The notes under the pieces: generated by a model | Databases searched by the model: none | Seen by the model: only the letters and a program-made list of their open reading frames with translations | What the model was told of the DNA's origin: nothing | From: Psammoneis japonica | Lineage: Eukaryota | Assembly: GCA_008632985.1 (NCBI GenBank) | Contig: QPGO01000017.1 | Coordinates: forward strand, 682,001-746,000 | Length of the DNA: 64,000 nucleotides | Direction: 5' to 3' | Part shown: piece by piece, positions 1 through 64,000 of the stretch | Layout: each line of letters starts with the position of its first letter | Position numbering within the stretch: the first letter of the stretch is position 1 | Made by a program: the position numbers and the translations under genes

Positions 1-1050
1 GATGTCAGAAATTTTCATCTTAAAAGACAATGAGCCTTGAGGAGTTGAGCTTCTCCGTGCAACCAAGACACTTGAGATGAGAAATGAGCACAAGCCCCTG
101 AGAAGTCTCTTGCATGTGTCTCACTGATGACTGCCTTGCAAGCCACAAGCTCTGGCTCAATTGTCTGAGCACAATGCAACAATGCTTCAACCTTCTGACC
201 ATGTTCCAAACATTTCAAGTCAGGACACTTGTCAAGGGCAGCAAATGTTGCAAGCCTTTCAGCAAGTCTCTTGAATGGATGCACCATTTTCTTCTTGCAA
301 TGAGCTGTTTTGACAATGCTTTTGGCCAAAGCAGTGTGCTTGCTTGACTCTCCTTGGCCGTTGCAATGACTGGCTCAAGACCAAAAAGTGAGATGACCAT
401 TCTCTTTGGCATCAAACTCTAAAATCCAAGCCCAGCCAGGGGCATTGACAAGGTGCCCTTTGATCACATGATGCACTTGACAATTGTCTCCTTGAAGGCA
501 GACCCTGTGAGTGGCAGCTGATGCCTGCAATGCTCTTCTTTGTTCACAAAATCATTGGGTGCAACGTGAGCATGACAAATGCATCATAAAGGTGCCTTCA
601 AAGCACCCAACTTTTGTGACAACAAGTTTAAGACCAAATCCTTGTGTGGGTCACAATCTTCAGGCTCAAACTTTTCCAAGTCACTGTGCAAAATGGTTGA
701 ACTCTCCCTCTCCTTTTCAACAAGCTTCAGCTCACCAGCAGTTGCCAAAGCATTTGCAGTCACCTTGGCAGTTGTCAACCGTTGACCATGATGCTGCCTG
801 TCATGAATCCACCACACAAGCACCTGAGTGTGTTTGATTTTAACAGCTCCAAGGTTTGCCCAACCTTCCACATTGGTTGAACAAGTGCTGCAAAGTGCAA
901 AGTGCTTCTCTTCTTTTAAACTTTCCTTCAGGTGTGGTTTTGTCATGGCAACCCAATTTGGGATCATGGATGTTGAGTGGCTTGCATGCTTGTTCACCAA
1001 TTCCAACAGAGCATTGTGATCCCCAGCCAGATGCTCTTGGCATTCATCAT
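1..1050 (-). mobile_element. Degenerate Ty1/copia (CoDi-like) gag fragment
   Basis: Stitched minus-strand frames give ...SHCNGQGESSKHTALAKSIVKTAHCK...HGQKVEALL...KAVISETHARDFSGACAHFSSQV, resembling diatom copia gag (HYxGxGE...QKV..LL...DF..A..Y.S..V) with Tyr->Cys/His. Multiple stops and frameshifts. Confidence 0.45.
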
Positions 1051-1084
1051 AAATGGCAGTGAGTTCAGCCTCAGCCTGTCACCT

Positions 1085-4000
1085 CAGTGAGGACTTCCTT
1101 GACTCCGCATCATGGCCATGCATTGCCACATTGTGTTCCTCCCACAACTCCCACCAGGATTTCCAAATGTGAGTGCCAATCTGCCCTGACCACACTGGCA
1201 GGGCATTGGCTTCACATTGGCATTGGTCTGGAAGGCCAGATTGATTGTTTGAGATGTGTCTCTTGACAAGCATTCGAAGGTTTGAAAAATCTCCCATTGA
1301 AAATTTGGCGCCATCCAACAGAGTTCTGATCTCACCACAGAGGTCAAAGCATGGGCACAATGTCCATGTCACATGACATCACATTCTGAAACCAGGCCTC
1401 AAGTGCTTGCAAAAGGAAATCTTGCAAGGGAGGCATTGCATCAATCTCATCACAGCATTTGCAGAGACCGTGCAGAAATTTGCAATGCCAGGGCTTGTCA
1501 TCTGGACACCGGAGAATGTGGTCTTGATCCTCCATTGGGTGTTCACATGCCAGACAGTGGTCAGGCCACATGAAATTGCACCAGCAGCCAGCAATTTCAT
1601 TTGCAGGAAGAAGGCAATGAATGAGCTTGATGGTGGTGTTGCTTTGAGAAGCAACAGACAAGAGTGGCATGGACCGCCCAGTCAATCTCATCTGTGACAG
1701 ACTCATCCCAGTCATTGTGCTCCCAGATGTAATCCAGCATGGCAGGGGGGGGGCTGTGGCTGTGCAATGAATTACAGGCTTGCATCCAGCTGTGACTGTG
1801 CCACCCAACAGGTTCAAGCATGTCTGACAATGTGGAAGTGGGGTGACGGTCTTTGTGTCAAAGGTTCATTGTCCCTGAAATTGACCAGCCAATTTGGCAT
1901 TGAGCAGAAGAGAAGAAGCAGGCGTGACTTTGTCTTGATGTCCTTTAACCCACTTGGCAATTGGAGCCTTTGCTGGAGTTGACAAGTCCAGGAGAGTGTC
2001 AACATCCCCACAAGACTGACAAATCCCAGTCCAAAGACAAGAAGTTTGTGCCATGAGAACGCAGACCAAAATTGGTCTTGGAAGACAAAGAGAGCAGATC
2101 AATGGCTGGGCAGGAACTTGTTAATTTTTGAAGAACCTTGACCAGGGCCTTGTTGTCACACCAATTGTCATTTCTGTGGCAGTGACATGCTTTGCAAAAT
2201 TTGAGCAATTGACACACAAATCTCAGCAGAGACAATGCTCTGCAGGCTTCTGCATGGTGCAACAAAGGTGCCTGTCCAAAGACTGGCCCAGCCCAATCCA
2301 CAAGGGGACAGTCATTGTCTGCAATGGTCCATCCAAATGCAGTGCTTTGTTGAAGTGCTGAACCATCACTCCCTGCTGCAGTTTTTGCTGCAACCAGGAA
2401 ATTGACACGTGCACTCACTGGTGCATGGAACCCAAGATGTAAAAACAGCAAAGATTCCCATCTTGGCAAGGACTCAAGGCAGTCACAAAAGAAATCTGGG
2501 AGTGGTGTTGGTTGTTCCAGACTCAATTTCAAATGGTGTTGGGCAAACTTCTAACAACCATCCATTGCAGTGCTGAGCTCAACTGAGTGCAAGTCATCAG
2601 ACGGGTGTGGAACTGTCTCAATCTCAGACAAGGACACAGCTTTTGACTGTTCCAGCAAGAACACATCCAAACCTGTTGAAGAGATCAGACACAAAGATGT
2701 GATTCAGCAGGAGAAAAACATGCAGCTGATTGCATGCACATTTCTGATGGAGGGAGCAATTGCCCCCCCAAAGGGTTTCAGAGAAGAGCAGAATCAGGAT
2801 GACAAAGCATGGAGCACAGTTGAATCCATGGATGCCAGGCTTTGTGACAGGGCTTTTCTTGTTTGATGTTGTTGAGGGTGCTGACACCACTGGGGCAGGC
2901 TGGGTTCCCACACATCTGGGACTTGTCCAGCTCTAATCTGTTTGCCAAAGTGATGTCAGACATGGTGAAGACCTTGGGGCAGAGGCAACAACAGTTGATC
3001 CACTTGATTTTCAAGGCCAAAAATTCAGCCAATGCGAAGGCCACATCCACCAAGCATTGGTTGTTGTCACATTGTTGAGGCAATGCTCCATTGCTTGCCA
3101 CCTTGACCCTCCAATGCAGTGCAAGAAGGAACACACTGATGCAAACCACAGCAACTCATTGTGTGGGTGTGGAGTGCTCATGTTGGAAAGAAAACTGACC
3201 CCAGCACCAAGATTCAGCTGCTGCCATGCAATGGCCAAGTGGACGGCCTCAAATGGTTGATCATCCTTGAGCAATGGTTGAGCCCCCCTGGAGTGTTCAA
3301 GCAGCTGTTGAATTTGGGCCAAACCTTGCTCAATGTCTGGGACTAAAACTCCTCTCCATCCAAAGATTGCGGACCATGCAATGCAATTCTCTTGGTGGTT
3401 TGGTCATGACCGCACTTGGCAAAGACAACTTGCATGGTGCATTGCTGTGTCTTTAAGAGAGCCTTCACAGCAAAGTGAGAATTGGCCAAGACAAAAGTGG
3501 TCATTGGCAAATGACAAGCGTGGCAGCAATGCCATGATTCAGAGCATGTCAAAGGGATGGACCATGTGAACAGGGCTTTGTCATCACTCTTGTTTTTCAC
3601 CTCTTGGAGCTCTTTCTTCAGGGTGCCAGCTGCAGCTGCATGGTGGCACAGCATTTTGTGGGAAGCAAACAAAGACAATTGGGGGCTGCATTGGGAAGTG
3701 GAACAATCTGTAAAAAAATTCAATGTGGACGTCTTGATTGTGCAGGTGGAGACTCGGTTTCCCACATTCCAAAAATTCCCATTCTGTTGCATGAAATGAA
3801 CACTTGGGGAGTTCAACTCATGACCACTGGAGTGGAGCAGATCACACCAGAGCTGGTCATCACAATGAAGTTTGAGGGCCAGTTCTTCAACTGAATGTTG
3901 GGGAGAGGCACAAAAGTCATCAACCTGTTCAGACATGTCATCCAGGCATCCGCAAGTAAAGATGTTCAGCTGACAAGATCCATTTGGACTTTCAAAGAAT

Positions 4001-4765
4001 GCACCATGAGCTTTGGAATCAAAGACATCAAACAGAAGGCTGCGCAAATTGTTCCAGATGAAGAGAGAATTGCTGTTGCCCTGGCCTGTGCTGCAAAGAG
4101 GGTGTTTGGGAGAATGAGAGTGCAAGGTCTCAGACAAACCCAAGAGAGTCAACAACCAATGCCCAGCCAAATGAACAGTCATTGTGGCTGCTGCTGCCAC
4201 CTGTGGGTCCACTCTCAAGCTGACCAATGGAATTTTCACTAAGATGAGGAGTTTTTGGTCACAACATGAAGTGCAGTCATTGTCACTTGCAAGCAACATC
4301 TTTTGTGATGCTCAAGAGATTTCCAGCATCAAAATCTCTGGGAACACTGGGGTCTGTGCACACAGAAATGCTCTGGTGCCACATGTTCCGGGGCCAAAAA
4401 CCAGTGGGTCTCCATGTGTTATGTGAGGGCCTTCCATTTCATGCTTGTGGTCAGTTGAAAGCCCGCCTTGTAAATGTGCATCACACACAAGTGATGGATG
4501 CAGTTGTTCCCTGGCTCTTTGAAAATCACAATGTTTGCAACATCTTGCCAACGGTCACATGAGTGACCCCACTTAAGAGCACAATTCAAGAGGTTTAAAT
4601 GGATGGTTTGAAAAGTCTTTTGAATCTGGCCCAGGTGCAATCTCTCTTCAGCAGGATTTCTGAAAGGGTTGGTCAATGAGGAGCAAAGATGATCAGCACA
4701 CATTGCCTTCCAGTGACCAAGATGAAGACCAGACTTGATGGAAGTGGAGGTGGGAGGCAGTCTTC
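1085..4765 (-). mobile_element. Degenerate non-LTR retrotransposon (Ambal-like; RT + RNase H + C-terminal Cys/His region)
   Basis: SGLHLGHWKA (~4720); NCIHHLCVMHIYKAGFQL (cf. LRVIHIYEADYNL); CCDQ (cf. CYDR); STGQGNSNSLFIW; RNase H GSDGS..FGW, WCDNKAL, KWVKGHQD (~1950); CLACEHPMEDQDHILRC (~1530). Heavily frameshifted. Confidence 0.7.
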
Positions 4766-5170
4766 AGCAGGAGCGAAAAGTGGCACTGCTTGCATTTGCA
4801 CGTCAGATGGGTGGATCAATCAATCCCCAGAGAGGCTGTCAACTTGGCAGAGTTGGGATGGTGCAGCAATTTGCACAAACAGATCCCAGAAGTCCCACTT
4901 CAAGCCTGAGCACATGCAGAAAAATGGTGAACACCCACATTGGTGGGAACTGGAGGAGCTTGACTTGGCTCTGAGGAAGGCAGCAGGGCAACAACAGACT
5001 CTTGAGAAATTTCCAAAATGTGGAGGGAACTCCAGCTGTGGATGCCAGCTGATGGGATCAAATTGTTTGCTGCACCAGACATGCCATCTGAGACACCAGG
5101 AATCATTGAGCAGGGGTGGCCCATGTGCAGACGCATCATCTTCTGGAAGATCACTGACTGTGCCTGGGAG
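4766..5170. repeat. ~405 bp dispersed direct repeat, copy 1 (copy 2 at 8082-8486)
   Basis: Near-collinear match agcaggagc...tgcctgggag. Differences are mostly transitions, including reciprocal TG/CA. Confidence 0.9.
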
Positions 5171-5399
5171 ATTCTTTTGCTTTCCTTCCACCTGTTTAAG
5201 TCCATGAGCACTCCTGCAATCCTCAATTCTCCACTCACCTTCCTTTTCATTGCCCATGTTAAACTTAGAATCTTCACATCTTCCAGGACATCTTGTGCAC
5301 CACAAATGCTCCACTCCAGCTGCTTTGCCCCAGCACAGAGCACCAGCTGGCTTCATGGCTTCATTGCATCTCATGACTTTTGATTTTGATGTGTTCTTC

Positions 5400-6130
5400 T
5401 GAATCTTCCACCTGGCCCAGCTCCAACCAATGGTGGATCATGCAGCTCTGGTGCAGCAGAAGCATGTCTTGTCCATGCAAAGCTTGTCATCACAGCACGC
5501 CAGAAGAGCAGCAGCCAAACCCACTGGCAAAACCAGGTCTTGCACTCAATGGTGCACTGAAGCTGGCTGCATGCATGCCATGCAATGGACTGAAGAATTG
5601 AGCAGTGCTCTGGCAAAAGATGGATGAGAAGGTCTTGCCACAGTTGGACAAAATCATGAAGCAGATGGAAGCAGATGTTAAAGCAGATGCCAAAGCAGCA
5701 TCAAGAGAGACTTTAGAAGAGGCAAATGAACTTTGTGCCAAGTCTCAAAAACGTGAAAGCTCACATTTGAAATGCCAAGAATGACTGTGCCTCTGATGCT
5801 GAGCAAGCTCTTGTTGAAGCCTCCTGCCAGTGCACAAAAAAAAAAGCCCAGGTGTGAAGGTGCTGGAGCCTGGAGAAGATGAGCAAGAGTCATGGTAAAA
5901 GAAGGCAAGCTTTTGTCCAAACAAGACATTGTCAACCACAGTGAGGCATGTGTCAAGCCTGGGTGTGACTGCTTCATTGACAAAATCACTGACCCAAGTG
6001 GACCATGCCCCAGTGCTGTGAATCCCTTCTGGACAGCTGAGTTGTTCAACCCACTCACAAAAATGAATCATGAGTCTGTCTGTGAAACAGAGGATCTTGT
6101 GGATCAGTGTGTGCTGCTCAAGTTTCAAAT
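5400..6130 (+). mobile_element. Possible degenerate hAT-like transposase fragment
   Basis: HSEACVKPGCDCF...FWTAELFNP resembles a YAKACVxPGxDYF...FKAARLFxP segment I recall from hAT-like transposases. Weak match. Confidence 0.25.
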
Positions 6131-6329
6131 GAAGAGCCACTGCTCCTTTGCCAGCTGTGCTTGTGGCAGCCACCCCACACATTTTCCAGCGCACTCAACA
6201 AGCATGGCAGAAGGGGACAAGGACCAGCCAGGATGGGTGTTGCCTTCCAGTGATGTGCCCCACCAAAGTGGCTGTCAATGGAGAGGGGGCCACAAAGTGC
6301 AGTGTGCTTTGCTTTCTTGACTTTGGCTT

Positions 6330-8010
6330 TCAATTGTGGTTTGCCATGGCTGCCTGATTCTGATTTCTGGATTTGCCATGTGTCATGTGCTCAGCCAGGG
6401 AATCCATGAGATTTTTTCTGTCTTTCACAAGGTGTTCTTGGCATTTGATGCATGTGGTGGTGCGCTCAGCCTCAGCTTGTTGGTTTTGAGAGGACAGGAT
6501 TTGCAAGTGCCCACATCATGTCTGTGGGCTACCTTGTCATGCTTCACATGTGCAATCCAACCCAAGCCACCCAAACAGGGGGGACCATTCTCTTTGTGAT
6601 GTTGGCCCAGAAGACTCAACTCACAAAGATGCAGCAGCTCCTGAAAGGCACTCCACAAAGTTGAGTGGTGCCCCCTGAAAAATTGCTGCAAACTGATGCC
6701 AGGCTGAGCTCTCCACAGCAGACAAAGCATGGGGCACACTTTGAACTCATGAGCCATCTCGTCATGAAGCCAAGCCTCAAGAGATGACAAACAGAGTTCC
6801 CACCAATCTTGTCACAATGCTTGCAAAGGCCTTGAAGAAAGGCCCATCACCTGGCTTTGTTGTTTGGACATTTAAGTGTGTGGTCCCTGTCCTCCATTGG
6901 GTGCCCACATGCAAGGCAACAGTGTGGTCTCACTGCATTGCATTGGTTGGTGATCTTGCTTGTTGCAGGGAGCAATCCATGAGTTGGGTCCTTGGCTGTT
7001 GACACACGCTTCTCAGAAAAGCTTTGGACAAGTTGGTGTGCACATTCCAGTCAATCTTGTCAGCAACAGATTTGTCCCAATTGTTTCTTTCACCGACACA
7101 CTCTGTGAAGGCAGGGGCTGCAGCTGCATGACAGACTGATGCCTTTGATCTGGCAGCCACCATGCAATCTGAAAGGCTGAGGCATGCTTGGCAATGGGGA
7201 GTGGGTGTCACTTGAGTCACATTTCTGGTGTGTTCATCTTGGTGTTGACCAGCCAATTTGTCTGCTCACATGTCAACCTGAGCATTTGATGATGCCAGAG
7301 CATGTCAATCCTGGTGACCCTTGACCCACAGAGTGGTTGGTGCCTGGCCTGGAAAGGAAGTGCACACCAACAAAGCAACTGTTGGCGGAGGTCTTGCAGG
7401 CTTTGTTGATGACAAAACATGGGTGCCATGATGTCGGCAGTTAAAATCTTTCTCTGGATGAGCTTGAGAAGAGGGTTGATGGCTGGTCTTGAGATGGACA
7501 GGCAATTGAGGACACTTGCCAGTGTGTGGTTGTCACACCAGTTGTCCATGGCTTTGCAGCAAGCAACCCAACAGAACTCAAGGACCCAACACACAAATCG
7601 CACAAGGGAGAGCACTCCACAAGCTTCTGTGTGGTGTGTAAAGACAGGGACCACCCAAAACCCAGCTGTGCACAAACAACCAAGGGGACACCATCAATCA
7701 TTGAAGTCCACCACCCAAAGGCTGCACTCTGAAGACATGCAGATCCATCGCCCCCCAGATGTGGTGTGCTGTTTGGACACCAGGCAACCAACCTGGTCAC
7801 AGAGGGGGATGCATGAAACTCTGGGTCCAAGAAGAGATTAGATTCCACAGAGAGAGAGCCTGCAGGTGCTCTAAAAAAATGAGGAAGAGGTGAGAGGGTT
7901 TCCAGTTCAATTTTTGATTGGTGGGGGGCAAGCTGCTGTGAGCCATCATCAAAGGAAGCAAAAATCTCAACATGGAAGGACTCTTCAGACAGGACCAGAA
8001 TGTTCTCCAT
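6330..8010 (-). mobile_element. Second Ambal-like LINE fragment (RNase H and C-terminus)
   Basis: GGDGSACLQSAAFGW, TEACGVLSLVRF, WCDNHTL, WVKGHQD (~7310) and a C..CGHPMEDRDH motif; paralogous to 1100-2550. Confidence 0.7.
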
Positions 8011-8081
8011 TTAGTGCAGTGTCAATGCCTTCTCATTTTGGACTGAAATGATGTCAAAACTTGCCGGAGACCAAACACATT

Positions 8082-8486
8082 AGCAGGAGCAAAAAGTGGC
8101 ACTGCTTGCATTTGTGCATCAGATGGGGGGATCAATCAATCTCCTGGAGGGGCTGTCAACTTGGCAGAGTTGGGATGGCACAGCAATTTGGACAAACAGA
8201 TCCAGAAGCCCCACTTCAAGCCTGAGCAAATGCAGAAAAATGGCGAACACCCACATTGGTGGGAACTGGAGGAGCCTGACTTGGCTCTGAGGAAGGCAGC
8301 AGGGCAACAACAGACTCTTGAGAAATTTCCAAAATGTCAAGGGAACTCCAGCTGTGGGTGCCAGCTGATGGGATCAAATTGTTTGCTGTGCCAGACATGC
8401 CATCTGAGACACCAGGAATCATTGAGCAGGGGTGGCCCATGTGCAGATGCATCATCTTCTGGAAGTTCATTGACCATGCCTGGGAG
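8082..8486. repeat. ~405 bp dispersed direct repeat, copy 2
   Basis: Aligns with 4766-5170. Confidence 0.9.
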
Positions 8487-9714
8487 GTTCTGAGCAATGT
8501 GCTGGCAAACCTCCTTGCATTGTGTCTTGTGCACAAGGGCATTGCAATGAGGAAATGTGGTCACCTCCTTGCAGGCAATGATGTCCAAAACTCCTTCAAT
8601 GAGCTGAGCTTGGGACCAGGTGGAACTCAATGGCTTCTGTGCAGCAAACAATTGGAATGACACAATTTTTTACTGCCAGGGTGGCCGCTCTGGTGTTGAG
8701 CAGCCTTGTCATGCTCTTCTGGACAAGAGCGTTGCCAATGGGACAGAGTCAAGATTGCTCTGTGATTGAGGACATCTCCATCGGCAGCACATCCATCTGA
8801 CAAAAGACTGTTGACTCTGTCATTGAGATGGAAGGTCACTGCATTGGACATGTCAATTGTGACCACCTGGGATGACTGTGTGCCAGAGTCTTGCATTGAG
8901 CAAACCAGCAGCTTCAACAGAGAATTGTTTGTGCCCATCATGTGCACCTTGGAGATTGGCAACGAGTTGTGGCTGCCATCAACACACACAATGCTCACAA
9001 CATCACAGTCATCATCAGCTCAAATGGCATGAAGCACTCTTCCATGCCTGCCATCACCTTTCTTTACTCGTCCCTTTGCCCTTGCCTTGGCTTGATTTTT
9101 GTTGCTGGTGGTTGATCCTCCTTTGTTGCCTTTCCCTGCACACAGCAAAACTTTGGCTGCATCAGGTTGAGAGGAGGTGCCACCCAATCCATCAGGTCTG
9201 CAGTCACTTGCTGCCATCTGCCACTGCAGGCTGCCAATTGCACCAAAAATTGCCAATCACCCCAGTCACAGCTTCAGCCACATTTGGAGCCAAGAATGTC
9301 ACAGCATTTGGGCATCATCTCCTTTAGAATGGACATGGCTTTTGAGCTTCACATCAAGTGCACCTTCAGCAACATCTGGCATTCAAAACAAAGTCAGCAT
9401 TGAAGAACATGGCTTGGAGTGTTGCGCTGACAGCTTCTCCTGTTGGCACTCAAGCACACAATCCCGGTGGCAAGCAGCAGCCTGACTTCAAGATTGCATG
9501 GAGGAAACCTGGAAAAGTGAGATTCCGTTTTGGCAAAGAGTGCATTTTTTCTACAATGGAGCTCATTGCAATTCTGCATTGTGGTGAGAGCAGAATGTCT
9601 TGTGTGGTGAGAGCAGAAATCTTGCAAACTGCACGCATGGACAACAACAGACGATTTGTGCACCTCTGACCCACCGCGTGCCAGCATGCACTCACTCAAC
9701 CAATGAACCAATGG

Positions 9715-10188
9715 AGTCAAAGCTCCCGTGTGCGCTGAGCTCCGAGTGCCTTCCCAACCTGTCAACTGGATGTCCACTCCAGACTGACACCTCAGGCAAA
9801 ACACAAGCAGAAGGTGTCTGCCAAGGAGCAGCAACAAACATTCAGTCAAATTGTCTTCACAAAACCACTGGTGACCAAGTTGTGAGCCACCTAGACTGAA
9901 TCTGGTGAGTGCACCAAATTTGGGTTTATCCGCACATTTGCACTGGAGACTGGCACAAGCTTCAGGGTCAACCACTTCCACAACAATCATCCAAGTGCTG
10001 CTGAGCCAATCTGTGGTTGGTCCAACATCTGTGCAATGCCTGTGATTCCCAAAGCAGCATCCATGATCCTCAAAGCATGCAGCTTCAGAGTTGAGTCCAT
10101 GTGGTGTGAAAAGAACTTCAACAAGAATTCTGACCGACGGCAGTGCAGACACAATGGAGAATTTGGGTTGGTGGACAGATGACCCACA
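9715..10188 (-). repeat. 3' LTR of the 9.7-17.4 kb copia
   Basis: Follows the PPT and aligns with ~16987-17388 over ~390 bp. The left boundary is approximate. Confidence 0.7.
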
Positions 10189-13100
10189 ACTCTCCCTCTC
10201 ATTCACAGATTCTCCCAACCAACAAAGAAATTGCAAATGAGAAAGCTCACACAATTGACACAAGTTCAGAGCAAAGCTCCTGCATCTTGACCAAGCCACA
10301 ACATGCAACAAATGAAGGAAGCAATGCTCCCAACAGACTGCCACCCCTGGACCTTCAACCAGTTGTTCTAGAAGAGCTCTTGAGTCAAAGGCTTTGTAAG
10401 AAAGTCAGCAAGTTGATCAGCCAATTCCACCTTGAACACATCAAACTTGTCACAATGGAACCAGAGCCAATGCCACTTGATGAGAAAACACTTGGTGCAA
10501 TTTGTGATGTGGTGGTTGGCACCCAGACAGGAAGCGCCTTGATTGTCTTTGAACATGCGGGCACAAACAGAGGTCCTGAGATCTTGGGGAATGTCCAAGG
10601 TGGAGATGATCTCAAGGAGCATGTTCTTTTGGGATGGGAGTGTTCAAAGAGCACAGGAGGTGGCTTGGCACTTGGCTTCAAGGGTGGAGCATGCAATGGC
10701 TGACTGGAGCTGCAATTTTTTCTACACCAAAGGACATCCACTGAGAGTGTGAGACATCCGGTGCAAGACTTGATCAAACTTGGATCCAAATCCTCTTTGC
10801 AGTGGCAGAGACAAGCAAAATTGGCATCAACCTACAAGTCAGGATCCAAACAACCGGTTGGAGACAGAAGCATTCCCTGATCACCTGTCCTCTTGAGGCA
10901 TCGGACGAGAGTCTTGACTGTGGCAGCGCACAACTGCTTTGGGTTGGAATTGAAGTGTGCAACCTGACTGATGGCAAGAAACATGTCAGGACAGGTGTCA
11001 GCAGACAAGCACAGCAGCTTTCTGACAATGAAGGGACAACTCCAATCCTCCTGTGTGGGTTCCCTGTTCGGATTGCTGCTGAGAGCCTGAGATGTTGCGG
11101 GAAGCAAGTTTAGTTTGCAGACAGTCAAACCAGCAGCAGCCAATGTCTTGTCAATCAAACACCTTTGCAACAACTTGACAGCACGATTGTCCCGTCTTTT
11201 GAACTTGATGCCCAGGAACTTGGTGAAACTGCCCTCTTTCATCAATTCAAATCCTTTCTCGCGCAGCTGAGATGTCACTTGATTGATGGTGGACTCCTGT
11301 GCTGCACTGACACCACAATCATTGATGCACAGACAGACCATGCAATCTTCGCGGAGCAGAAGGCATTGGTTGCACTCACTCTGGATGAATCCCAAGTCCA
11401 AGAAAGCCTGCAGACAATGCTCATGCCACAATTTGGGAGCCAAAGAGAGTCCATGGAGACTCTTGACAAGCTTGAGGCAGGTTCTGGAACCTTTGTTGAG
11501 CTGAAGCCTTGTGGAAGCTGAATCCAAACTGGCTGGTTCCTCCATGGGAAGTGCAGCTCAAACAAAAGCAGACTGGAAATTGGCAGATGCTGCACCATCC
11601 AAGAATCAAACTGAGTTCCAAGAATGCTCAAAATGTGCTCCAAGCAACAAGAGGAGCACAAGTGTTGAACAGGCTCCCTTCCTGCAAATCACCTCAACAG
11701 CAGTGGTGAGCCTTGCATTTCTTGATTTCACCTGATGGCAACCACTTGCAACAAAACACCCAAGCACCAGGAAGGATCTTGGTTTGAGCTTCAGACATGG
11801 GTGCTTCTTGCCACATTCCTTGATGCACATGAGCAGCAATCTCTGTCTTGGCTGCTTTCAACCACTTGTCACAATCAGGAGATCGCATGGCCTTGTCCCA
11901 TGACAGCGCAGCACACCAATGCCTTGCACACGGAGGGCATTGTAATGGACACATTGCAGCCATGACAGAACTTGCATGCATGATGGAAGTCAACAAAATG
12001 GGACAGGTGTCCATGCCCCTGAGAACCATCACAACCAAACTGATCAGGGGCAGCATGATTTCTGGTGGAACGCCAAGCTGGAGCAGGAGAGGGGCGTTTC
12101 ATGCTGGGTGGAGGCACTGGAGGTGACTCCCTCTCTTGACCAAGACCCAAAGAAAAATTTTGAGGGGCAGGAGACTCCCTCTGAGGACTTGGAGACAGAC
12201 TCAAGCTGCCAACAGGTGTGCTCTCCCTCTGAGGTGAGTCTGAAACCACGGGTTCAGTGGGAGACTCCAACAGTGGCAGGGACTCCATGGCAGGAGCCGG
12301 TGGCTCCACAAGAGGACTTGAGGGAGGCTCAGGAGGAGATGCTGGCGCTTGAGCAGCCAGAGGAGGCACCTGGAGTGGGTTGGGAGGTGACCGGCGGGTG
12401 ATGGTCTCCTGAACTTCTTCTGACCGTCATTCGCATTCAAGGCATTCTTGACAAATGTCAACATCAGCCTGCTCCTCATTGTCCACAGTGTGTTGTCACA
12501 CACTGTCTCCAAAAAGAGATGTCCATTCCGGAGATCCAACAGCAGGTGACAAGTCCACATTGGCTGGGACTGCAGCAAACCAATCATCAAAAAGGACGTG
12601 AAATTGTGGAGTGATGGCTCCTTTTTCAAGACTCAAAACTGGCAGGACTGACAATGCATGCTTGGATCTAAGTCCCACGCAGACATGCCAACTCATGCAG
12701 GGTTTCCACTTTGGCAGTTTTTCCCATCAGCAATTTTCTTGTCAAGAACATAAACAGGGCACCCCCAAACTTGGCAATTCTGGAACGGAGAGCAAGGATT
12801 TTAGGTCTGGGTGAACACATCCTGCAGACTAAGACCCGTGGAAGGGTCAGGCATTGTGTTGCACAACATGACAGCATGATCCACAGCAAGTGGCCAAAGG
12901 GTGGCATCAGCAACATCAGGCCAATGAATCACAGTGTGCAACATCATTGTTCTTGAGATTGACATGATGGTGTGCATTGCGCATTTGGTCAAGCCATTGT
13001 GGTGGTGAGCACCTGCCCCAGCATGCCTTGACACTTGAGCAAAGGACTCCAGATGAACCCAATGATCAGCCAATGTAAGTGCCTTTCCATTGTCACTCTC

Positions 13101-16100
13101 AAATGTTCTTGGGGAACAAAGCCACAGTTGCAACAATGAGCCTCAAACACATTCTTGGCCTGGAGAGTCTCATGGGAGTTAAGGTGAGTCTGATGTTGAA
13201 CGTTTGTGCAGCCGGATGTATGATCCACAAAGATGGCACCACCTGAACATTGATGTTTTGTGTCCTCTTTTCCAAAGGCATGCTTCAGACATCCGCGCGT
13301 GGAGCAAACAAAATGATCAACCAACACCTTCTGACCGGGAAAGAGCTGACCTTTCTTCAAAGCTCAAGCTTGATCCTTGACAACACGAGAAGTCTTTCCA
13401 GGGGAATGACGGCGTTTTTGTTTTCCACATTGACATGCGGCACAAAGAGGAGCACAATTGACATGACAAGCCCATTCATGCAGACGACGAGTGGCATCAA
13501 AGTGAGACAAAACCCCCGTCTGCATCAGAAACTGCAAAAGCTTAGATGCCTGAGACAAAAGTGCCAACGTGGCAACTTCTTTTCAGCAGGTGAGAGGTTG
13601 TGATTTCATTCCATTGTTGTCGAAAGCGTCAAATGAAATGCCTCACAAATTTGTTGACTTGCTTGATTTGCACAGGCCCACCCGACAAGCAAGTTGGTTG
13701 AGGGTTCAACCAACACTTCAATGCTGCACCTGGGACCCTGTTCACCACTTTTAGATCCGCTGAGGATCGTGCGGTCCAACAGCAGCTCAATGGACTCATC
13801 TGGGTGTGTCTGTGGGAGACCAGCAGTGCTCAAGAGACAAGCCTTGGACTTCAGGACACAGTGGGCAGGAACCTTCAGGGTGTGAAGAACCCCAGTCACA
13901 TCAACAAAGGACCAACCAATGTGTCCCACACCCGCAATGTGCAGTCCCTTGGCAATGCCTTGGAGCTGGATGGCAACAGGAGGCTTCTTGAGAGGCCCAA
14001 CAAAGTCATCCTTGCAAGGTGAAAACTGATGCACTTGCACCTGAGTCCCAAATCACAGGGAAGGTGTGCTCTTTGGGACTTGTAAATGCCACCTTGAGAG
14101 CACTGGCAACCAACAGGAGAGGTGACGGGATGTCAGCATTGGCCAGGTGAGCCTCAGCTGCTGGAGAGCATGTTGCGTCAAGCTGAAAGCACGTCAAACC
14201 ATGCATCACATTCAAACCAGCAGGGCAACACTTGGGAGTCTTGAGGTTGCAACAACCTCTGTGACAAATGTCGGGACCCCTCTTGAGAGTGGTGCTCTTA
14301 GAATGCTTGGTGCTTTTGGTGGGATGTGCCTCTCCCTCTTGACCAAGGAGAGGACATGCACGGGTGAAGGCAAGTGAGCGCCGCTCAAAGGCCTTGACTT
14401 CCTCACTCAAGTCACACAACTGCCAATGCTGCCGCTGCTTGATGCTGGGCGGCCAGCGGGCTTGCTTGACAAGAGAGGTGTGCACAGGGTGCTCAGGGGA
14501 GGGTTGACACCACCCAGAGCAGGTCCACAGCTCCCACAGATGATGGTGGCCCCAGTGGCAGTGACGCCTGGATAAGTTGGTGCCTTTGCATGCCGCCCAG
14601 CATGGAAGAGGAGGTGGCAGAGGCTCCTGTGAGACTTTGGCATGAGCATCTTGCTCAAACTTAGAAGGCAAGAAGACAGCTGCCAGCAGCATCAAGAACC
14701 AGAGAGCGGGTGGTGGACAGAGACGCCAATGGGATGCGGCATGCAGCACAATGACAGTCATGAACCAAATCAAGGCATCAACACCAACAATCCACCAGTC
14801 AGCTGGGAGCTGTGAGTGCCAACATCCAAAGGTGGCACAGAGCAAAGGGGAGGCAAAAGGATGAAACAAGGTGAGTGCCACCTGAAGCAGTCCAAGAAGC
14901 ACTTGCCCTGTGCCAGGATCTGGGAAGAGAGTGTTGGCTTGCTGAGCAGGCACAGCAGGAGGAGCATCATTCTGCCCATGCTTGGCAGCGCCGTGGGTGG
15001 CAGACCAATGCCGGCACTTGCCACACCACCACCAAGTCTTGCCTTGTGCAACCTTGGACTCAGGTCAACCAGGGTGAGGTGCAATCTTCTTCCAGCTGTG
15101 TGCGATGCCGCTTTTGCTGTTGCTGCCTCAGTTTCCATTGTCACCACAGTCTCCATTGCCACCGGCACAAGTCCTGCCCTGACCACCTCATCCTCCACCA
15201 CTTTGCCCAGAATTGGATCTGCCATGATTGCCTCCAGCACCATCATTGGACTTGTTGGGACAGTTGCACGCCCAATGTCTGAGCTTGCTGCAGATGTGGC
15301 ACTCAGAGTTTTTGGGGGTCTTCTTTCCAGCAGAAGTCTTCTGCTGCTGGAAGAGAGCATCAAACAGGGGCAAGTGGAACACCAACCGTCTGACAAGTGG
15401 CAGCAGGGTCAAGCACTGGGTCTCCAAAGGCTTGGGGAGTGGCCTTGGAGTCCAATGCATGCACTTGACAGGGTCCCACTGTGCATTGTTCTTGAACAAG
15501 CTGCAATGGTCCAGGATCTTGCCGATGACCTGGGAGCAGGCAAGGTTCTTGGATGCAAGGGGCTTCTTTGCATCTGTCTTGGACTTGCGTGCAATCTCAG
15601 CCAATGCTTTGCTCAAGTCTTCCTTCACAGTGTGGAGAGCATGCTTGAACTGCTGACCATTCTCACCATCGCCACCAGCTTCCAAGCATGCGTTGACCAA
15701 GGTAGAGTCAACTTGTTGTCACACTGTCCTGCGACGTCTAACTCTTGAGTGGTGGTCTTGAACCTCGATGGCAATGCAGACAGGTCCTGACTGGCAAACT
15801 GAAAGGGTTTGAGAGCCTCCAACTGTTTCTTGAGTTGCTTGAAGCATTTGATGGATGTGCTCTTCAAGATCATAATGAGAGTGATCCACACCTTTGGAAA
15901 GCAATCAGTCTCCTCCATTTCTGGATCCAGCTGGACTGCTGGACTGGTCTCCAGGGAGTTCTTGAGAAACTCAGGCACGTCCCTGTCATTGGAGGTGTTG
16001 CAAGAATCACACTTGGCAAGTTGAGGTGCAACAAGGCAAACAACGCTCATCTTGAAGCACTGAGGGTGTCCTTCAATGCAGCATGTCATCTCAGTTGGGT

Positions 16101-16986
16101 CCTTGGGATCCACTGGGCAAGTCATGGCACCCAAACTGCAGTCCTTGAGATGCTTCATGACATTCTTCTCAAAAGTTGCAAGGTCTCCCTTTTTCTTAAA
16201 CTTGGCAGAGAGTTTAGATGCATGCCAGGCCTTGCTCTTTTGGGCAGAAGAGACATGGTGAGAGTGGCGCTGATTCGGGACGTTGGATTGGGGGTGGCAG
16301 ACGGGTCCAGCCAGGACCAATCAGCCTTGGGTTTCCCACCAGTCCAATCCACTTTTTCAGTGGTGCCAACAGAGGCAACTCCCCCCATCTTGGGAGCCTT
16401 TGGCTTGCGGACTTTTGTCTTTGGTGTTGCTGCAGCTGCCATTGCAGCCATGGCCTGAAGGGCACAATGTTCATTGTCCGTCATGCCATTGCCTGCGACA
16501 GACTCATCATCAGAATCGTCCGGACAATGTCCCAGATCTGGAACAGACTCATTGTCCAAATTGTTGGGGTCTTGAGGAAGTGGATTATCTTCTGGCAGAG
16601 GTTGTTCCTCAAGCAGCAGGTTTTCAAAGTTCTCGGGGTCCTCAGCCATGTCCGACAGTGTGCTTGAAGCTGTCAAGTCGGACCAGTCATTGGGGACGTT
16701 CTCAATCAAAGAGTGCAAGCTTTGAGAACTCTCTTGGGTCTCAGGAGGGCCACGGGGTGGAGTGGGGCCTGAGATGGTGCACGTGCAAAATCAACAGCAA
16801 ACCTTCTGGAAGGACCAGGTCTTCAGCTGACGGAGTCAGGCGCAGCACTTGACATCAAGAGCGCGGAGCGTGGCTGGAGGGCAGCGCTGCCACTGGTGTC
16901 AAAGCCGCAGACAGTTGCTCCAGTCTGGGCATCCCCAAATGGAATCAAAGGAAGGTGTTGAGTTTCCCCAATTGGGCGAACTGACC

Positions 16987-17388
16987 AGTTGAAGCTTGCA
17001 CGTGCGCTGAGCTCCGAGTGCCTTCCCAACGAATCGACCGGATGTCCACTCCAGACCGACACCTCAGGCAGAACACAAGCAGAGGGCATCTGCCAATGAG
17101 CAGCAATGAGTGTCCAGTCAAACAGTCTTCACAAAACCACCAGTGACCAAATTGTAAAAGCTGCCCAGACTGAATCTGGTGAATGCACCAAATTTGGGTT
17201 CATCCATGCACTTGTGCTGCTGGAGACTGGCACAAGCTTCAGGGTCAACCACTTCCACAACAATCATCCAAGTGCTGCTGAACCAATCTGTGGTTGGTCC
17301 AACATCCATGCGATGCCTGTGATCCCCAAAGCAGCGTCTATGATCCTCAAAGCACGCAGCTTCTGAATCGAGTCGACGTGGCGCAAAA
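16987..17388 (-). repeat. 5' LTR (partial) of the same copia
   Basis: Direct repeat of ~9715-10105. A TGG PBS-like sequence is adjacent on the minus strand. Homology stops abruptly in an A-run at ~17388. Confidence 0.7.
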
Positions 17389-17391
17389 CAC

Positions 17392-17489
17392 TCTCCATCG
17401 TGAGTCTGTGGATGGACCGGGGCCGGTGTGCGAAGCGCGCGCGGTGCGGTCGGTGCATCGCATGCGGCATCATAGACTCACGATGGAGA
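17392..17489. repeat. 19-bp inverted repeat (candidate Helitron subterminal stem-loop)
   Basis: tctccatcgtgagtctgtg ... catagactcacgatggaga; one mismatch, at a TA/TG site. Confidence 0.8.
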
Positions 17490-18047
17490 CGAGAGTGTGC
17501 AGTGGGCCGGCGCGAAAAGAAATGGAGAATTGGTTCCTCCTCTTTTAGGTGGAACTCTCTAGATTGAAGTCTGAAACCGAAAGATTTTGGATTGCCGCCC
17601 TTGCTGCCATCAGAAAATAGAGCCATGACGATTGCCTGCACCAATCATTTTGCTGCATTTTGCGCCGGGCACTCGAATTAATCACAACATGTGACGGTTG
17701 TTTCGGTGCGCACTTTTGCGCGACCCACGCGACATGACTGACACGCGCCAGTGCGTGGTGCTGGTTGTTTTGCTTCTGACCGTTCTGTCTTCTGTGAGGT
17801 TTCATGAGGCTGTCTGTGTGCATTGATGTTGTCTAGTTGTGCATGTTGATGTTGTCCAAGGCAAGCTGCGTTGGATTAAGTGAGTGTGGAAATGTACGAA
17901 ATTTACGCATTGTTGCAGTTTCTTTGCCAAATGGTTGGTCCTCATTTGTGGCCACACTCAATCCGCGGCGGCTTGAGTGAAAGTCCATGTGCATGCATTT
18001 TGCGCATTGATGCGGTTGTCTTTGCTAAACAGCCATTTGCAATTTGC

Positions 18048-18518
18048 TCAATTCCATTCTTTCTGGCCATGCTTCTTCTGAAGGGACTTTGCTTGCTCCT
18101 TCTCCTGCTCCGCCATCTCCTCCTCGGTGAAAAATCTCCCCGACCGCTGTGGAATCACTGCTGCACATGCAGCCTTTAGCTCCTCCATGGTTGAATCATC
18201 CTTGGGCGCGACTGTTGTTTCCACATGATGACTGTCCACTGTCGTGTTGTCTTGCACAAGCACAGAAGTGACATCAAAATTTCCCAAAGCAAGGTCAAAC
18301 GCCGCTCTTGCTTCTTCCAAGGTAATCTCCTCTTCGTCTTCCTTGTTCATCAATGACTGAAGAAGTTCCGCATGTGTCTGCACCTTTTTCTTGTCCTCAC
18401 CAGTTTTCTTTGGCTCATCTGCCTTCTTTGTTTGTTGTTGCAAATCCATGTTTTCTCCATTGCTACGTTTTCTGTGACGGTTGCGTTCGCGTTTCTTGGT
18501 TTGTTGGTTAAAATCCAT
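18048..18518 (-). CDS. Hypothetical charged protein downstream of RepHel
   Basis: 156-aa ATG ORF rich in K/E/Q; no recognisable domain. Confidence 0.35.
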   Translation of the reverse strand: MDFNQQTKKRERNRHRKRSNGENMDLQQQTKKADEPKKTGEDKKKVQTHAELLQSLMNKEDEEEITLEEARAAFDLALGNFDVTSVLVQDNTTVDSHHVETTVAPKDDSTMEELKAACAAVIPQRSGRFFTEEEMAEQEKEQAKSLQKKHGQKEWN

Positions 18519-18664
18519 TCGACGTTGTGTGACGTGTGTGTAGATTTCTGCGCAATGTGCTGATCTAATCGAAACATTTTATTTTACGAAATTTCCGCAT
18601 TTTTACGGTTGGGGTCGCCAAACAGTTGTGCAGTGGTTGAGCATCCTAATCTCATGTTTGCGTG

Positions 18665-21600
18665 CTACATTGACATTTCTGCGTGCTGTTGCTGAGAAAA
18701 ATGCGTGGCGCTTCTCTCCTTCATGAGTCTCATCAAGGCTTCGTGGCCTTCTGGGACCTTGCATTTTTGCAGGTCCTTGCTTGGTGGCTTTTGCATGAAC
18801 AGCCCTTCTCTGGTCTTTACTCTGGAGAGCACAACATGCACCCAATTCTGAGGTAGCTCCAAGAGTGTACAAANNNNNNNNNNNNNNNNNNNNNNNNNNN
18901 NNNNNNNNNNNNNNNNNNNNNNNNNNNNNNNNNNNNNNNNNNNNNNNNNNNNNNNNNNNNNNNNNNNNNNNNNNNNNNNNNNNNNNNNNNNNNNNNNNNN
19001 NNNNNNNNNNNNNNNNNNNNNNNNNNNNNNNNNNNNNNNNNNNNNNNNNNNNNNNNNNNNNNNNNNNNNNNNNNNNNNNNNNNNNNNNNNNNNNNNNNNN
19101 NNNNNNNNNNNNNNNNNNNNNNNNNNNNNNNNNNNNNNNNNNNNNNNNNNNNNNNNNNNNNNNNNNNNNNNNNNNNNNGACCTTGTCAACAGTGGCTTGC
19201 GTTCCGTTTGCTTGACCGTTTGCGGCATTTTCGTTGAAAGGTGTCATGACTCTGCATCCTCTGTAAATTCGTAAGACTGGATCCATTCTTCCTGATTGCA
19301 TGACAACGTCTCCTTCACCACAGTTGTTCCAGAAGCTGTTGTAAACCGGAAATGGTTGGTAGAGTCTCGTGCCATTCTGCACCTGCAAGTCGTCACTGAA
19401 AATCAACATTGAGTCAAGGATGTCTCCATCTCTTCTGTGCAGTGTTTTTACTCTTTTTTCGAATGGGCCAGTGCCAATTGCATCTCTGTCCTTATTTGCG
19501 TGCATGGCACAGCGGAGGTCACTGGGCAGATCATCTTCGTTCTGAACTACTCGTTCGTTGATGTGCTCCACATCGTCAACTGCAATCTCACCAGTGCGGA
19601 ATCTCTTGAGCAGTTTTCCCCATGATGGATCGTCTTTAAACCTGTGCACACCACGAAGTTCCATGCAGCAGTTGATCCACTCGTGAAACTCGGGACATGC
19701 ATCTTTGCATGGTGGTTTCACTCCTTTTCCGACTGGTTCTAGTTGCCTGAGGTCACCTGCGAAAACAATGTTCACACTGCCGTGCGGCTTGCTCAATTCA
19801 CTCTTCAACACTGTCAAATTCTCATGGAGTTTTTCTAGTTCTCTCTTGCTTGCAAAAGAAATCTTGTCTGCCACCAAAAGTCTCGTGTCTGACCATGCTT
19901 CAATTTGCTCTTCGGTCATTTGCTTTCTTCTCATGAGGCATGCAACTCGGTGGATTGTGCCCCCTTTGAGAATGGTGGCAGCCACTCCGGTCAGTGCAGT
20001 TGTTCTGATTGTGCTTGTTGTGAACGGCTGCTCAACAAGCGAGCAACACTCTCTTCCGTGTTCCACGACGAGGTCTGTTGTGGTTGATTTGCCACTTCCA
20101 CCTGCACCATGTAAAAAACACACAAGTTGCAATGTTCTGCGTCTTTGCACTTCCACGAGTTTCTTCAATCGGCAAAGGTTTGTTGCGAATTCATGTCTGC
20201 CATTTCTCCTGTCAAGTCCATTGCGTGACGTCTCGTCTTGAAGAGCGTCTTGACAGCAAGTGAGCACAAAGGTTCCTGCTAGAATTTCAAAGGCACGCTG
20301 CTGTTGCCCATCCAGTCTTGCTTTCCTGGCCCAGTCTACGACACTTGCTGCAGATCCGTTTGCTTGACGCACATCGACGTGTTCTTCCAAACCTGTTGTG
20401 TCCTCAAACGACCTTCTTGTTCTTTGCGTTCTAGTCAGTGTCACTCGAACAACATCGTCTCTTGACAGTGGTCTGCTGTGGATGTGTTGTTGCACTCCTT
20501 CATTCTGGTCTTCCTTGTCGGTGTCATCGCCGCCCTCTAGATTCTCAAAAAGTTGTCATTCATTGACCTGGCTTTCCTCGTTTGGTGGGTCAGTGTGCAT
20601 GTCTGCCAAGCATTTGCAACCACCCATGTGTGAACCTTTCTGTCTTGCACGTTTGCCACTCAAATGCGCAGGAACAACTGCTTGGTCGCTCAACCCAATG
20701 TCATCGTCTTCTGGCTGCTCTGCCATTTCTTCCAAGAGTGCATCCAGCAGTTGACCCTGAACGGCGCCTGAAAGACCTTCTTCCTCGTCACTTTCGCAAC
20801 AGTCAAACGCAACGTCAGCAGGTCTAAATTGCTCTGTTTTTCTTTGCAGATCGTCAGATGTACTTTTGAGACGAAGGCAGTTGGACTTGGCATCCTGCAG
20901 GTTCTGCAAGAAGTTCAAGTTTTCCTCTGCAATGACACCGGCTGCTGCGGAGAGTTGGAATTCACGCAGGCATGTGTGGGTTGTTGGTTTGAGTTCCGTC
21001 ATTGTTCTGTAAGGCGCAAACAAGGCCAATGCCAACTTGCAGCACAATTCTTTGTCCAGTGTTGTTGGTTGCTGCGGGTTCACAAGGCAACTGCCAAACT
21101 TGGCTGCATCAGGAAAATCACACTGAAGCACTTTTAACAATCGCGGTTGCTGTCGCTGTCTGACACCTTGAAGAAACTCATTCTTTGTTGAATCACAAGA
21201 CGGGTGCCTGTGCGCTCTGTCATCGAACATCATCATGCCGTGTTCGTTTTTCCTTGTGTTGCGAAGAACTTCGCACTCACTAAAAAACGCAAACGGACTG
21301 AGATTCTCCAGTGCTGTTGGACGACGCAGGCAGTGCAAGGCCTGGCATTGGAAGAACGGTGTGTCGCCAAAACAGGCTACAGTCGCAGACACTTCGTCTC
21401 TTTCTAGTGTGCTGATAATGTCTTTCAAGGGGCACCATGCGGTCAAATGAGATTCGATGAAACGGCTTCCGTTCCTTGTCATGTAAGACGCAAGTGGTGG
21501 TCCAATGACGTTCGTCTTGTCATGCGAGCAAGCACCCCACATGAGACGTCTGATTGCTTCCGATGCATCAGATGCGTGTTTCCGTAATTCCGTCGCTATC

Positions 21601-24314
21601 CTGTTCGTAGTTCGAAGCACTTCGTCGTACGATGCAGCATCATCTTTCTGGGTGTCTTTTAGGATGTGCTCAATCGTGTGTTGAGCAGACGGTCCAGGCA
21701 TCAACAAAGCAATGTTTGTGTTGCATGTCAGTTTTGATCTGCTTGTTGCAGGGCACGACACATTTTGAAAAGCATCGCACTTTCTCCTCTTCGGAACAAC
21801 TTCCTTCACGTGCCGACACGCAAAAGTCCCATCCCAGCTGAACCACTTTATCTGAGTGTCATCTGCGTTCCTTGCCAAATTGTTTGGACACGAAGCAGCT
21901 GGTTGCCTGTGACGGCAGTCACCTAGTTTGAGCTCCTCTCATTTCCTTTTCCTTGACAGCGCGTCCAGTTCCTCGTGTGGGGTTTTTTTACGCATTTTAC
22001 GTAACTCCGCGCATTTGGGAAAACACGACTTCGTAACGTGCATGTGATGGTTGTAAGCTGCGTCCGGCACATGTGCCTCTATTGTCCCTTGCGGACCACT
22101 TCGCTGGCATTGTACACACATTGCTTTTAGTCGCTTTGCATGGTCATCTGGATGGCAAGTCAGGCCAGGTGCACGGTGCCGTGACTGTAAAAAGCTTTCT
22201 ACAAACTCGACGTTTGTCCAGTGCTTGGTGCAGTGACCACAACAAGCAAACATTCCGTTCTTCGACTGCTGGCCGTCTTCATGCCTCAGGTTTCTTAGCT
22301 GTTGGTCGTCCACTGCTTTTGGAGAGGTGCGATGCATTTTTGGCACTGTGCAGTCATGATCGAATGCTTCGCGCAACGCGTTGGGGCTGAAGTCCTCGCT
22401 GCAGATTAATTCCGTGCTGCAGATCTTCTGAACTGTGTTGGCAAGGTACTCAGCACCTTCGCGTCGGATCTGTCTCATTGGCGAATGCAGTTTCTCTCTT
22501 GCATTGTTGATCGATGCAAACCAGATCTGCATGTGTCCGTGTGCTGTTGGACGTCCCTGCTCCTCAACTGCGGCTAAAAATGCGGCTGGCCTGCCAATGT
22601 AGAAGTTAAAGTTTTCTCTTGGTTGGTTGGCACTCAGATCCCAACCCACTGCCTCTTCCATTGCAATGTCAAACAAGCACTCGAGTGCAAAGGCTGTTAG
22701 ACCGGGAAACTTTAGACGTGGTTCATTACGTTGCTTGGCCCTGCCAGCAAGAATTTCGTCCGTCAGTTGTGTCACGTCTTCGTTTGGGTCCAGGATGACA
22801 CCCGAGTGCAGTTGCACAAGAAACGAATTTGCATCGTCCGGACTGACGGTTAAGAAAATGCCACCCTGACCAAAATGATGCTGACAAGTTTCGGCGTTTC
22901 TCCTCATTTTCTTTGCTGCTTCGTCACTGTGTGGCAGAGACGCAGATGCAACGTCGAGTGTGCGCAAAAAGTGGTGCCCGAGTCCACAATCTCTTCTCTC
23001 GCCCAAGTTGCGATCACAAACAGCTCCATCCACATCGTCCACTGTCAGTTTGTTTGCAAACTGTGCAGCCTGATTCTTGTCCCTGACTTTCCACCCTGCG
23101 CTCTGTGGCATCCTTTGCTTCATTGTCAAGTTGCAGCATGTTAACACGAAGAGCTGCTCGTGGAAGTGAGGCTGGGAAATCCGTGCCAAGTGGTCGGCAC
23201 AGTGTGCAAGGTTGGTGCTGTCTGTGAGACTTCCGTCTTTCTTCACTCTCGTCTCATTGATTCCTCCTCTGCCAAAAGGAAACTGCAGCAGACACGCGTT
23301 GATGAAGTTGTTGCCTTTGAAATCACTCGCAGATTCTTTGGACAACTGTGCTTGCACCTCTAAATCAAATCCGTTGGCAGCAGCTTCGTGCACAAGATCT
23401 TTGAAGCAGTCCAGGTTGCGCTGACCACCGGTCGCAGGAGACATGGTTCCATCAGGAAAGCAAACACGAAATGACTCTGAGGTCTCAATGTTCGCATTTT
23501 CTCCTTCTTCTTCGCCGGTGCTGTCGACAAGTGCGGGATTCCACAGATTACGCCTGGCTTCGTCTAGATTTGTCTGTTGGCACACCCACTCTTGGTCATG
23601 GCACAACAGCCATTCCATCGCCCTCAGCATGCAGTGCGTCCTAATTCTGTTCTTTGAACGCGCAAGTTGTCTTTGCTCCGGAGTCATCTTTCCAGTCATC
23701 AGTGCAATCACATTCTGATGTAAATTCAGTGCATCGAAGTGCACAACAGTTCTTACGATGCTTTGTGTCTTGACTTTGTAGCGTGTCAGACTTCCCTGAA
23801 GCTTCTTCTGTTTGCCGCCAAAGTGACTGAAGCAGCACCCGCATGTTTTCACTGGTGTGAGCATTGCCAACTCCACTTCGGTTGGAGACAACAGTTCGTG
23901 CGGCGGGGTGCCGAAACAGCAGTTGTTCGCTGTCGCGCACATTGGCACAACGGCTCTTCCCAGGCTTCTTTGGCATTCGCTGCAGCAAGTGAATCCATTG
24001 ACGCATCGTCTGTCTTCCTGTGCTGCGCATTGGGCGCGGGGAGAAAGCAGCAGGTCTTTGATCCAATCAGCATCTTCATGCTCTACAGTGCAGCAGGACT
24101 TGAAACGATCAGACACGCTGTTCCAGTCTGAAGGGGTGAGTGAGTTTCTTGCTGATTCCAATGTTTCGAGCAGCAAGCAGCAAACTTCTCTGGGTTTCAG
24201 CAGAACGTCACAGACTGAACATGCGTGTGGTCTAAATTCTCTGTCTCCATGCAGACAAAGCATCTCAAACTTTCCATTGATTGCGTTGCAAACACGGGAG
24301 TTGGCCTCATCCAT
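18665..24314 (-). pseudogene. Helitron RepHel (HUH Rep + PIF1-family SF1 helicase), ~1880 codons with two in-frame TGA stops and an N gap
   Basis: ORFs 24314-21939, 21878-20556 and 20495-> are in one frame, separated by single TGA codons (likely CGA->TGA). N-terminal CxxC..P..ANN..G..P.EL..TEVE segment, LQFPFGRGG; Rep motifs FLTVSPDD, VEEQGRPTAHGHMQIW, QHTIEHILK (cf. YxxxY). Helicase motifs GAGGSGKST, LLVADKISF, FAGDLRQLEPV, VHRFKDDP, NGQANGT and, after the gap, WVHVVLSRVKT. Confidence 0.92.
18874..19178. other. Assembly gap (305 N)
   Basis: Run of n inside the helicase. Confidence 1.
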
Positions 24315-24399
24315 TTTAATTTAAGCTGACACTTTGACTCGACAAATTTCAAGAAGTCACTCAGCAAAAACAGTTGTTTTTTCGGTGCGATCACCGTGA

Positions 24400-25082
24400 A
24401 GCTGCGATCGGTGCCATCCAATCACCACAGCGATGTGTGTTTTCTCGCCACCTGCAGCACTGCGACTGGTGTCGTCCAGTCACCACAGTGGTTCTGTCCA
24501 GTTGATCAACGAACCGCGTCGGTGCTGCCCGCTCACCGTAGCACTGTGTCGTCTTCTCACAACCTGTGCAATCAGGTCGCTGTGAGCACTGCGACTGGTG
24601 CTGTCCAGTCACCGCAGCCGAGTTAATCAGTTGCTTGACGAACTGCGTCGGTGCCACCCGATCACCGCAGTGTTGTGTCGTGTTCTCACAACCTGTGCGA
24701 TCAGGTCTCTGTGAGAGCTGCGACTGGTGTCGTCCAGTCACCGCAGCTGAGCTTGTGCGTTGTCTCACAACCCACGTTGCGAGGTGCAGCGCTGTGTTGT
24801 TTGCTCACAACCTGTGCAATCAGGTCGCTGTGAGAGCTGCGACTGGTGTCGTCCAGTCACCGCAGCCAAGTGAATTAGTTGCTTGACGAACTGCGTCGGT
24901 GCCATCCGATCACCGCAGTGTTGTGTCGTGTTCTCACAACCTGTGCGACCAGGTCTCTGTGAGAGCTGCGACTGGTGTCGCCCAGTCACCGCAGCTGAGC
25001 TTGTGCATTGTCTCACAACCTGCGTTGCCAGGTCACTGTGAGAACTGAGAACTGCGATCGGTGTGGCCCAATCACCGCAGTT
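24400..25082. repeat. Tandem array of ~129-bp units built from three imperfect hairpins, upstream of RepHel
   Basis: ctgcgactggtg starts at 24460, 24589, 24718, 24837 and 24966 (spacings 129/129/119/129). Confidence 0.9.
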
Positions 25083-25236
25083 GGATGCTTTTCGTTTCCC
25101 TTTGCGCAAAGGTTCTGTCACAAAAAAGTGAGACGAAAGTGTGCCTCTTTCACCTCGACGGAAGAGTGACGTGTGCGTTCCTCCCACGTCCTTCTTCGTA
25201 CCAGACGTGCGACATCCCACTTAGTTTCGTCGACGT

Positions 25237-25340
25237 TGAACATCCCATGGGATGAGATTTGGATCTTGTTCAAGTTGTTTCGACCATCTGCTCTGAACAT
25301 TCCATGGGGTAAGATTCGGATCTTGTTCAAGTTGTTTCGG
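25237..25340. repeat. Two-copy 57-bp tandem repeat with internal palindromes
   Basis: tgaacat.ccatggg.t.agatt.ggatcttgttcaagttgtttcg at 25237 and 25294. Confidence 0.85.
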
Positions 25341-25884
25341 CAATCTTGGTGGTGGGCGCAGCTTTACGTAAATTCCGTAGAATCACGCTTTAACGAGTGG
25401 CGGGGCAGTTGAGTTAGTCGTGTGGCAACAACAATGCGATTGACGTCATTCGTGTTTCCAAAGTGCACGCGAATCCTCCAAATGGGTGATGGGCCCACCT
25501 CAGCTAACTGCCGGTGCAGCATGCAGTGACAGCGATGGCGTCGACCGTTTGGCGACTAGATTTCGTGTGCGATGGCCGCGCGGCAGTGACGGCTGAAATG
25601 CACACGAAGCACGGACGGAATTGCACGTGATTTTACGCATTTTCAGTGAACTTGGCAGACTTTGCGTGCTCCGATCCTTGCATCTGTTTTGTTCAAATTG
25701 AACCCATGCACCACTTGCAAGTGCTGACACCTGGAAGGTCACTTTGTTGCAGTTCGACGTGTTTGAATCTGGTTGCTGACGTTGCCAGTTCTCCTTGGTG
25801 TGATGCACGCAGCTCTCTGGGTCTTTCTTGGCACTTCTGAACGATCGCACTTTTTGTTCCCATAATTTCTCTCCGACTGATTTG

Positions 25885-26757
25885 ATGGCACGCAAAAGAA
25901 ACACAACGACCTCCCCGGCTGCGAAAGCCAAAGTCGCCGAAACCAAACAGAAGAAGGCAAAGACGAAGTTTTCTGATGCTCTGTTGAAGAAACTAAGTCC
26001 GCCCCGCAAGACCAACGGCTTGACCGACGACGACCTTAAACCGGAAGACTGCCTTGCCAAGCACGGGTTCAAGCTTTCCAAATCCGCCGGTTCTGATGAT
26101 GGCAGCCATTCCGACAAGGACGCTCTCCTGCGCTGCGCCACCGTCACTGTCGGCCGCAAGAAAGGCGTCGTTTTTCGTCTCCAAGCCAAGAATCCCCTTT
26201 TGACCAATGTTTGGTCGGAGAAGGTTCTGTTTGACAACCTTCGCAGCAGGACTCCGTGGGCGGTTCAAGTCGGATTCCACCCTTGTGCTGGCAGGTGGGT
26301 TCACGAGGGCGAGTTGCAGACGAACGCCAAGAACTGCGCCGTGCGTCTCTTCTTCATCTTCCTCGAAGAAGTCCCAACCGATGCCAAAGTGCGCGGCCTC
26401 GGGAAGCACATTGTGAAGCAGCTGAACGATGACCCTGAGAACAACACCGAGGTCTTCATTGAAGACGACTTCTTCTGGATGAAGGATGCTGTTTGGTCCG
26501 AAGTGATCGGCAACGAGGCGGCGCTTGCCGAGCTTCAGAAGGAAGGTGGTCAGTTTCACATCGGTTGGTGTGCCCAAAACAAGAACTCACTTCACAGTCA
26601 CTTCTACAAGGGGTCGTTGCCTGTGGAACTCTGTCGTCTCATTGGAGCTCCGGCAGAAGAAGCTGGAGAAGAGGCCGACGATGATGTCGAGCTCAACTGC
26701 GAAGTTGACCTGAACGTCGATGACGACTTGGTGCTTCAGGACAGCGACGAAGACTGA
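25885..26757 (+). CDS. Hypothetical cargo protein with Lys-rich N-terminus and acidic C-terminal tail (TpA-mutated)
   Basis: Open 290-codon ORF MARKRNTTTSPAAKAK...EEADDDVELNCEVDLNVDDDLVLQDSDED; GC3-rich codons; followed by a poly-T run. Confidence 0.65.
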   Translation: MARKRNTTTSPAAKAKVAETKQKKAKTKFSDALLKKLSPPRKTNGLTDDDLKPEDCLAKHGFKLSKSAGSDDGSHSDKDALLRCATVTVGRKKGVVFRLQAKNPLLTNVWSEKVLFDNLRSRTPWAVQVGFHPCAGRWVHEGELQTNAKNCAVRLFFIFLEEVPTDAKVRGLGKHIVKQLNDDPENNTEVFIEDDFFWMKDAVWSEVIGNEAALAELQKEGGQFHIGWCAQNKNSLHSHFYKGSLPVELCRLIGAPAEEAGEEADDDVELNCEVDLNVDDDLVLQDSDED

Positions 26758-26845
26758 GTTTTTTTTTTTTTTTGCCGGTGCAGTGTAAATTTGCAAATGT
26801 TTGGCAAACCAAGTGTCGATTGCAACTCAGCTTTCCTCTGTCTCT

Positions 26846-27781
26846 TCAAGTGTGTGCCATCTCCGACGACAACTTTGCGTTGCCGCGAAGCAATGGCGAA
26901 TTGAGCAGAGTAACTAGCGTGTGACGTCTGGCACAGTGACAGCAAAAAAACAGTTCAGTTGAGTTCTTAAGCAAAATTGGCCATTTCACGACGGGCAAAC
27001 ACTTCCGTTCCAAGTGTGTCGGAGTGGGACGTCGCATGTGCTGGCTGGTTGACTGAGAAGTCTCCTCTTTCTTGGTGCACTTGTGGAAGACAAGATGTTT
27101 CATGTCTCCGCTGTGCCACAAAAAGTCGCCATCATGGCAATCCGCCGTGAAGGACTCGCACATCCACTCTCCCGCGTGCGACGCAAACAGCGGATCTAGC
27201 GCCACCACCACGGTCCCAGCACGACACAACTTCGAAAGCATCGCCTCTGCCTTCTGCTGTGTGTTCTTGTCGTCGACCATGCGGGAGTTGCAGTTGTTGA
27301 AGAACACCTTGAGTCCTTTCTTTTTCCACAAAGGAGCCAGCCTCTTGTCCAAGAATGACTTGTTGATCAACTCCAACCCGCCGTTCGAGCGAAGGCCAGC
27401 ATGATGAGCCCAACGTGCAGCCTCTTGGTGACGATCGTGGTCGGCCTCAATGCTCACCACGGTGCAACGGCGACAAAGTAACTTGAGCCCGATGCTGGGT
27501 CCGGCAACTCCCCCGCCCATGTCGACAGATGTGTCGCAGGTGTGATTCACGCCAAGAAGGCGTTCGTTCAAAAACACTTCGCTGCTCAAAGTGAAGCCAA
27601 CTTCGCCGCCGTGCGAAGATCCACTTCCGTCTCCGGAGACACGCCTGCTCTGGAACGCGGAGTCCGGAGCCGTTTGAAGACAAAACTCCCTGACACTTCT
27701 GTGATGATGGTTCATCGCACCCAACCTTGTGGCAACATCAACCTTGCTTGCAGCGGGGTCGACCAGACGTCGTGTTTCCAA
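26846..27781 (-). pseudogene. DOT1-like class I SAM methyltransferase (H3K79 methyltransferase family), TpA-mutated
   Basis: Motif order matches Dot1: (Y/H)GGE, DTSVDMGGGVAG (cf. DTFMDLGSGVG), VSIE, KSFLD (cf. KSFVD), VFFNN (cf. ILVNN), KAEAMLSKLCRAGTVVVAL (cf. KVEKILQTAKVGCKIISL), DFLWHSG (cf. VSWTHSG). Confidence 0.7.
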
Positions 27782-28126
27782 ACCAAACTGTGACGTGCGC
27801 AGAATGCGTAAAATTGCCGTCGCGCCCTCTGCACGCGCGAAATTTTCAAACGCGGCGTGCCACCTCTACCTGCGTGTGGAGCGACGCACGAAGTCATTTT
27901 AAACAGATGTGCAGACGCGTTGAAATGACAAGACGCCTTTAGGCGGTAAAATTTGTTTTGAATCTCGGCCTGCTTCTCAACGTTGCCGCACTTGCATGTC
28001 CGTGTAATTCAAATGCACGAGCTGGCACGGCACGTGACGCACTTCTACGCGAGAACTCGCACTGAGATTGCCGTGGGATGATCCTCCCTCCGCGGAGACA
28101 AAAACAACGCGACAACACTTCCGTCA

Positions 28127-29596
28127 TTGCACTTTGAAACACATTTCAAATTGAGACACACCATGTCGCAACTGCCTCGTGCCTCGCTGCGTCGTCCCAC
28201 CAACGACAAGCACTTGTCGCGATTGAGTTGCAGCCGGTCTCGACAGTGTGGGGGTTTGGGACGTGCAGCTTGCAGCCCGACAACAAGCAAATGCTTCTCG
28301 CGATTGGGTTTCGACCCCACTCCCCTGGAGTCCGCCGGTCCCTGTCAACAGAGTTTTGCTTTGGGTGCTCTTGAGGCAACGGAAAGCAGACACATCTCTC
28401 GATCAGGTTTTGACCCCACTCCCCTGGAGTCTGCCGGTCCCTGTCGACAGAGTTCTGCTTTGGGCACTGTTGAGACGACAGTGACAGTGTCAAGCAGCGG
28501 AGCATTTGCCGGCAAGTTCGCACACACGTTCTCTGCGAACACCGCATCATCAATGCGCACCAGGATGTGCGAGAACGTGTTGAGGGCTCAACCGCCACTT
28601 CGCAAGGCCCACCGCAGCCGCAGGCGAATCCGCAGCCGCGCCAGTGGGAAAACATCCAAGATCACTTGCCTCGTTCCACTCGCACCGTGTGCCACTGAGA
28701 GTCTCTCCGCACACTGCGTAGCCAACCGCACTCTAGTTTACAACGGGGGCTGCACTCAGCCTGCACCACCTTGTCTTGCTGACATTGACTTTGCCGAATT
28801 GGCTCCTCTGGTTGTCTGTGACCCTGTGCTTGATCTGAAGCCTTTCTTTGGCTTGGACGGTTGCCGCTGCGACAACACCTGCACCCTGCTGCCGCGTTCT
28901 GCTGTGGTGTTCAGCTCCCCCAACCCAGCAGAACTGGTTGCTCAGTGCCGAGTGCTCGAAGCACTGGAATGCTGCACTGCCCAGTCCACCGTGCGCAGCA
29001 AACAACGCGTTACCTTCATGGAGACGGACAGGAGCAAGCATTCCACGATTGGCCTGGCTGCCACGAGGGACGCTCGAATTTCTTGCAAGCAGCCTGGCAC
29101 AGCCGACCAACACACTCACCACCTCACCAGACTTCTTTCACGCATGGAGCACCTTGTCAATGAGTGCGTGGACCATGCCATCCTCAAGGGCATCGCTCGT
29201 GTCAAAAAGTTTCACAACTGGAAATCCCTGGTGCGGTCAGATGGCATTTTCTCCTCTCTGGCGGCTGGGCGCAATGTCTTCCTCAACGCCCATCGGGACC
29301 AGGACTTCTTCCTGTCAGTGGTCACCGTGGTGGGAGTCCCTCCGTCCGGCAGCTGCACCATGAATGACGGGATTGTGGCGCACTTCTGCTTCCCCACCGA
29401 AGGCATCTCCGTTGCACTCCGGCTTGGTGATGTCATCATTTTTAACCCCACCAAGCACTGCTGCATCTTCAGCAGGACAAACTCAAACGACGAGTTCTTC
29501 TGCGTGTCTCTCTGCCTGAAGAGTGCTGCAGTGGGCAAGAATGACAATTCAATCCCCCTTTCTCTAGAGGAAGAGACCATTCTCAGGCGACTGTGA
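28127..29596 (+). pseudogene. TET/JBP-like Fe(II)-dependent dioxygenase (DSBH domain in the C-terminal third), TpA-mutated
   Basis: NVFLNAHRDQD (HxD); FCFPTEGISVALRLGDVIIFNPTKHCC (FP..G..V.L.xGD..IF...H pattern); SLCLK (cf. S.Y). The true start codon is uncertain. Confidence 0.62.
28297..28475. repeat. Two-copy 99-bp in-frame tandem duplication in the 5' part of the dioxygenase ORF
   Basis: GFDPTPLESAGPC occurs twice; the copies differ by reciprocal TG/CA (gatTGgg/gatCAgg, ggTGct/ggCAct). Confidence 0.85.
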
Positions 29597-29818
29597 CAGT
29601 GCAAAATAACTTGCTAAATTTGCGTAAATTTGCTGACTTTCTGTGCTCAGGCGACTGTGCAGGCACCCACTAATTTGCTGGATTTGCGCAAATTTACCGA
29701 CTTTCTGTTCTTCCTCGTTCCCATTTTTCGAACCACAACTGGGGCCATGCCTTTCCAACTAATGCTGCAGTTTCACTGAAAAACACCAACACACTGTGCT
29801 GCTAATTTACAGAGCACA

Positions 29819-31355
29819 CTACACGGCAAACGTTTTGCCAGACGCAGAGCTTCTCCCCCCCGACTTGGGGAGTAGACGCGATTTCTTCTTCCAATTCATG
29901 GCACCCGACGTCACCTTCCTCTTCTTCTTCTTCTTCTTCTCCGATTTGTCCAAGTTGCATCTGCAGAGAAATTCCTCCCTGGGCATGATTCGCTTCGTGA
30001 CTGCCAAGCACCCGTCGTTGTAGAACTCGCAGTTGTTGTCCGCGTGTTGGCTTGCCTTGATCTTCTTCTTGTCCTTGAACGACTCGGTGGCATCATTCAC
30101 GTGGTGCATTCCGAGGTAGAGTGGATGGGAATTCTTGTTCCCTGGACCGCTAAAATCAAGCGGTTTTGGCTCCACTGTGACACAGCAGCCCTCGCTGTCA
30201 TGGATGGTGGAGCAGCACACGCTGTGGTCTTTTCCAAACTTGCTGTCGTGGTCGTGCCACGAGCAGCTCCTCGTCGTACCGGGCACCCTGGGGCCCACGT
30301 AGATTCCAACCGTGCTGCCTTTCTGGAACTGGTGCAAGGCAAAAAAACCAATGCCTGCGCCCCTCCGTTGCGATGCGCGCAGCTCGCCCACCTCCACCTC
30401 CTTGGGGCCTGCGGAGCGAACGGACTTTTCGAGGCAAAACAACACAGGTTAAGTGACACGGCGCCTCATCCAAATGTGCACACTTCTGCACTTACTCTCT
30501 TCACGAGATGGACCAGTGCGAGTGACCACCCCGCTTCGAAAGCCTCGACGGCGGTCTTGAACACTTTGTTGCTCTTTGGCGTCAAGTCTGGGATGCCCCT
30601 CTCGCCGACTTCCGTGCGGTGCCTCCACACCCACTTGTGGTGTTCGCCGTGAGCATTTGCGACGGCTTCAGGGTCGCTCCTGATGCACCCCAGTTCTCCC
30701 AGCGCGGGGAACCAGAAGTCGGGATCATTCGGCGCATCCTTCATCAGGCACATGGACTCCTGGAATTTATCGGATTTTTCGTGCCGCAACACCCAGTCCC
30801 ACAAGTCGAGTGACGGATCGTTGGGGTCCGGAAATTGCTTTCCTTCTTCTTCCTCTTCTGCCGTTGCTTTCGCGACCACTTTGGCCGCGGGCTTGGCTGC
30901 CTCCTCGCTTTTGCCGCTGCAAAAAGGCAGGACCTCCGGTTTCACAAAGGTGGCCTGATCACCCACCAACTCGATCTTGCAACCGGCCTCAAGGAGCTGC
31001 TCGGCGGTGCAACCCAGCTGCTGTGCTTCATTCCAACCACAAATTTGAAAGGTTGGCTCCGGCGGCACGGCTTTCTCACTCTTTTCAGTTTGGGACTGCG
31101 CCGGCTTCTCCGACATCCTTGCGCGTTCGGACTCGACGGACACACCCTCGGCACTTCCCTCGGCGCCAAGTGCAGTCATGGCAGCTGCCGCCGCGCCTTC
31201 GGCGCCCGTGAGTTCTGCCATTCGGCACTTCCCTCGGCGCCAAGTGCAGTCATGGCAGCTGCCGCCGCGCCTTCGGCGCCCGTGAGTTCTGCCATGACTT
31301 CCGGAGCTGCTGCATCCTCTGCTTTGCCAGACGCAACGATGTTGTCCTCCGCCAT
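29819..31355 (-). pseudogene. SET-domain protein (SET at ~29930-30400; low-complexity N-terminus, frameshifted)
   Basis: GAGIGFFALHQFQKGSTVGIYVG, YLGMHHVND (cf. RFINH), NNCEF, AVTKRIMPREEFLCRCN (cf. ATRDI.PGEEL..Y). Upstream ORFs 30466-31221 and 31176-31382 are out of frame. Confidence 0.7.
31149..31295. repeat. Perfect 74-bp tandem duplication
   Basis: cggcacttccctcggcgcc...gagttctgccat at 31149 and 31223. Confidence 0.9.
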
Positions 31356-31819
31356 TCTAGCACCGTGATGACAGAGCTGCACTCACTGCTGTGTGGTGTG
31401 CTGCTTTGTTCCAGCCGTTGGCGATCCACATCCTTCTGCGCACGCAAACGTGTGACACTTTGCACCAAATTCCACGTAGTGCGTCTGCACCTGTCTGCGT
31501 CCGTCTTCACTGCTGTGCGCACTACGGCACTGCAGCGCACCCTTTCAAACCTTCATCAATGTTTGTTTTTTCCTTCCTTTTCCTTTTCTCTTCTTCTTCC
31601 ATCTGGCTGGGAGGAACTGCTGGACAGCCGGCCTCATTTCTCGGCATGTTGCCACGCAGAAATCTGCTGACGACCGGTCTGTCCTCTTGGAACGAAAAAA
31701 GGCCCTTCTTGCGACAGTGACAATGGTGTTCAGAACCGTGAACCTGGCAAATGCAGGCACAGGAGCACGTCAATTGACAATGTTGGAAGACGCAAGAAGC
31801 ATTGCACAGTGAAAAGCTG

Positions 31820-31847
31820 GTCGATTTTGGAAACAAAATCGACTTTT
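31820..31847. other. Perfect 10-bp stem hairpin with GAAA loop followed by TTTT (candidate far end of the Helitron)
   Basis: GTCGATTTTG-GAAA-CAAAATCGAC-TTTT, roughly where CpG-rich sequence gives way to CpG-poor sequence. Confidence 0.5.
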
Positions 31848-33672
31848 GCACAGATGCCAAAAGGCAGAGGACAGACCGGTTTTTCACTTGCAGTCGTGTG
31901 GTGGCAGGGCCTCCACTCTAGCCACAGCAGCTCTGGGGCCCCCAGCTGCTGGAGTAGAGTGGACCACCCAACAGTGTGGTGCACCTCCAGATCATGGGCA
32001 AAGACTTCTTTCAGCAGGGAAAAGCACCAATCAAACTCTGTTGGTGCGCGGCTGGTTCTCACAAAAGGAGCAGAAACATGGCGGGGGAGGAGCGCAGGAG
32101 TCAATGCATGCAGCGGCTCTGCACACACATTGAGCATGAGAAAAGGAAAAATGCACTGGTGTTTTAGGAAAGTGCAGCATGGCAGGGCTTGAGCCGACCA
32201 AGTGGATCCACATCTTTCCTTCAGGAGCCACTGCTCAGCAAAAAAAATCAAAAATGAAGCTTGCCTTGAGTCGATGACTGAGGACAACACACGTGAGTTG
32301 CTGGGGTGTGTGCTGGACAGTTGTTCCATTGCATTTGTTTGTTGTGCTTTTGAAAGCTGGGTGGGCTGTTTGACAGCTGCTGGGTTGCTTGCACACATTT
32401 GCTTGCAGCTGGGTTGCTCAAAGCAAGTGCCGCTCATGTCATCTTTAAAAGTCCAGGAGAAACAATGAAAGGACACTGTCTGTCAGCTCCATTGCACCAC
32501 CCTCGATGCACCTTGTTGCAGGCACAATGTGCAGATCAAATGTCATTTTGTCACATCCAAAATGGAGCCAATGTGTGGTCTCTTTGGCGCCACTGTCTCA
32601 GAGGCTGTTGGCGAGATGACGCCGCAGGAGTTGGAGCGTTGTTGTGAACAATCATGGAAAAGTGTTCTCTGTCATGTTCCACATTGCAAGGGTGAAGATT
32701 TACAAACCAGTGCAGCTGGCACAAGGCTTGAGAAACAATCAAATGAGCACATGCAAGAACAAACAAGCCATTGCTGCCTTGTTTTTGGGGTGCTGCACTC
32801 AACACTCACTGTGCGATGTGTGCTCCGCTCACATTTCAAAAACATTGTTGGCAAGTGCAGCCACAGCCACAGCAAATTCGCTGAAAAACAATTGAGCACC
32901 GCTGGTTGTGGAAAAAGACATGTCAAACACATTGGGCGGCATGCTGTGGAGCACAGAAGGCTGTTGACAAATGATCATGGTTGCCAAGCAACGTCTCAGC
33001 CAGAGCAGCCAATTTCTTCACAAAAAAGTGCCAGATGCAAGGAGACAGGTGCAGAGAGCAAGAGGCAACTGTGGCTGTGTGCTGCACTGTTGGCTCATGT
33101 GTCTGATCTGGCCACTTGCAGTTGACAACAGCGGAGTTGATGCAAAGCAAAGTTCATCATGGCAAAAGGCTCGTTGCGCTCAATGTTGTGTTGTGCTTGT
33201 TTGTCAATTCTCATTTGCAACCACAAATTGAACTTGATCTTTTGCACCAAATCATGGCCAACAAAAAAATTTTTAAAAACAGCAGTCAAGATCCCAATGA
33301 AAAGACATGCGGCTGCTCTCAAACAAACACTCAAGTCATTCATGCATGTCATGTGTTGTGCTGTCATGCATGAAACACAGTTCCACAGTCAGGTTGTCAT
33401 TTTCCTGTCATTTTGTTGGGCAGAGGCCCCTGCACTTTGACAAATGCCAAGCCACAAAATGAAATTTCACATGTGCACTCATGCACTTCACAGCAGCAAC
33501 TCTTGTTTCACCACAGTGTGCAGAGCACATGTGCGTGTGGCTGGACTTTTGTCTCTTTTGCAAGGCCTGCATTTTGGCCACACAGCTTGTGTGCATGTCC
33601 ACTCAAACTTCAAATTGGATTTAACGCCAGCCACTCCCGCCATCCAAAACTGGCTGTCAGTTGATGACAAAC

Positions 33673-33780
33673 TGCAGCGGGCATCCCTGCCGCAGCCGAC
33701 GTTGATGTGCATCGCTACGGACAGCCTGCAGACACAGGAAAGCAGCATCAATGTCGGCTGTGGCAGGGATGCCCACTGCA
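33673..33780. mobile_element. ~104-bp MITE with ~33-bp TIRs (Tc1/mariner-like); inferred TA TSDs now read TG and CA
   Basis: tg|cagcgggcatccctgccgcagccgacgttgatg ... catcaatgtcggctgtggcagggatgcccactg|ca; 3 transition mismatches. Confidence 0.65.
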
Positions 33781-34480
33781 AAACCTTGCTGTGTTTTGAC
33801 ACAGCAATGAGTGTGGGCATTGTGTTGCCTCCGTGGTTGTTCCAAGAGATTGCCAGAGAGCTCATCCTTCCTTTCCCTCTGGTTTGGAGTCTCCTTGCAC
33901 TTGAAGCAAAGCTGCAAGCATCCTCAACAGCATTTGCACACATGCTGCAGGAACCAAGCAGCACACCACTCCATTTTGCAGTGTTTCTGGAGCAGCAACT
34001 TGAGCAGCAAGTGCTGCAACAACACTGAAAAGCTCAAGTGCTTTGCTTGTGCACAATTTTCTCACCCTGCTTGAACTCTTTCAAATGATGTGGCTCTTTC
34101 TTTTGTGAGTGGAGTTTTTCAGGGCTGGCTGCATCATGGTCAATTTGAACAAAAATCTGGACCTTCATCAAACACGGCACACCAGCTGAAACATTGAGAC
34201 AGCCAACAATGTGGCACGGCAAGGCTCTTCTTTCACTTTTTAGCAAGCAGCACTCCAACTGACCAGACAGGCACCACACCAGGGTCAACCAGCAATGCCC
34301 ACCACTCCTCAGCCCTGTTTTGTTGTTCTCACATCAGAGGAGGGAATGACAAATTGCTGCAGCTTGCAGCACCACTCTGCAGCACTTTTGGAAAGTCTGC
34401 AATGAAGCCAAACAATCCACGGGATTTCCCAATTTAAGAAATGCTGGGCTTCCACTGCCCAGCCAACCTGGAAGGTTTTC

Positions 34481-34718
34481 TGACAGGATTTGAACTTTAC
34501 CGCGCACAGTTTTGTGTGCTTTAGTTCCGCGCGTTCGCGCACGATGCAGTTTGCTTTCGAGCCACAAGGCTCACAAGAACAATGACAGCAGCCCGATTGT
34601 GCCGACTCACATGTCTTTCGGCTCCTGCAATGGTCTCTGAGCGGAGACTCATCTGCTGTTTAGACAGCAGTGAGGAGTCATTGTTTGAATTCTTGCCATT
34701 TGCCTTCAATTTCTGTCA
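34481..34718 (+). repeat. 5' LTR (238 bp; lacks ~38 bp present in the 3' LTR)
   Basis: Aligns with 41234-41509. Confidence 0.93.
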
Positions 34719-37700
34719 GATTGACAGTCTTGCTCATTGTCAACCCATTGAGCAACCGCCATCATCGTCGTTGATTTACCGACGACGCCATTTCAATTCT
34801 GCGTGGACCTCCGTGTGTGTTCTACGTGCATCGGCAAGTCTGCGCGCATTCAATGCCAGGGCATCGGCAGGAATTTAACGTCACCGTCAAGTCTCCTTGC
34901 CGCTGGACATCTGGATTGATCACACTGCCTTTGATCGCTGAAGACATGCATCAACGGTCATGTCCAAGTCTGTCCTTGATCCTCATCCCTTGATGTGCCC
35001 ATTCATCGGTTAACGGTCAAGAACCCTGCATGTTCAAGGATCTCCGTCGCTGAAGACACACACACATGCATGTCTTCACGGCCAAGGACTTGAACCCACT
35101 CTTTGGACTGCGGCTTTGCTGCCACTCTACAAGCACGCCGAGTCTGTTGCACCTGATCTACCCCGGACCACTGGTGCTCTGCAGTTCCACTGGGTCCACG
35201 AGGACGACTGTGAGAGCAAGCAGCGTTTGTTCGTTCGTCCACAGCGCCTGGCGCCCACGTCAACTGGCCAGCCTGATCGGGAAATCCAACCGACATAAAA
35301 TGAGAACGGTTCGGGGGTCTTGTCCACCTCTGGTCAGCTCACCTGCAGGGCTTACAACCCGCTGCTCCACTCGCAAGCAACCCAAAGCGCCGCTGGCTGC
35401 GGGTTCGGACGTGCCGGCACAACTCTACGGACCGGATAGGAAGTTTAGCACTTGACAACGAACGGGACAGCAAAGCCCGGCGACTTCTGATTTTAAGGCA
35501 GTTCAAGATTTCAAGTCAAGTCTGTTTCAAGTCAAGTCTGTTCTCACCCAAGCTTCAAGTCTGCCTTCGCTTCCCAACAAGAATTGCTTGTCCTGACACC
35601 ACTTTTGTCTGCCATGGTTCTCACTCGTCAGCAACAAACCGATGGTTTCGAGCACGTTGTTGGGACCGTGCTTGCCCAAGGTGCTGGGAGCCCTCTTCGT
35701 TTGGCTTTGGCTCAAGACGGCACGGACTCGCATCAAGAACTGTTCACGTTCATGCCGTCCCAAATCGACTCGCTTGAGTGCGACAACGGCACTGATGTGA
35801 TCCCTTTGCCCCGCGGTTATAAGAACATGTTGGCAGCTCCAGCCAGTCTGTGCATTGTCAAAGCACACGAAGGTCTTGACGTTGCCAATGACTCCTCGTT
35901 GTTCATGCATGACGAGTTCCTTGCCTGCCGCCTCAGCCCGACTGCATGTCTTCTGTGTCCATCGGCAGCTCACCCCTCGCACCTCCGCATGTCACCAACC
36001 CGACCAAGGCACGCGACCCGGCACGGGACTTCAAGCGAGGCATCAAGCGTGATCCCACCGCTTTCACGGCTCTCAAATCCGACAAGCAGTGGCACACTTG
36101 GCACACCTCACTTGTGGCACAAGCCCGTGCCCAAGACGTCAAGTGCATTCTAGACTCGTCGTACAAACCGACCAGCCCCGAAGACAAACTGCTCTTTGCT
36201 GAACAGCAAAAGCACATGTTCGCCGTCTTCGAACGCATCCTTCTCACCGACAAGGGCAAGGCTCTCATCCGCGAAAATGTGGGGTCTTCCGACGCCCAGA
36301 CCGTCTGCCGCGCCTTGTCTGAGCATGCGCTTGCCTCCACCCGTGCATCTGTCGAGTCCTCCACCTTGCTCACGCACCCCACCACCGCACATCTTGGTGA
36401 TGGCACTTGGAAAGGTCCGACCCACGGGTTCATCCTTCATTGGCAAGATCAGTTGCACAAGTGCGAGGCACTCATCCCGGCCAGTGACCACTTCTCTGAA
36501 GGACAGAAGTGCGTCATGCTCGAGAATGCCGCACACCCTGTCGAGGAACTCTGTGCTGTCAAGAACCAAGCTGATCAGCATCGTGCGCAGAGTGGCAAGA
36601 GCCTCACATGCGATCAACACTGTGGCTTGCTCCTCTCCGCGGCAGCTCAATGCGACGGTGCGTTTCAACCCAAGACGACACCTTGAGCTCCCTGATGTGC
36701 CATGTGCGCACACGATGTCTGCTCCGACGAACCGTCCGATGATGTGTTCTGTGACATCGACAGTGACATTGACGTCCTTCAGGCTGATGCTGCCTGCACC
36801 CGTGGTCCCAGCCTCACCGGTGACCAATGGAAACGTCTCCCTCCCGACCACCAACGGATTTGGGATTCGTTGCCCCATTCCTCCAAGGCGATCATCCTTG
36901 AGCATTCTTGTCCGCCTCCCCGCAACCCACGAGCCAGCAACTGCCATGAGTCCATTACGGCCAACCTTCACGACCAATGCCTTGGGAGTGACGGTGATGT
37001 CAACTTGTCCAACACGACTCCTGCTGACTCTGGTGAACCCGCTCCAAATGTGGGTGCCACTTCAGATGATCCCATCCTGGCGCACCTCACCAAGTGCAAG
37101 CCACTGCCACCCGGTGATCTGCAACGCCTGTTGTCTCCTAACCAAGCCCCCAACGCTGGTCGACCGGGGCCATCCGACGCTCCCTCTGCTCCGCCAGCTC
37201 CCACCGATGACATGGAACTTAACGGCCGCACTTGCCGCAGCGTTGATGACCACAATGTCATTTGCTCTGCCTCTGCTCATCGCTCCACACACACTGGCGC
37301 TCTAGTCGATCGTGGGGCCAACGGCGGCATTGCTGGCGACGACGTTCACGTCATTGCACGCACCTCTCGCCAAGTCGACGTTCAGGGCATTGACGACCAC
37401 CAATTGGTGGACATCCCCATTGTCACCGCTGGTGCCGTCATTGAGACCCAGCATGGTCCCGTCATCGCCATCCTCCATCAGTGTGCATGCACAGGCAAGG
37501 GCAAGACCATCCATTCCTGCGGCCAGCTCGAATGGCACAAACAGGATGTCAACGATCGCTCTGTCAAGGTGCCCAACGGCTTGCAACGCATTGCCACTCC
37601 TGATGGCCATGTCATCCCCATTGACATCAAGGGTGGCCTGCCTCATGTTGCCATGCGGCCTTGCACTGACGCTGAATGGGACACCCTGCCCCATGTCATC

Positions 37701-40700
37701 CTCACCGGTGATGACACATGGGATCCTTCCGTCCTCGATCACTCTGTCACTGACGATGACCAGTGGTGCGACGCGATCTCTGACCTGCAGGACGATCCCA
37801 CTGCCAACCCATTTGACGAGTGCGGCAACTGCCGTCATCATGTCGTTGTCAATGAGACCATCATGTCTGCTTCCTTGTCTACCGATCACGCGTCCGCCCT
37901 CGATGATCATCTCATTCCGAACGATGATGTGTTCTGCGAGTGTCATCTACACGCGATTGACCCCAAGGACGACGACGTTCCGCCCCCGGAGCACACTGTG
38001 CAGCCCAAGGACCCCCCCTTCGAGTCTCTTCGGCCCCACTTTGGCTTCCTGCCTGCCGACACGGTCCGTCGCACTTTTGACTGCACCACGCAGTGCGCCC
38101 GCATGCCCGCCGGCACACACCTTAGGAAGGCCTGCAAATCACCCAACCCCACCCTCAATGTGCACCGCCGCAATGAGCCCATCGCCACTGACACCATTTG
38201 TGCCGACACCCCGGCCGTCGACTCTGGTTGCACCAGCGCCCAACTGTTTGTTGGCACCGAGTCTACCGTCACTGACGTCTGCGGCACCAAGACGGACAAA
38301 GAGTTTGTCAACACACTCGAGGATCAGATCCGGGAGCGTGGTGCCCCATCCAAACTCATTGGCGACCGTGCTCAGGTTGAGATCAGCAACAAAGTGCTCG
38401 GGATCCTACGAGCCCTCTTCATCTCCAGCTGGCAAAGTGAGCCTCACCAGCAACACCAAAACTTTGCCGAGCGTCGACACCAGACCGTGAAGCACATGGC
38501 AAACACTGTCATGGATCGTTTTGGCTCGCCCGCCCACACATGGCTGCTGGCGCTCATGCATGTGTGCTTCACACTCAACCACACAGCGTCCCCACGTCTC
38601 CACTGGCACACGCCCCTCGAGACTCTCACTGGCTCCACCCCGGACATCAGCCCATTGCTTCGCTTTCACTGGTGGGAACCCGTGCACTTCCACCTCGATG
38701 ACTCCGATTGGCCGTCCGAATCCCGTGAGTTGCGTGGACGCTTTGTTGGCATTGCTGAGCACGTCGGCCACCAGATGACCTTCAAGATTCTCTCTGACGA
38801 GACTCAGAAGATCCTCTGCCAGTCCAACGTACAGGCCGCCAACCACCGATCCTGCCGTTCGAAACCTGCGTCTTGATCCTCCTGATGGGGAGCCACCTGA
38901 ACCCATCATCAAATCTCGCCATGACGACAACCCTGTCGATTCTCCTGATGGGGAGATCAGGACACCCAAGATGCCAGTTTTCGATCCGCAAGACATCATC
39001 GGATGCACCTTCCTCATGCAGCCACAAGAGGACGGACAACGCCACAGAGCTCACATCGTCAAGGCCGTCGAAGACCACGAATGGAAAGTGAACGGCAATC
39101 CCGAGCTCACCAAGTTCATCTGCTCTGTCAACAACGATGAATACGAGGAAGTCCTTGCCTGCAACGACATCATGAATCACATTGAGCAAGAAGACAAAGA
39201 CACTGCTGTTTGGAAATTTCGATGCATCGTGTCACACGAAGGACCTCTGAAGCCTCACGACCCAACCTGGAAAGGCTCAAGCTACAACATCATGCTTGAA
39301 TGGGAAAGTGGGGAGATCACGTCCGAGCCTCTTGCCATCATTGCCAAGGACGACCCCGTCACCTGCGCCATCTATGCACGAGAGAATGGACTTCTCGACA
39401 CGGATGGCTGGAAGCGGTTCCGCACCATCGCGAGGCGCCAAAAGAAGCCATTTCGCATGGCCAACCAAGCCAAGCTTCGCTCCTTCCGCACTGCACCTCA
39501 CTGCAAGTGCGGATGCAAAGTTCCCCGGAACTGCAAACACGCCATGTCACTAGACGAACGCAACGGCAACCGCAAATGGGGAGACGCAACTAATCTCGAG
39601 ATGGACCAACTCGACGAATACAAAGTCTTCCATGACTGCGGGCCCTTCGAGTCTTCCACTCCTCCTGCGGGACACAAGAAGATCCGAGTGCACCCAGTGT
39701 GCGACGTGAAACACGACAGTTGCCACAAGGCACGACTCGTAGCCGATGGGCACCTCACGGACGTGCCTGTCGACAGTGTCTGCTCCGGAGCAGTCTCCCT
39801 CCGTGGCCTTCGGCTGATGATTTTCCTGGCCAAACTCAACGAGTTGGAGACATGGGCCACCGACATTGGCAATGCCCACCTTGAAGCCACCACCAAGGAG
39901 AAGCTGTGTGCATTGCAGCCGGACCCGAATTTGGCAAACTCGAAGGACACATCCTTGTCATCCACAAGGCCCTGCATGGACTGCGCAGCTCCGGTCTCCG
40001 CTGGCACGAGCGCTTCACCGACTGCCTGCGAGCTGAAGGCTTCTTCCCCTGCCGCACCGAACCCGACATTTGGATGTGCAGGAACGGCAACCACCATGAA
40101 TGCATTGCCGTTTATGTGGATGACCTCGCCATTGCTGTGAAGGACCCTCAATCTTTCATCGACACTCTCACGGAAAAGTGCAAGTTCAAGCTCAAGGGCG
40201 CGGGACCCATTGAGTTCCATCTGGGTTGCGACTTTTCCCGAGATCCCGACGGCACTTTGTGCCTGTCTCCGCGCAAGTAAAATCGAGCGCATGGTTGACA
40301 GCTGCACCCAACTGTTTGGGGAGAAACCCACCACCAACGCCCTGTCACCTCTGGAGAAGGGTGACCACCCCGAACTGGACACTTCCGAACTGCTGGAGCC
40401 CGATGGCATTCACAAGTTCCAGTCCCTTGTTGGTTCACTCCAATGGGCAGTGTCTCTTGGTCGAATTGACATTGCCACAGCCATCATGTCACTCTCTAGC
40501 TTCCGAGCTGTGCCCCGTCAAGGTCACTTGGATCGTGCCAAACGCGTCTGTGGGCACCTCTCCAAGATGCGACACGGCACTCTCCGCGTTCGAACGGAAG
40601 AGCCCGACCATTCGGATCTCCCTGCTCCGGCCCATGAATGGATGCATTCCAAGCACGGCGAAGCAGAAGAGATGATCCCGAAGGATGCTCCACCGCCCCT

Positions 40701-41233
40701 TGGCAAGTTCGTCACTGCCACCCACTGTGTCGATGCAAACTTGCACCATTGCATGCTCACCGGATGCTCTGTCATGGGAATGCTCCACTTCCTCAACAAA
40801 TTTCTGGCTGATTGGTTCTCTAAGAAGCAAGCCACCGTGGAGACTGCGACCTGTGGGTCTGAATTTGTTGCTGCAAGGACTTGTGTCGAGCAGATTGTCG
40901 ACCTGCGCATCACCCTGCGCTGCCTCGGCGTCCCGATCCGTAATGTCAGTTGCATGTTTGGTGACAACAAGTCGGTTGTAGACAGTGCCACCATCCCGCA
41001 CTCCAAGTTGCACAAGCGACACACTGCACTGTCGTTCCACCGTGTGCGTGAGGCAATTGCCTCTGGTCACCTTGAGTTCCACTTCATCGAAGGCTCCCGC
41101 AATCCTGCTGACATTCTCAGCAAGCATTGGGGTCACTCCCAAATCTGGGACCTTCTCCGCCCCCTCATGTTCTGGAACTTCATTCCATCCGAAGCAGAAT
41201 CTGTTTCTGTGACTCCTCAAGCAAACTGGGGAG

Positions 41234-41509
41234 TGACAGGATTTGAACAGGATTTGGGTGCGCGCGAAATGTCGCGCGCTGTTTAGTTTGCCGCGCACAG
41301 TTTTGTGTGCTTTAGTTCCGTGCGTTCGCGCGCGATGCAGTTTGCTTTCGAGCCACAAGGCTCACAAGAACAACAACAGTGGCCCGATCATGCCGACTCA
41401 CACGTCTTTCGGCTCCTGTGACGGTCTCTGAGTGGAGACTCATTTGCTGTTTAGACAGCAGCAAGGAGTTGTTGTTTGAATTCTTGCCATTTGCCTTCAA
41501 TTTCTGTCA
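41234..41509 (+). repeat. 3' LTR (276 bp)
   Basis: TG...CA ends, preceded by the PPT and followed by the TSD. Confidence 0.93.
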
Positions 41510-42119
41510 TTTTCTGTGGCAAACCCAGGTTTGTTCCATGGCATTTCCTGATTTTCCACTCACATCATGGGCTCTGTTTTTGAGGGAGACATGTTGATGA
41601 GTCACAGCAAGAGACATTTTACAGCAGCATGGACCCTCATTTGCAATCCAGCTGTTCAGACATGATCACACAGCAAAAACAGCGACATTGTGCAACAACT
41701 GGTTTGGGAATTTCTCCCACACAGTGGTGGCTGCTTGCCAACTTTCCTCTGCCCTCTGTCCACAGGTCTGCACCTTGTTCCTCTGCTGTTGTGCTCTTTT
41801 CCTGACCCCAACCCTGATTCCTTTTTGCCTCTGCTTGCCCTTTTTCAACCAACACACCAGCAAAAAGGTGTTCTTGACTGACAACTTCACAGAACTCCTC
41901 CCTTGTCCACTTTTTGTCTTGGTTTTCATGGTCTTTCCATGCCTTTGCCATGGCAGCCAAGCCCCACTTGCATCTCTTTAATCTAAAATTTCAGTTTGGC
42001 ATTGGCTGGCTCTTGCTTTGCCCACTGCCTGCTGCGGTGGTTGGCACACCAGCTGTCAGTCATTGCCCTGTCCTTGGCGACTTGAGTTCCAGACTTAGGT
42101 GGCGCGCACATGCCCCTTT

Positions 42120-42920
42120 TCGCAGAAAAAATAATTTTTTAATGCTTTATCGAACACCGTACATATTTAGTAAAATTGATCATATGAATGGCTTATAAGT
42201 AAAATAAACAGAATAAACTCGAACAAACAAACAGCCAAACCGGCCATGGCTTTCAGTGACCATGACGGCCCACTTTTTTCAGCCTTATGGAAAATTGAAT
42301 GTCATGACCAGGATCTCCGTATTTGATATAGTCTGTGTCATCAACAACAATAGTGAAAATGCTTGTTGAAGGCTGCAGCGCGGCACAATAATGCTAAATC
42401 TGTCAGCAACAACAATTGAGCCTCTATTCACTCACAATTTGCCTCTAAGGACCATTTATTTTCTATTACCATGTATATTTCCTCAATATATTCGACTGAT
42501 TCAAGTGTATCAATCGTTTATGCCTTTTAAACCGTGAAAAATGGTCCGAAGTCGACGCCATTGCGTGGGCTGAGCTACACTTCTTCTCACGTCGTCCTAA
42601 ACGTATTAATCAACGAATGCTTTATTCGATCCGTTGAGTGTAACTCGTATTCGCGTATAAAAACAAAATATTAATTATGCTATGTTAAAGACTTAATTTA
42701 TATATATTAATAATATTTTATATGTTTCTTGTTACATTAAGGCACACATAAATCGCTCATCGGAAAATTCGAGCTCTCAACTTACGGCACAATTTAGCGA
42801 CTAACAACTGAGTCCATCAACAGTTTCGAATACATGGCTGGGTACACGCACAAGACAATTCTGTATGTACCCATAACAACACATTTGTAAATTGTTATGT
42901 TTTTACTGTCGAAAATGGTG
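42120..42920. other. AT-rich, TpA-retaining non-coding island inside hypermutated DNA
   Basis: For example tttatatatattaataatattttatatg (~42697-42724); no ORF >=60 aa in 42200-42920. Confidence 0.75.
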
Positions 42921-45900
42921 CCGCAAGTGTGGACCGCGCGTTTCATGCAAAAAGGGTCATTTTTTCGCGCGTGAGTGCACCTGAGTCTGGAACAAGTCTG
43001 GCACTTGTCTTGTCCTCAATGCACTCTGTCTTGTTCTTCTTTTTGGTTTGGCCAACTCTCAAGAAAGACAGTGCAAGGAGGGGTCAGCACACTTCACCTG
43101 ACAGGGGCCTGTGAAGATGAAGAAAAGTTTGCAGCACCTCAAGAGAATCTGCTGTCTTTCGTGGCAGGCAGCGGCACACTGACGACAGAGTTGCAAGAGT
43201 TTTCCAGTTGCAAGAGGTTTCGGTGTTCTGTGCCGCTGGCAAAACTTGCCAGCTGCTCCCCCTCCTCACTGACACAATCTGAGGATGAGCCCTTGTGAGT
43301 GTGGCTTGCAGAGTTGGTGTGCAACAGCTGTGGTTGCTGTGCTGCTGGTGGGCATGTGTTTCTCGCTTGTTGCTCTGTCACTGTCAGAGTCAAACCATGC
43401 AAGGACAGGAGGCCCAATGAAAAATGATGAAGAGCAACACATGATGGTGTGCACTGCTTTTCTTGTGCAGTGGCAGAACAGAAAGAGCTGCTGTTCTGCA
43501 CAACCCTGCAGCTGAATGCCCAGAGCTGGCTTTCTGGCATGACTCCACCCAGCTGATTGCACCGCCTTTTGGAAGCTTCTTCACTCACACAGTGGTGCAT
43601 GGAAATCTGTCCCTCTGCATTCTGACTTTGCTGCAAAATGCACACAGCCGGCTTCCATGCCCCAGAGCAAGACAACGTCATTTCTTGCCAACAGAGGGCA
43701 GACAGGATCCTCTTGCAGTTCTTGCCCACCAATGGCTGTGCAACAAATTGTCTTGGGATGGACAAACACACACACTGTTTGTTTTCAACTTCTTGTGTCA
43801 TTCTTGTCTCACTCCTCTTGCTTTCAGTGTTTTTTTTTGCCCTTTCTCTGTCATGTCTGGCTCACACTGGTCTTGCTGTTTAAATGAGTGCTGGTGCACA
43901 GTGCTGCACACTGGTGCACATGGCTCCAACCTGAGTGTGGCTTGCAACTGCGCCTCCTGGCAGCTTGTCCTCCAGCAGATGGGCATGCTGCAAGCTCACA
44001 GCCCCCACTCTTTTCCACACCCCCGTCTCTCCAACTGCACCATCTTTTGCCCCACAAAGTGCAGACCAGCCACTTCTGATGATGAGGGCCTCCAAAATGA
44101 AATTCAAGATGAGGAAGATGTGAAGTCCTTTTGTTGGGATGCAAGGATGATGATCAACACAGTGCAAGGGCATGCACTCTCCTTGGCTCAAGTTGCCTCA
44201 CCTCTCCTGCACTGCCACTTGCCAAGCCTGCTTCAGCACCAGTGGTTTCTGTGCCTCAGCTTCTGAGCCTGAGAGAAGATGGTGCAGATGAAGACAAAGA
44301 AAAAGGAGTCGGCACCTCCCCAGAGGATCATGCAGCCAGCAGGACAGAAGCAGAAGAACAACAAGCTTGGTTTCCTCTGCACATGCCAGACACTCCTTTA
44401 ACTCCAAGGGCTGGTTGCTTGATGGAGCCATGTCCCCCCTCCTGTGGGGTGCACTGTGCAAAAGCCGCAGACACACAGCAGATGACAAGAAAGCACAACC
44501 TTTTTTGTCTCTGGCAGCTCTGTGCTGACAGAGTCAGAGCAGCAAAAAGCACTTGTTCTGGTCAACTCATGACTGGTCCAGTGCTGCTGCTCACCCCAAT
44601 GCACTCTGCATCATTTGCTGGTGCTGGCAGAAAAGAGTGTTCACAAAGAAACATTTCAAGACCAGCTCTTCCCCATTGCCACTCTCCAAAAGGTCCCTGT
44701 GTGCCTTGAACATTTTGGAGGTTTTCCCGTGATCTCTCAACCTGGTGGGGAGCATCTGTGCTGTCATTTTGGGTGCAGCTCCCAAGATGCAGTGCGCCTC
44801 CTGACAAACTGTGAAAGCGCACATTGCTTTGAGGTGATGTGTGCACATGACCCTGCCCAGATGGGCTCACATGGCTGGTGTCTGGCTGCCATCTGCTCAT
44901 GGTCTTGAATTGCGGGATGGCCAGCTGCACTCCAACCAGCTGGCCCAGGTCTGTTCAGGCAGAACAGCAAAAGCAGGACACTGTCATTGGCTTTGGTTTT
45001 CATGACAACATGACCTGCTGGGTGACAATCAACAGTCACCAACTCACCCTCAAGCATGTGCAGCTGGGACCCCATCATCTTTCACACAAAAGGCCAGCAA
45101 CTGCCATGAGTTCTGGTTCATTCTTGGCTGCACTGCAAGTCTCCATGTCTCCTCTGCAGAAGAAGAGAATCTCAGTTTGGAAGGAGCTGGAGCCCCAACA
45201 GGTGTTCAGAGGCTTGCAGTCATTGCTGTTGTGAGAAGTTTTTAGCTGCCATTCTCAGCATGTGCTTTGTTGATGTGATGCACCAGCAGGGCTTCAAGGG
45301 CTTTGTTGGTCTTTGTTGTCAGCCTGCTGTGAAGAGCACAAGGCCTCCACTCCTCTGTGCTTGATTGTTGCTTCTCTTGCAGGCACAAAAGATGTGCTGG
45401 GTGGACCAGGTGTTGGGTGGCCCAACCAGGCATGGCTCACTGTCCCTCATCGTGCGAGTCATGTGCTGCACATTGTGCGCGCATGATGTGGCCAACACAA
45501 GAGACAGCAGAGCCACAAGTGCATGGAGGCAGAGCAGGAGCAAGCACAACAGAATGCTTCACCCACAGACTTCTTGGTGTGCAAGTTTGAAGAGGGCACG
45601 TTGCATGAAGATTTGCAATCCAGGAGAGGTTCTTTGTGTGTGGCTGGGCACATTTGGTGGGTGCTCAGATGTTGACCTCCATCTGCCAATTCTTTTGAAG
45701 AAGAGCTTGCAGACAGAACTCAGAAGAGCTGTTCTCCAGCTGCATGAGAAGAAAACAGCCAACTTGAGACAAAGCAACAGCCGAGGCTGTGCAGAAAAAC
45801 ACGAGCATCAGCCAGCCTGGTGGTGTGCCATCTTCTGGTCTAAAGAGAGGAACAACATTCTGCTCAACTGAGTTGCACTGAAGAAAGATGATTTTTTGGA

Positions 45901-46569
45901 TGAGCATTTTGGCAACTGCCTCATCAAAACAGGTGGGTGGCACCAAGAGAGAGAGGAATGCGCGCGTTGGGTGGTGGTGGAGAGCACTGTGTGATGATCC
46001 CACAAAAAAAAAAGCTCATGCAGCTGGGAGCTTTGCTGCTTTTGTGAGAGGAATCTTTCACTTTAATCAGCTGCTGACTTGGGACAAAGGAGCAAAACAG
46101 TTCATCCAGCTGGCAGCACAGTTGCAGTCCCCTCCCTTTTTTCTCAGCCTCTCTGGCTCCCAAGAAGGGTGCGTCCCAGCTCCTGCGCCACCACAGAGAG
46201 GAGGGCGCACCACAAGCTGCGCAGAGAGAGATCAAACTGTTTGACAGCATGTGCACTTATTACAATCCATTGTCATGACTCTCTGAATCAAATGGCAGGT
46301 GCAATTATCTCGTGTTGTTTCGCTTTGCTTAACCGCCAACATGCACTTGCTGGGGCCCTGGGCCCACGCCTCTGCAATCCAACAAGTTGTTTGTCTGTCT
46401 TCTTGTCAGGCCGTCTGTGGCAGTGTCCGCATTGCTTCCGCGCCTGGTGCCTGGTATCATACGCCCATGCATCATACTGTACGTGAAATCGCAATGTGGA
46501 AATGGGCGATGGCGTTATTGCGCTTCAGCTTCAAACTTGCTGTTCTCTCGATTCCTCTTTTGCAGCGAA

Positions 46570-47916
46570 ATGACGGAGGAAAGCCTAAGGTATTATGAGG
46601 AAAGAACATCGAGTGCTCGTGAAATTGCCCTTTTACGAATACAATCGTTTGAGAAAACACCGTCGTCGTGTGGAATCGCGTCTGAGTTTGTGCCGCTTTT
46701 TCAATCTGCGACAGAGGAGTGGTTCATAGCAATCAAAGATGGAAGCATCAGTCGTGATGCTTTGGTATTCAAAGATGAATTAGCAGAACTAACGGTAAAT
46801 TGGATTGAAAAGATACCAAACGTTGAAACAAGAGTCCTCCTGAGTGTTCTTCGGATACATGCGACGATCTCAAGAATAGACCCAACTCTGGCAGAAGAGC
46901 TTGGGCGAGAGGGCTCTCATGCGATCGTGAAGAGAATTATTCGATGTCCTCCATTGGAAGGTCTTACTGTTAGTGACGATGAAGACAGTATTTTGATGGT
47001 TATTCAAGACGTCGCTTGCGACATCGTCTCCTCTGCGGGTGGATCCTTTCCTCTCAAGTACTCACCCTTCACCAGACACGAGATAGGCATGCGTCTTCCG
47101 CTTGTCTTTGAAATTTCATCCATTTCGAGTAAGAACTACTCTCCAGAGCCTGTATCAAGAGTGCTGATTCATCAAGTAACTACGAGACAGTCTGAGCAAA
47201 AAGACGTTGGTTTCGGTACGTGTAACTGTGAAACTACTTTCTGTGACTTGTTGTATAAGCTGTAGTTTTCAGCGCTTACCGATGTACATTTTTCTTGGTT
47301 GCTGTAAGTCATGTGGCCCTCTGCAGTTGTATTGTCTCGATACATAGCGAGGAATCCATCCTTGGTTGAACAGAAGGTGGTGCTTGAGCTTGGAGCTGGA
47401 TGCGGCCTCGTAGGTCTCCTAGCTGCTGACTTTAGCGCCAAGTCAGTCCTCGTGACAGACTTCAATCAGACTGTTATAGACAATCTAAAACGCAACATTC
47501 TGTTGAATAATGCACAAAATACAGTGGAAGCTGCCGAATTGGATTTCTGCATACAAACTGGAACCAATGTGGATGGGTGGTTGGACAAGCACGGTAATGT
47601 CCAGGAGCAAGTCGATGTGATTTTGGCTGCTGATGTAATTTGTCAGCCACAGGATGCTGTGGCAGTTGCAAATACTATACACGATGCCCTCAAACCTGGA
47701 GGTATTGCTATAGCTGTCAGTGGAACTGCGAAACACCGATATGGTGTCGAACGATTGGAACCTGAAATTGAACGTGCTGGTCTAAAGATTTCCATGACAT
47801 GCAATGTAGCAGATCTTTACAATGGCGAGCTTTTGGATGATGGCATGGAGAAAACTGCAGGATACGTGAAGGGGATGGCAATGAGCATTTTTTGTGTAGA
47901 AAAGCCCCGTTCGTGA
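46570..47916 (+). CDS. Family-16 (METTL21/EFM-like) protein-lysine SAM methyltransferase; intron 47216-47308
   Basis: Spliced DVGFVMWPSAVVLSRY; VLELGAGCGLVG, VLVTDF, RNILLN, DVILAADVIC; GT..AG intron; normal TpA content. Confidence 0.88.
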
Positions 47917-49659
47917 TCTCATCCCGTATTTTTAGCGCAGCTGATGCCGACCACGAGCACGAGTGAACGGTGGGCGCCGACGCGGGTTCCATACTTGCAT
48001 TGCAACATGAATGGCAATGACGTCAGAATTCCAGTTTTATAGAAAAATGGATAGTAGTTGTCTGAATCCAGAGGAGATCTTCGCGGTGATCCGAACTGCT
48101 GCAGCGATGCGCTTGCTAACAAGCAATCACGGTGTGCTTCAAACTGAACTGGACTAGCTTCAATCAAGAGAAACACTGCAATGCCACAATTGTCTGGGTC
48201 AGTGATGATGAGCCAAGTTCCAGCATCAATTGATGTGTTCTATTAGAAACAATGAGGGTGTTTGCAGGAATGCTGAGAAAAGAAACCGCTCTGGTGGTTG
48301 GCTCACCAGCAGCTGTGACATTGCTTCAAATAGAAAATATCTAGTTGACTAGATTAGAAACAATGCAACAAATCAGATCTAGCTTGCATTCTGTCCAATG
48401 TTGGTTGACCAAAATGCTCCACAGCCAATCACCCAACCTTCCACAATGCCAAAGGACCCTTCTTGTTCTGTTGTCTTTCAAGGGAGGTGCCAATCCCACC
48501 CCACAAGATCTAAATGTAACATCAAGATTGCACCTCCATCCACCTGCAACTGATTTGCAGTGATGCAGGTCTCTCCTGCTTTGGGGCTGTTTCAAAATGT
48601 CTCCTTCCTCAGCCGCGACACAAGCCACCCCAATGGCAACAAGTGTGGGGTGTGCTTGCATGACAGTTGGAAATTGGTGCAGCAGGCTGTTGACCAAAGA
48701 AAGATTTTCCACAATGTAGAGCTTCTGACAAGTTGACATCCTTCCCAAAATGTCTCCAATGGTGGAAGACACAGGGCACTCAGCTGAACATCTTTCCAAG
48801 CAAACATGACTCTTCTGACTCTTGCATTTTTGCTTGACAACTGACAACCATCAACGCATCCTCAGCAAGATCTGAGGATGGGTCAGGTCAGGGCATTTCA
48901 AGGACATGTGAAATCTGAAAGTTTTGCCGAAGCTTTCTCATGTTGGTCTCCAGTGTGCTTGCATTCAGACCAGCAAGATTGTGCTCTGCTCCAGTGCACT
49001 AGAATGAGAGCTCCCCCTGTGACCTCACTTTGCAGGCATGCTGTGCAAAACAGATTGTTGGCCAGGTTTTGAGCAAATGCTTGTTTGTCAATCTGAGCTC
49101 CAGTCAGCCCACAAGCAGGAGGCTTGGGCACAGATGACCCCTTGCTTCAGAGCAGCTCAAGCACTTTCAACAACGTCAAACAGCAGAAACCAGGATCAAG
49201 AGCTTGGGCCGCATGGAAGAAGCTGTGTGCTTTCCTCTGTCATCCAGCATCACAAACATTGAAAGAACCTCTTGGCAATTGGCCAGTGCCACCATCCAAG
49301 AGTGGAGCCATCCATGACAGAAGACAGCAGATGGACATTTGACTTGCCACGTGCTTCTTTGTCAGATCCACCGCATTCTTGGCTTCTGGATTCATTCTGA
49401 GAAATGCTGCAATCTCTGCCTCAATGGGAGGCAACGTTGTCCGAAGAACTTGAATTTCATGTTCCCCCAACATGCGCTGATCTGTCATTTCTCTTCCTCA
49501 ACATTGACCGCAGGGAGCAACAGTTCCGTTGATGAAGGTGCCACCTTCGGGTGGATGACTGCACTTGCATGAACCCCGTTGGTCGATTGCGCCGGGCCAG
49601 TTTTTGGAAGACGGCCATCGTCACACTGAGCAGAAGCATGTGGGATTCTCTTGATCTTT

Positions 49660-51050
49660 TCTGATTCATTTGCTGCTTTTTGGAACACTGCTGCATGGAA
49701 CAGTTTCCGGATTTTGCCTTTGTCCTTCCAGCTCCATCTCCTGGGGACCAGTCTGATGATGTCAGAGATTTTCTTGTGTGGCACCATGGAGCCAACACCC
49801 TTGCTTCTGACTGGGACGTTCTTGATGAGACACTGCACTCCCACATTGCCATGGAAGAATCCTCCAACTTCAGCACCCCCCCATCCCATCTACAAGCAAA
49901 GTGGGTCAAAGGACACCAAGATGGACATGCCCCAGTCCACACACTCCCTCTCAATGCAAGAGTGAATGTACGAGCTGACTGGCCGGCTGGCGCTCACCAA
50001 GGTCATTGCAATCAGGATGTCTCAATGGTCTTGCCCTTTCCTCATTGCCACTCTTGTTTGAGTCTGCAGAATGGTGTGTTGACATCAAGTTTCAAACGGC
50101 AAGTTTGGTGTGCTGCCACTGCTTTGCAGCTCCTGGAGTGCATTCTTGAGTGCAACGAGTGGCATCCGGAAGTGATTGATCTGACAGATTGGGGTGCTCA
50201 CATCATGCTGATCAAACGGCATTCCAAGCAGCACATTGGAACATCAAAGCTGGTTCACGATCTCCTCCCCATCAACAAGATTGTCAACAGATGCAATTCC
50301 ATCCACCCTCACAGTTGTCTTCTCTGTGAGCATCCAATGGAAGACAGGGATCACACACTGCAATGTTGGCACAACAAACCCTGGCACAGAAAGTTCCTGC
50401 AAGGTGTTCACAGCACTGTTGTGATCGGATCGACACGATGCCTGCACTTTGCGTTTTTTTTGTTGGACTCAATTCAAGCACAGTTCAATGGTGAGATGAG
50501 GTGCCCAGAGGATTTAGACCACCACTGCAGAGCCCTGTGGTGCAATCAATGAGATGTGGGATGGCAACAAGTGTTCAGTGGATGGCACTCCACTCTTTGG
50601 AATGTGATCCAGTCTGGACATTTGTGTGATTCAGGCATTCTTCGTCAGTGCCAAGAGGAGAACAAACAGCCACCAAGTTGGACAGTGCAAATGGGGTTGT
50701 TCATGCGGAAACAATGGCAGAGTCTGTGGGAAGAGCACAACCATCGTGCACATGGACACAACAAAGATTTGAGGAAGTTGTCTCAGAGACAAAAGGTCAA
50801 GGCTGAATTGACAGCTGCACACAACAAATGCCAAGAATGCCTGGCTAAAGATTGAGGTGTCCTGCTTGACTCAGTGGAAGATCAAAATTTTACAACAATT
50901 CACGTGCAAAATTGGATCTCTCAATGGTCTGACCTGGACTTAAAGAAAGTCTCAAAGAAGCCAAAAGCTGGTGCTTCACGGCACTTGCACCATCACCAGT
51001 TGCTTCCGTTGGGCATCTCCTCAAGGAGACACCGACGATTCACAGGCCAA
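49660..51050 (+). mobile_element. Third Ambal-like LINE fragment (RNase H end and C-terminus)
   Basis: DWDVLDE, KWVKGHQD, NVRADWPAG, CLLCEHPMEDRDHTLQC, GWQQVFSG, LWEEHNHRAHG. Confidence 0.72.
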
Positions 51051-51231
51051 TTGCATCAACTTCTGCTGCACCCCCAGTGGGGTGCACCGGAGGTGTGGGT
51101 CAGCTGGCTCCAGTGTTGCTGGGCAAAGGTGTGACAGCACTTTAAATTGGTTTTTTTTTGGCAGTGATTTACAAGGTTAGAAAAGTTTCAGATGATCAAC
51201 AGCACAAGAAGGATTTTTGTTTTTCACAAGA

Positions 51232-51880
51232 ATGTTTGTGTTGACAATGGTCGCTGACATGGCAAGGATTCCTCCATCACTGCTGGCACAGCCCACTTTG
51301 AATTCAGTTCATGGCAAGATGAACAAAAAGCACCCCAACCACGTGATTGTGGATGCAGGTTTGGTGATTTGTTGGCATGGGGATGCCTTGGAAATTGGAG
51401 AGTGTGTCTGTGTGGCTGGGGATGGAGAGGGGCACATCATGAGGTCATTGTTGGACTGGTGGTGTTTCAGCCTTTTGTTGAGGAGGTCACACAAGATGGC
51501 ATCTGTGTCAGTTTGGTGGGGTTCTTTGACAATGTCTTCATCCCAGCTTGTTGGATGCTTCGTCCCAGTCTCAATGTGAAAAGGAATCAGGCCCATGGGT
51601 GTGGACTCCTCAGCACGACAATGATGAAGAAGATGTCAGAGAAACGGCTGAAGAAAATTGATTTGAAATAGATGTTGGTGCACAGATGTGGTTCAAAGTC
51701 AAGTCCATCAATTTTCTTGCTCAAGTGACAAACACCACCAAGGGCACACAAGCCACCACAACGACAACAGCCCAGTCATCTTTGTTCACATCTGTGGACA
51801 GAAAGTCTCTCACCAGTGGAGATGAAAATGGGCAAAGGGATTCTTCAGAGAGCTTTCCAGACCATCCTGCTCAAAATTGA
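51232..51880 (+). pseudogene. RPC8: RNA polymerase III subunit RPC8/RPC25 pseudogene
   Basis: MFVLTMVADMARIPP...NKKHPNHVIVDAGLVIC...AGDG / HHEV..VVFQPFVEEV..DGICVSLVGFFDNVFIP / WFKVKSINF matches RPC8 (MFVL...VRIPP...NKKLANKV..GLCI..PGDG..H...VVF.PF..E...GV.VSLGFFDDI.IP). Frameshifts and a small deletion. Confidence 0.8.
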
Positions 51881-52807
51881 AGCTCTTCTTTAGATCTTTG
51901 ATTCAAAGACACCAGCGAGCATGCACACCATTGGCTCCATCTGTGAGGACAGACTTGGATTGATGACGTGGTGGAGTGCTTCTCAAGGAGACAAAGATGA
52001 AGAAGACAATGCAGATGAAGCTGTGGAGGAGGCCAATCATCAGGTGCTCATTTTTGGAAAGATTGCAGTTTGAACTTCTCTCTGTCACTCGCCCAGTCAT
52101 TGCCAGGGTCAATCTGAAGTCCTGCGCTCTGCTGCTGGCACCTGACACCTGCTCAGTTGGATGATGGCCACAGTTGTCAAGCTGCTCACACTTTCTTGTT
52201 AGAGATGAACATGACATTTGTGTGGCAGGTTTTTTCCCAACTGGTGTCCATCACAAGTCCGCGCACTGTCAACTTTGTCATTGCTGTTTCAGGATGACCT
52301 GTTTCCAAAGCTGTGTCAGTTGAGAGCAAGCTGTCAATGACAGGCCAACTGCATGAGAAGATTCAAAAATGCAGGGTCTTCAGCATCAGAGTGGGATGGG
52401 ACAGAACCGCATTGTCTCTGCAGCATTGCTGGTCCTGGCATGTGGAGCGGCGCAGCGGCGCCATCAGGTTGCTTGCAGCTGAATCAACAAAGCCTTCCAA
52501 CAGGCCTGTGTGTTCTGTGTTTTGCTTTGCACTTGCACTCTGACTTTTAGTGGATCCCTCTCATGCACCGCATGCCTGGATGGATGCAACAACATCGCAC
52601 CTGCTCCAATGAAATGCAGTGCCAATGACTGTTGCACTGGCTGTGAGCTGAAGGAATGGTGGTTGTGCAACACGTGGAAAGCAATTGTGACTGCACATAA
52701 AATCTTTGTTCCGGGTTTGTTGAGTGCGTCACTCCGCACCACCGCACGTCGCTCGATGGCACAATGTCTTCATCAACAGACAAAGGCAAGAAAGCGAAGG
52801 CAAAGGG

Positions 52808-52945
52808 GCCCCACACCACCCCTTCCTGTCACCTCCAACAGCCCCACCTCCAAAATTTCTCCACCCCATCATCAACACAGCCCCACACCACCCCTTCCTG
52901 ACACCTCCAATGGCCCCGCCTCCCAAATTTCTCCATCCCGTCTCC
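52808..52945. repeat. Two-copy ~72-bp C-rich tandem repeat
   Basis: gccccacaccaccccttcctg.cacctccaa..gcccc.cctcc.aaatttctcca at 52808 and 52880. Confidence 0.75.
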
Positions 52946-54281
52946 GCCTCAACCATGCCAACGCCATCAGCAATTGCACCGGTTGCTGACTTTGTCGCTC
53001 TGCTGGATTAAAAGCCAGCAGTTCTCCCAAAACACACTCTTTGACCAGGCACCTGCCAGCTCTCTCTGCTGTTTGTTGCTTCGGAATGGACGAGTTGTTC
53101 CTCGACCCGGATTCATTTGATGACCCTTCTGATTGCTCCTTCGAATGCAACCCTTCTGATGACTCCTGTGAGTTCAACCCTTCTGACATCGATCCTCAAT
53201 CCAATGATCATAACTGGACCACCACCTGGGTGATGTCCTTCTTTCTTTCTTCGGTTTGTCCCATGAACGACAATGCTGCCGCATGCTCCAACACTCCAAC
53301 AACCTTTGACTCCCAAAGTTGGTGTCAACAAGACCTCCCAAATCTCATCTCTCATCCTCCCCTGCGTCGGTCTTACTCCGACTTGGACTTGCCAGACTCA
53401 ACTTGGTGTGACACCATTCTCCCACTGATCACCTTCCGCCCAAGTCCTCCACCTGCTCCCCATCTTCCTCCGTTTGCTGTCCTTCCTTTGCCACCCTGTT
53501 TTGCCCATTTTCTCTTCGATCCTTCGGCTCCTCCCCACTCAATCCCCAAGCTTCCATCCTTTCGTTGCCCTCCTCGAGTCTGTCGTTTCCTCCACCCACT
53601 TGGCATTGCCTCCAATCCATCCTTTTATCCTTTCCTTGCGCTTGCCTGCACCGTGGACCCCCACATTTTCACACCATCACCAGACCTTGCCCTCCTCCTT
53701 CGCGAGTGCTTCTGCGATGCAACAGCCTGTGGCGAACCTCCCCCCTCCTTCGTCTGCCGAGTTCCCACATCCCTTCTTCACTTTGACAACTTTCTTCTCT
53801 ACATCGACAACTGCCTTGACGACTCTTTAGCTGCTGAGTGTCCGCACTCTCGGCCAACCCTTTTTTCAATGGGAATCATTCGAAAATGTCGCATGGGTCA
53901 CAGTTGACATTTCACACAAGGAAAAACACAAAATTGTGCAGAAATGTGCACAATGTCATGCGAGAGAGTGATTAGAGCTAATAACTTTTCGGGAACTGAA
54001 TTGAAATGCTATCTGGTTGACGGCATTGGCCTTCACCATGTGAATCAAAATGCCGTCAATCAGATGGCATTTCAATTGATTTCCCGAGAAGTTGACATTC
54101 GTATACGGACGGATGGACAGACTGATAATTATTATTTTTAGTACTCTCCTACACAATTTCTACGTGATGACTCTCAGGACCCGAATGATTCCTATTGCTC
54201 CATCTCCGAGCGCACTCCGCGCGACTCTCCCACCACCTACTGTATTTCTCCAGACCAATCCCCTCCAACATCATTATAAAA

Positions 54282-55722
54282 ATGGCAGTGCAGCAGTTGA
54301 ACCTCGACCCGATTGAGTGCTCGGCGCAGCCCTTGGATCTAGCATTTCATCCCATTCGAGAAAATTTGGTGGCTGCAAGCCTTGTTGACGGAACCCTTGA
54401 AGGTATGTTGCGGGTTATTGTTTACCTGGTGTGACGACCAATCGGTCTGCTCGCGTTCTCTTCCTCTTGCTCATTTTCTGGCTCTTCTTCTTGTAGTTCA
54501 TGACTTTTCCGGGAAAAGCGATGGCGATGGGGAAGATTCTGAAAATGATACGATCATTTCGTCGACACCTGTTCATACACAATTGTTGCCGCCGAAGCAG
54601 GAGGGAGGTCAACCCCACGTAGCATCTTGCCGGGCAGTTCTGTTTGGCGTTAATAACATATATACGGGAGGAAGTGATGGAGACATTGTAGCATTAGACA
54701 TTGAACGCTCATGCACATTCCATAGCCGTTCTCAAGAACCCCTCTGGCGTGTCAGCGGAAAGAAGCAGCGGGGGATTCAATCCATGCATCAATTAGATCC
54801 AGCATCTTGTGCGGGGCCCTTGCTTGTTACAGGTGATGAGGAAGGTGGCGTAAGGCTGTGGGACGTACGTCTCTGCAGCGGGGGTAGCGAGACCAAGTTC
54901 AAAAGCAAACTCGACCTACCTACGGGATGTGTAATCTCTTGGGATAAGAATCACACGGATTACATTTCGGGCTTTGCACATGACGTGAACAACAATGGCA
55001 ACACGCTCTTGACAAGTTCCGCGGATTGCACTTTGGGAGTGTTTGATTTGCGCAAGGCGCTGTTTCCGACAAAGCCACAAGAGCGACAAGAGGCCGTGCG
55101 GCGGTCTGATGATCAAGAGGATGAGCTGCTGTCGATTGTAGTGCTCAAGAACGGCAAGAAGGTCGTCTGTGGAACGCAAGAGGGTGTCTTGGCCGTGTGG
55201 TCATGGGGTACTTGGGGGGACGTTTCAGATCGTTTTCCAGGCCACCCTGCTTCTATCGACGCAATTCTCAAAGTGGACGAAGACACAGTGTTGACAGGGT
55301 GCTCCGACGGATTATTACGCCTCGTCCAAATTCACCCAGACAAGCTACTGGGTGTGCTGGGTGATCATGACGGCTTTCCCATTGAAAAACTAAAATTCAA
55401 CGCGAGTAAGAACTATATCGGTAGCACTAGCCACGACAACATGGTTAGGTTGTGGGATGCTAGTGTGCTTCACGACGATAGTGAGAACGACGACGAGCAG
55501 GAGGAGACGAAGCGGCAAGAAGATACAGTGCCAATGTCCAGACCTGTGGCAGGCAAGCGTGCGACTGTTGAAGCTACTGATAAGAATGATAGTTCTGATG
55601 ACTGGGAGGATATGGATGATTCGGAACAATCGGTTGAAAGCGATGTAGAACCGCCAACGAAGAATGACAAAAGGGCGAAAAAGTTCAAAAGTGATAATGA
55701 AAGCTTCTTTGCAGACTTATAG
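54282..55722 (+). CDS. WDR55: WD40 protein WDR55/JIP5-like; intron 54403-54496
   Basis: DLAFHP..LVAASLVDG; SDDQEDELLS..KNGKKVVCGTQEG..WG..SDRFPGHP.SID; TGCSDGLLR; STSHDN; acidic tail ending FFADL; GT-AG intron restores the frame. Confidence 0.88.
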
Positions 55723-55762
55723 CTTCAAGGAGACCATTGTCTATAAATCGAAGAAACCAAAA

Positions 55763-56756
55763 CTACTCTGTTGAAATCTCTTTTTCACGGGAGTCACTGC
55801 TGCTTCCGCGTTCCTGAACAATGCTCCCTGCTTTGACGCATGCATCGTAGTGATCACGCTGATTCGTCATCAAATAATACTCCAATTTTCCGACAGCTGC
55901 GCCCGATCCCGAACGTCGCTGTGGTGTCAGCATTTTAATAAGATTTTCGACTCGACTCATGGCATTATCAATGTCTTGCTCGTCTCTTGCCAGCGCTTCG
56001 ACCTCGCCGACCTGAAATCAACAGAAGACTAAAGATGAGAAACGCTGTCATACAAAATGGAGAAATCGAAAAAGTACCTACCATGTATCCAAACTGCGTG
56101 GAATCTAAATCGACTGTTAATCCGTCAAGAGAGGAGGAAGAATTCTCTTGCTCATGCGACATACACCAGCTGGTTCGACGGGTTTCGATGCGGGCGAACG
56201 GCACAAGAAGTCCACATGTCTTCTCAAATTCATCCGGCATTCTCGGAACATCAAAGCCTTCATATACCTCATTCGCACACTCAGCATTCCTTAATTCATC
56301 ATTATTTTTCGCTGGAATTAGATCAAAACATAGTCGTATTGCATCGACTCCCTCCAATTCTTCATATACAGTCGCTCCTCCTTTGTGGCGACGACCGCGC
56401 TTGAGCTCCCATGCACCCCCAATTCCTTGGACCTCTCGATAACGGAGCCAGTAATCCCTCGGAGTAAGAAAGTAGTCTGGCGGTGGCAGATCAAAGTACC
56501 AGTCTACCATCAGAGAGTTGCCCTTACATTCCATACCTAACTCCACGAGCTTCTCTTCCACGGCCGTAACGTTGGCTCCATCTGTAAGCGCAAACTTTTG
56601 TTCGACTTCCAACACAGCCGCACTGTTGACTCCTCCAGACGACATCATGAGAAAAGTACGAGACCCACGAAATGGCAAAACGAACGCTAATCCGATGGTT
56701 CCGAAATGCTGCAGCAATAAGGCTGACCTAAGCAACAATTGCAACCCGAGCGGCAT
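55763..56756 (-). CDS. CYTH/thiamine-triphosphatase-like protein with signal peptide + AF motif (probably plastid-targeted); intron ~56012-56082
   Basis: LEVEQKF (ExExKF), DWYFD, WLRYRE, WELK, YEEL, VDLD..FGYM|VGEVE, GKLEYYL; N-terminal hydrophobic stretch then GLAFVLP. Confidence 0.82.
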
Positions 56757-56909
56757 GTTTAGTTATCTGCCATCGGCGGCGGCATGCTACTCATACCGTA
56801 AGTTCAGTAGACGAAAACGAAGAAGGTATCACGTAAAACTATGAAAATGGATCGAAAAAGGTAAATTAAGGGGAAAAGTGAAAAAATCGAAATGGATTCA
56901 AGATTTCTA

Positions 56910-57990
56910 CTCTAGGATGCGATGCCAGCACAGGACCAGCAAATGCCGCTGCCGCCATTGTTGTGCCGGTGTGCTCTTGACGAATGCGTTTGATTGTCTT
57001 CGACAGAGGTGAGCAAACACGCAATGTTGTTTGTCACATCGGCGTGTTGTTGACACAACGAAAAGAGTGTTGGGCTGCTTTCACATCTGTCCCACACATG
57101 TTTCATTGCACTCTGGACATGTGGCTCGTGTCATGATGCAGCGTTTCACCACGCAGACCTGCGGTGCCGGATTGACTTGATCCACACGTGTGCACCAAAG
57201 GCACATGTTTCAGCATCCATCCTGTGCATGTTTCATTCTGTTCTCGACCTGCTGCTCACAATGTCATGGTTGTTGGCAGTGCTTCTTGTGTGCAATGACG
57301 TTTGTTGTGTCGGCGTTTCTTCGTCGACACAACAACTTGGAAGACTGACTTTATCCACATTTTGCATCCATTCCAAAGGCTTGTTTTTCACATCTGTGCC
57401 ACCCACATTTTTCACTGCATTCTTGCTTGCTGCTTGCACCATTGTTGTTGGCGGGGCTTGTGCGCGCTCACCTTTTTGTTTGTCCCCTGCCTCCGTGTTC
57501 ATCACAGAATCTGCAGTCATGGGCCAGATGCATTCCACCAGCAAATTGTCAAACAACAATGCCAAAAAGCCTGCTTTTGTCAAAGTTGACTGCTCTGTGG
57601 TGCTGGAAGGGCTCAACCAGCTGGAGCTCCTGCCAGGCGAGCCTTGTGCTCCTGGCTTTTGTGCCACGCTGATGGGCTTCACCAAGGCATTGGTCCATGA
57701 AGGTAAGTCCACTCCAGCAAGCAATCACTTGAGTGTGGAGAAAATTGAAAATCAAGGATCTCTGTGAGATGAGAGAGAGAGGTCTGGCACTTGTGCAGTG
57801 TGAGGATGGGAAAGCAAAGAGAGTTTCTTTGTGGAATTCCATGAAACACACATGGATCATCCACCTTGATGAAGCCACTCCCTGTGGCGAGAAGTGGGTC
57901 TACGCGGATGTGGTAGAGCACACCGGCTGGTGCGTGTTTGCCAATCCCAAACTCAAAAAGAAACACATCTTCGATCTCTGAACTCCAAGT
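56910..57990. pseudogene. ~1.1 kb TpA-depleted degenerate insert of unknown origin between intact genes
   Basis: Almost no TA dinucleotides, Cys/His-rich broken ORFs; normal TpA returns on both sides. Confidence 0.5.
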
Positions 57991-58450
57991 TCGTAAAGCC
58001 AAAGGCATCGCACTGGGACGGGACCAGCATCGTGCACAAATGCAATTGGCGATTACGCGACGGCTTGTGGTGGGGCACACAGCACTGGCAGCCAGACAGC
58101 AGATTGAAAATGAAGTGACAGGAGCAAGTTCAAACCGCGAAACAAATAAAACACTTCCCCACTGTACACGCTGTCGATTATGTTGGCGTCGGATAAACCA
58201 TTCAGAGTCCGTTGGCTTTAGTGGTAACAGAAAAGGAACAGCCATGTCTCCAATGTTGAAGAATGGCCGTACAGCTCGAACCTCGTCGAAGCCGCATGTC
58301 TCCAAGCCAACGACGATGACGATATTGGAGGAGAATAAACAAAATGTTGAGAGCAAGTAATAGAATGCCGTACACTGAACACAGAGAGCAAGCTGCAACT
58401 GCTCTGTAGTCACTCCTTGCCGTATTGCACCACTGCGGAGAGGGTCCTCA

Positions 58451-58468
58451 CCCCCCCCCCCCCCCCCC
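58451..58468. repeat. C18 homopolymer
   Basis: Run of 18 C. Confidence 0.9.
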
Positions 58469-58673
58469 TTGTTGGCCCGCTTTATTTGTAGACTTTTGAC
58501 AGTAGGCATCTTTTGGACCGTTGGAAGCTTGACCTGTAAGCTCGCGGCTTCATTATTCTAAAGGGTACGTATGTCATGCACTTGAGGCTACAACTTCTCC
58601 TATCGACGTTACGTTCTACGAAACAGCATAGGCGGCGCACGACGAAAGGAGTGGGTTCTCCTCAGTAAACATC

Positions 58674-61600
58674 TTATCTTCGGCGAGTCGTTCCACCTTG
58701 TTTCTTTTTCCTCATTTTCATCTTCTCTTCCTTCTCGGCTTCGGCCGCCTCGATCTGACTCGCAATGGCGTCAGCGGCAGCAGCTTCAAGGCGCTTCTTG
58801 TCTTCGTCAACCTTTCGAGTGCCCTGGTCCACTGCGAGTGTCATCAGTTTCTGACAGGGCGAAAAGTTAGAAATCCAAGGTGGAAAGGTAAGAGTTTCAG
58901 AGTGATAAATGTACAGAAGGCGAATTCCACGATCAATTACCTTAAGGTTGGCGGCGCTGTTCTTTGTCAACTCGTGCTCCTCTCCAAACAACACCGCAAA
59001 CTGCTGGTACGCGCGTTTTTCGAAACTGACAGCAGCTTTATACTGGCCCATCGCTGCCAGCACAAGCGAAGTATTCTTTGACGTCATGCCATCCATCAAA
59101 CGGTCACAAGACGGACGAGTAGAAGCTTCTTCGTAGAGACGAAAGGCGCGGCTTTTATCACCAACCTCGTGGTACATCGACGCAAGTTTATGGTATGCGT
59201 TACAAAGTTCTTCACGCCGTGGTCCGCCTGCGAGTTCAGTGAGGTACATTGCGGCTCGGAAATGCTTGACGCCATCTGCATACGCCCCAGACTTAAACAT
59301 GATGTGCGACAGTGACGTGTGAGCCGTCAGAGCCTCCGAGCAGTCAAAACCTCCCAGCTGAACAACCAAACCGAGCGAGCGAGCGGCGTTGGCCGCTGAA
59401 AGATGGGGCTCGTTTGCTTCCATCAAAATTGCAGCAATCAAATCTAGACATCTCGCTACCATGGAATGAAGTGGAGTGTCTGTTACCCGCTGATAGAGGT
59501 TTATAGCTTCCTGGGCAAGTTCTAATGCCTTCGGTAAAGCATGAGCATTGAAGTGGAGATGGGCAGCTTCGAGTGTGGCTTTGGCATCCGGCAGAAGGAT
59601 ATGAAGCGAAGGAGGTCCCACGCTTGGTCTCGTGTGAAAAGGAACAAAACCTTCACCCCCTTGAGCCGCAGCGTGTTTTACAAGCGGAACGACATCAAGA
59701 ACGTCAAGCGGAGAGACCGGGTAGGAATGTGTTATCCTGCCGCCTGTAGTATTTCCTCCGGTACAGAGACATTTGCCTCCGACGTCGTAATTTTTTGCAA
59801 CGAGTCGTACTCCGTTTCTCTGGCACACCCTCCTCAAAAGAGGGACGTACAATGAACGACCACCACTTCCGGGGTTGTTGTATAGAGTTAGATCGTATCG
59901 GAAGCGACGTCCAACTTCCGACTGAATATCTTCCCATACCTGCGCCCTTGAACGAACAGGAGGCGGAACGGCATCTCCCTTCCCTCCGGTATCAAACATT
60001 GCAAGGGCATTAAAGTCGTCCTCATCTACAAATTCCGGATCCAACTTTTGTTCGGTTTCCGTCCTCCTTTCAGTGTCTCCTGCTGTCTCTTCAGCTTCCG
60101 ACACGATTGCACTCAGAAACGAGGCAACTGTTTGGGCCGGCTGACCAGCGGCTGCCCCGCCGTTCTCTGTTAGATAACCGTCGAGAACGTGCTTCGCTGC
60201 TCGCGCCACCATTTCACACTCCAAAATTTCTAGCCAGCTCAAAGGCATCGTGCGACGTGGGGCTTGCTTCAATTTTCCAGCCTTAACATTCTTTAGAACC
60301 TCACGATCGCTCTTTTCTTCGAGCAAAGCCAAGGCTGCCAGCCGTCCTAGATATCGACAATTGATGCCACGCTGTTGTATTGTGTCCGTAAGACTCTTTC
60401 CATCAGTGGGTAGGTGATGTCCAGGGGATTCTCGAATTTCCATTGTAAGTTTCGGAAGCACTTCCTCCCACAAATAATCCGCGATTTCACGGGCTTGAGT
60501 TTCATCGAGCTTGAGCTGCGACGCTGCTTCGTCGTCGATACCGTCCAAAGATCTCAGATGGGGTAAGAAGACGTTCAGGTTCAGCCTTAGCGACATCAAA
60601 TACTCCTCTTCCTCGACAGTGAGTTTCTTTGTGGGTGGCTCGGCCTCATCTTTGCCGATTCCATTGGCCGTCTCTTGAGACGACGTGCTTTCCTGTGATC
60701 TCTTCTGGTCTGACGTTTCATCAGGCTCTTGCTTTTTGCTCTTTTCGTCCGACTCCGCTTCTTTTGAATCCTCGTCTTTTTTCTTTTTCTTCATATAATT
60801 GGCCATATTGCGATGTGTCCAATTCGTGACTAGTTCCTGTCGAAGTGTTGCCGTTGTCCACTCATCGTCATCGAGAGATTCGGGTACAAAAGATTTGGTC
60901 TTGCCATTGGAAAGGCTATTCTGGGCTGACTCCCATTTTCCGGTCCCCCCTTTGTCTTGGGGAACCCAATTTGCATCTCTAGGAGTGAGGCGAGAGAGGT
61001 CAAGCACATAGGTACGTTGGTCACTCCCACGAATTCCCTTAGCTTCGATGGGACCACAAACAAGATTCGTTTCGCTCCTATCACCTTCGGCGAGCTCTTG
61101 AGTTTCAGATAGGATAGGCAGCGTTCTCGATTCTTCAATCTCGGTTATCCTCTCGTCCGACAACGGCATTTTCGGGATCGTTCGAGTGGCGACCATCAGC
61201 GCCCTGCCGATTCGATCCTCCAGCAACTTGTGCATTTCCTCGTCCCACGCCATTGGCGAAGTAGATTCAACGGCTCCGTAAAGCAAAGTGTGTGTCTTCT
61301 CTCCGTGAAGAATGCCAGGCACAATGCTTTGACAAACAAATCTCGTTCCGAGGTAGTCTACCAAGACGGTAGCAAGAGTGTGCAATCCCTCAGCGTCCAT
61401 CCGGTGCAGCACACCCATACACTGGGCATCCCGTGATGCTGCCTTTCGTGCAGCCCTGTCGCCTTGAGTGAGTTTGAATGTCTCTACTCCAGCATCCACC
61501 GCGCGAGAAAAGAAGATGTTGTTGTGCAAATAAACATGCGACCTCGTGGGCTCGTTCGGATTCATGGGCGCAACGTGGCCATCAACAATTGCCTTGGTTC

Positions 61601-63323
61601 CCGCCACCGCTGCTTCACCAAACTCGATCAATACTTTGTGAATCAGTCTACCGACAAAAAAAAATCGAATGTACGTCCTCAGCACAGCAGGGTAGACAGA
61701 AAAGAAACGAAGAATTCTCCTCATCATTAACACTTACCTGGCGCGGTCGATTCTTTCCATCAAATCTGTAGTAGGTAGCTCTCGTGCACTTTGAAGTTCT
61801 TCATTCCAATCACGAATCGATGCATCCCTGAGATCTAAGCCGAACATGTTAGACAAGTCTTCTTCGGCCTTCATCGGGTTATACTCGTTTAGATCATTGT
61901 GATTCCAGTCGGAGCCGCGAGGCAAGGGCAGCAGCCAAGTGGGCCTCCCAATGACTGAGTCGATTCCGTGCGATGGATGAAGGGAGGCAGAGCCACAACC
62001 ACCCCAGTCCGAGCGGGTCGCCGCGCGGTGCAAGGACTGGAGAGGTGTGTCGTCTAGTGTCGCTGTGATGTTGGCGCGAGCCATGGACGCATTGAGAGCG
62101 CCAGCCCACGCAGAACGGAGAGACTTGGACTTCTGTAACAAACAGTCCAATAGTTCATGAGAAAAGCAAGGGACTTCGGCTGGGCTTGGATTAAATTTCA
62201 TGTCCGTGTCAACCTTCTGGGTTTTGTTAACGTAAAACCCCGTGGCAATGGCAGTTACGTTGATGACTGGCTCACTGGGATAACCCGGTGTCCTGACTTC
62301 AAAGTAAGCAATATCGCCCATGAGACGACGAGAGGTAGGAGGAGGGTGGAATCCACTGTATCGAATGGTACACTTGACTACCGACTTTTGTTCGGCCTCG
62401 TTTAACTCTTCACAGATATCGCGCGTAGTCTTTTGCTCTGGAGGAGGAGCCTCCTTATCAGAGTTGTCCTCGTTGTCGCCCCCGTCAGTTTTCTTTCCTT
62501 TCTTCTTTTTCTTTTTCGATTTCTTTTTCTTCACTTCTGTTGCACCTTCCGGGTTTGCTCCATCGTCCGCATCCCCCCAGAGCATCTGCTCCTCACCGCA
62601 CGACAGGTAGAAAAAATCACGGAGGTTGGTGCCATCCACAGCAGCCGACTTTCCCAAAGGGAATTTTGGTAGCTTTTCTGCAGCTTCTTTTTTCGCTTTT
62701 TCTGTATTATCGGGTTCCTTTTGCGGTTCTTCTTTAGGGTCTACTGAAGCCGCATCCTCCGCAAGAGAGACAACAGAGGGTGCGTTTCCGTCCAAGAGGG
62801 ACCGCAAGCGAGCGACATGATCTCTCACTGTAGCGGCATCGTAACGTTCCAATACAACGCGGAAAGCCGCTCCATCTTGAAGTCCCTTTTCGATTAGAGG
62901 ACTCAAGTCATCGAAGTCGTCCAGCACAATTTCCGCTTCGTTCGAGTTCTGGCCCAGGCCTTTCGCTGCCGCAGGTGCCGATACCACAGCTTCTGGTCCA
63001 GTAAACGGCGACACTACTTGACTGGGATCAGAGCCAACCTGAGCATCAGGGCTAGTACCTGGTGGAGCTTCGCCCTTGGCTTGCTCCAAGATAAACCGAA
63101 AATTCGTCAAGTGAGCATAGCCACGTACTTCACTGAGCGCAGCACGGAGCGAAGCCACAGGTTCCTCCGCGCGAAGCGGAGGGAGAGGAACAGCTCCCTC
63201 AGTGGTCCCACCGTAGCTCTGAAGCGGTGGGAGGATACTCAAATCCTTGAATAAGGCATTAGGTGTTTCAGGAGATTCTTCCTCGGTCGTGGCAGCCGGC
63301 GGTGACGCCTCTTTTTCGGCCAT
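58674..63323 (-). CDS. CLU1: Clustered mitochondria protein CLU1/Clueless (CLUH/TIF31), with ~2 short introns (~61650-61738, ~58853-58940)
   Basis: SGFHPPPTSRRLMGDIAY, TGFYVN, FSHELLDCL, DWNEELQSARELP, NNIFFS, LATVLVDYLGTRFVCQSIVPGIL, KGIRGSDQRTYVLDL.R.TPRDANW, GINCRYLG, EMVARAAKH and C-terminal TPRs. Confidence 0.93.
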
Positions 63324-63730
63324 GGTGCGGTATGTTTTGTGTTTAGTCTGCAGGCTCAAATAATGCAAAAACTGCTACGTGAGAACGAGTACAGAAGGTA
63401 CAGGTACGCATGAAGCTTTGAGCGGTCAAGAGCTCGGTTCCGACACGGACGATGGTCAGTCGAGCCATTTAGTCGAATAGTTCAGTAGGAAATATCCGGG
63501 TTCGCGGGAACAAGCGTACCGGTAAGCGTGCGATGTGCACCTTGGATTTCTTCCCTCAATCCACAATGACCTCACCTCCATCCTGCGTCGTCGTCCGCTT
63601 ATGAACAACGGTAGAAATCGCGATCATCACTTCACATTGCACCCGCAATTCTCCACGCCTCCGACCCGTGTAGAACCAGCCTCCACTTCACAGACAGTCT
63701 GGTTCTCTGAATGGCCATAAGAAGTCAAGG

Positions 63731-64000
63731 ATGAACTTTGAGCGCTTCAAATCGCGAGTGACGGCAGCAGCAGACGTTGCCAAGCAATTCAAAGGGTTCG
63801 ACCAAATGGCAGCTCAAGATGATTACATTCACAGTCCTGATTTGAATGTGAGACAGAGTCGTCGAACATCTCCAGTAGAGATTCAGACTACTACCATAGG
63901 ACAGAGACGACCTAGCGTCGACCAGACAAGCAACACCTCAGCGACGCTGAACACCATCGACGGGCAGTCAGCCACTTCTCGCCAGGTAGAGGCAGCGGTG
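63731..64000 (+). CDS. 5' end of a hypothetical protein, divergent from CLU1, running off the window
   Basis: ATG 63731 opens MNFERFKSRVTAAADVAKQFKGF... with no stop to 64000. Confidence 0.5.
   Translation, partial: MNFERFKSRVTAAADVAKQFKGFDQMAAQDDYIHSPDLNVRQSRRTSPVEIQTTTIGQRRPSVDQTSNTSATLNTIDGQSATSRQVEAAV

Follow-up and report, generated by a model that had tools for sequence, protein, structure and literature searches.

Probable targeted TpA→TpG/CpA hypermutation of transposon-derived DNA in the diatom Psammoneis japonica

Introduction

The closest described precedent for the pattern reported here is the system of Bigelowiella natans, an unrelated alga, in which integrated viral DNA undergoes A:T→G:C hypermutation at TpA only (bioRxiv 10.64898/2026.01.13.699255). 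According to the available part of that preprint, of 231 mutations in two regions of integrated viral DNA, 230 were A→G or T→C, every such GC-biased mutation fell on TpA, and the rate was about 6e-7 per site per generation. Its authors propose an ADAT2-like deaminase and cite amphioxus BjADAT2 and Trypanosoma ADAT2/3 as DNA-active adenine deaminases.

Several other processes leave part of this mark. RIP makes dinucleotide-specific transitions at the DNA level, on both strands, inactivates elements in place and leaves a compositional scar; it involves repeat pairing, premeiotic timing, and a C5-methyltransferase-like enzyme, and it creates TpA from CpA/TpG. Deamination of 5-methylcytosine at CpG, a C→T change, feeds TG and CA. 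ADAR and APOBEC3/AID enzymes drive clustered, deaminase-dependent transitions against mobile or viral nucleic acids, ADAR acting on one strand of RNA with a looser context and APOBEC/AID converting C to U. TadA/ADAT2-type deaminases convert A to I, read as G, and their native U33-A34 target is a UA step; the engineered adenine base editors are TadA-type deaminases with DNA activity. We know of no natural chromatin-targeted adenine deaminase that acts on double-stranded DNA.

Results

TpA is nearly erased from transposon-derived DNA and retained in adjacent host DNA

Dinucleotide statistics were computed for one 64-kb window of Psammoneis japonica DNA, the window being the whole stretch analyzed (Table 1). 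Over the window, the observed/expected ratio (o/e) was 0.20 for TA and ~1.53 for TG/CA. The old transposable element (TE) blocks (28,985 bp) contain 107 TA compared to 1,831 expected (o/e 0.058), the younger TE blocks (21,103 bp) 187 compared to 1,127 (o/e 0.166), and host genes plus intergenic DNA (10,703 bp) 384 compared to 685 (o/e 0.56); Fisher tests against genic DNA gave p = 3e-125 for the old and 3e-61 for the younger blocks. The longest TA-free run in the window is 1,041 bp, and the TA boundaries, at about 42,100, 42,900, 56,950, and 57,900, are no more than 100 bp wide. In a test set beforehand, six single-copy noncoding segments were found to retain TA (o/e 0.39 to 0.78). These data confirm a near-total erasure of TpA inside transposon-derived DNA that spares adjacent host genes, as an earlier note on this DNA had described. 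That description requires one correction: it placed no emphasis on the CpG depletion that many blocks show as well. The two depletions are uncoupled: CG o/e is 0.20 in the old blocks and 0.99 in host DNA, and the younger blocks have lost TA while keeping CpG (o/e 0.86).

The best relatives of the CLU/TIF31 gene are from diatoms, at up to 66% identity. The short TA-free block at 57000..57900 carries no TE annotation, gave no match in a Pfam search, and was not taken in by the comparison with reads described below.

TABLE 1 Features of the 64-kb window
Feature	Position	Strand	Evidence
Old TE-derived block, TA and CpG stripped, including most of copia 1	1..16500		TA o/e 0.00-0.12, CG 0.03-0.45, TG/CA about 1.4-2.3 (500-bp windows)
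Direct repeat pair (4766-5175 / 8082-8491)	4766..8491		93% identity
Copia 1, LTR-like ends 9730-10104 and 17002-17381	9730..17381	-	Ends 87% identical
RVT_2 domain, in old block with copia 1	10832-11557	-	Domain search
Helitron Rep/helicase ORFs, broken by N gap 18874-19178	18603..24320	-	Helitron_like_N, DUF6570, PIF1; TA o/e 0.06-0.39, CG 0.6-1.0
Repeated TA-poor, CpG-normal block with chromatin-/base-modifier-like ORFs	24321..31500		TA o/e 0.04-0.33, CG 0.5-1.27
DOT1-like methyltransferase ORF (lead only)	26846..27865	-	ESM Atlas feature search
TET/JBP-like 2OG/Fe(II) dioxygenase ORF, itself TA-mutated	28082..29596	+	Atlas, AF2 model, Foldseek
Old TE relic, TA and CpG depleted, single-copy depth	32000..34450		TA o/e 0.03-0.09, CG 0.11-0.41; depth 68-333
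Copia 2 LTR retrotransposon; LTRs 34496-34718 and 41287-41509; pol ORFs 36696-41286	34496..41509	+	LTRs, ORFs, homologues
Old TE relic, between copia 2 and TIR element	41520..42085		TA 0-2, CG 0-2 per 100 bp
MITE-like 908-bp element, 16-nt TIRs, not TA-depleted	42086..42993		TA o/e 0.82, CG 1.28
Old TE relic, TA and CpG depleted, single-copy depth	43000..46350		TA o/e 0.00-0.04, CG 0.09-0.20; depth 45-70
Host gene, Methyltransf_16, TA normal	46500..48300	+	Pfam E 5e-19; TA o/e 0.36-0.73
Old TE-derived block, TA-depleted, CpG partly depleted	48400..53900		TA o/e 0.00-0.20, CG 0.14-0.75
Host genes WDR55-like (+) and CYTH (-), intergenic DNA; TA normal	54100..56950		TA o/e 0.49-0.67; intergenic segments 0.49-0.72
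Short TA-free block between host genes	57000..57900		2 TA in about 990 bp, between 56913 and 57901
Host CLU/TIF31 gene and flank, TA normal	57950..64000	-	CLU_N, CLU domains; TA o/e 0.38-0.81

Conserved tyrosines reveal the direction of change

We compared copia 2 with 120 copia homologues. The 29 conserved-Tyr columns read C 12, H 9, Y 4, F 3, and W 1 in copia 2, i.e., Cys or His at 21 of 29, while other conserved residues were retained at 76 to 100% (lowest T, 22/29; R, 40/46). Tyr makes up 0.0%, 1.1%, and 0.0% of the copia 2 ORFs compared to a median of 4.1% in the 120 homologues. The Helitron kept none of six conserved Tyr (C 4, H 1, R 1) and showed further changes at conserved residues (V→A 4, I→T/M 3, L→P 2). 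For copia 1, seven tblastn segments were aligned and 0 columns qualified as conserved Tyr. At the nucleotide level, copia 2 has 5.2 TA per 1000 dinucleotides and its unmutated relatives 60 to 68; relative to the latter, TG gained about +21-23 and CA about +22-25, and coding-strand TG/CA was 0.86 compared to 0.83-0.84. TA o/e is 0.77 in L001 and 0.91 in L003, two unmutated relatives with normal Tyr.

An excess of TA→TG/CA over the outgroup consensus was thus found at the conserved-Tyr columns of both copia 2 and the Helitron. This bears out the earlier reading of invariant Tyr codons as Cys or His codons, and with it the exclusion of C→T processes (CpG deamination, RIP) as the cause, since Tyr→Cys/His needs the opposite change. 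The peptides cited for that reading were recovered in the translation of copia 2 (DIGNAHLEA, ETATCGSEF, LRCLGVP, SCMFGDN, and HWGHSQ) and in the ORFs (KSLHGL, CLCIND, QHTIEHILK, and WVHVVLSR); KALHGL was not located as a string in the translations.

Changes occurred on both strands and separately in each copy

In the LTR and repeat pairs, 1,007 aligned columns contained 25 adjacent mismatch pairs, of which 19 were TG↔CA swaps; chance alone would give about 8.9 adjacent pairs, whatever their kind. The direct repeat pair contributed 5 swaps and 4 CG↔TG/CA changes, with no TA common to both copies. The copia 1 ends contributed 8 swaps, 9 CG↔TG/CA changes, and 3 TA↔TG/CA changes; CpGs were kept in the 17.0-kb LTR and lost in the 9.7-kb LTR, and TA was absent from both. 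Between the copia 2 LTRs (223 columns), 6 swaps were accompanied by only 1 other (non-YR) transition, and nearly all inferred TA sites were altered. The Cys and His counts in copia 2 (12 versus 9) are likewise consistent with strand symmetry. Differences between LTRs could in principle arise on cDNA before integration. Taken together, the LTR swaps, the equal coding-strand gains of TG and CA, and the inclusion of a DNA transposon indicate that the changes were made at the DNA level, on both strands, copy by copy. The swaps and the TG/CA balance support the earlier proposal of a TpA-context A→G (= T→C) mutator acting on both strands of TE-derived DNA.

The same proposal described the process as repeat-restricted and RIP-like, and this part is not supported. 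The most TA-depleted blocks (32-34 kb and 43-46 kb) are at single-copy contig depth, the available part of the preprint describes a single-copy target in B. natans, and the TIR element (arms 42086-42101 / 42978-42993, 94% complementary), although repeated and nested among depleted blocks, keeps its TA. Recruitment of the putative enzyme probably depends on chromatin that is silenced or foreign and not on repeat pairing.

TA loss follows a flanking-base hierarchy

Trinucleotide o/e values ranked TA loss as ATA > GTA > CTA > TTA. In old/younger blocks, these were 0.01/0.04 for ATA, 0.04/0.16 for GTA, 0.05/0.20 for CTA, and 0.13/0.26 for TTA; the same NTA trinucleotides stand at 0.50-0.71 in genic DNA. 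The main products were RTA→RCA and TTA→TTG. On one strand, the rule is T→C in R-T-A or, equivalently, A→G in T-A-Y. Sensitivity was highest for ATAT and lowest for TTAA, and the preference for the base 3′ of A was T > C > G > A. We take this 3′ order to be a mismatch to the anticodons edited by eukaryotic ADAT2/3; the TA-Y preference resembles the TAC context of TadA.

Read-derived contigs carry the TA-free sequence and metagenomes the same signature

We compared the window with contigs assembled from read runs (X1), which stem from a single sample, probably that used for the assembly. Where the X1 contigs have single-copy depth (45-95), they reproduce the TA-free sequence, with 3-17 other letters per piece; contigs 1-3 span 32000..34450 with 3-6 other letters, and contigs 5-7 span 43000..46350. 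A further 897 variant rows fall outside this comparison. Summed contig depth, which is not equivalent to copy number, was 2,041-4,035 for 24321..31500, 60,942-133,848 for copia 2, and 2,259-4,571 for the TIR element, compared to 45-95 for the single-copy parts, single copy here meaning at 80% likeness or more. In metagenomes, locus L002 has a TA o/e of 0.06, and two Helitron proteins read C6 H4 F1 Y0 (P0244) and H6 C2 Y3 (P0245) at conserved-Tyr columns.

A modified base at TpA that is misread in TE DNA, or a consensus error, could be invoked, as systematic miscalls from modified bases do occur on some platforms and the reads are probably the assembly's own. We regard such an artefact as scarcely credible. 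Besides the agreement of the contigs, if misreading were strand specific, every read would be all-TG or all-CA, but conversions of opposite kind are separated by 6-10 bp within a single sequence (CAT at 40095 and TGC at 40101) and also in the LTR alignment. A column-wise consensus would yield CG and TA besides TG and CA, DNA rich in TA was read normally at a distance of a few bases, and independent metagenome assemblies show the same signature.

A TE-borne TET/JBP-like gene lies within a TA-depleted repeat

In passing, we found a TE-borne TET/JBP-like gene in the repeated block at 24-31 kb. The Pfam search of this ORF gave no match; its Atlas score was 0.96, and 24 of 30 matches fell in clusters with 18-19% Tet_JBP-carrying members. 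It has 675 homologues at E<=1e-3, and the HxD...H motif is conserved and intact. The AF2 model had a pLDDT of 90.1, and Foldseek ranks 1-25 were all CcTet, CMD1, NgTET1, or TET2 (best E, 4e-9). For the DOT1-like ORF in the same block, 17 of 30 ESM Atlas matches were DOT1 clusters (best score, 0.95), and Pfam and PDB sequence searches gave no match.

Discussion

The diatom footprint is saturated and historical and lies on copia, Helitron, and unclassified elements; measured against the available part of the B. natans preprint, it is a new, TE-directed instance of the signature known from that organism. The earlier statement that no such nuclear process had been described is therefore outdated (bioRxiv 10.64898/2026.01.13.699255). 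In both cases the changes are almost only A→G/T→C, at TpA only, yielding TpG or CpA by strand, and are limited to foreign or mobile DNA next to normally mutating host DNA; the preprint also describes TpA-poor, CpA+TpG-rich clusters enriched in RT and DDE domains and, as here, an adenine deaminase as the candidate. In B. natans, however, mutations were measured as they arose in mutation-accumulation lines, on integrated DNA of NCLDVs and virophages in two single-copy insertions whose TA content is still high (Rho 0.45; 3.3% TpA), whereas the diatom, from a different SAR lineage, has a near-saturated footprint (o/e 0.03-0.17) with a flanking-base hierarchy and a CpG decay that is uncoupled from TA loss. 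None of the words "trinucleotide," "context," and "diatom" appears in the available text of the preprint. Unlike RIP, the diatom process destroys TpA and spares a repeated TIR element. Deamination of 5-methylcytosine, evident in the older blocks, does not produce Tyr→Cys/His, is about tenfold slower here than TA loss, and is spatially uncoupled from it. Neither ADAR nor APOBEC/AID activity fits a strand-symmetric, TA-only change that includes a Helitron.

We consider a targeted TpA→TpG/CpA (A:T→G:C) hypermutation of TE-derived nuclear DNA, likely by adenine deamination, to be the probable explanation. TpA is its own reverse complement, so a T→C change in one strand is an A→G change in its partner and the sequence cannot tell the chemistry; both chemistries named earlier, adenine deamination and thymine oxidation, remain live candidates, with the former favored. 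In the latter, a TET/JBP-type dioxygenase would oxidize T in R-T-A to 5hmU/5fU, which would mispair with G and give T→C. The context rule reads naturally as 5′-purine-T-A, JBP and dinoflagellate hmU favor T in TpA, 5-formyluracil is mutagenic, and a multicopy TET/JBP-like ORF with an intact motif lies inside a TA-depleted repeat. We nevertheless hold thymine oxidation to be unlikely: 5hmU pairs well with A, and transversions would be expected, but 21 of 25 changed Tyr columns in copia 2 are the two transitions (the rest F 3, W 1). Since the TET-like gene is carried by a TE and has itself been mutated, a putative 5mC or 6mA substrate, modified to the element's benefit, is more plausible.

Error-prone patch repair in silenced DNA, with a polymerase-eta-like enzyme placing G opposite T at WA motifs, would also affect both strands, and A:T transitions with a 5′ T/A preference mark the second phase of immunoglobulin hypermutation. 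It is improbable here, as a WA rule predicts loss of AA, but AA/TT o/e is 1.0-1.3 in old TE blocks, as in genes; the specificity for TA is essentially absolute, and about 95% saturation would be hard to attain via occasional patches. Still less probable is ADAR-like hyperediting of TE transcripts, fixed through reverse transcription and reintegration. A→G with a 5′ U preference is ADAR-like and the affected DNA is mostly retroelement derived, but this candidate is already contradicted by the equally affected Helitron, which has no RNA intermediate, by the equally hit strands, and by noncoding relics and two LTRs of one element with independent, opposite conversions; AA is not depleted either, and the 3′ neighbor order of ADAR is the opposite of that seen here. 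Ordinary slow decay or intrinsically TA-poor TEs we likewise regard as scarcely credible. TA is mildly low everywhere, including genic DNA, but the TA-replete relatives and the copia 2 LTRs, with almost every TA site changed against a single other transition, already contradict this account, and TA is kept in intergenic DNA and the nested TIR element.

Under this explanation, the process acts on chromosomal DNA and not on an RNA intermediate, hitting both strands equally and each integrated copy separately. TpA loss proceeds ~10x faster than the decay of CpG, and it outpaces other substitutions by a factor of hundreds; CpG loss is independent of it, and adjacent host genes are spared, as are intergenic DNA and a single short TIR element. 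The lesion is most likely hypoxanthine, formed enzymatically from adenine and read as G, and a TadA/ADAT2-type polynucleotide deaminase, given its native UA step, is the candidate enzyme class. The outcome is the killing of elements through Tyr→Cys/His, Ile→Thr/Met, and Val→Ala replacements, with TAA and TAG stops likewise erased.

TA is nearly erased from mobile-element DNA

In the old transposon (TE) blocks of the window, which are depleted in both TA and CpG, the observed/expected ratio (o/e) of TA was 0.058 (107 TA versus 1,831 expected in 28,985 bp), and in the younger TE blocks, where CpG is near normal, it was 0.166. Host genes and intergenic DNA had a TA o/e of 0.56, and the depletion relative to genic DNA was significant for both old (Fisher p 3e-125) and younger blocks (Fisher p 3e-61). 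TG and CA reached o/e values of 1.4-2.0 in the TE blocks, and AA, AT, and TT were without depletion. The longest TA-free run was 1,041 bp, and the borders of the depletion were sharp (≤100 bp) and lay at element ends. Six single-copy non-coding stretches retained TA (o/e 0.39-0.78), so non-coding status as such does not explain the loss. Because TAA and TAG are nearly erased (75 TAA, 31 TAG, and 858 TGA stops in six frames over 1-16.5 kb), long spurious ORFs run through all frames of the TE blocks.

The extent of TA loss varied with the base 5′ of TA. In old and younger blocks, respectively, the o/e was 0.01 and 0.04 for ATA, 0.04 and 0.16 for GTA, 0.05 and 0.20 for CTA, and 0.13 and 0.26 for TTA, versus genic values of 0.50-0.71 for the four trinucleotides. 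ATAT was never found (0 among 622 and 0 among 316 TA+TG+CA sites), and TTAA was the best survivor, at 5-9%. The main products were RCA from RTA and TTG from TTA. Read on a single strand, the rule is that T in R-T-A becomes C, or that A in T-A-Y becomes G.

Outside its host-gene parts, the window is transposon-derived, and an Rfam search of it matched no RNA family. The closest relatives of the CLU protein reached 66% identity, and the named ones were all from diatoms (Nitzschia, Cylindrotheca, Pseudo-nitzschia, Eucampia, and Proboscia). Between two host genes lies an unannotated block of ~0.9 kb (57000-57900) with only two TA, into which an ORF (57679-58557, minus strand) extends; a solo LTR and an old insertion are possible identities for the block. 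We also note a perfect 74-bp tandem duplication (31148-31295, 100% identical) within TA-poor DNA, a 129/248-bp tandem array (24460-25033) where the Helitron ORFs end, and a 305-N scaffold gap (18874-19178) that breaks the Helitron helicase ORF.

Features of the window, with the evidence on which each assignment rests
Feature	Position	Strand	Evidence or remark
Copia 1 (second copia)	9730-17381	-	
Helitron	18.6-24.3 kb	-	a repeated block adjoins it, reaching 31.5 kb
DOT1-like methyltransferase candidate ORF	26846-27865	-	ESM Atlas features only
TET/JBP-like predicted dioxygenase ORF	28082-29596	+	fold, HxD...H, ESM Atlas
ORF	29819-30448	-	SET-like by eye alone; weak Pfam match to fn3_6, E 0.024
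Copia 2	34496-41509	+	LTRs and copia pol
TIR element	42086-42993		908 bp; 16-nt terminal inverted repeats
Host genes CLU/TIF31, WDR55-like, CYTH, Methyltransf_16	right-hand 10 kb and island at 46.5-48.3 kb		Pfam
Unclassifiable TE relics, several	elsewhere in the window		

TpA changes to TpG or CpA on both strands of DNA

The direction of change was polarized with 120 copia homologues (median Tyr content, 4.1%) aligned by tblastn, which gave 600 codon columns with at least 30 homologues and at least 70% agreement. In copia 2, the 29 conserved-Tyr columns held Cys (12), His (9), Tyr (4), Phe (3), or Trp (1); 21 of the 25 changed columns correspond to TAY→TGY or CAY, and the remaining conserved residues were retained in 76-100% of columns. 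Arg was retained in 40 of 46 columns, with four changes to Cys and two to Gln from CpG decay. In the Helitron, for which 23 homologues gave 239 columns, all six conserved Tyr were replaced (four Cys, one His, and one Arg encoded by CGC), and there were four Val→Ala, three Ile→Thr/Met, and two Leu→Pro changes, as expected from GTA, ATA, and CTA codons. For copia 1, only seven tblastn segments of copia homologues aligned and no column qualified.

A metagenome scan for relatives of copia 2 yielded only three loci, at 59-63% identity, which are too distant for nucleotide-level spectra. Two of these, L001 and L003, have TA o/e values of 0.77 and 0.91 and contain 60-68 TA per 1000 dinucleotides, compared with 5.2 in copia 2. 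The loss of 55-62 TA per 1000 dinucleotides in copia 2 is largely balanced by a gain of 43-48 TG plus CA (TG, ~21-23; CA, ~22-25). The change is strand symmetric, as seen in the 12 Cys versus 9 His replacements and the equal gains of TG and CA on the coding strand, where TG/CA was 0.86 in copia 2 and 0.83-0.84 in unmutated relatives. The earlier note had described TA as nearly absent from mobile-element DNA and normal in genes, and had ascribed this to a context-specific A→G (= T→C) change at TpA on both strands; these claims are borne out by the composition of the window and by the excess of TA→TG/CA over the homologues (Tyr to Cys or His at 21 of 29 conserved positions in copia 2 and at 5 of 6 in the Helitron).

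Copies of the same element carry the signature as well. Three LTR-like pairs, compared over 1,007 aligned columns with 92 mismatches, contained 25 adjacent double mismatches, where ~8.9 adjacent mismatch pairs of any kind would be expected at random, and 19 of the 25 were exactly TG opposite CA. Swaps of this kind are the expected outcome of independent TA→TG and TA→CA events in the two copies. The copia 2 LTRs (223 columns) differed by six swaps, one TA↔TG/CA, five CG↔TG/CA, and one other transition, and had 2 TA and 11 CG in common. From these counts we infer that ~83% of TA, ~16% of CpG, and ~0.3% of other sites would have changed per copy, and that TA loss probably ran about tenfold faster than CpG loss and a few hundred times above background.

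RNA editing and editing of a single cDNA strand are disfavoured by the absence of a coding-strand bias, by the LTR swaps, and by the similar damage to the Helitron, a rolling-circle DNA transposon, and to the retroelements. ADAR editing followed by retrotransposition, in particular, predicts changes on the transcript strand and in retroelements only, whereas the changes here are strand symmetric and extend to the Helitron. For LTR elements, double-stranded cDNA could in principle be edited just before integration. Taken together, the data show a TA-specific, strand-symmetric A:T→G:C process that operates at the DNA level and is limited to mobile DNA.

Sequencing artefacts, intrinsic composition, and CpG decay do not account for the loss

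Contigs from sequencing run X1 matched the TA-free single-copy parts of the window, differing at 3-17 letters per 304-1,162 bases, so TA-free sequence is carried by the reads as well, which come from one sample that is probably the source of the assembly. If a modified base had been misread in a strand-specific manner, each read would be either all TG or all CA, but opposite conversions lie 6 bp apart in copia 2 (CAT at 40095 and TGC at 40101) and within 10 bp in LTRs. An artefact of column-wise consensus building would create CG and TA in addition to TG and CA. Among copies, the variant places comprised 776 transitions versus 148 transversions, and the 40 of 937 variants listed included several that either form neighbouring TG↔CA pairs or show TA at a position that is CA or TG in the window. 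An intrinsically TA-poor composition of these elements was rejected on the strength of the related copia loci L001 and L003, in which TA is abundant. The same signature was present in independent environmental sequences, namely, the third copia locus, L002 (a 1348-bp contig with a TA o/e of 0.06), and two Helitron proteins from metagenomes. One of these, P0244, has 0% Tyr, with six Cys, four His, and one Phe at conserved-Tyr columns and 213 of 236 other conserved columns retained; the other, P0245, has six His, two Cys, and three Tyr at such columns. The process thus extends beyond this assembly.

CpG decay alone cannot yield TA loss, and the two are distributed differently. In the old blocks both TA and CpG are lost (CG o/e 0.20), whereas in the Helitron block and copia 2 TA is lost and CpG retained (CG o/e 0.86). 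The two copia 1 LTRs (9730-10104 and 17002-17381) are equally TA-free, and CpGs are lost at 9.7 kb and present at 17.0 kb, along a gradient in CpG o/e from ~0.1 at 10 kb up to ~0.9 at 17.5 kb. This suggests that CpG decay is regional rather than age dependent. The LTR pairs contained 18 CG↔TG/CA differences. CpG methylation decay is a second, separate process in the old blocks.

TE-borne ORFs resemble nucleic acid and chromatin modifiers

The TA-poor repeat adjoining the Helitron carries an ORF with 675 homologues at E ≤ 1e-3 (TET/JBP-like ORF in the table). Pfam searches with 50 members of its family gave no match at E ≤ 0.001, PF12851 (Tet_JBP) included, the window ORF itself gave none even at E ≤ 10, and a profile of the family found nothing among PDB sequences. 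Its AF2 model (pLDDT, 90.1; pTM, 0.88) had CcTet, CMD1, NgTET1, or TET2 at all of Foldseek PDB ranks 1-25 (E, 4e-9 to 2e-6; TMq, 0.44-0.53), and ESM Atlas likewise indicated TET/JBP. The protein is thus predicted to adopt a double-stranded beta-helix fold nearest to those of the TET/JBP nucleic acid dioxygenases. In the HxD...H iron-binding triad, H404 was invariant and D406 and H460 were nearly so among 50 sequences; in the window copy the triad segments are NAHRDQD and TKHCC, and this copy is itself Tyr→His/Cys mutated (YFCFP to HFCFP and LYLK to LCLK). The DOT1-like candidate, for which 17 of 30 ESM Atlas hits were DOT1-like, with some clusters from giant viruses, is likewise present as a TA-mutated copy. 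For these two ORFs, those at 25804-26757 and 30466-31356, and the SET-like one, Pfam and PDB sequence searches returned nothing apart from the weak fn3_6 match. The TET/JBP-like and DOT1-like candidates may be the element's counter-defence or unrelated passengers.

Targeting and relation to known systems

The most depleted relics (32-34 kb and 43-46 kb) are at single-copy depth, and high-depth families are also TA-depleted. The MITE-like TIR element, which sits inside TA-free relics, has a TA o/e of 0.82 at a summed contig depth of 2,259-4,571 (versus 45-95 for single-copy DNA), a summed depth not being a copy number; it may have been spared because it is recent, too short, or not recognised. 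The sole mismatch between its two arms is a TA/CA difference. For copia 2, the summed depth was 60,942-133,848, again not a copy number, which fits a very abundant family. Since single-copy relics are depleted and a repeated element is spared, the process appears to mark TE-derived DNA rather than today's repeats. Fungal RIP, which is triggered by sequence duplication above thresholds of length and identity, changes C:G to T:A, mostly CpA→TpA, and predicts an excess of TpA, whereas here TpA is near absent and CpA/TpG are in excess. The earlier note had proposed a repeat-restricted, RIP-like process and knew of no nuclear process of this kind; the restriction to mobile DNA stands, but induction by repeats is not supported, and the claim that the process was wholly undescribed fails because such hypermutation has been reported in a preprint.

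According to that preprint (bioRxiv 10.64898/2026.01.13.699255, 14 Apr 2026), two integrated viral regions of the chlorarachniophyte Bigelowiella natans hypermutate in mutation-accumulation lines, at ~6e-7 per site per generation or ~1000x the remaining genome. In the same text, A→G and T→C make up 230 of 231 mutations and these GC-biased changes all fall at TpA, the signature is seen in only 11 of 15 lines, 324 coding sequences are TpA-poor with RT and DDE domains enriched, and an ADAT2-like adenine deaminase is proposed as a candidate; the words "trinucleotide" and "context" are absent from it. The two cases are alike in being nearly confined to A→G/T→C, in the restriction to TpA, in the TpG/CpA products, in the involvement of both strands, and in affecting foreign or mobile DNA. 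They differ in that an ~1000-fold de novo rate was measured in B. natans, whereas the window holds a historical footprint from which a rate is inferred through LTRs. The diatom adds a second lineage, in which the targets are TEs, the loss is close to saturation, and context and strand are further constrained. Full-text literature searching returned no report of TA-depleted TEs in diatoms; in the passages searched, one diatom TE paper (PMC2806351) lacks "dinucleotide", "hypermut", and "deamina", and another (bioRxiv 10.1101/2025.10.24.684338) lacks these and "RIP".

Discussion

We conclude that mobile DNA in this diatom has been subject to a TpA-directed A:T→G:C mutator, which is real but not the first of its kind. 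Because only A→G results, the simplest chemistry would be deamination of the adenine in TpA to hypoxanthine. TadA and ADAT2 natively edit A34 following U33, which is a UA step, and the TadA context is TAC, which the observed TA-Y preference resembles. As a rival, the T in R-T-A may be oxidised by a TET/JBP-type enzyme, and the finding of a predicted dioxygenase of this type in a TA-poor repeat bears on that chemistry. We tentatively advance a broader reading that is possible but short of probable: diatoms would possess an active chromatin- or small-RNA-guided enzyme, either a natural TA-specific adenine deaminase or a thymine oxidase, that converts A:T to G:C at TpA of double-stranded genomic DNA as a defence sterilising transposons and integrated viruses. 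Operation of the same system in chlorarachniophytes would then make it an ancient and widespread counterpart of RIP in the SAR lineage, of opposite polarity, and the order T-A-T > T-A-C > T-A-G > T-A-A would be the fingerprint of the enzyme.

The finding has practical consequences. LTR-identity clocks overestimate the age of such elements, gene callers are trapped by the long spurious ORFs that follow from TAA/TAG loss, homology searches give weaker matches to mutated elements, and public protein collections already include Tyr-less entries such as P0244. The flanking-base hierarchy and the strand symmetry are testable constraints on the enzyme; should it act on duplex DNA, it would represent a naturally occurring, context-specific A-to-G editor. 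That the elements carry TET/JBP-like and DOT1-like genes is a hint that hosts and TEs may be in conflict at the level of base and chromatin modification. The first report of TpA-only A:T→G:C hypermutation, from 2026 (bioRxiv 10.64898/2026.01.13.699255), concerned one chlorarachniophyte. The saturated diatom footprint on unrelated TE classes, together with the independent marine metagenome sequences, suggests a process with a wide distribution among major phytoplankton and not a peculiarity of a single strain.

Follow-up and report, generated by a model that had tools for sequence, protein, structure and literature searches.

Helitrons read one structural signal, a 3′ hairpin, and at the Helitron 3′ end this hairpin is followed by CTRR some 10–12 nt on. 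In REP/BIME sequences with their RAYT partners and in IS200/IS605 elements, imperfect palindromes of ~30 nt with an extrahelical feature are read as folded single strands by an HUH enzyme, and at geminivirus and circovirus origins a hairpin- and repeat-bearing spacer separates the divergent Rep gene from a second gene. Passages of PMC13085455 describe the Helitron RTS as a hairpin near the 3′ end followed by CTRR, and report that Paramecium Helitrons carry, from the left end to the ORF, up to seven satellites, together with a mosaic of segments ~44 nt long; passages of PMC7492417 describe satellite arrays borne by oyster Helentron derivatives. In the full texts searched, no hairpin-module array was described for the control region of a Helitron.

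We analyzed a 64-kb stretch of diatom DNA, referred to here in its full length as the window, in which a rolling-circle transposon present in many copies contains, at positions 24400–25082 (683 bases), a succession of ~16 small bulged hairpins that are all copies of one. RepHel is encoded by three minus-strand ORFs (24314–21939, 21878–20556 and 20495–18603) with Pfam matches to DUF6570, Helitron_like_N and PIF1. Upstream of the RepHel ATG (24314), 86 nt precede the array, which occupies part of a 1.57-kb (1570-bp) divergent spacer, with minus-strand RepHel on one side and ORF-X on the other. Because it is flanked by RepHel and the conserved accessory gene ORF-X, the array is internal to the element, and because ~7 kb separates it from either presumed end, it is not a terminus. 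A preceding reading of the letters alone (the sequence-only reading) had put the array at the junction of RepHel and cargo, and its position is indeed such, with RepHel to one side and the cargo part of the element to the other. The host genes on the flanks (WDR55, CLU) are eukaryotic, with few or no introns. The features are listed below; strand is given for genes, and modules that carry no source in brackets were identified by pattern search, alignment and covariance model.

18603–20495, minus strand: RepHel PIF1-type helicase ORF, including a 305-N run at 18874–19178 (ORF list, Pfam)
20556–21878, minus strand: RepHel middle ORF (ORF list, Pfam)
21939–24314, minus strand: RepHel N-terminal ORF, DUF6570 + Helitron_like_N (ORF list, Pfam)
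24362–24397: two small hairpins in the interval between the array and the RepHel ATG
24400–25082: the hairpin minisatellite in full, with units of 129/119 bp forming a 248-bp higher-order repeat (TRF, module map)
24400–24432: module B′1, its G>A changes being C·A mismatches on the plus strand and G·U/G·T wobbles on the minus strand (alignment, covariance model, folding)
24441–24457: truncated remnant of a C module, with A at 24447 in other copies (sequence reading, contig variants)
24458–24490: module A1
24512–24543: degenerate B module (alignment, covariance model at 29.2 bits, folding)
24555–24587: module C1
24587–24619: module A2
24641–24672: module B2, 5′ arm one base shorter
24684–24716: module C2
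24716–24748: module A3
24766–24798: module C′1, decayed, stems broken (folding, higher-order copy comparison)
24803–24835: module C3
24835–24867: module A4
24889–24920: module B3
24932–24964: module C4
24964–24996: module A5
25011–25043: module C′2, loop CGTTGC (geometric scan, alignment, covariance model)
25050–25082: module B′2 (geometric scan, alignment, covariance model)
25237–25346: second tandem repeat in the same spacer, 57 bp × 1.9, with a CCCATGGG core in each copy (TRF)
25885–26757, plus strand: ORF-X, conserved accessory gene, divergent from RepHel (synteny in relatives, structure prediction)

As a non-coding tandem repeat present in many copies inside a Helitron-type element, the array belongs with the internal satellites that Helitrons carry. 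Non-coding tandem arrays have likewise spread with Helitron-type copies in the Hel15/16 satellites and the ‘Mosaic’ of Paramecium (passages of PMC13085455) and in oyster Cg_HINE and the central repeats of Drosophila DINE-type elements (passages of PMC7492417). Two further likenesses concern Paramecium as described in passages of PMC13085455: the Mosaic, with its ~44-nt segments, also consists of near-uniform short modules, which here measure 33 nt and come three to 129 bp, or ~43 nt each, and the satellites sit between the left end and the ORF, a placement comparable to that in the spacer here. Unlike these Helitron-borne satellites, the array has a bulged hairpin for every module, with stems that covary from one module type to another, and its setting is a spacer between two divergent genes; passages of PMC13085455 on the Mosaic report no hairpin content.

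Fifteen of the 33-nt modules in the array are intact or nearly so, and one more has decayed. Each module is built from an outer stem of 6 bp, an inner stem of 6 bp, a loop of 6 nt and, on the 3′ arm of the plus strand, a bulge of 3 nt, and the module map and covariance model place all 15 in a single orientation on one side of RepHel only. The sequence-only reading had described ~129-bp units of three stem-loops with 6-nt loops and 3′-arm bulges; loops and bulges are as it described, and the period needs amending, as C-A-B units of 129 bp alternate with C-A-C′ units of 119 bp to form a 248-bp higher-order repeat. Over 24460–25033, TRF reports both a period of 129 (4.3 copies, 77% matches) and one of 248 (2.0 copies, 92%).

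Pattern search recovered the three sequence types (A, B and C) to differing degrees. The five copies claimed for hairpin A were all found at ≤2 mismatches, against a chance expectation of 0. For hairpin C, where about five copies had been proposed, four were found at ≤3 mismatches, to which the variant C′ at 25011 can be added, whereas the C′ at 24766 is decayed. The proposed total of about five B hairpins, written G(A)TCGG, stands at five B-type modules of uneven quality: the two canonical ones (24641 and 24889) are one 5′-arm base short and lack the A, the two flanking B′ copies (24400 and 25050) have GATCGG with a G>A mismatch in the 3′ arm, and one (24512) is degenerate. Outside the array, none of the A, B and C patterns occurs in the 64-kb window, where the chance expectation is also 0 for all three. 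The array folds more stably than its shuffles both as plus-strand DNA (z −5.35) and as minus-strand RNA (z −4.67), with 0/20 shuffles equaling it in either case. The same spacer also holds a perfect 14-bp palindrome at 25100–25113.

The array is non-coding. A peptide repeat of 43 residues, for example an N-terminal extension of RepHel, would suit a period of 129, which is divisible by 3, and the minus-strand ORFs of 125 and 151 aa that overlap the array. We nevertheless consider it extremely unlikely: stops occur in all six frames within the array, and the differences between higher-order copies are distributed 5/3/4 over the three codon phases, with no 3-periodicity. Long ORFs in every frame are moreover expected because TpA has been lost, the TA observed/expected ratio in the array being 0.10. 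The conserved translated 43-aa repeat that the sequence-only reading had named as its own counter-case is thus not what the frames and codon phases reveal. Rfam 15 returned a single match over 23500–26500, a chance-level SNORD110 (E 0.94) outside the array, and ARAGORN found no tRNA.

Alignment of the 15 modules shows that the pairing of both stems is preserved through compensating changes. Pairing holds in 88.1% of 177 cells, compared with 22–43% when the partners are slid, 8 of the 12 pairs have changed on both sides, and the observed covariation score was reached by 0/500 shuffles. Independent covariation events are few, because most of the covariation lies between types (two pairs distinguish A from B, and seven distinguish A/B from C) and among paralogous modules of a single array. 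The A/B covariation that had been read by eye, CT..AG versus TC..GA, corresponds to column pairs 9/22 and 10/21 of the alignment. No variation is seen in seven columns (C6, G12, G14, C19, T23, C24 and C26), and their letters map to the closing pair of the inner stem, the start of the loop (G-TG) and the bulge (TC.C). We also considered, and rejected, an alternative GGTG/CACC pairing, which is available in types A and B with letters that are not kept in C, and which is the computed fold for mutated plus-strand modules only.

Comparison of the higher-order copies adds a second view of the stems. Over 218 positions in register there are 12 differences, of which loops hold 5/30, spacers 4/56, the outermost stem columns 3/18, bulges 0/15 and core stems 0/99, so that core stems differ from all other positions (0/99 versus 12/119; Fisher p = 6 × 10⁻⁴). 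CpG density is similar in the two classes (14/99 in core stems, 18/119 elsewhere), and TpA is absent from core stems (0/99). The 3-nt bulge is on the same side in 15/15 modules, a constancy that argues against neutral self-correction of a palindrome, which would be expected to erase the bulge, and against a symmetric duplex-DNA site, which would have no need of it. The covarying, conserved stems argue for selection on the hairpin, in line with the selection on structure that the sequence-only reading had proposed; decay of the B and C modules in the first unit counts against this interpretation. Between the higher-order copies, the 3′-most loop base alternates between T and C in modules B, C and A (24657, 24701 and 24733 versus 24905, 24949 and 24981). 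None of these sites is in a CpG or TpA context, and they represent a recurrent change at an exposed loop position.

The array was compared with its genomic copies, using contigs of one DNA run placed at 80% likeness, with variants listed at a 10% threshold and 39 contigs fitting two places; two further runs yielded no contigs that could be placed. The interval 24000–25600 is covered by 526 contigs, and the summed depth over the array resembles that of its flanks; the array is therefore part of the multi-copy element and not private to one copy. All of the listed differences among copies are transitions (36/36). The array itself has 13 listed variants: one in the stem of an intact module (24614, G>A), three in loops (24415, 24655 and 24656) and nine in spacers or decayed modules. 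Two of the loop variants form a CA/TG pair, which indicates an ancestral TA. The imbalance between intact-module stems and the rest of the array, 1 variant versus 12, has p = 0.003, for stems that are without TpA. The constancy of the stems among copies may partly come from this absence of TpA (0/99) rather than from selection. In one contig the modules follow a different order, with a step back of 64 bases.

Depletion of TpA extends through the element, where the TA observed/expected ratio is 0.18, against 0.49–0.58 in the host genes. The RepHel N-terminal ORF retains 4 tyrosines in 791 aa (0.5%), compared with 1–5% in most relatives, and at the seven columns that are mostly Tyr in relatives, six read Cys or His here and the seventh Phe. 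Because TpA is depleted and the RepHel tyrosines have been erased, this copy of the element is dead. TpA-directed mutation in Bigelowiella is reportedly the subject of a preprint. With TpA absent from its stems and formerly present in its loops, the array serves as an internal control for the TpA-directed mutation of this genome. Tyrosine content also varies among metagenomic RepHel relatives, with none in the 866 aa of P0006 and 1.0% in P0007, and a similar erasure of RepHel tyrosines may have taken place in other organisms. The copia-type block at 1–17000 has TA and CG observed/expected ratios of 0.06 and 0.16, compared with 0.18 and 0.86 in the Helitron, and the two seem to differ in mutation history.

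Relatives of the RepHel N-terminal ORF in metagenomic loci are 33–59% identical to it. Of the 24 loci that have upstream DNA, we scanned 23 by folding; these are 33–48% identical and contributed 12 to 324 windows each. In the kilobase upstream of RepHel, stable 36-nt windows make up 0–4% in these 23 related loci and 16% here, and none of the 23 has a hairpin array upstream of RepHel, only scattered single hairpins. A covariance model of the module, run over the whole window, recovered the 15 members on which it was trained and nothing else below E 0.5, and it found no match in 36 related loci. The array is family-specific, since it is absent from related loci by both covariance model and upstream folding, and it lacks conservation across species, since the module model finds nothing in the 36 loci. 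In viral contigs, the module motif had 0 matches and the RepHel profile found no relative. Among genome contigs, the sole true relative is L037, with 510 bp of upstream DNA.

Among related loci, 23 have 100 bp or more of upstream DNA, and in 8 of these the 800 bp preceding RepHel contain short tandem repeats unrelated to the array, which suggests that repeat expansion upstream of RepHel is a habit of the clade. These loci are L004, L005, L007, L008, L016, L020, L024 and L025, with periods of 15–175. A Myb-like CAACTG motif was rejected as a general feature of RepHel upstream regions, being enriched in L007 and L020 only.

The reading that we favor, tentatively and with slightly less than an even chance of being correct, is that the array, a Helitron minisatellite specific to its family, consists of selected single-strand hairpins, which are candidate iterated protein-binding sites. 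The hairpin would form either on the RepHel-sense DNA strand when it is displaced or within a transcript running across the spacer, and would offer an iterated binding site to a protein encoded by the element, RepHel or ORF-X, or by the host. Binding of the hairpins would tune expression or transposition, and tandem growth, through slippage or unequal exchange, would be specific to the family. The lack of the array in the related loci scanned, the few independent covariation events, a dead copy, differences that are exclusively transitions and an ORF-X without a recognizable fold all count against the binding-site reading. A covarying internal hairpin array between transposase and accessory gene is a testable candidate for a second structure-read cis-element.

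The array could instead be a neutral by-product, a slippage-prone hairpin unit that grew into a minisatellite and was carried along by the Helitron, its hairpins having no function. Satellites borne by Helitrons are common, to judge from passages of PMC13085455 and PMC7492417; the relatives lack the array, some modules have decayed, and the contig with altered module order, going back 64 bases, also fits this account. It does not readily explain why one geometry is kept across three sequence types with two-sided changes in two-thirds of the pairs, why core stems are spared the differences found elsewhere, or why the bulge stays on one side throughout, and we judge it unlikely, while taking it more seriously than any other alternative. 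Even if the hairpins are inert, the array remains an example of a palindromic unit seeding a mosaic minisatellite within a transposon.

The position of the array between two divergent genes raises the alternative of a control element in duplex DNA, that is, palindromic transcription-factor sites iterated in a bidirectional promoter of RepHel and ORF-X. The unrelated tandem repeats in 8/23 upstream regions add to this idea, as they show that repeats recur in the control region; those repeats are, however, non-palindromic. The modules themselves fit poorly: the inner half-sites vary by type at 2–3 of 6 letters, each remaining complementary to its own partner, and pairing of the outer stems has to span a 3-nt insertion on one side, an asymmetry that a symmetric dimer on duplex DNA leaves unexplained. 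We consider the promoter account improbable.

The sequence-only reading had written the hairpins antisense to RepHel, so that the 3′ bulge, correct as written, becomes a bulge on the 5′ arm of the RepHel-sense strand. Modules A1, B′1 and B′2 retain the canonical fold solely on the RepHel-sense strand, by way of G·U pairs, which is a weak hint at that strand (about five to one, the cases being non-independent). The structured RNA leader that the sequence-only reading had also suggested would require transcription of the array on this RepHel-sense strand, as a 5′ leader of the RepHel mRNA.

This wobble bias would also favor a different role for the same strand, in which the modules are signals for Rep recognition, nicking or termination, either as iterated origins or as internal copies of the 3′-end hairpin, yielding truncated elements that consist of cargo only. 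The modules resemble the Helitron 3′ RTS in being short, G+C-rich hairpins with CTRR 11–12 nt past 7/10 A and B modules on the RepHel-sense strand (3/5 B-type and 4/5 A), and T is the next base in 6/7. CTRR is, however, a weak motif, expected about once in 64 per position; past A modules it falls inside the next hairpin, and the repeated copies amount to about two observations. Unlike the RTS, the modules are internal, bulged and iterated 15–16 times, and the array is 5′ of RepHel, with ~5.8 kb between it and the helicase stop downstream. No look-alike of a module or of a spacer string was found near the presumed ends of the element, and relatives are without the array. A single contig of 399 nt departs from the array at 24388, a point 12 nt beyond the last module, and continues into DNA absent from the window, as a termination event might. 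It is a diverged copy, differing by 22 letters and 18 gaps over 204 nt, and contig breaks are expected at repeats; the loose-end strings of two contigs are absent from the window. We rate Rep signals below the promoter account, as rather improbable. The sequence-only reading had tied the hairpins to the HUH Rep, a link that gained nothing from the covariance model, with its own 15 members as the only finds in the window and none in 36 loci.

Its comparison with REP and IS200 fails at the class of enzyme. The array does share with REP/BIME–RAYT and IS200/IS605 systems iterated, imperfect palindromes of ~30 nt associated with an HUH enzyme. Unlike those systems, which rely on single-tyrosine bacterial TnpA/RAYT proteins and have hairpins on both sides or in alternation, this element has a eukaryotic RepHel with a PIF1 helicase, and its hairpins all point one way and occur to only one side of the gene.

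The layout also recalls geminivirus and circovirus origins, in which a spacer with hairpins and repeats likewise lies between a Rep gene and a divergently transcribed second gene. The differences are the lack of a conserved nonanucleotide loop, the variable 6-nt loops, the many hairpins and the other Rep lineage. By analogy, the array might be a cis-element of rolling-circle transposition, its bulged ssDNA hairpins being read on the displaced strand by RepHel or ORF-X, either as termination signals that produce cargo-only daughters or as a platform for loading or priming of the second strand. This proposal is speculative, and we place it lower still than Rep signals. If it were true, the array would be analogous to the origin regions between divergent genes of Rep-encoding ssDNA viruses.

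ORF-X has relatives adjoining RepHel in metagenomic loci, divergent from it in L002 and L013 and codirectional with it in L007 (coordinates 840–1967 on the minus strand in L002 and 1130–2116 on the plus strand in L007). Its predicted structure comprises a basic N-terminal tail, a confident core of ~200 residues (pLDDT >90 for 163 residues) and an acidic C-terminal tail. ORF-X matched nothing in Pfam, in the atlas or, at E ≤ 0.001, in Foldseek, and its best VIA-align Z was 4.8, results that carry no information about its fold; Pfam likewise had no match for the other cargo ORFs of the window. In L002, a SET-like ORF at 2–658 on the plus strand, with a weak PRDM2_PR match (E 0.095), lies beside ORF-X and RepHel, and this order of SET-like ORF, ORF-X and RepHel agrees with the order proposed for the element in the window.

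Self-BLAST identified an LTR pair at 9730–10104 and 17002–17381 that adjoins the left side of the element. At 17390–17500 on the minus strand, a long bulged inverted repeat was seen by eye, with a stem of ~19 bp, a 5-nt bulge and a loop of ~60 nt; lying at the junction of element and LTR, it may be related to the end of the element.

Follow-up and report, generated by a model that had tools for sequence, protein, structure and literature searches.

Transposon-encoded TET/JBP dioxygenases of fungi were reportedly the subject of earlier work by Iyer and colleagues in PNAS in 2014. According to the accessible portion of a fungal study (PMC12730594), TET/JBP genes are carried by 11 DNA-transposon lineages, Plavaka and Helitron among them, and the carriers named there include Kyakuja/Dileera/Zisupton, Plavaka, EnSpm and Helitron elements. 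A second example comes from red algae, in which PAG3, a 2-oxoglutarate (2OG)-dependent oxygenase, is an accessory gene of giant Plavaka transposons; the accessible part of that report also states that such accessory genes move between transposable element (TE) families, and it mentions 2OG oxygenases captured by Helitrons (bioRxiv 10.1101/2025.02.11.637652). Solved enzymes with a comparable fold are the 5mC or 6mA DNA dioxygenases TET2, NgTET1 and CcTet, together with CMD1 of Chlamydomonas reinhardtii (PDB 7cy4-7cy8), which is a host gene. Among proteins recognised by the Pfam Tet_JBP model, the closest come from phages, such as Methylophilales phage Melnitz, Nonlabens phage P12024L and others.

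Here, we analysed a stretch of 64,000 nucleotides from Psammoneis japonica (contig QPGO01000017.1, positions 682,001 to 746,000, assembly GCA_008632985.1; hereafter the window). It contains an open reading frame (ORF) that is likely to be a decayed accessory gene of DNA transposons, encoding an Fe(II)-dependent dioxygenase of the TET/JBP superfamily that belongs to a divergent and unannotated diatom-like clade. The features of the window used in this analysis are as follows (positions are those of the window):

17001..32000, no strand: block bounded by composition alone, in which both the Helitron remnant and the TET-like ORF lie; TpA O/E 0.18, CpG O/E 0.85 (1-kb windows, block statistics)
20559..24320, minus strand: remnant of a Helitron Rep/helicase, split over two ORFs (793 and 460 aa; Pfam, clustering with RepHel)
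28163..29596, plus strand: TET/JBP-like ORF, ATG at 28163, TGA at 29594-29596, 477 codons (translation)
28285..28479, plus strand: tandem duplication, two 96-nt copies, 83% alike, about residues 41-106 (repeat search)
28685..29593, plus strand: conserved catalytic region, residues 175-477 (AlphaFold2 model, Foldseek, VIA-align)
29291..29305, plus strand: H377-R-D379-Q-D381, the HxD iron ligands and a near-invariant second Asp (homologue columns, codons checked)
29456..29461, plus strand: H432 (CAC) and C433 (TGC), C433 lying in the invariant distal-His column
29474..29476, plus strand: R438, conserved basic residue at His+5 (homologue column counts)
29495..29521, plus strand: last beta-strand, F445-F-C447-V-S449-L-C451-L-K453 (model strand 272-277, column counts)

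A preliminary description of this DNA had started the gene at 28127; the actual ATG lies 36 nt downstream. All motifs that it listed could be located in the translation, including HRD (H377-R378-D379, 29291-29299), FP..G..V.L..GD..IFNP (residues 410-429), FNPTKHCC (427-434) and SRTNSNDEFFCVSLCLK (437-453). A tblastn search detected no further copy in the window. The ORF has six TA dinucleotides in 1431 nt (TpA O/E 0.09), and each of the other five frames contains 7-15 stops over the same span. The tandem duplication is N-terminal, beyond the conserved domain, and its two copies differ by three TG<->CA doublets, four CpG-type changes and six other changes.

By exhaustive HMMER search, we identified 677 relatives (cluster representatives) at E<=1e-3, with 369 at E<=1e-10 and five at E<=1e-30; the best had an E-value of 4.4e-64 and 43% identity, so that, judged on sequence, the match of this ORF to its relatives is far beyond chance. 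A word-indexed protein search retrieved one relative with the single protein and two with the alignment. The one named relative is from the diatom Seminavis robusta. A language-model search, used as a lead only, pointed to diatom clusters and to a phage cluster with Tet_JBP in 32% of its members. The match in PHROGs was to the unannotated phrog_24024 (7/10 members), and a scan of viral contigs found no relative of the TET-like protein. Fifteen longer relatives were inspected for fused domains, and neither an informative one nor a DNA-binding domain was seen. As defined by these searches, the TET-like family is a large, divergent and unannotated clade in diatom-like sequences. The literature search, which covered sources other than subscription journals, found no paper joining TET/JBP, diatoms and transposons.

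The family profile and an AlphaFold2 model were both based on an alignment of 145 sequences (A2). The model obtained with this alignment had a pLDDT of 90.8 and a pTM of 0.89, whereas the window sequence alone gave a pLDDT of 33.8 and no usable model; because it was built on the family alignment, the model describes the family more than the window copy. The catalytic region was modelled as a double-stranded beta-helix (DSBH) with N-terminal helices and strands. The best four structures in VIA-align were TET2 (Z 16.5, 247 residues aligned, rmsd 3.8), CMD1 (Z 14.1, 246 residues), NgTET1 (Z 13.7) and CcTet (Z 12.7), and the next after these was the AlkB homologue OsALKBH1 (Z 11.1). The same four, in the order CcTet, CMD1, TET2 and NgTET1, were at the top of the Foldseek results with E-values of 1e-8 to 4e-6. 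Like TET2, NgTET1 and CcTet, the family has a DSBH core and an HxD...H triad, but identity to these enzymes is only 10-12%, the second 2-oxoglutarate Arg has no counterpart, and the Cys-rich or CXXC domains of that group are absent.

The window protein had no Pfam match at E<=10 and did not reach the gathering threshold of Tet_JBP (PF12851); among 80 relatives, Tet_JBP appeared at E<=1 in 16 (best 0.0023), none of them reported at threshold. HMMER searches of solved structures with the protein alone and with two profiles (A1 and A2) found no TET protein, and the weak matches were to unrelated proteins. When A2 was compared with phage proteins by hhalign, the probability was 94.8% against one protein (E 5.5e-8, 151 columns) and 97.8% against five (E 1.3e-12, 138 columns). 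All five pass Pfam Tet_JBP (best E 1.1e-29), and some phage Tet_JBP proteins adjoin DNA methyltransferase genes. Our data show that TET-type structures are the nearest to this fold and that the family profile matches Tet_JBP proteins. The TET/JBP-like identity given in the preliminary description is supported by these results, since the best structures are all TET/JBP enzymes acting on DNA bases, rather than a non-nucleic-acid oxygenase, and the homologues keep the catalytic triad.

It could be argued that the family is a 2-oxoglutarate oxygenase acting on RNA, protein or a small molecule, with a likeness to TET at the level of the fold only. Such a function would be compatible with the matches to AlkB-family, prolyl-hydroxylase and plant oxygenase structures at Z 8-11, with the weak Pfam matches to Cupin_2 (19/80 relatives) and PhyH (5/80), and with the lack of a recognisable DNA-binding domain in the 15 longer relatives. 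On the other hand, 198-247 residues were aligned to each of the four best structures, which extends beyond the DSBH core, and the profile match is specifically to phage Tet_JBP proteins, including some next to DNA methyltransferase genes. Carriage by transposons also parallels the fungal TET/JBP genes, as far as these are described in the accessible portion of PMC12730594. We consider a substrate other than DNA bases improbable.

Inspection of 144 homologues showed that the iron triad is nearly invariant (H377 in 144/144, D379 in 142/144 and H433 in 144/144) and that position 381 is Asp in 142/144. Both His columns align with those of the phage Tet_JBP proteins; the 138-column hhalign alignment takes in both of them and ends before the last strand. 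In the window copy, HxD is kept (29291-29299), and the distal-His column is occupied by Cys433 (TGC, 29459-29461) in three alignments. The candidate distal His proposed previously, H432, was mis-assigned by one residue.

The preliminary description had also noted an atypical co-substrate region in which the Arg before the last strand was not obvious. This Arg is truly missing, and its absence is a trait of the whole family and not only of the window copy. Motif register, on which the pocket assignments are based, leaves a one-position uncertainty for the canonical Arg: column 445, the Arg position if anchored on the aromatic Y451 (135/144), has V in 59 and I in 40 homologues and no common basic residue, and column 444, which corresponds to the phage Arg by single-sequence hhalign, has D in 64, E in 24 and K in 9. 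A basic residue is instead found at column 438 (120/144; R in 103, K in 17). The family consensus of the last strand is [VI]-[YF]-C-x-S-x-Y-L-K, with Cys in place of Y451 in the window copy. Phage Tet_JBP proteins have the canonical H...R-x-S-V-V-x-Y and HxDxGD, whereas the family has [VI]-x-C-x-S-x-Y-L-K and HxDxD.

In TET2 and NgTET1, 2-oxoglutarate is bound by R1261/R1896 and R224/R289, respectively, and the N4 of cytosine is read by N/D at His+5 in TET2, NgTET1 and CMD1 (PMC7854593). The conserved D381 of the family is at His+4, not at this His+5 position. CMD1, which has an HxD...H triad, offers the nearest comparison for the pocket. Its last strand, Ser-x-aromatic-x-basic (S414, F416, R418; PMC7854593), resembles S449-x-Y451-x-K453 of the family, and in both cases the usual Arg does not bind co-substrate. 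However, CMD1 keeps an Arg (R410) at the canonical position, pointing away and with W358 blocking the pocket (PMC7854593), whereas the family has V/I there and an Arg at His+5. In addition, CMD1 is a host gene and the TET-like family is transposon-borne, and nothing here shows use of vitamin C.

The column counts point to R438 as a candidate substitute for the co-substrate-binding Arg. We suggest a rewired co-substrate pocket, in which a hydrophobic residue replaces the canonical Arg and R438 probably brings the charge; with the canonical Arg replaced and R438 present instead, the co-substrate would be either 2-oxoglutarate held differently or something else. Intact members may attach to DNA and oxidise a modified base that they have flipped out. 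This putative activity would most probably be directed at 5-methylcytosine (5mC), whose oxidation, by analogy with the fungal transposon-borne genes, would relieve the methylation of the element. Because V/I replaces Arg, HxDxD forms the metal motif and a new Arg is present at His+5, a bolder reading may also be proposed, namely that intact members differ from ordinary 2-oxoglutarate TETs and use another co-substrate (as CMD1 does with vitamin C) or install a DNA base modification undescribed in diatoms that marks the transposon's DNA or shields it from the 5mC and TpA-directed defences of the host. We regard this as rather unlikely.

To characterize the genomic context, related loci were retrieved with a 10-sequence alignment, and the neighbours were surveyed in 46 sources (45 related loci of at least 4 kb and the window). 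A large neighbour class was present in 34 of the 46: Helitron RepHel in nine, Plavaka in seven (one mixed with class c15), and classes c4 in 10, c9 in five and c15 in three; the remaining 12 had none. Pfam supported these assignments with Helitron_like_N, PIF1 and DUF6570 in three loci (L050, L016 and L001) and with Plavaka in L010 (E 6.5e-16). Class c4 is an unnamed protein of about 1200 aa. Neither c4 nor c9 matched a Pfam family or showed profile similarity to the Plavaka group, and a language-model search gave Plavaka and Transposase_21 for them as sub-threshold leads only (scores 0.83-0.89). The TET-like gene recurrently adjoins a Helitron Rep/helicase, a Plavaka transposase or other large proteins. 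In the phylogenetic tree, one oxygenase clade occurs with different transposases, and the window copy falls together with the L001 gene, which is Helitron-linked (SH-aLRT 86).

In the window, the putative carrier is a Helitron, whose remnant is encoded on the other strand at a distance of 3.8 kb from the TET-like ORF. The remnant ORF at 21942-24320 matched DUF6570 (E 1.9e-9) and Helitron_like_N (E 6.3e-8) in Pfam. The ORF at 20559-21938 had no Pfam helicase match, yet it clusters with RepHel, the Helitron protein being broken and mutated. Both cluster with full-length RepHel proteins that adjoin the TET-like gene in related loci. Four other ORFs are close to the TET-like ORF, at 25804-26754 (+), 26849-27865 (-), 29822-30448 (-) and 30469-31356 (-). 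None of them had a Pfam match at E<=0.01, nor was an equivalent seen at E<=1e-6 in the 46 related loci; the only Pfam match at E<=10 among the four was fn3_6 for 29822-30448 (E 0.024), and comparison of 29822-30448 and 26849-27865 with PDB gave nothing meaningful. A SET/methyltransferase reading of these ORFs, made by eye, had no support in the searches and was dropped.

This organization is similar to that of the fungal genes in that an accessory gene with a TET/JBP fold is present on unrelated DNA-transposon lineages, including Helitron and Plavaka. According to the accessible portion of PMC12730594, a single fungal oxygenase clade is likewise found with different transposases, and the proposed role is escape from 5mC silencing. 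Several differences were also evident: the host is diatom-like, and that portion of the fungal study has no mention of diatom, algae or stramenopile; the clade is missed by Pfam Tet_JBP; its last-strand Arg is replaced; and two of the partners, c4 and c9, have no Pfam family. PAG3 is comparable, by description only and from part of that report, in that Plavaka-type elements of an alga carry an oxygenase as accessory gene. PAG3 is described there with a ParB-like N-terminal domain and a methylase/SET partner gene, and no such partners were found beside the window ORF or in the related loci.

Other copies of the sequence were examined in the contigs of one sequencing run from one sample, possibly the source of the assembly itself, and they show that the genome contains the window sequence as one member of a multi-copy family; two further runs of this sample gave nothing. 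Codon 432 is CAC in the window copy, whereas 1141.9 of 1464.2 depth in the other copies reads CGC (Arg; 29457 A>G), and H432 thus seems to stem from a CpG-to-CpA change that only the window copy has undergone. At codon 433 (29459-29461), no variant was listed among the other copies and none restores His, so that the distal His seems to be missing from the copies of this genome. The other copies resemble the family in having Tyr at 398 and 451 (TAC at 451) and Gly at 279. The window copy differs from them by 15 nonsynonymous and three synonymous codon differences and is substituted at five near-invariant columns of the family (Y293H, Y407H, Y451C, S436F and P421L). None of the 303 residues of its domain is Tyr, compared with 3.2% in homologues; the eight columns with at least 30% Tyr in homologues hold C, C, C, H, H, F, F and L. 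Its terminal branch is 1.45, compared with a median of 0.12. Thirty events distinguish the window copy from the other copies, and 26 of these are TpA-type, CpG-type or TG<->CA doublets (seven TG<->CA doublets and seven TA<->CA/TG changes among the 30). Our results show that the window copy lost the distal His and every Tyr of the domain via TpA-to-TpG/CpA and CpG-to-TpG/CpA changes, with no purifying selection seen.

Some observations might nevertheless suggest that the window copy still works, with Cys433 or the adjacent His432 taking over as metal ligand: its 477 codons are open, against 7-15 stops in the other frames; 22 of 26 strongly conserved columns are intact, and nine of 123 relatives have as many mismatches or more; and H377, D379, D381, R438 and K453 are all retained. 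However, the Cys stands in a column that is His in all 144 relatives. His432 is a poor replacement, as that codon is Arg in most of the other-copy depth. Three near-invariant Tyr as well as S436 and P421 are substituted, and the excess of nonsynonymous differences (15 versus 3) also speaks against a maintained gene. Since both mutation processes seldom create stops (only CGA to TGA would, and nine CGA codons are left), the open frame is weak evidence of function. Moreover, the metal-ligand mutants H345A and D347N of CMD1 lose all activity (PMC7854593). A working window copy is unlikely, and the mutated copy is probably dead and without any function.

Another explanation for the TA-poor sequence and the Tyr-to-Cys/His replacements would be a base-calling artefact at modified T or A in repeats, with the true gene intact. 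The depletion is extreme (O/E down to 0.02), and a single run carries the stretch, from a sample that may be that of the assembly. Nevertheless, exact matches in the contigs of that run were found for 45% of the 31-mers sampled from the stretch. The differences are also copy-specific: TA is kept by the other copies at five sites where the window has TG/CA, and by the window at two sites where the others have CA/TG, which implies independent mutation and not a systematic miscall. CpG decay goes along with the loss of TpA, and host genes are unaffected. Such an artefact is extremely improbable, and we retain mutational decay of the window copy as the explanation.

The TpA-to-TpG/CpA signature is real, and only repeats carry it: TpA O/E values are 0.02-0.18 in the TE blocks of the window and 0.54-0.59 in two host-gene blocks, and TpG/CpA is 1.4-1.9; the best matches of the host gene in the window are from diatoms (45-55% identity). 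A search of literature outside subscription journals for TpA depletion in diatom transposable elements found only unrelated work. In Bigelowiella natans, TpA-to-TpG/CpA hypermutation has been measured, and its authors credit an ADAT2-like adenine deaminase, TET being unmentioned in the accessible portion of the report (bioRxiv 10.64898/2026.01.13.699255). As described there, the viral DNA of B. natans shares with the window the TpA-to-TpG/CpA specificity, an occurrence limited to foreign or repeated DNA, and a long-term decrease of TpA together with an increase of CpA and TpG. The depletion in the window is far deeper (O/E 0.02-0.18 versus about 0.45 in the viral region), and CpG decays as well in some blocks.

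It had been speculated that the TET-like family either erases 5mC to protect the element, as the retained CpG might suggest, or is of a class of enzymes that can modify T in TpA. Self-protection is not supported, because the same pattern occurs in a Copia-like block (34-41 kb) that has no TET-like gene (TpA/CpG O/E of 0.13/0.81 versus 0.18/0.85 in the block with the ORF). JBP enzymes act on thymine, and the family or an intact paralogue might oxidise the thymine of TpA to 5-hydroxymethyl- or 5-formyluracil, whose mispairing with G would give T-to-C changes on either strand. This would produce the observed signature, which is limited to repeats (0.02-0.18 in TE blocks, 0.54-0.59 in host blocks), and would agree with the seven TG<->CA doublets and seven TA<->CA/TG changes among the 30 copy differences, with the presence of gene and signature in one window, and with an enzyme class that can act on T (TET on T is cited in PMC7854593).

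However, 80 loci of other organisms that carry the family gene have ordinary TpA O/E (0.45-0.83, median 0.635), and the most TpA-depleted blocks of the window (1-16.9 kb, 32-34 kb and 43-46 kb) have no TET-like copy. The copies in the genome include no variant restoring His433 and appear to be without the distal His. D381, near the position that reads the cytosine amino group, would disfavour thymine by the argument made for D350 of CMD1 (PMC7854593), and a gene that ruins its own carrier transposon would be hard to maintain. The similar signature of B. natans is credited to a deaminase in the part of that report cited above. Thymine oxidation by this family is highly improbable as the source of the signature, and no evidence ties the TET-like enzyme to it. 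The preferred reading is still that of a decayed accessory gene of DNA transposons.

According to the accessible portions of two studies, diatoms silence young TEs via DNMT5a-dependent 5mC (PMC9998398), and the fungal transposon-carried TET/JBP genes are described as stripping the host silencing mark (PMC12730594). If our reading is true, the arms race over 5mC erasure would extend to diatoms, major marine algae that silence transposons with 5mC. A family of 677 cluster representatives, invisible to Pfam, rides on Helitrons, Plavaka elements and elements with unnamed large proteins. Its changed co-substrate pocket poses a biochemical question, namely whether 2-oxoglutarate is bound differently or another co-substrate is used as in CMD1. 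In the window copy, host TpA-to-TpG/CpA mutation has wiped out every tyrosine of the domain while the reading frame stays open. Because this mutation erases Tyr without closing the frame, annotators of such genomes should not count an open frame as evidence of function.

The TET/JBP-like candidate is an open reading frame of 477 codons on the plus strand (ATG at 28163, TGA at 29594-29596), to which the residue numbers below refer. Every motif string quoted in the preliminary description is present in it:

29291-29299, plus strand: H377-R-D379, the HRD motif
Residues 410-429: FP..G..V.L..GD..IFNP
Residues 427-434: FNPTKHCC
Residues 437-453: SRTNSNDEFFCVSLCLK

The protein had no Pfam match even at E<=10, and phmmer found none among the sequences of solved structures. 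When 1.84 billion cluster representatives were searched exhaustively with HMMER, 677 relatives came out at E<=1e-3; 369 of these reached E<=1e-10, five reached E<=1e-30, and the top one had E 4.4e-64 and 43% identity. Judged from these sequences, the ORF belongs to a real family of proteins. Of ten relatives checked by record, the one with an organism name is an 'unknown protein' of the diatom Seminavis robusta; the top named matches of the WDR55-like host gene (54343-55719) are also diatoms, including Fragilaria, Fistulifera, Cylindrotheca, Epithemia and Ditylum (~45-55% identity). These matches place the window in a diatom-like genome that lacks close sequenced relatives in the collection searched. 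Pfam Tet_JBP was matched at E<=1 by 16 of 80 relatives (best 0.0023) and Cupin_2 weakly by 19 of the 80; on these matches the Tet_JBP model is too distant from the family. In phage genomes, tblastn with one relative gave a weak match in Methylophilales phage Melnitz, a 328-aa protein that adjoins an HhaI-like cytosine methylase and passes Pfam Tet_JBP (43 bits, cut-off 34.9). The family profile aligned with this protein in hhalign (probability 94.8%, E 5.5e-8) and with an alignment of five phage proteins, all passing Pfam Tet_JBP, at 97.8% and E 1.3e-12 over 138 columns including both His columns. A language-model search, taken as a lead only, picked out diatom clusters along with a phage cluster whose members carry Tet_JBP in 32% of cases.

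AlphaFold was useless from the single sequence (pLDDT 33.8) and reached pLDDT 90.8 and pTM 0.89 for residues 175-477 with the family alignment of 145 sequences (the window protein and 144 homologues); since the alignment drives the model, the predicted fold describes the family. CcTet, CMD1, TET2 and NgTET1 took the top ranks in Foldseek against PDB (E 1.1e-8 to 4.4e-6), followed by plant and bacterial 2OG oxygenases (E ~1e-5). An independent all-against-all structural search gave Z 16.5 for TET2 (247 residues aligned), 14.1 for CMD1, 13.7 for NgTET1 and 12.7 for CcTet, with AlkB-type and other oxygenases at 11.1 and lower. The best structural match is thus not a non-nucleic-acid oxygenase, and the original assignment as a TET/JBP-like dioxygenase is supported both by this predicted fold and by the profile match to phage Tet_JBP proteins.

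The iron triad is conserved among the 144 homologues, with H377 and the distal His column 433 invariant and D379 in 142; D381 (142/144), N371, R420, S436, Y451 (135/144) and K453 (140/144) are also near-invariant. According to PMC7854593, the last strand of TET2, NgTET1 and CMD1 reads Arg-x5-aromatic-x-His/Arg, and its Arg (R1896/R289) holds the C5 carboxylate of 2-oxoglutarate. This pattern recurs in the five phage proteins as H...R-x-S-V-V-x-Y. The last strand of the diatom-type family is [VI]445-[YF]-C447-x-S449-x-Y451-L-K453, with V/I at the canonical Arg position when the register is anchored on the aromatic residue. In single-sequence hhalign it is the D/E column one position earlier that receives the phage Arg; the five-sequence hhalign ends just before this strand, whose register is uncertain by one position. 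The earlier remark that the Arg before the final strand is not obvious therefore holds for the whole family (V/I or D/E there), and an atypical co-substrate region is supported, the canonical Arg being missing throughout. R438, five residues after the distal His (Arg in 103 of the 144 homologues, Lys in 17), is a different basic residue from the canonical Arg of TET2, NgTET1 and the phage proteins. It is a candidate 2-oxoglutarate ligand, or the co-substrate may differ as in CMD1.

Among the contigs of one sequencing run, possibly from the same sample as the assembly, 499 pieces matched 27900-29800 and covered all 30 bins (168 at >=99% identity, 169 at 95-99%, 128 at 90-95% and 34 at <90%). 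On these pieces, the sequence is a multi-copy repeat of that genome, for which contigs give no copy number. The distal His had been placed at H432, which proved a mis-assignment: the invariant column is 433, occupied by Cys in the window copy. Where the window copy has CAC at codon 432, the other copies have CGC (Arg) over 1141.9 of their 1464.2 depth, and the simplest reading of H432 is a CpG-to-CpA change in the window copy. No variant at codon 433 was listed among the other copies in this run, and Cys433 thus appears common to most of them. The near-invariant Y293, Y407 and Y451 have become H, H and C in the window copy, S436 (139/144 homologues) F and P421 L. Tyr is absent from the domain and occurs once in the 477 residues, versus 3.2% in relatives, and Cys makes up 5.7% versus 2.7%; eight columns with Tyr in >=30% of relatives read C, C, C, H, H, F, F and L. 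Other genomic copies keep TAC (Tyr) at codons 23, 197, 398 and 451, CGC (Arg) at 37, 136, 169 and 432, as well as the consensus Gly of the family (GGC) at 279, the codon differences being 15 nonsynonymous and 3 synonymous. With a terminal branch of 1.45 substitutions per column on the oxygenase tree (median 0.12), the window copy is, by its sequence, decayed. Some findings speak against complete decay: the copy retains 22 of 26 strongly conserved columns, 9 of 123 relatives match these columns no better, and the frame is open where the other five contain 7-15 stops. The open frame is weak evidence, because stops cannot arise from TA-to-TG/CA changes, and CGA-to-TGA is the one CpG change that yields them; the ORF still has nine CGA codons.

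The ORF is enclosed by a block bounded by composition (17-32 kb, the Helitron/TET block), with the following features:

18874-19178: 305-N assembly gap, just beyond the Helitron ORFs
21942-24320 and 20559-21938, minus strand: broken Helitron RepHel
24402-25080: tandem array of a 29-nt motif in nine copies, nested in larger 246-nt repeats; it separates the Helitron remnant from the TET-like ORF
25804-26754 (plus), 26849-27865 (minus), 29822-30448 (minus) and 30469-31356 (minus): four long ORFs flanking the TET-like gene
31148-31295: perfect 74-nt tandem duplication (100% identity) inside ORF 30469-31356 (minus)

The Helitron remnant lies 3.8 kb from the TET-like ORF in divergent orientation, as in metagenome contig L016, and the window oxygenase clusters on the tree with the Helitron-linked gene of contig L001 (SH-aLRT 86). 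The four flanking ORFs had no significant Pfam match and no counterpart in 46 related loci, and two of them gave nothing meaningful against PDB; they may be spurious, the DNA being TA-poor. Of the duplications in the block, the 74-nt one is by far the youngest.

In a metagenome scan, relatives were encoded at 274 loci, of which the best 80 were kept. For neighbour analysis, ORFs of >=100 aa were clustered from 46 loci of >=4 kb and window 16-36 kb; the oxygenase tree has 46 rows including the window, L017 being left out, without a TET ORF in the cluster.

Neighbours of the TET-like gene (rows of 46)
Helitron Rep/helicase: 9, including the window
Plavaka transposase: 6
Plavaka and c15, an unnamed large protein: 1
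c4, unnamed, ~1200 aa: 10
c9, unnamed, ~1400 aa: 5
c15 alone: 3
No large neighbour: 12, some with short flanks

Pfam detected DUF6570, Helitron_like_N and PIF1 in the large ORFs of L050, L016 and L001, and Plavaka in that of L010 (E 6.5e-16). Neither c4 nor c9 had a Pfam family or profile similarity to the Plavaka group; for c4, language-model leads to Plavaka and Transposase_21 were sub-threshold only. Three large-protein classes without a Pfam family (L055:1101-4868, L034:4204-8502 and L021:2017-4368; about 1250, 1430 and 780 aa) recur beside the TET-like gene in metagenome contigs, one with C..C pairs and a WSDSF motif, and may be undescribed transposases. In one clade (L016:8730-9344, same place in L012, L014, L015, L017 and L020) the TET-like gene is overlapped on the antisense strand by a conserved ORF of ~200 aa, which probably arises from conservation of the sense frame.

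Partner type was clustered on the oxygenase tree (14 changes; 200 shuffles averaged 28.7, and none came as low), a figure inflated by near-identical rows. Helitron linkage needs at least five changes, which implies that the oxygenase gene moved between transposon lineages. The same pattern is described for fungal transposon-borne TET/JBP genes, found in 11 lineages of DNA transposons, Plavaka and Helitron among them (PMC12730594, with 0 mentions of diatoms or algae). Red-algal Plavaka elements are reported to carry a comparable oxygenase accessory gene, with tandem repeat arrays noted beside it as at 24402-25080 (bioRxiv 10.1101/2025.02.11.637652). Our literature search, which covered sources outside subscription journals, found no paper on transposon-borne TET/JBP genes in diatoms.

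The TpA signature (TA loss with TpG/CpA gain) is real, with TpG and CpA at 1.4-1.9 in depleted blocks.

TpA and CpG observed/expected ratios (O/E)
Whole window: 0.20 and 0.59
1-16.9 kb: 0.06 and 0.16
Helitron/TET block, 17-32 kb: 0.18 and 0.85
Copia-like block, 34-41 kb: 0.13 and 0.81
43-46 kb: 0.02 and 0.14
WDR55 host-gene block, 54-57 kb: 0.59 and 1.01
CLU host-gene block, 58-64 kb: 0.54 and 1.00

Blocks 1-16900, 32001-34000, 43001-46000, 48001-53000 and 57001-58000 are extreme (TpA O/E 0.02-0.10, CpG 0.14-0.49, TpG/CpA ~1.7-1.9; neighbouring host genes, TpA 0.54-0.59 and CpG 1.0). They look like repeat-directed TpA-to-TpG/CpA hypermutation of the Bigelowiella natans kind, in whose integrated viral DNA the same specificity was measured directly and an ADAT2-like adenine deaminase proposed (bioRxiv 10.64898/2026.01.13.699255); TpA loss in the diatom-like window is much deeper. 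Near-normal TpA (O/E 0.40-0.79) at 42001-43000 and 46001-48000, between heavily mutated blocks, probably marks unique sequence that escaped the process, and may be useful for drawing the limits of that process. The stretch 34001-41000 is a Copia-like retroelement remnant with a weak RVT_2 match in ORF 38779-40137. Since this block and the Helitron/TET block both lost TpA and kept CpG, the two mutation processes do not run parallel in all elements. Among 30 difference events between the window and other copies, 11 are CpG in other copies and TG/CA in the window (1 the reverse), 5 are TA in other copies and CA/TG in the window (2 the reverse), 7 are TG<->CA doublets and 4 are other changes. Such doublets imply separate hits on an ancestral TA in different copies. 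Within the block, four pairs of tandem duplicates differ by 50 events, of which 5 are doublets and 5 are TA-type changes.

The proposal that the oxygenase family causes the TpA signature found no support: TpA O/E is ordinary in the 80 related loci (median 0.635, minimum 0.45), and the most TpA-depleted window blocks contain no copy of the gene. The distal His is seemingly missing from copies in this genome, and a conserved Asp near the base-reading position would argue for an amino-bearing base over thymine, by comparison with CMD1 (PMC7854593). It is possible that an intact paralogue at another place in the genome acts on TpA in trans. Retained CpG, read earlier as self-protection of the element, is not specific, as the Copia-like block has the same pattern without such a gene.

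The motifs and the TET/JBP-like reading with an atypical co-substrate region thus stood; the placement of the distal His did not, and the mechanistic tie to the TpA signature had no support. On the best-supported reading, the window ORF is a transposon-borne TET/JBP-type oxygenase gene in a dead copy, a kind of gene already known from fungi. As far as sequences indicate, the novelty lies in the diatom-type clade, in the elements that partner it and in its rewired pocket. In diatoms, young transposons are silenced in a DNMT5-dependent manner (PMC9998398), and intact relatives of the oxygenase would probably oxidise 5mC and so counter this silencing.
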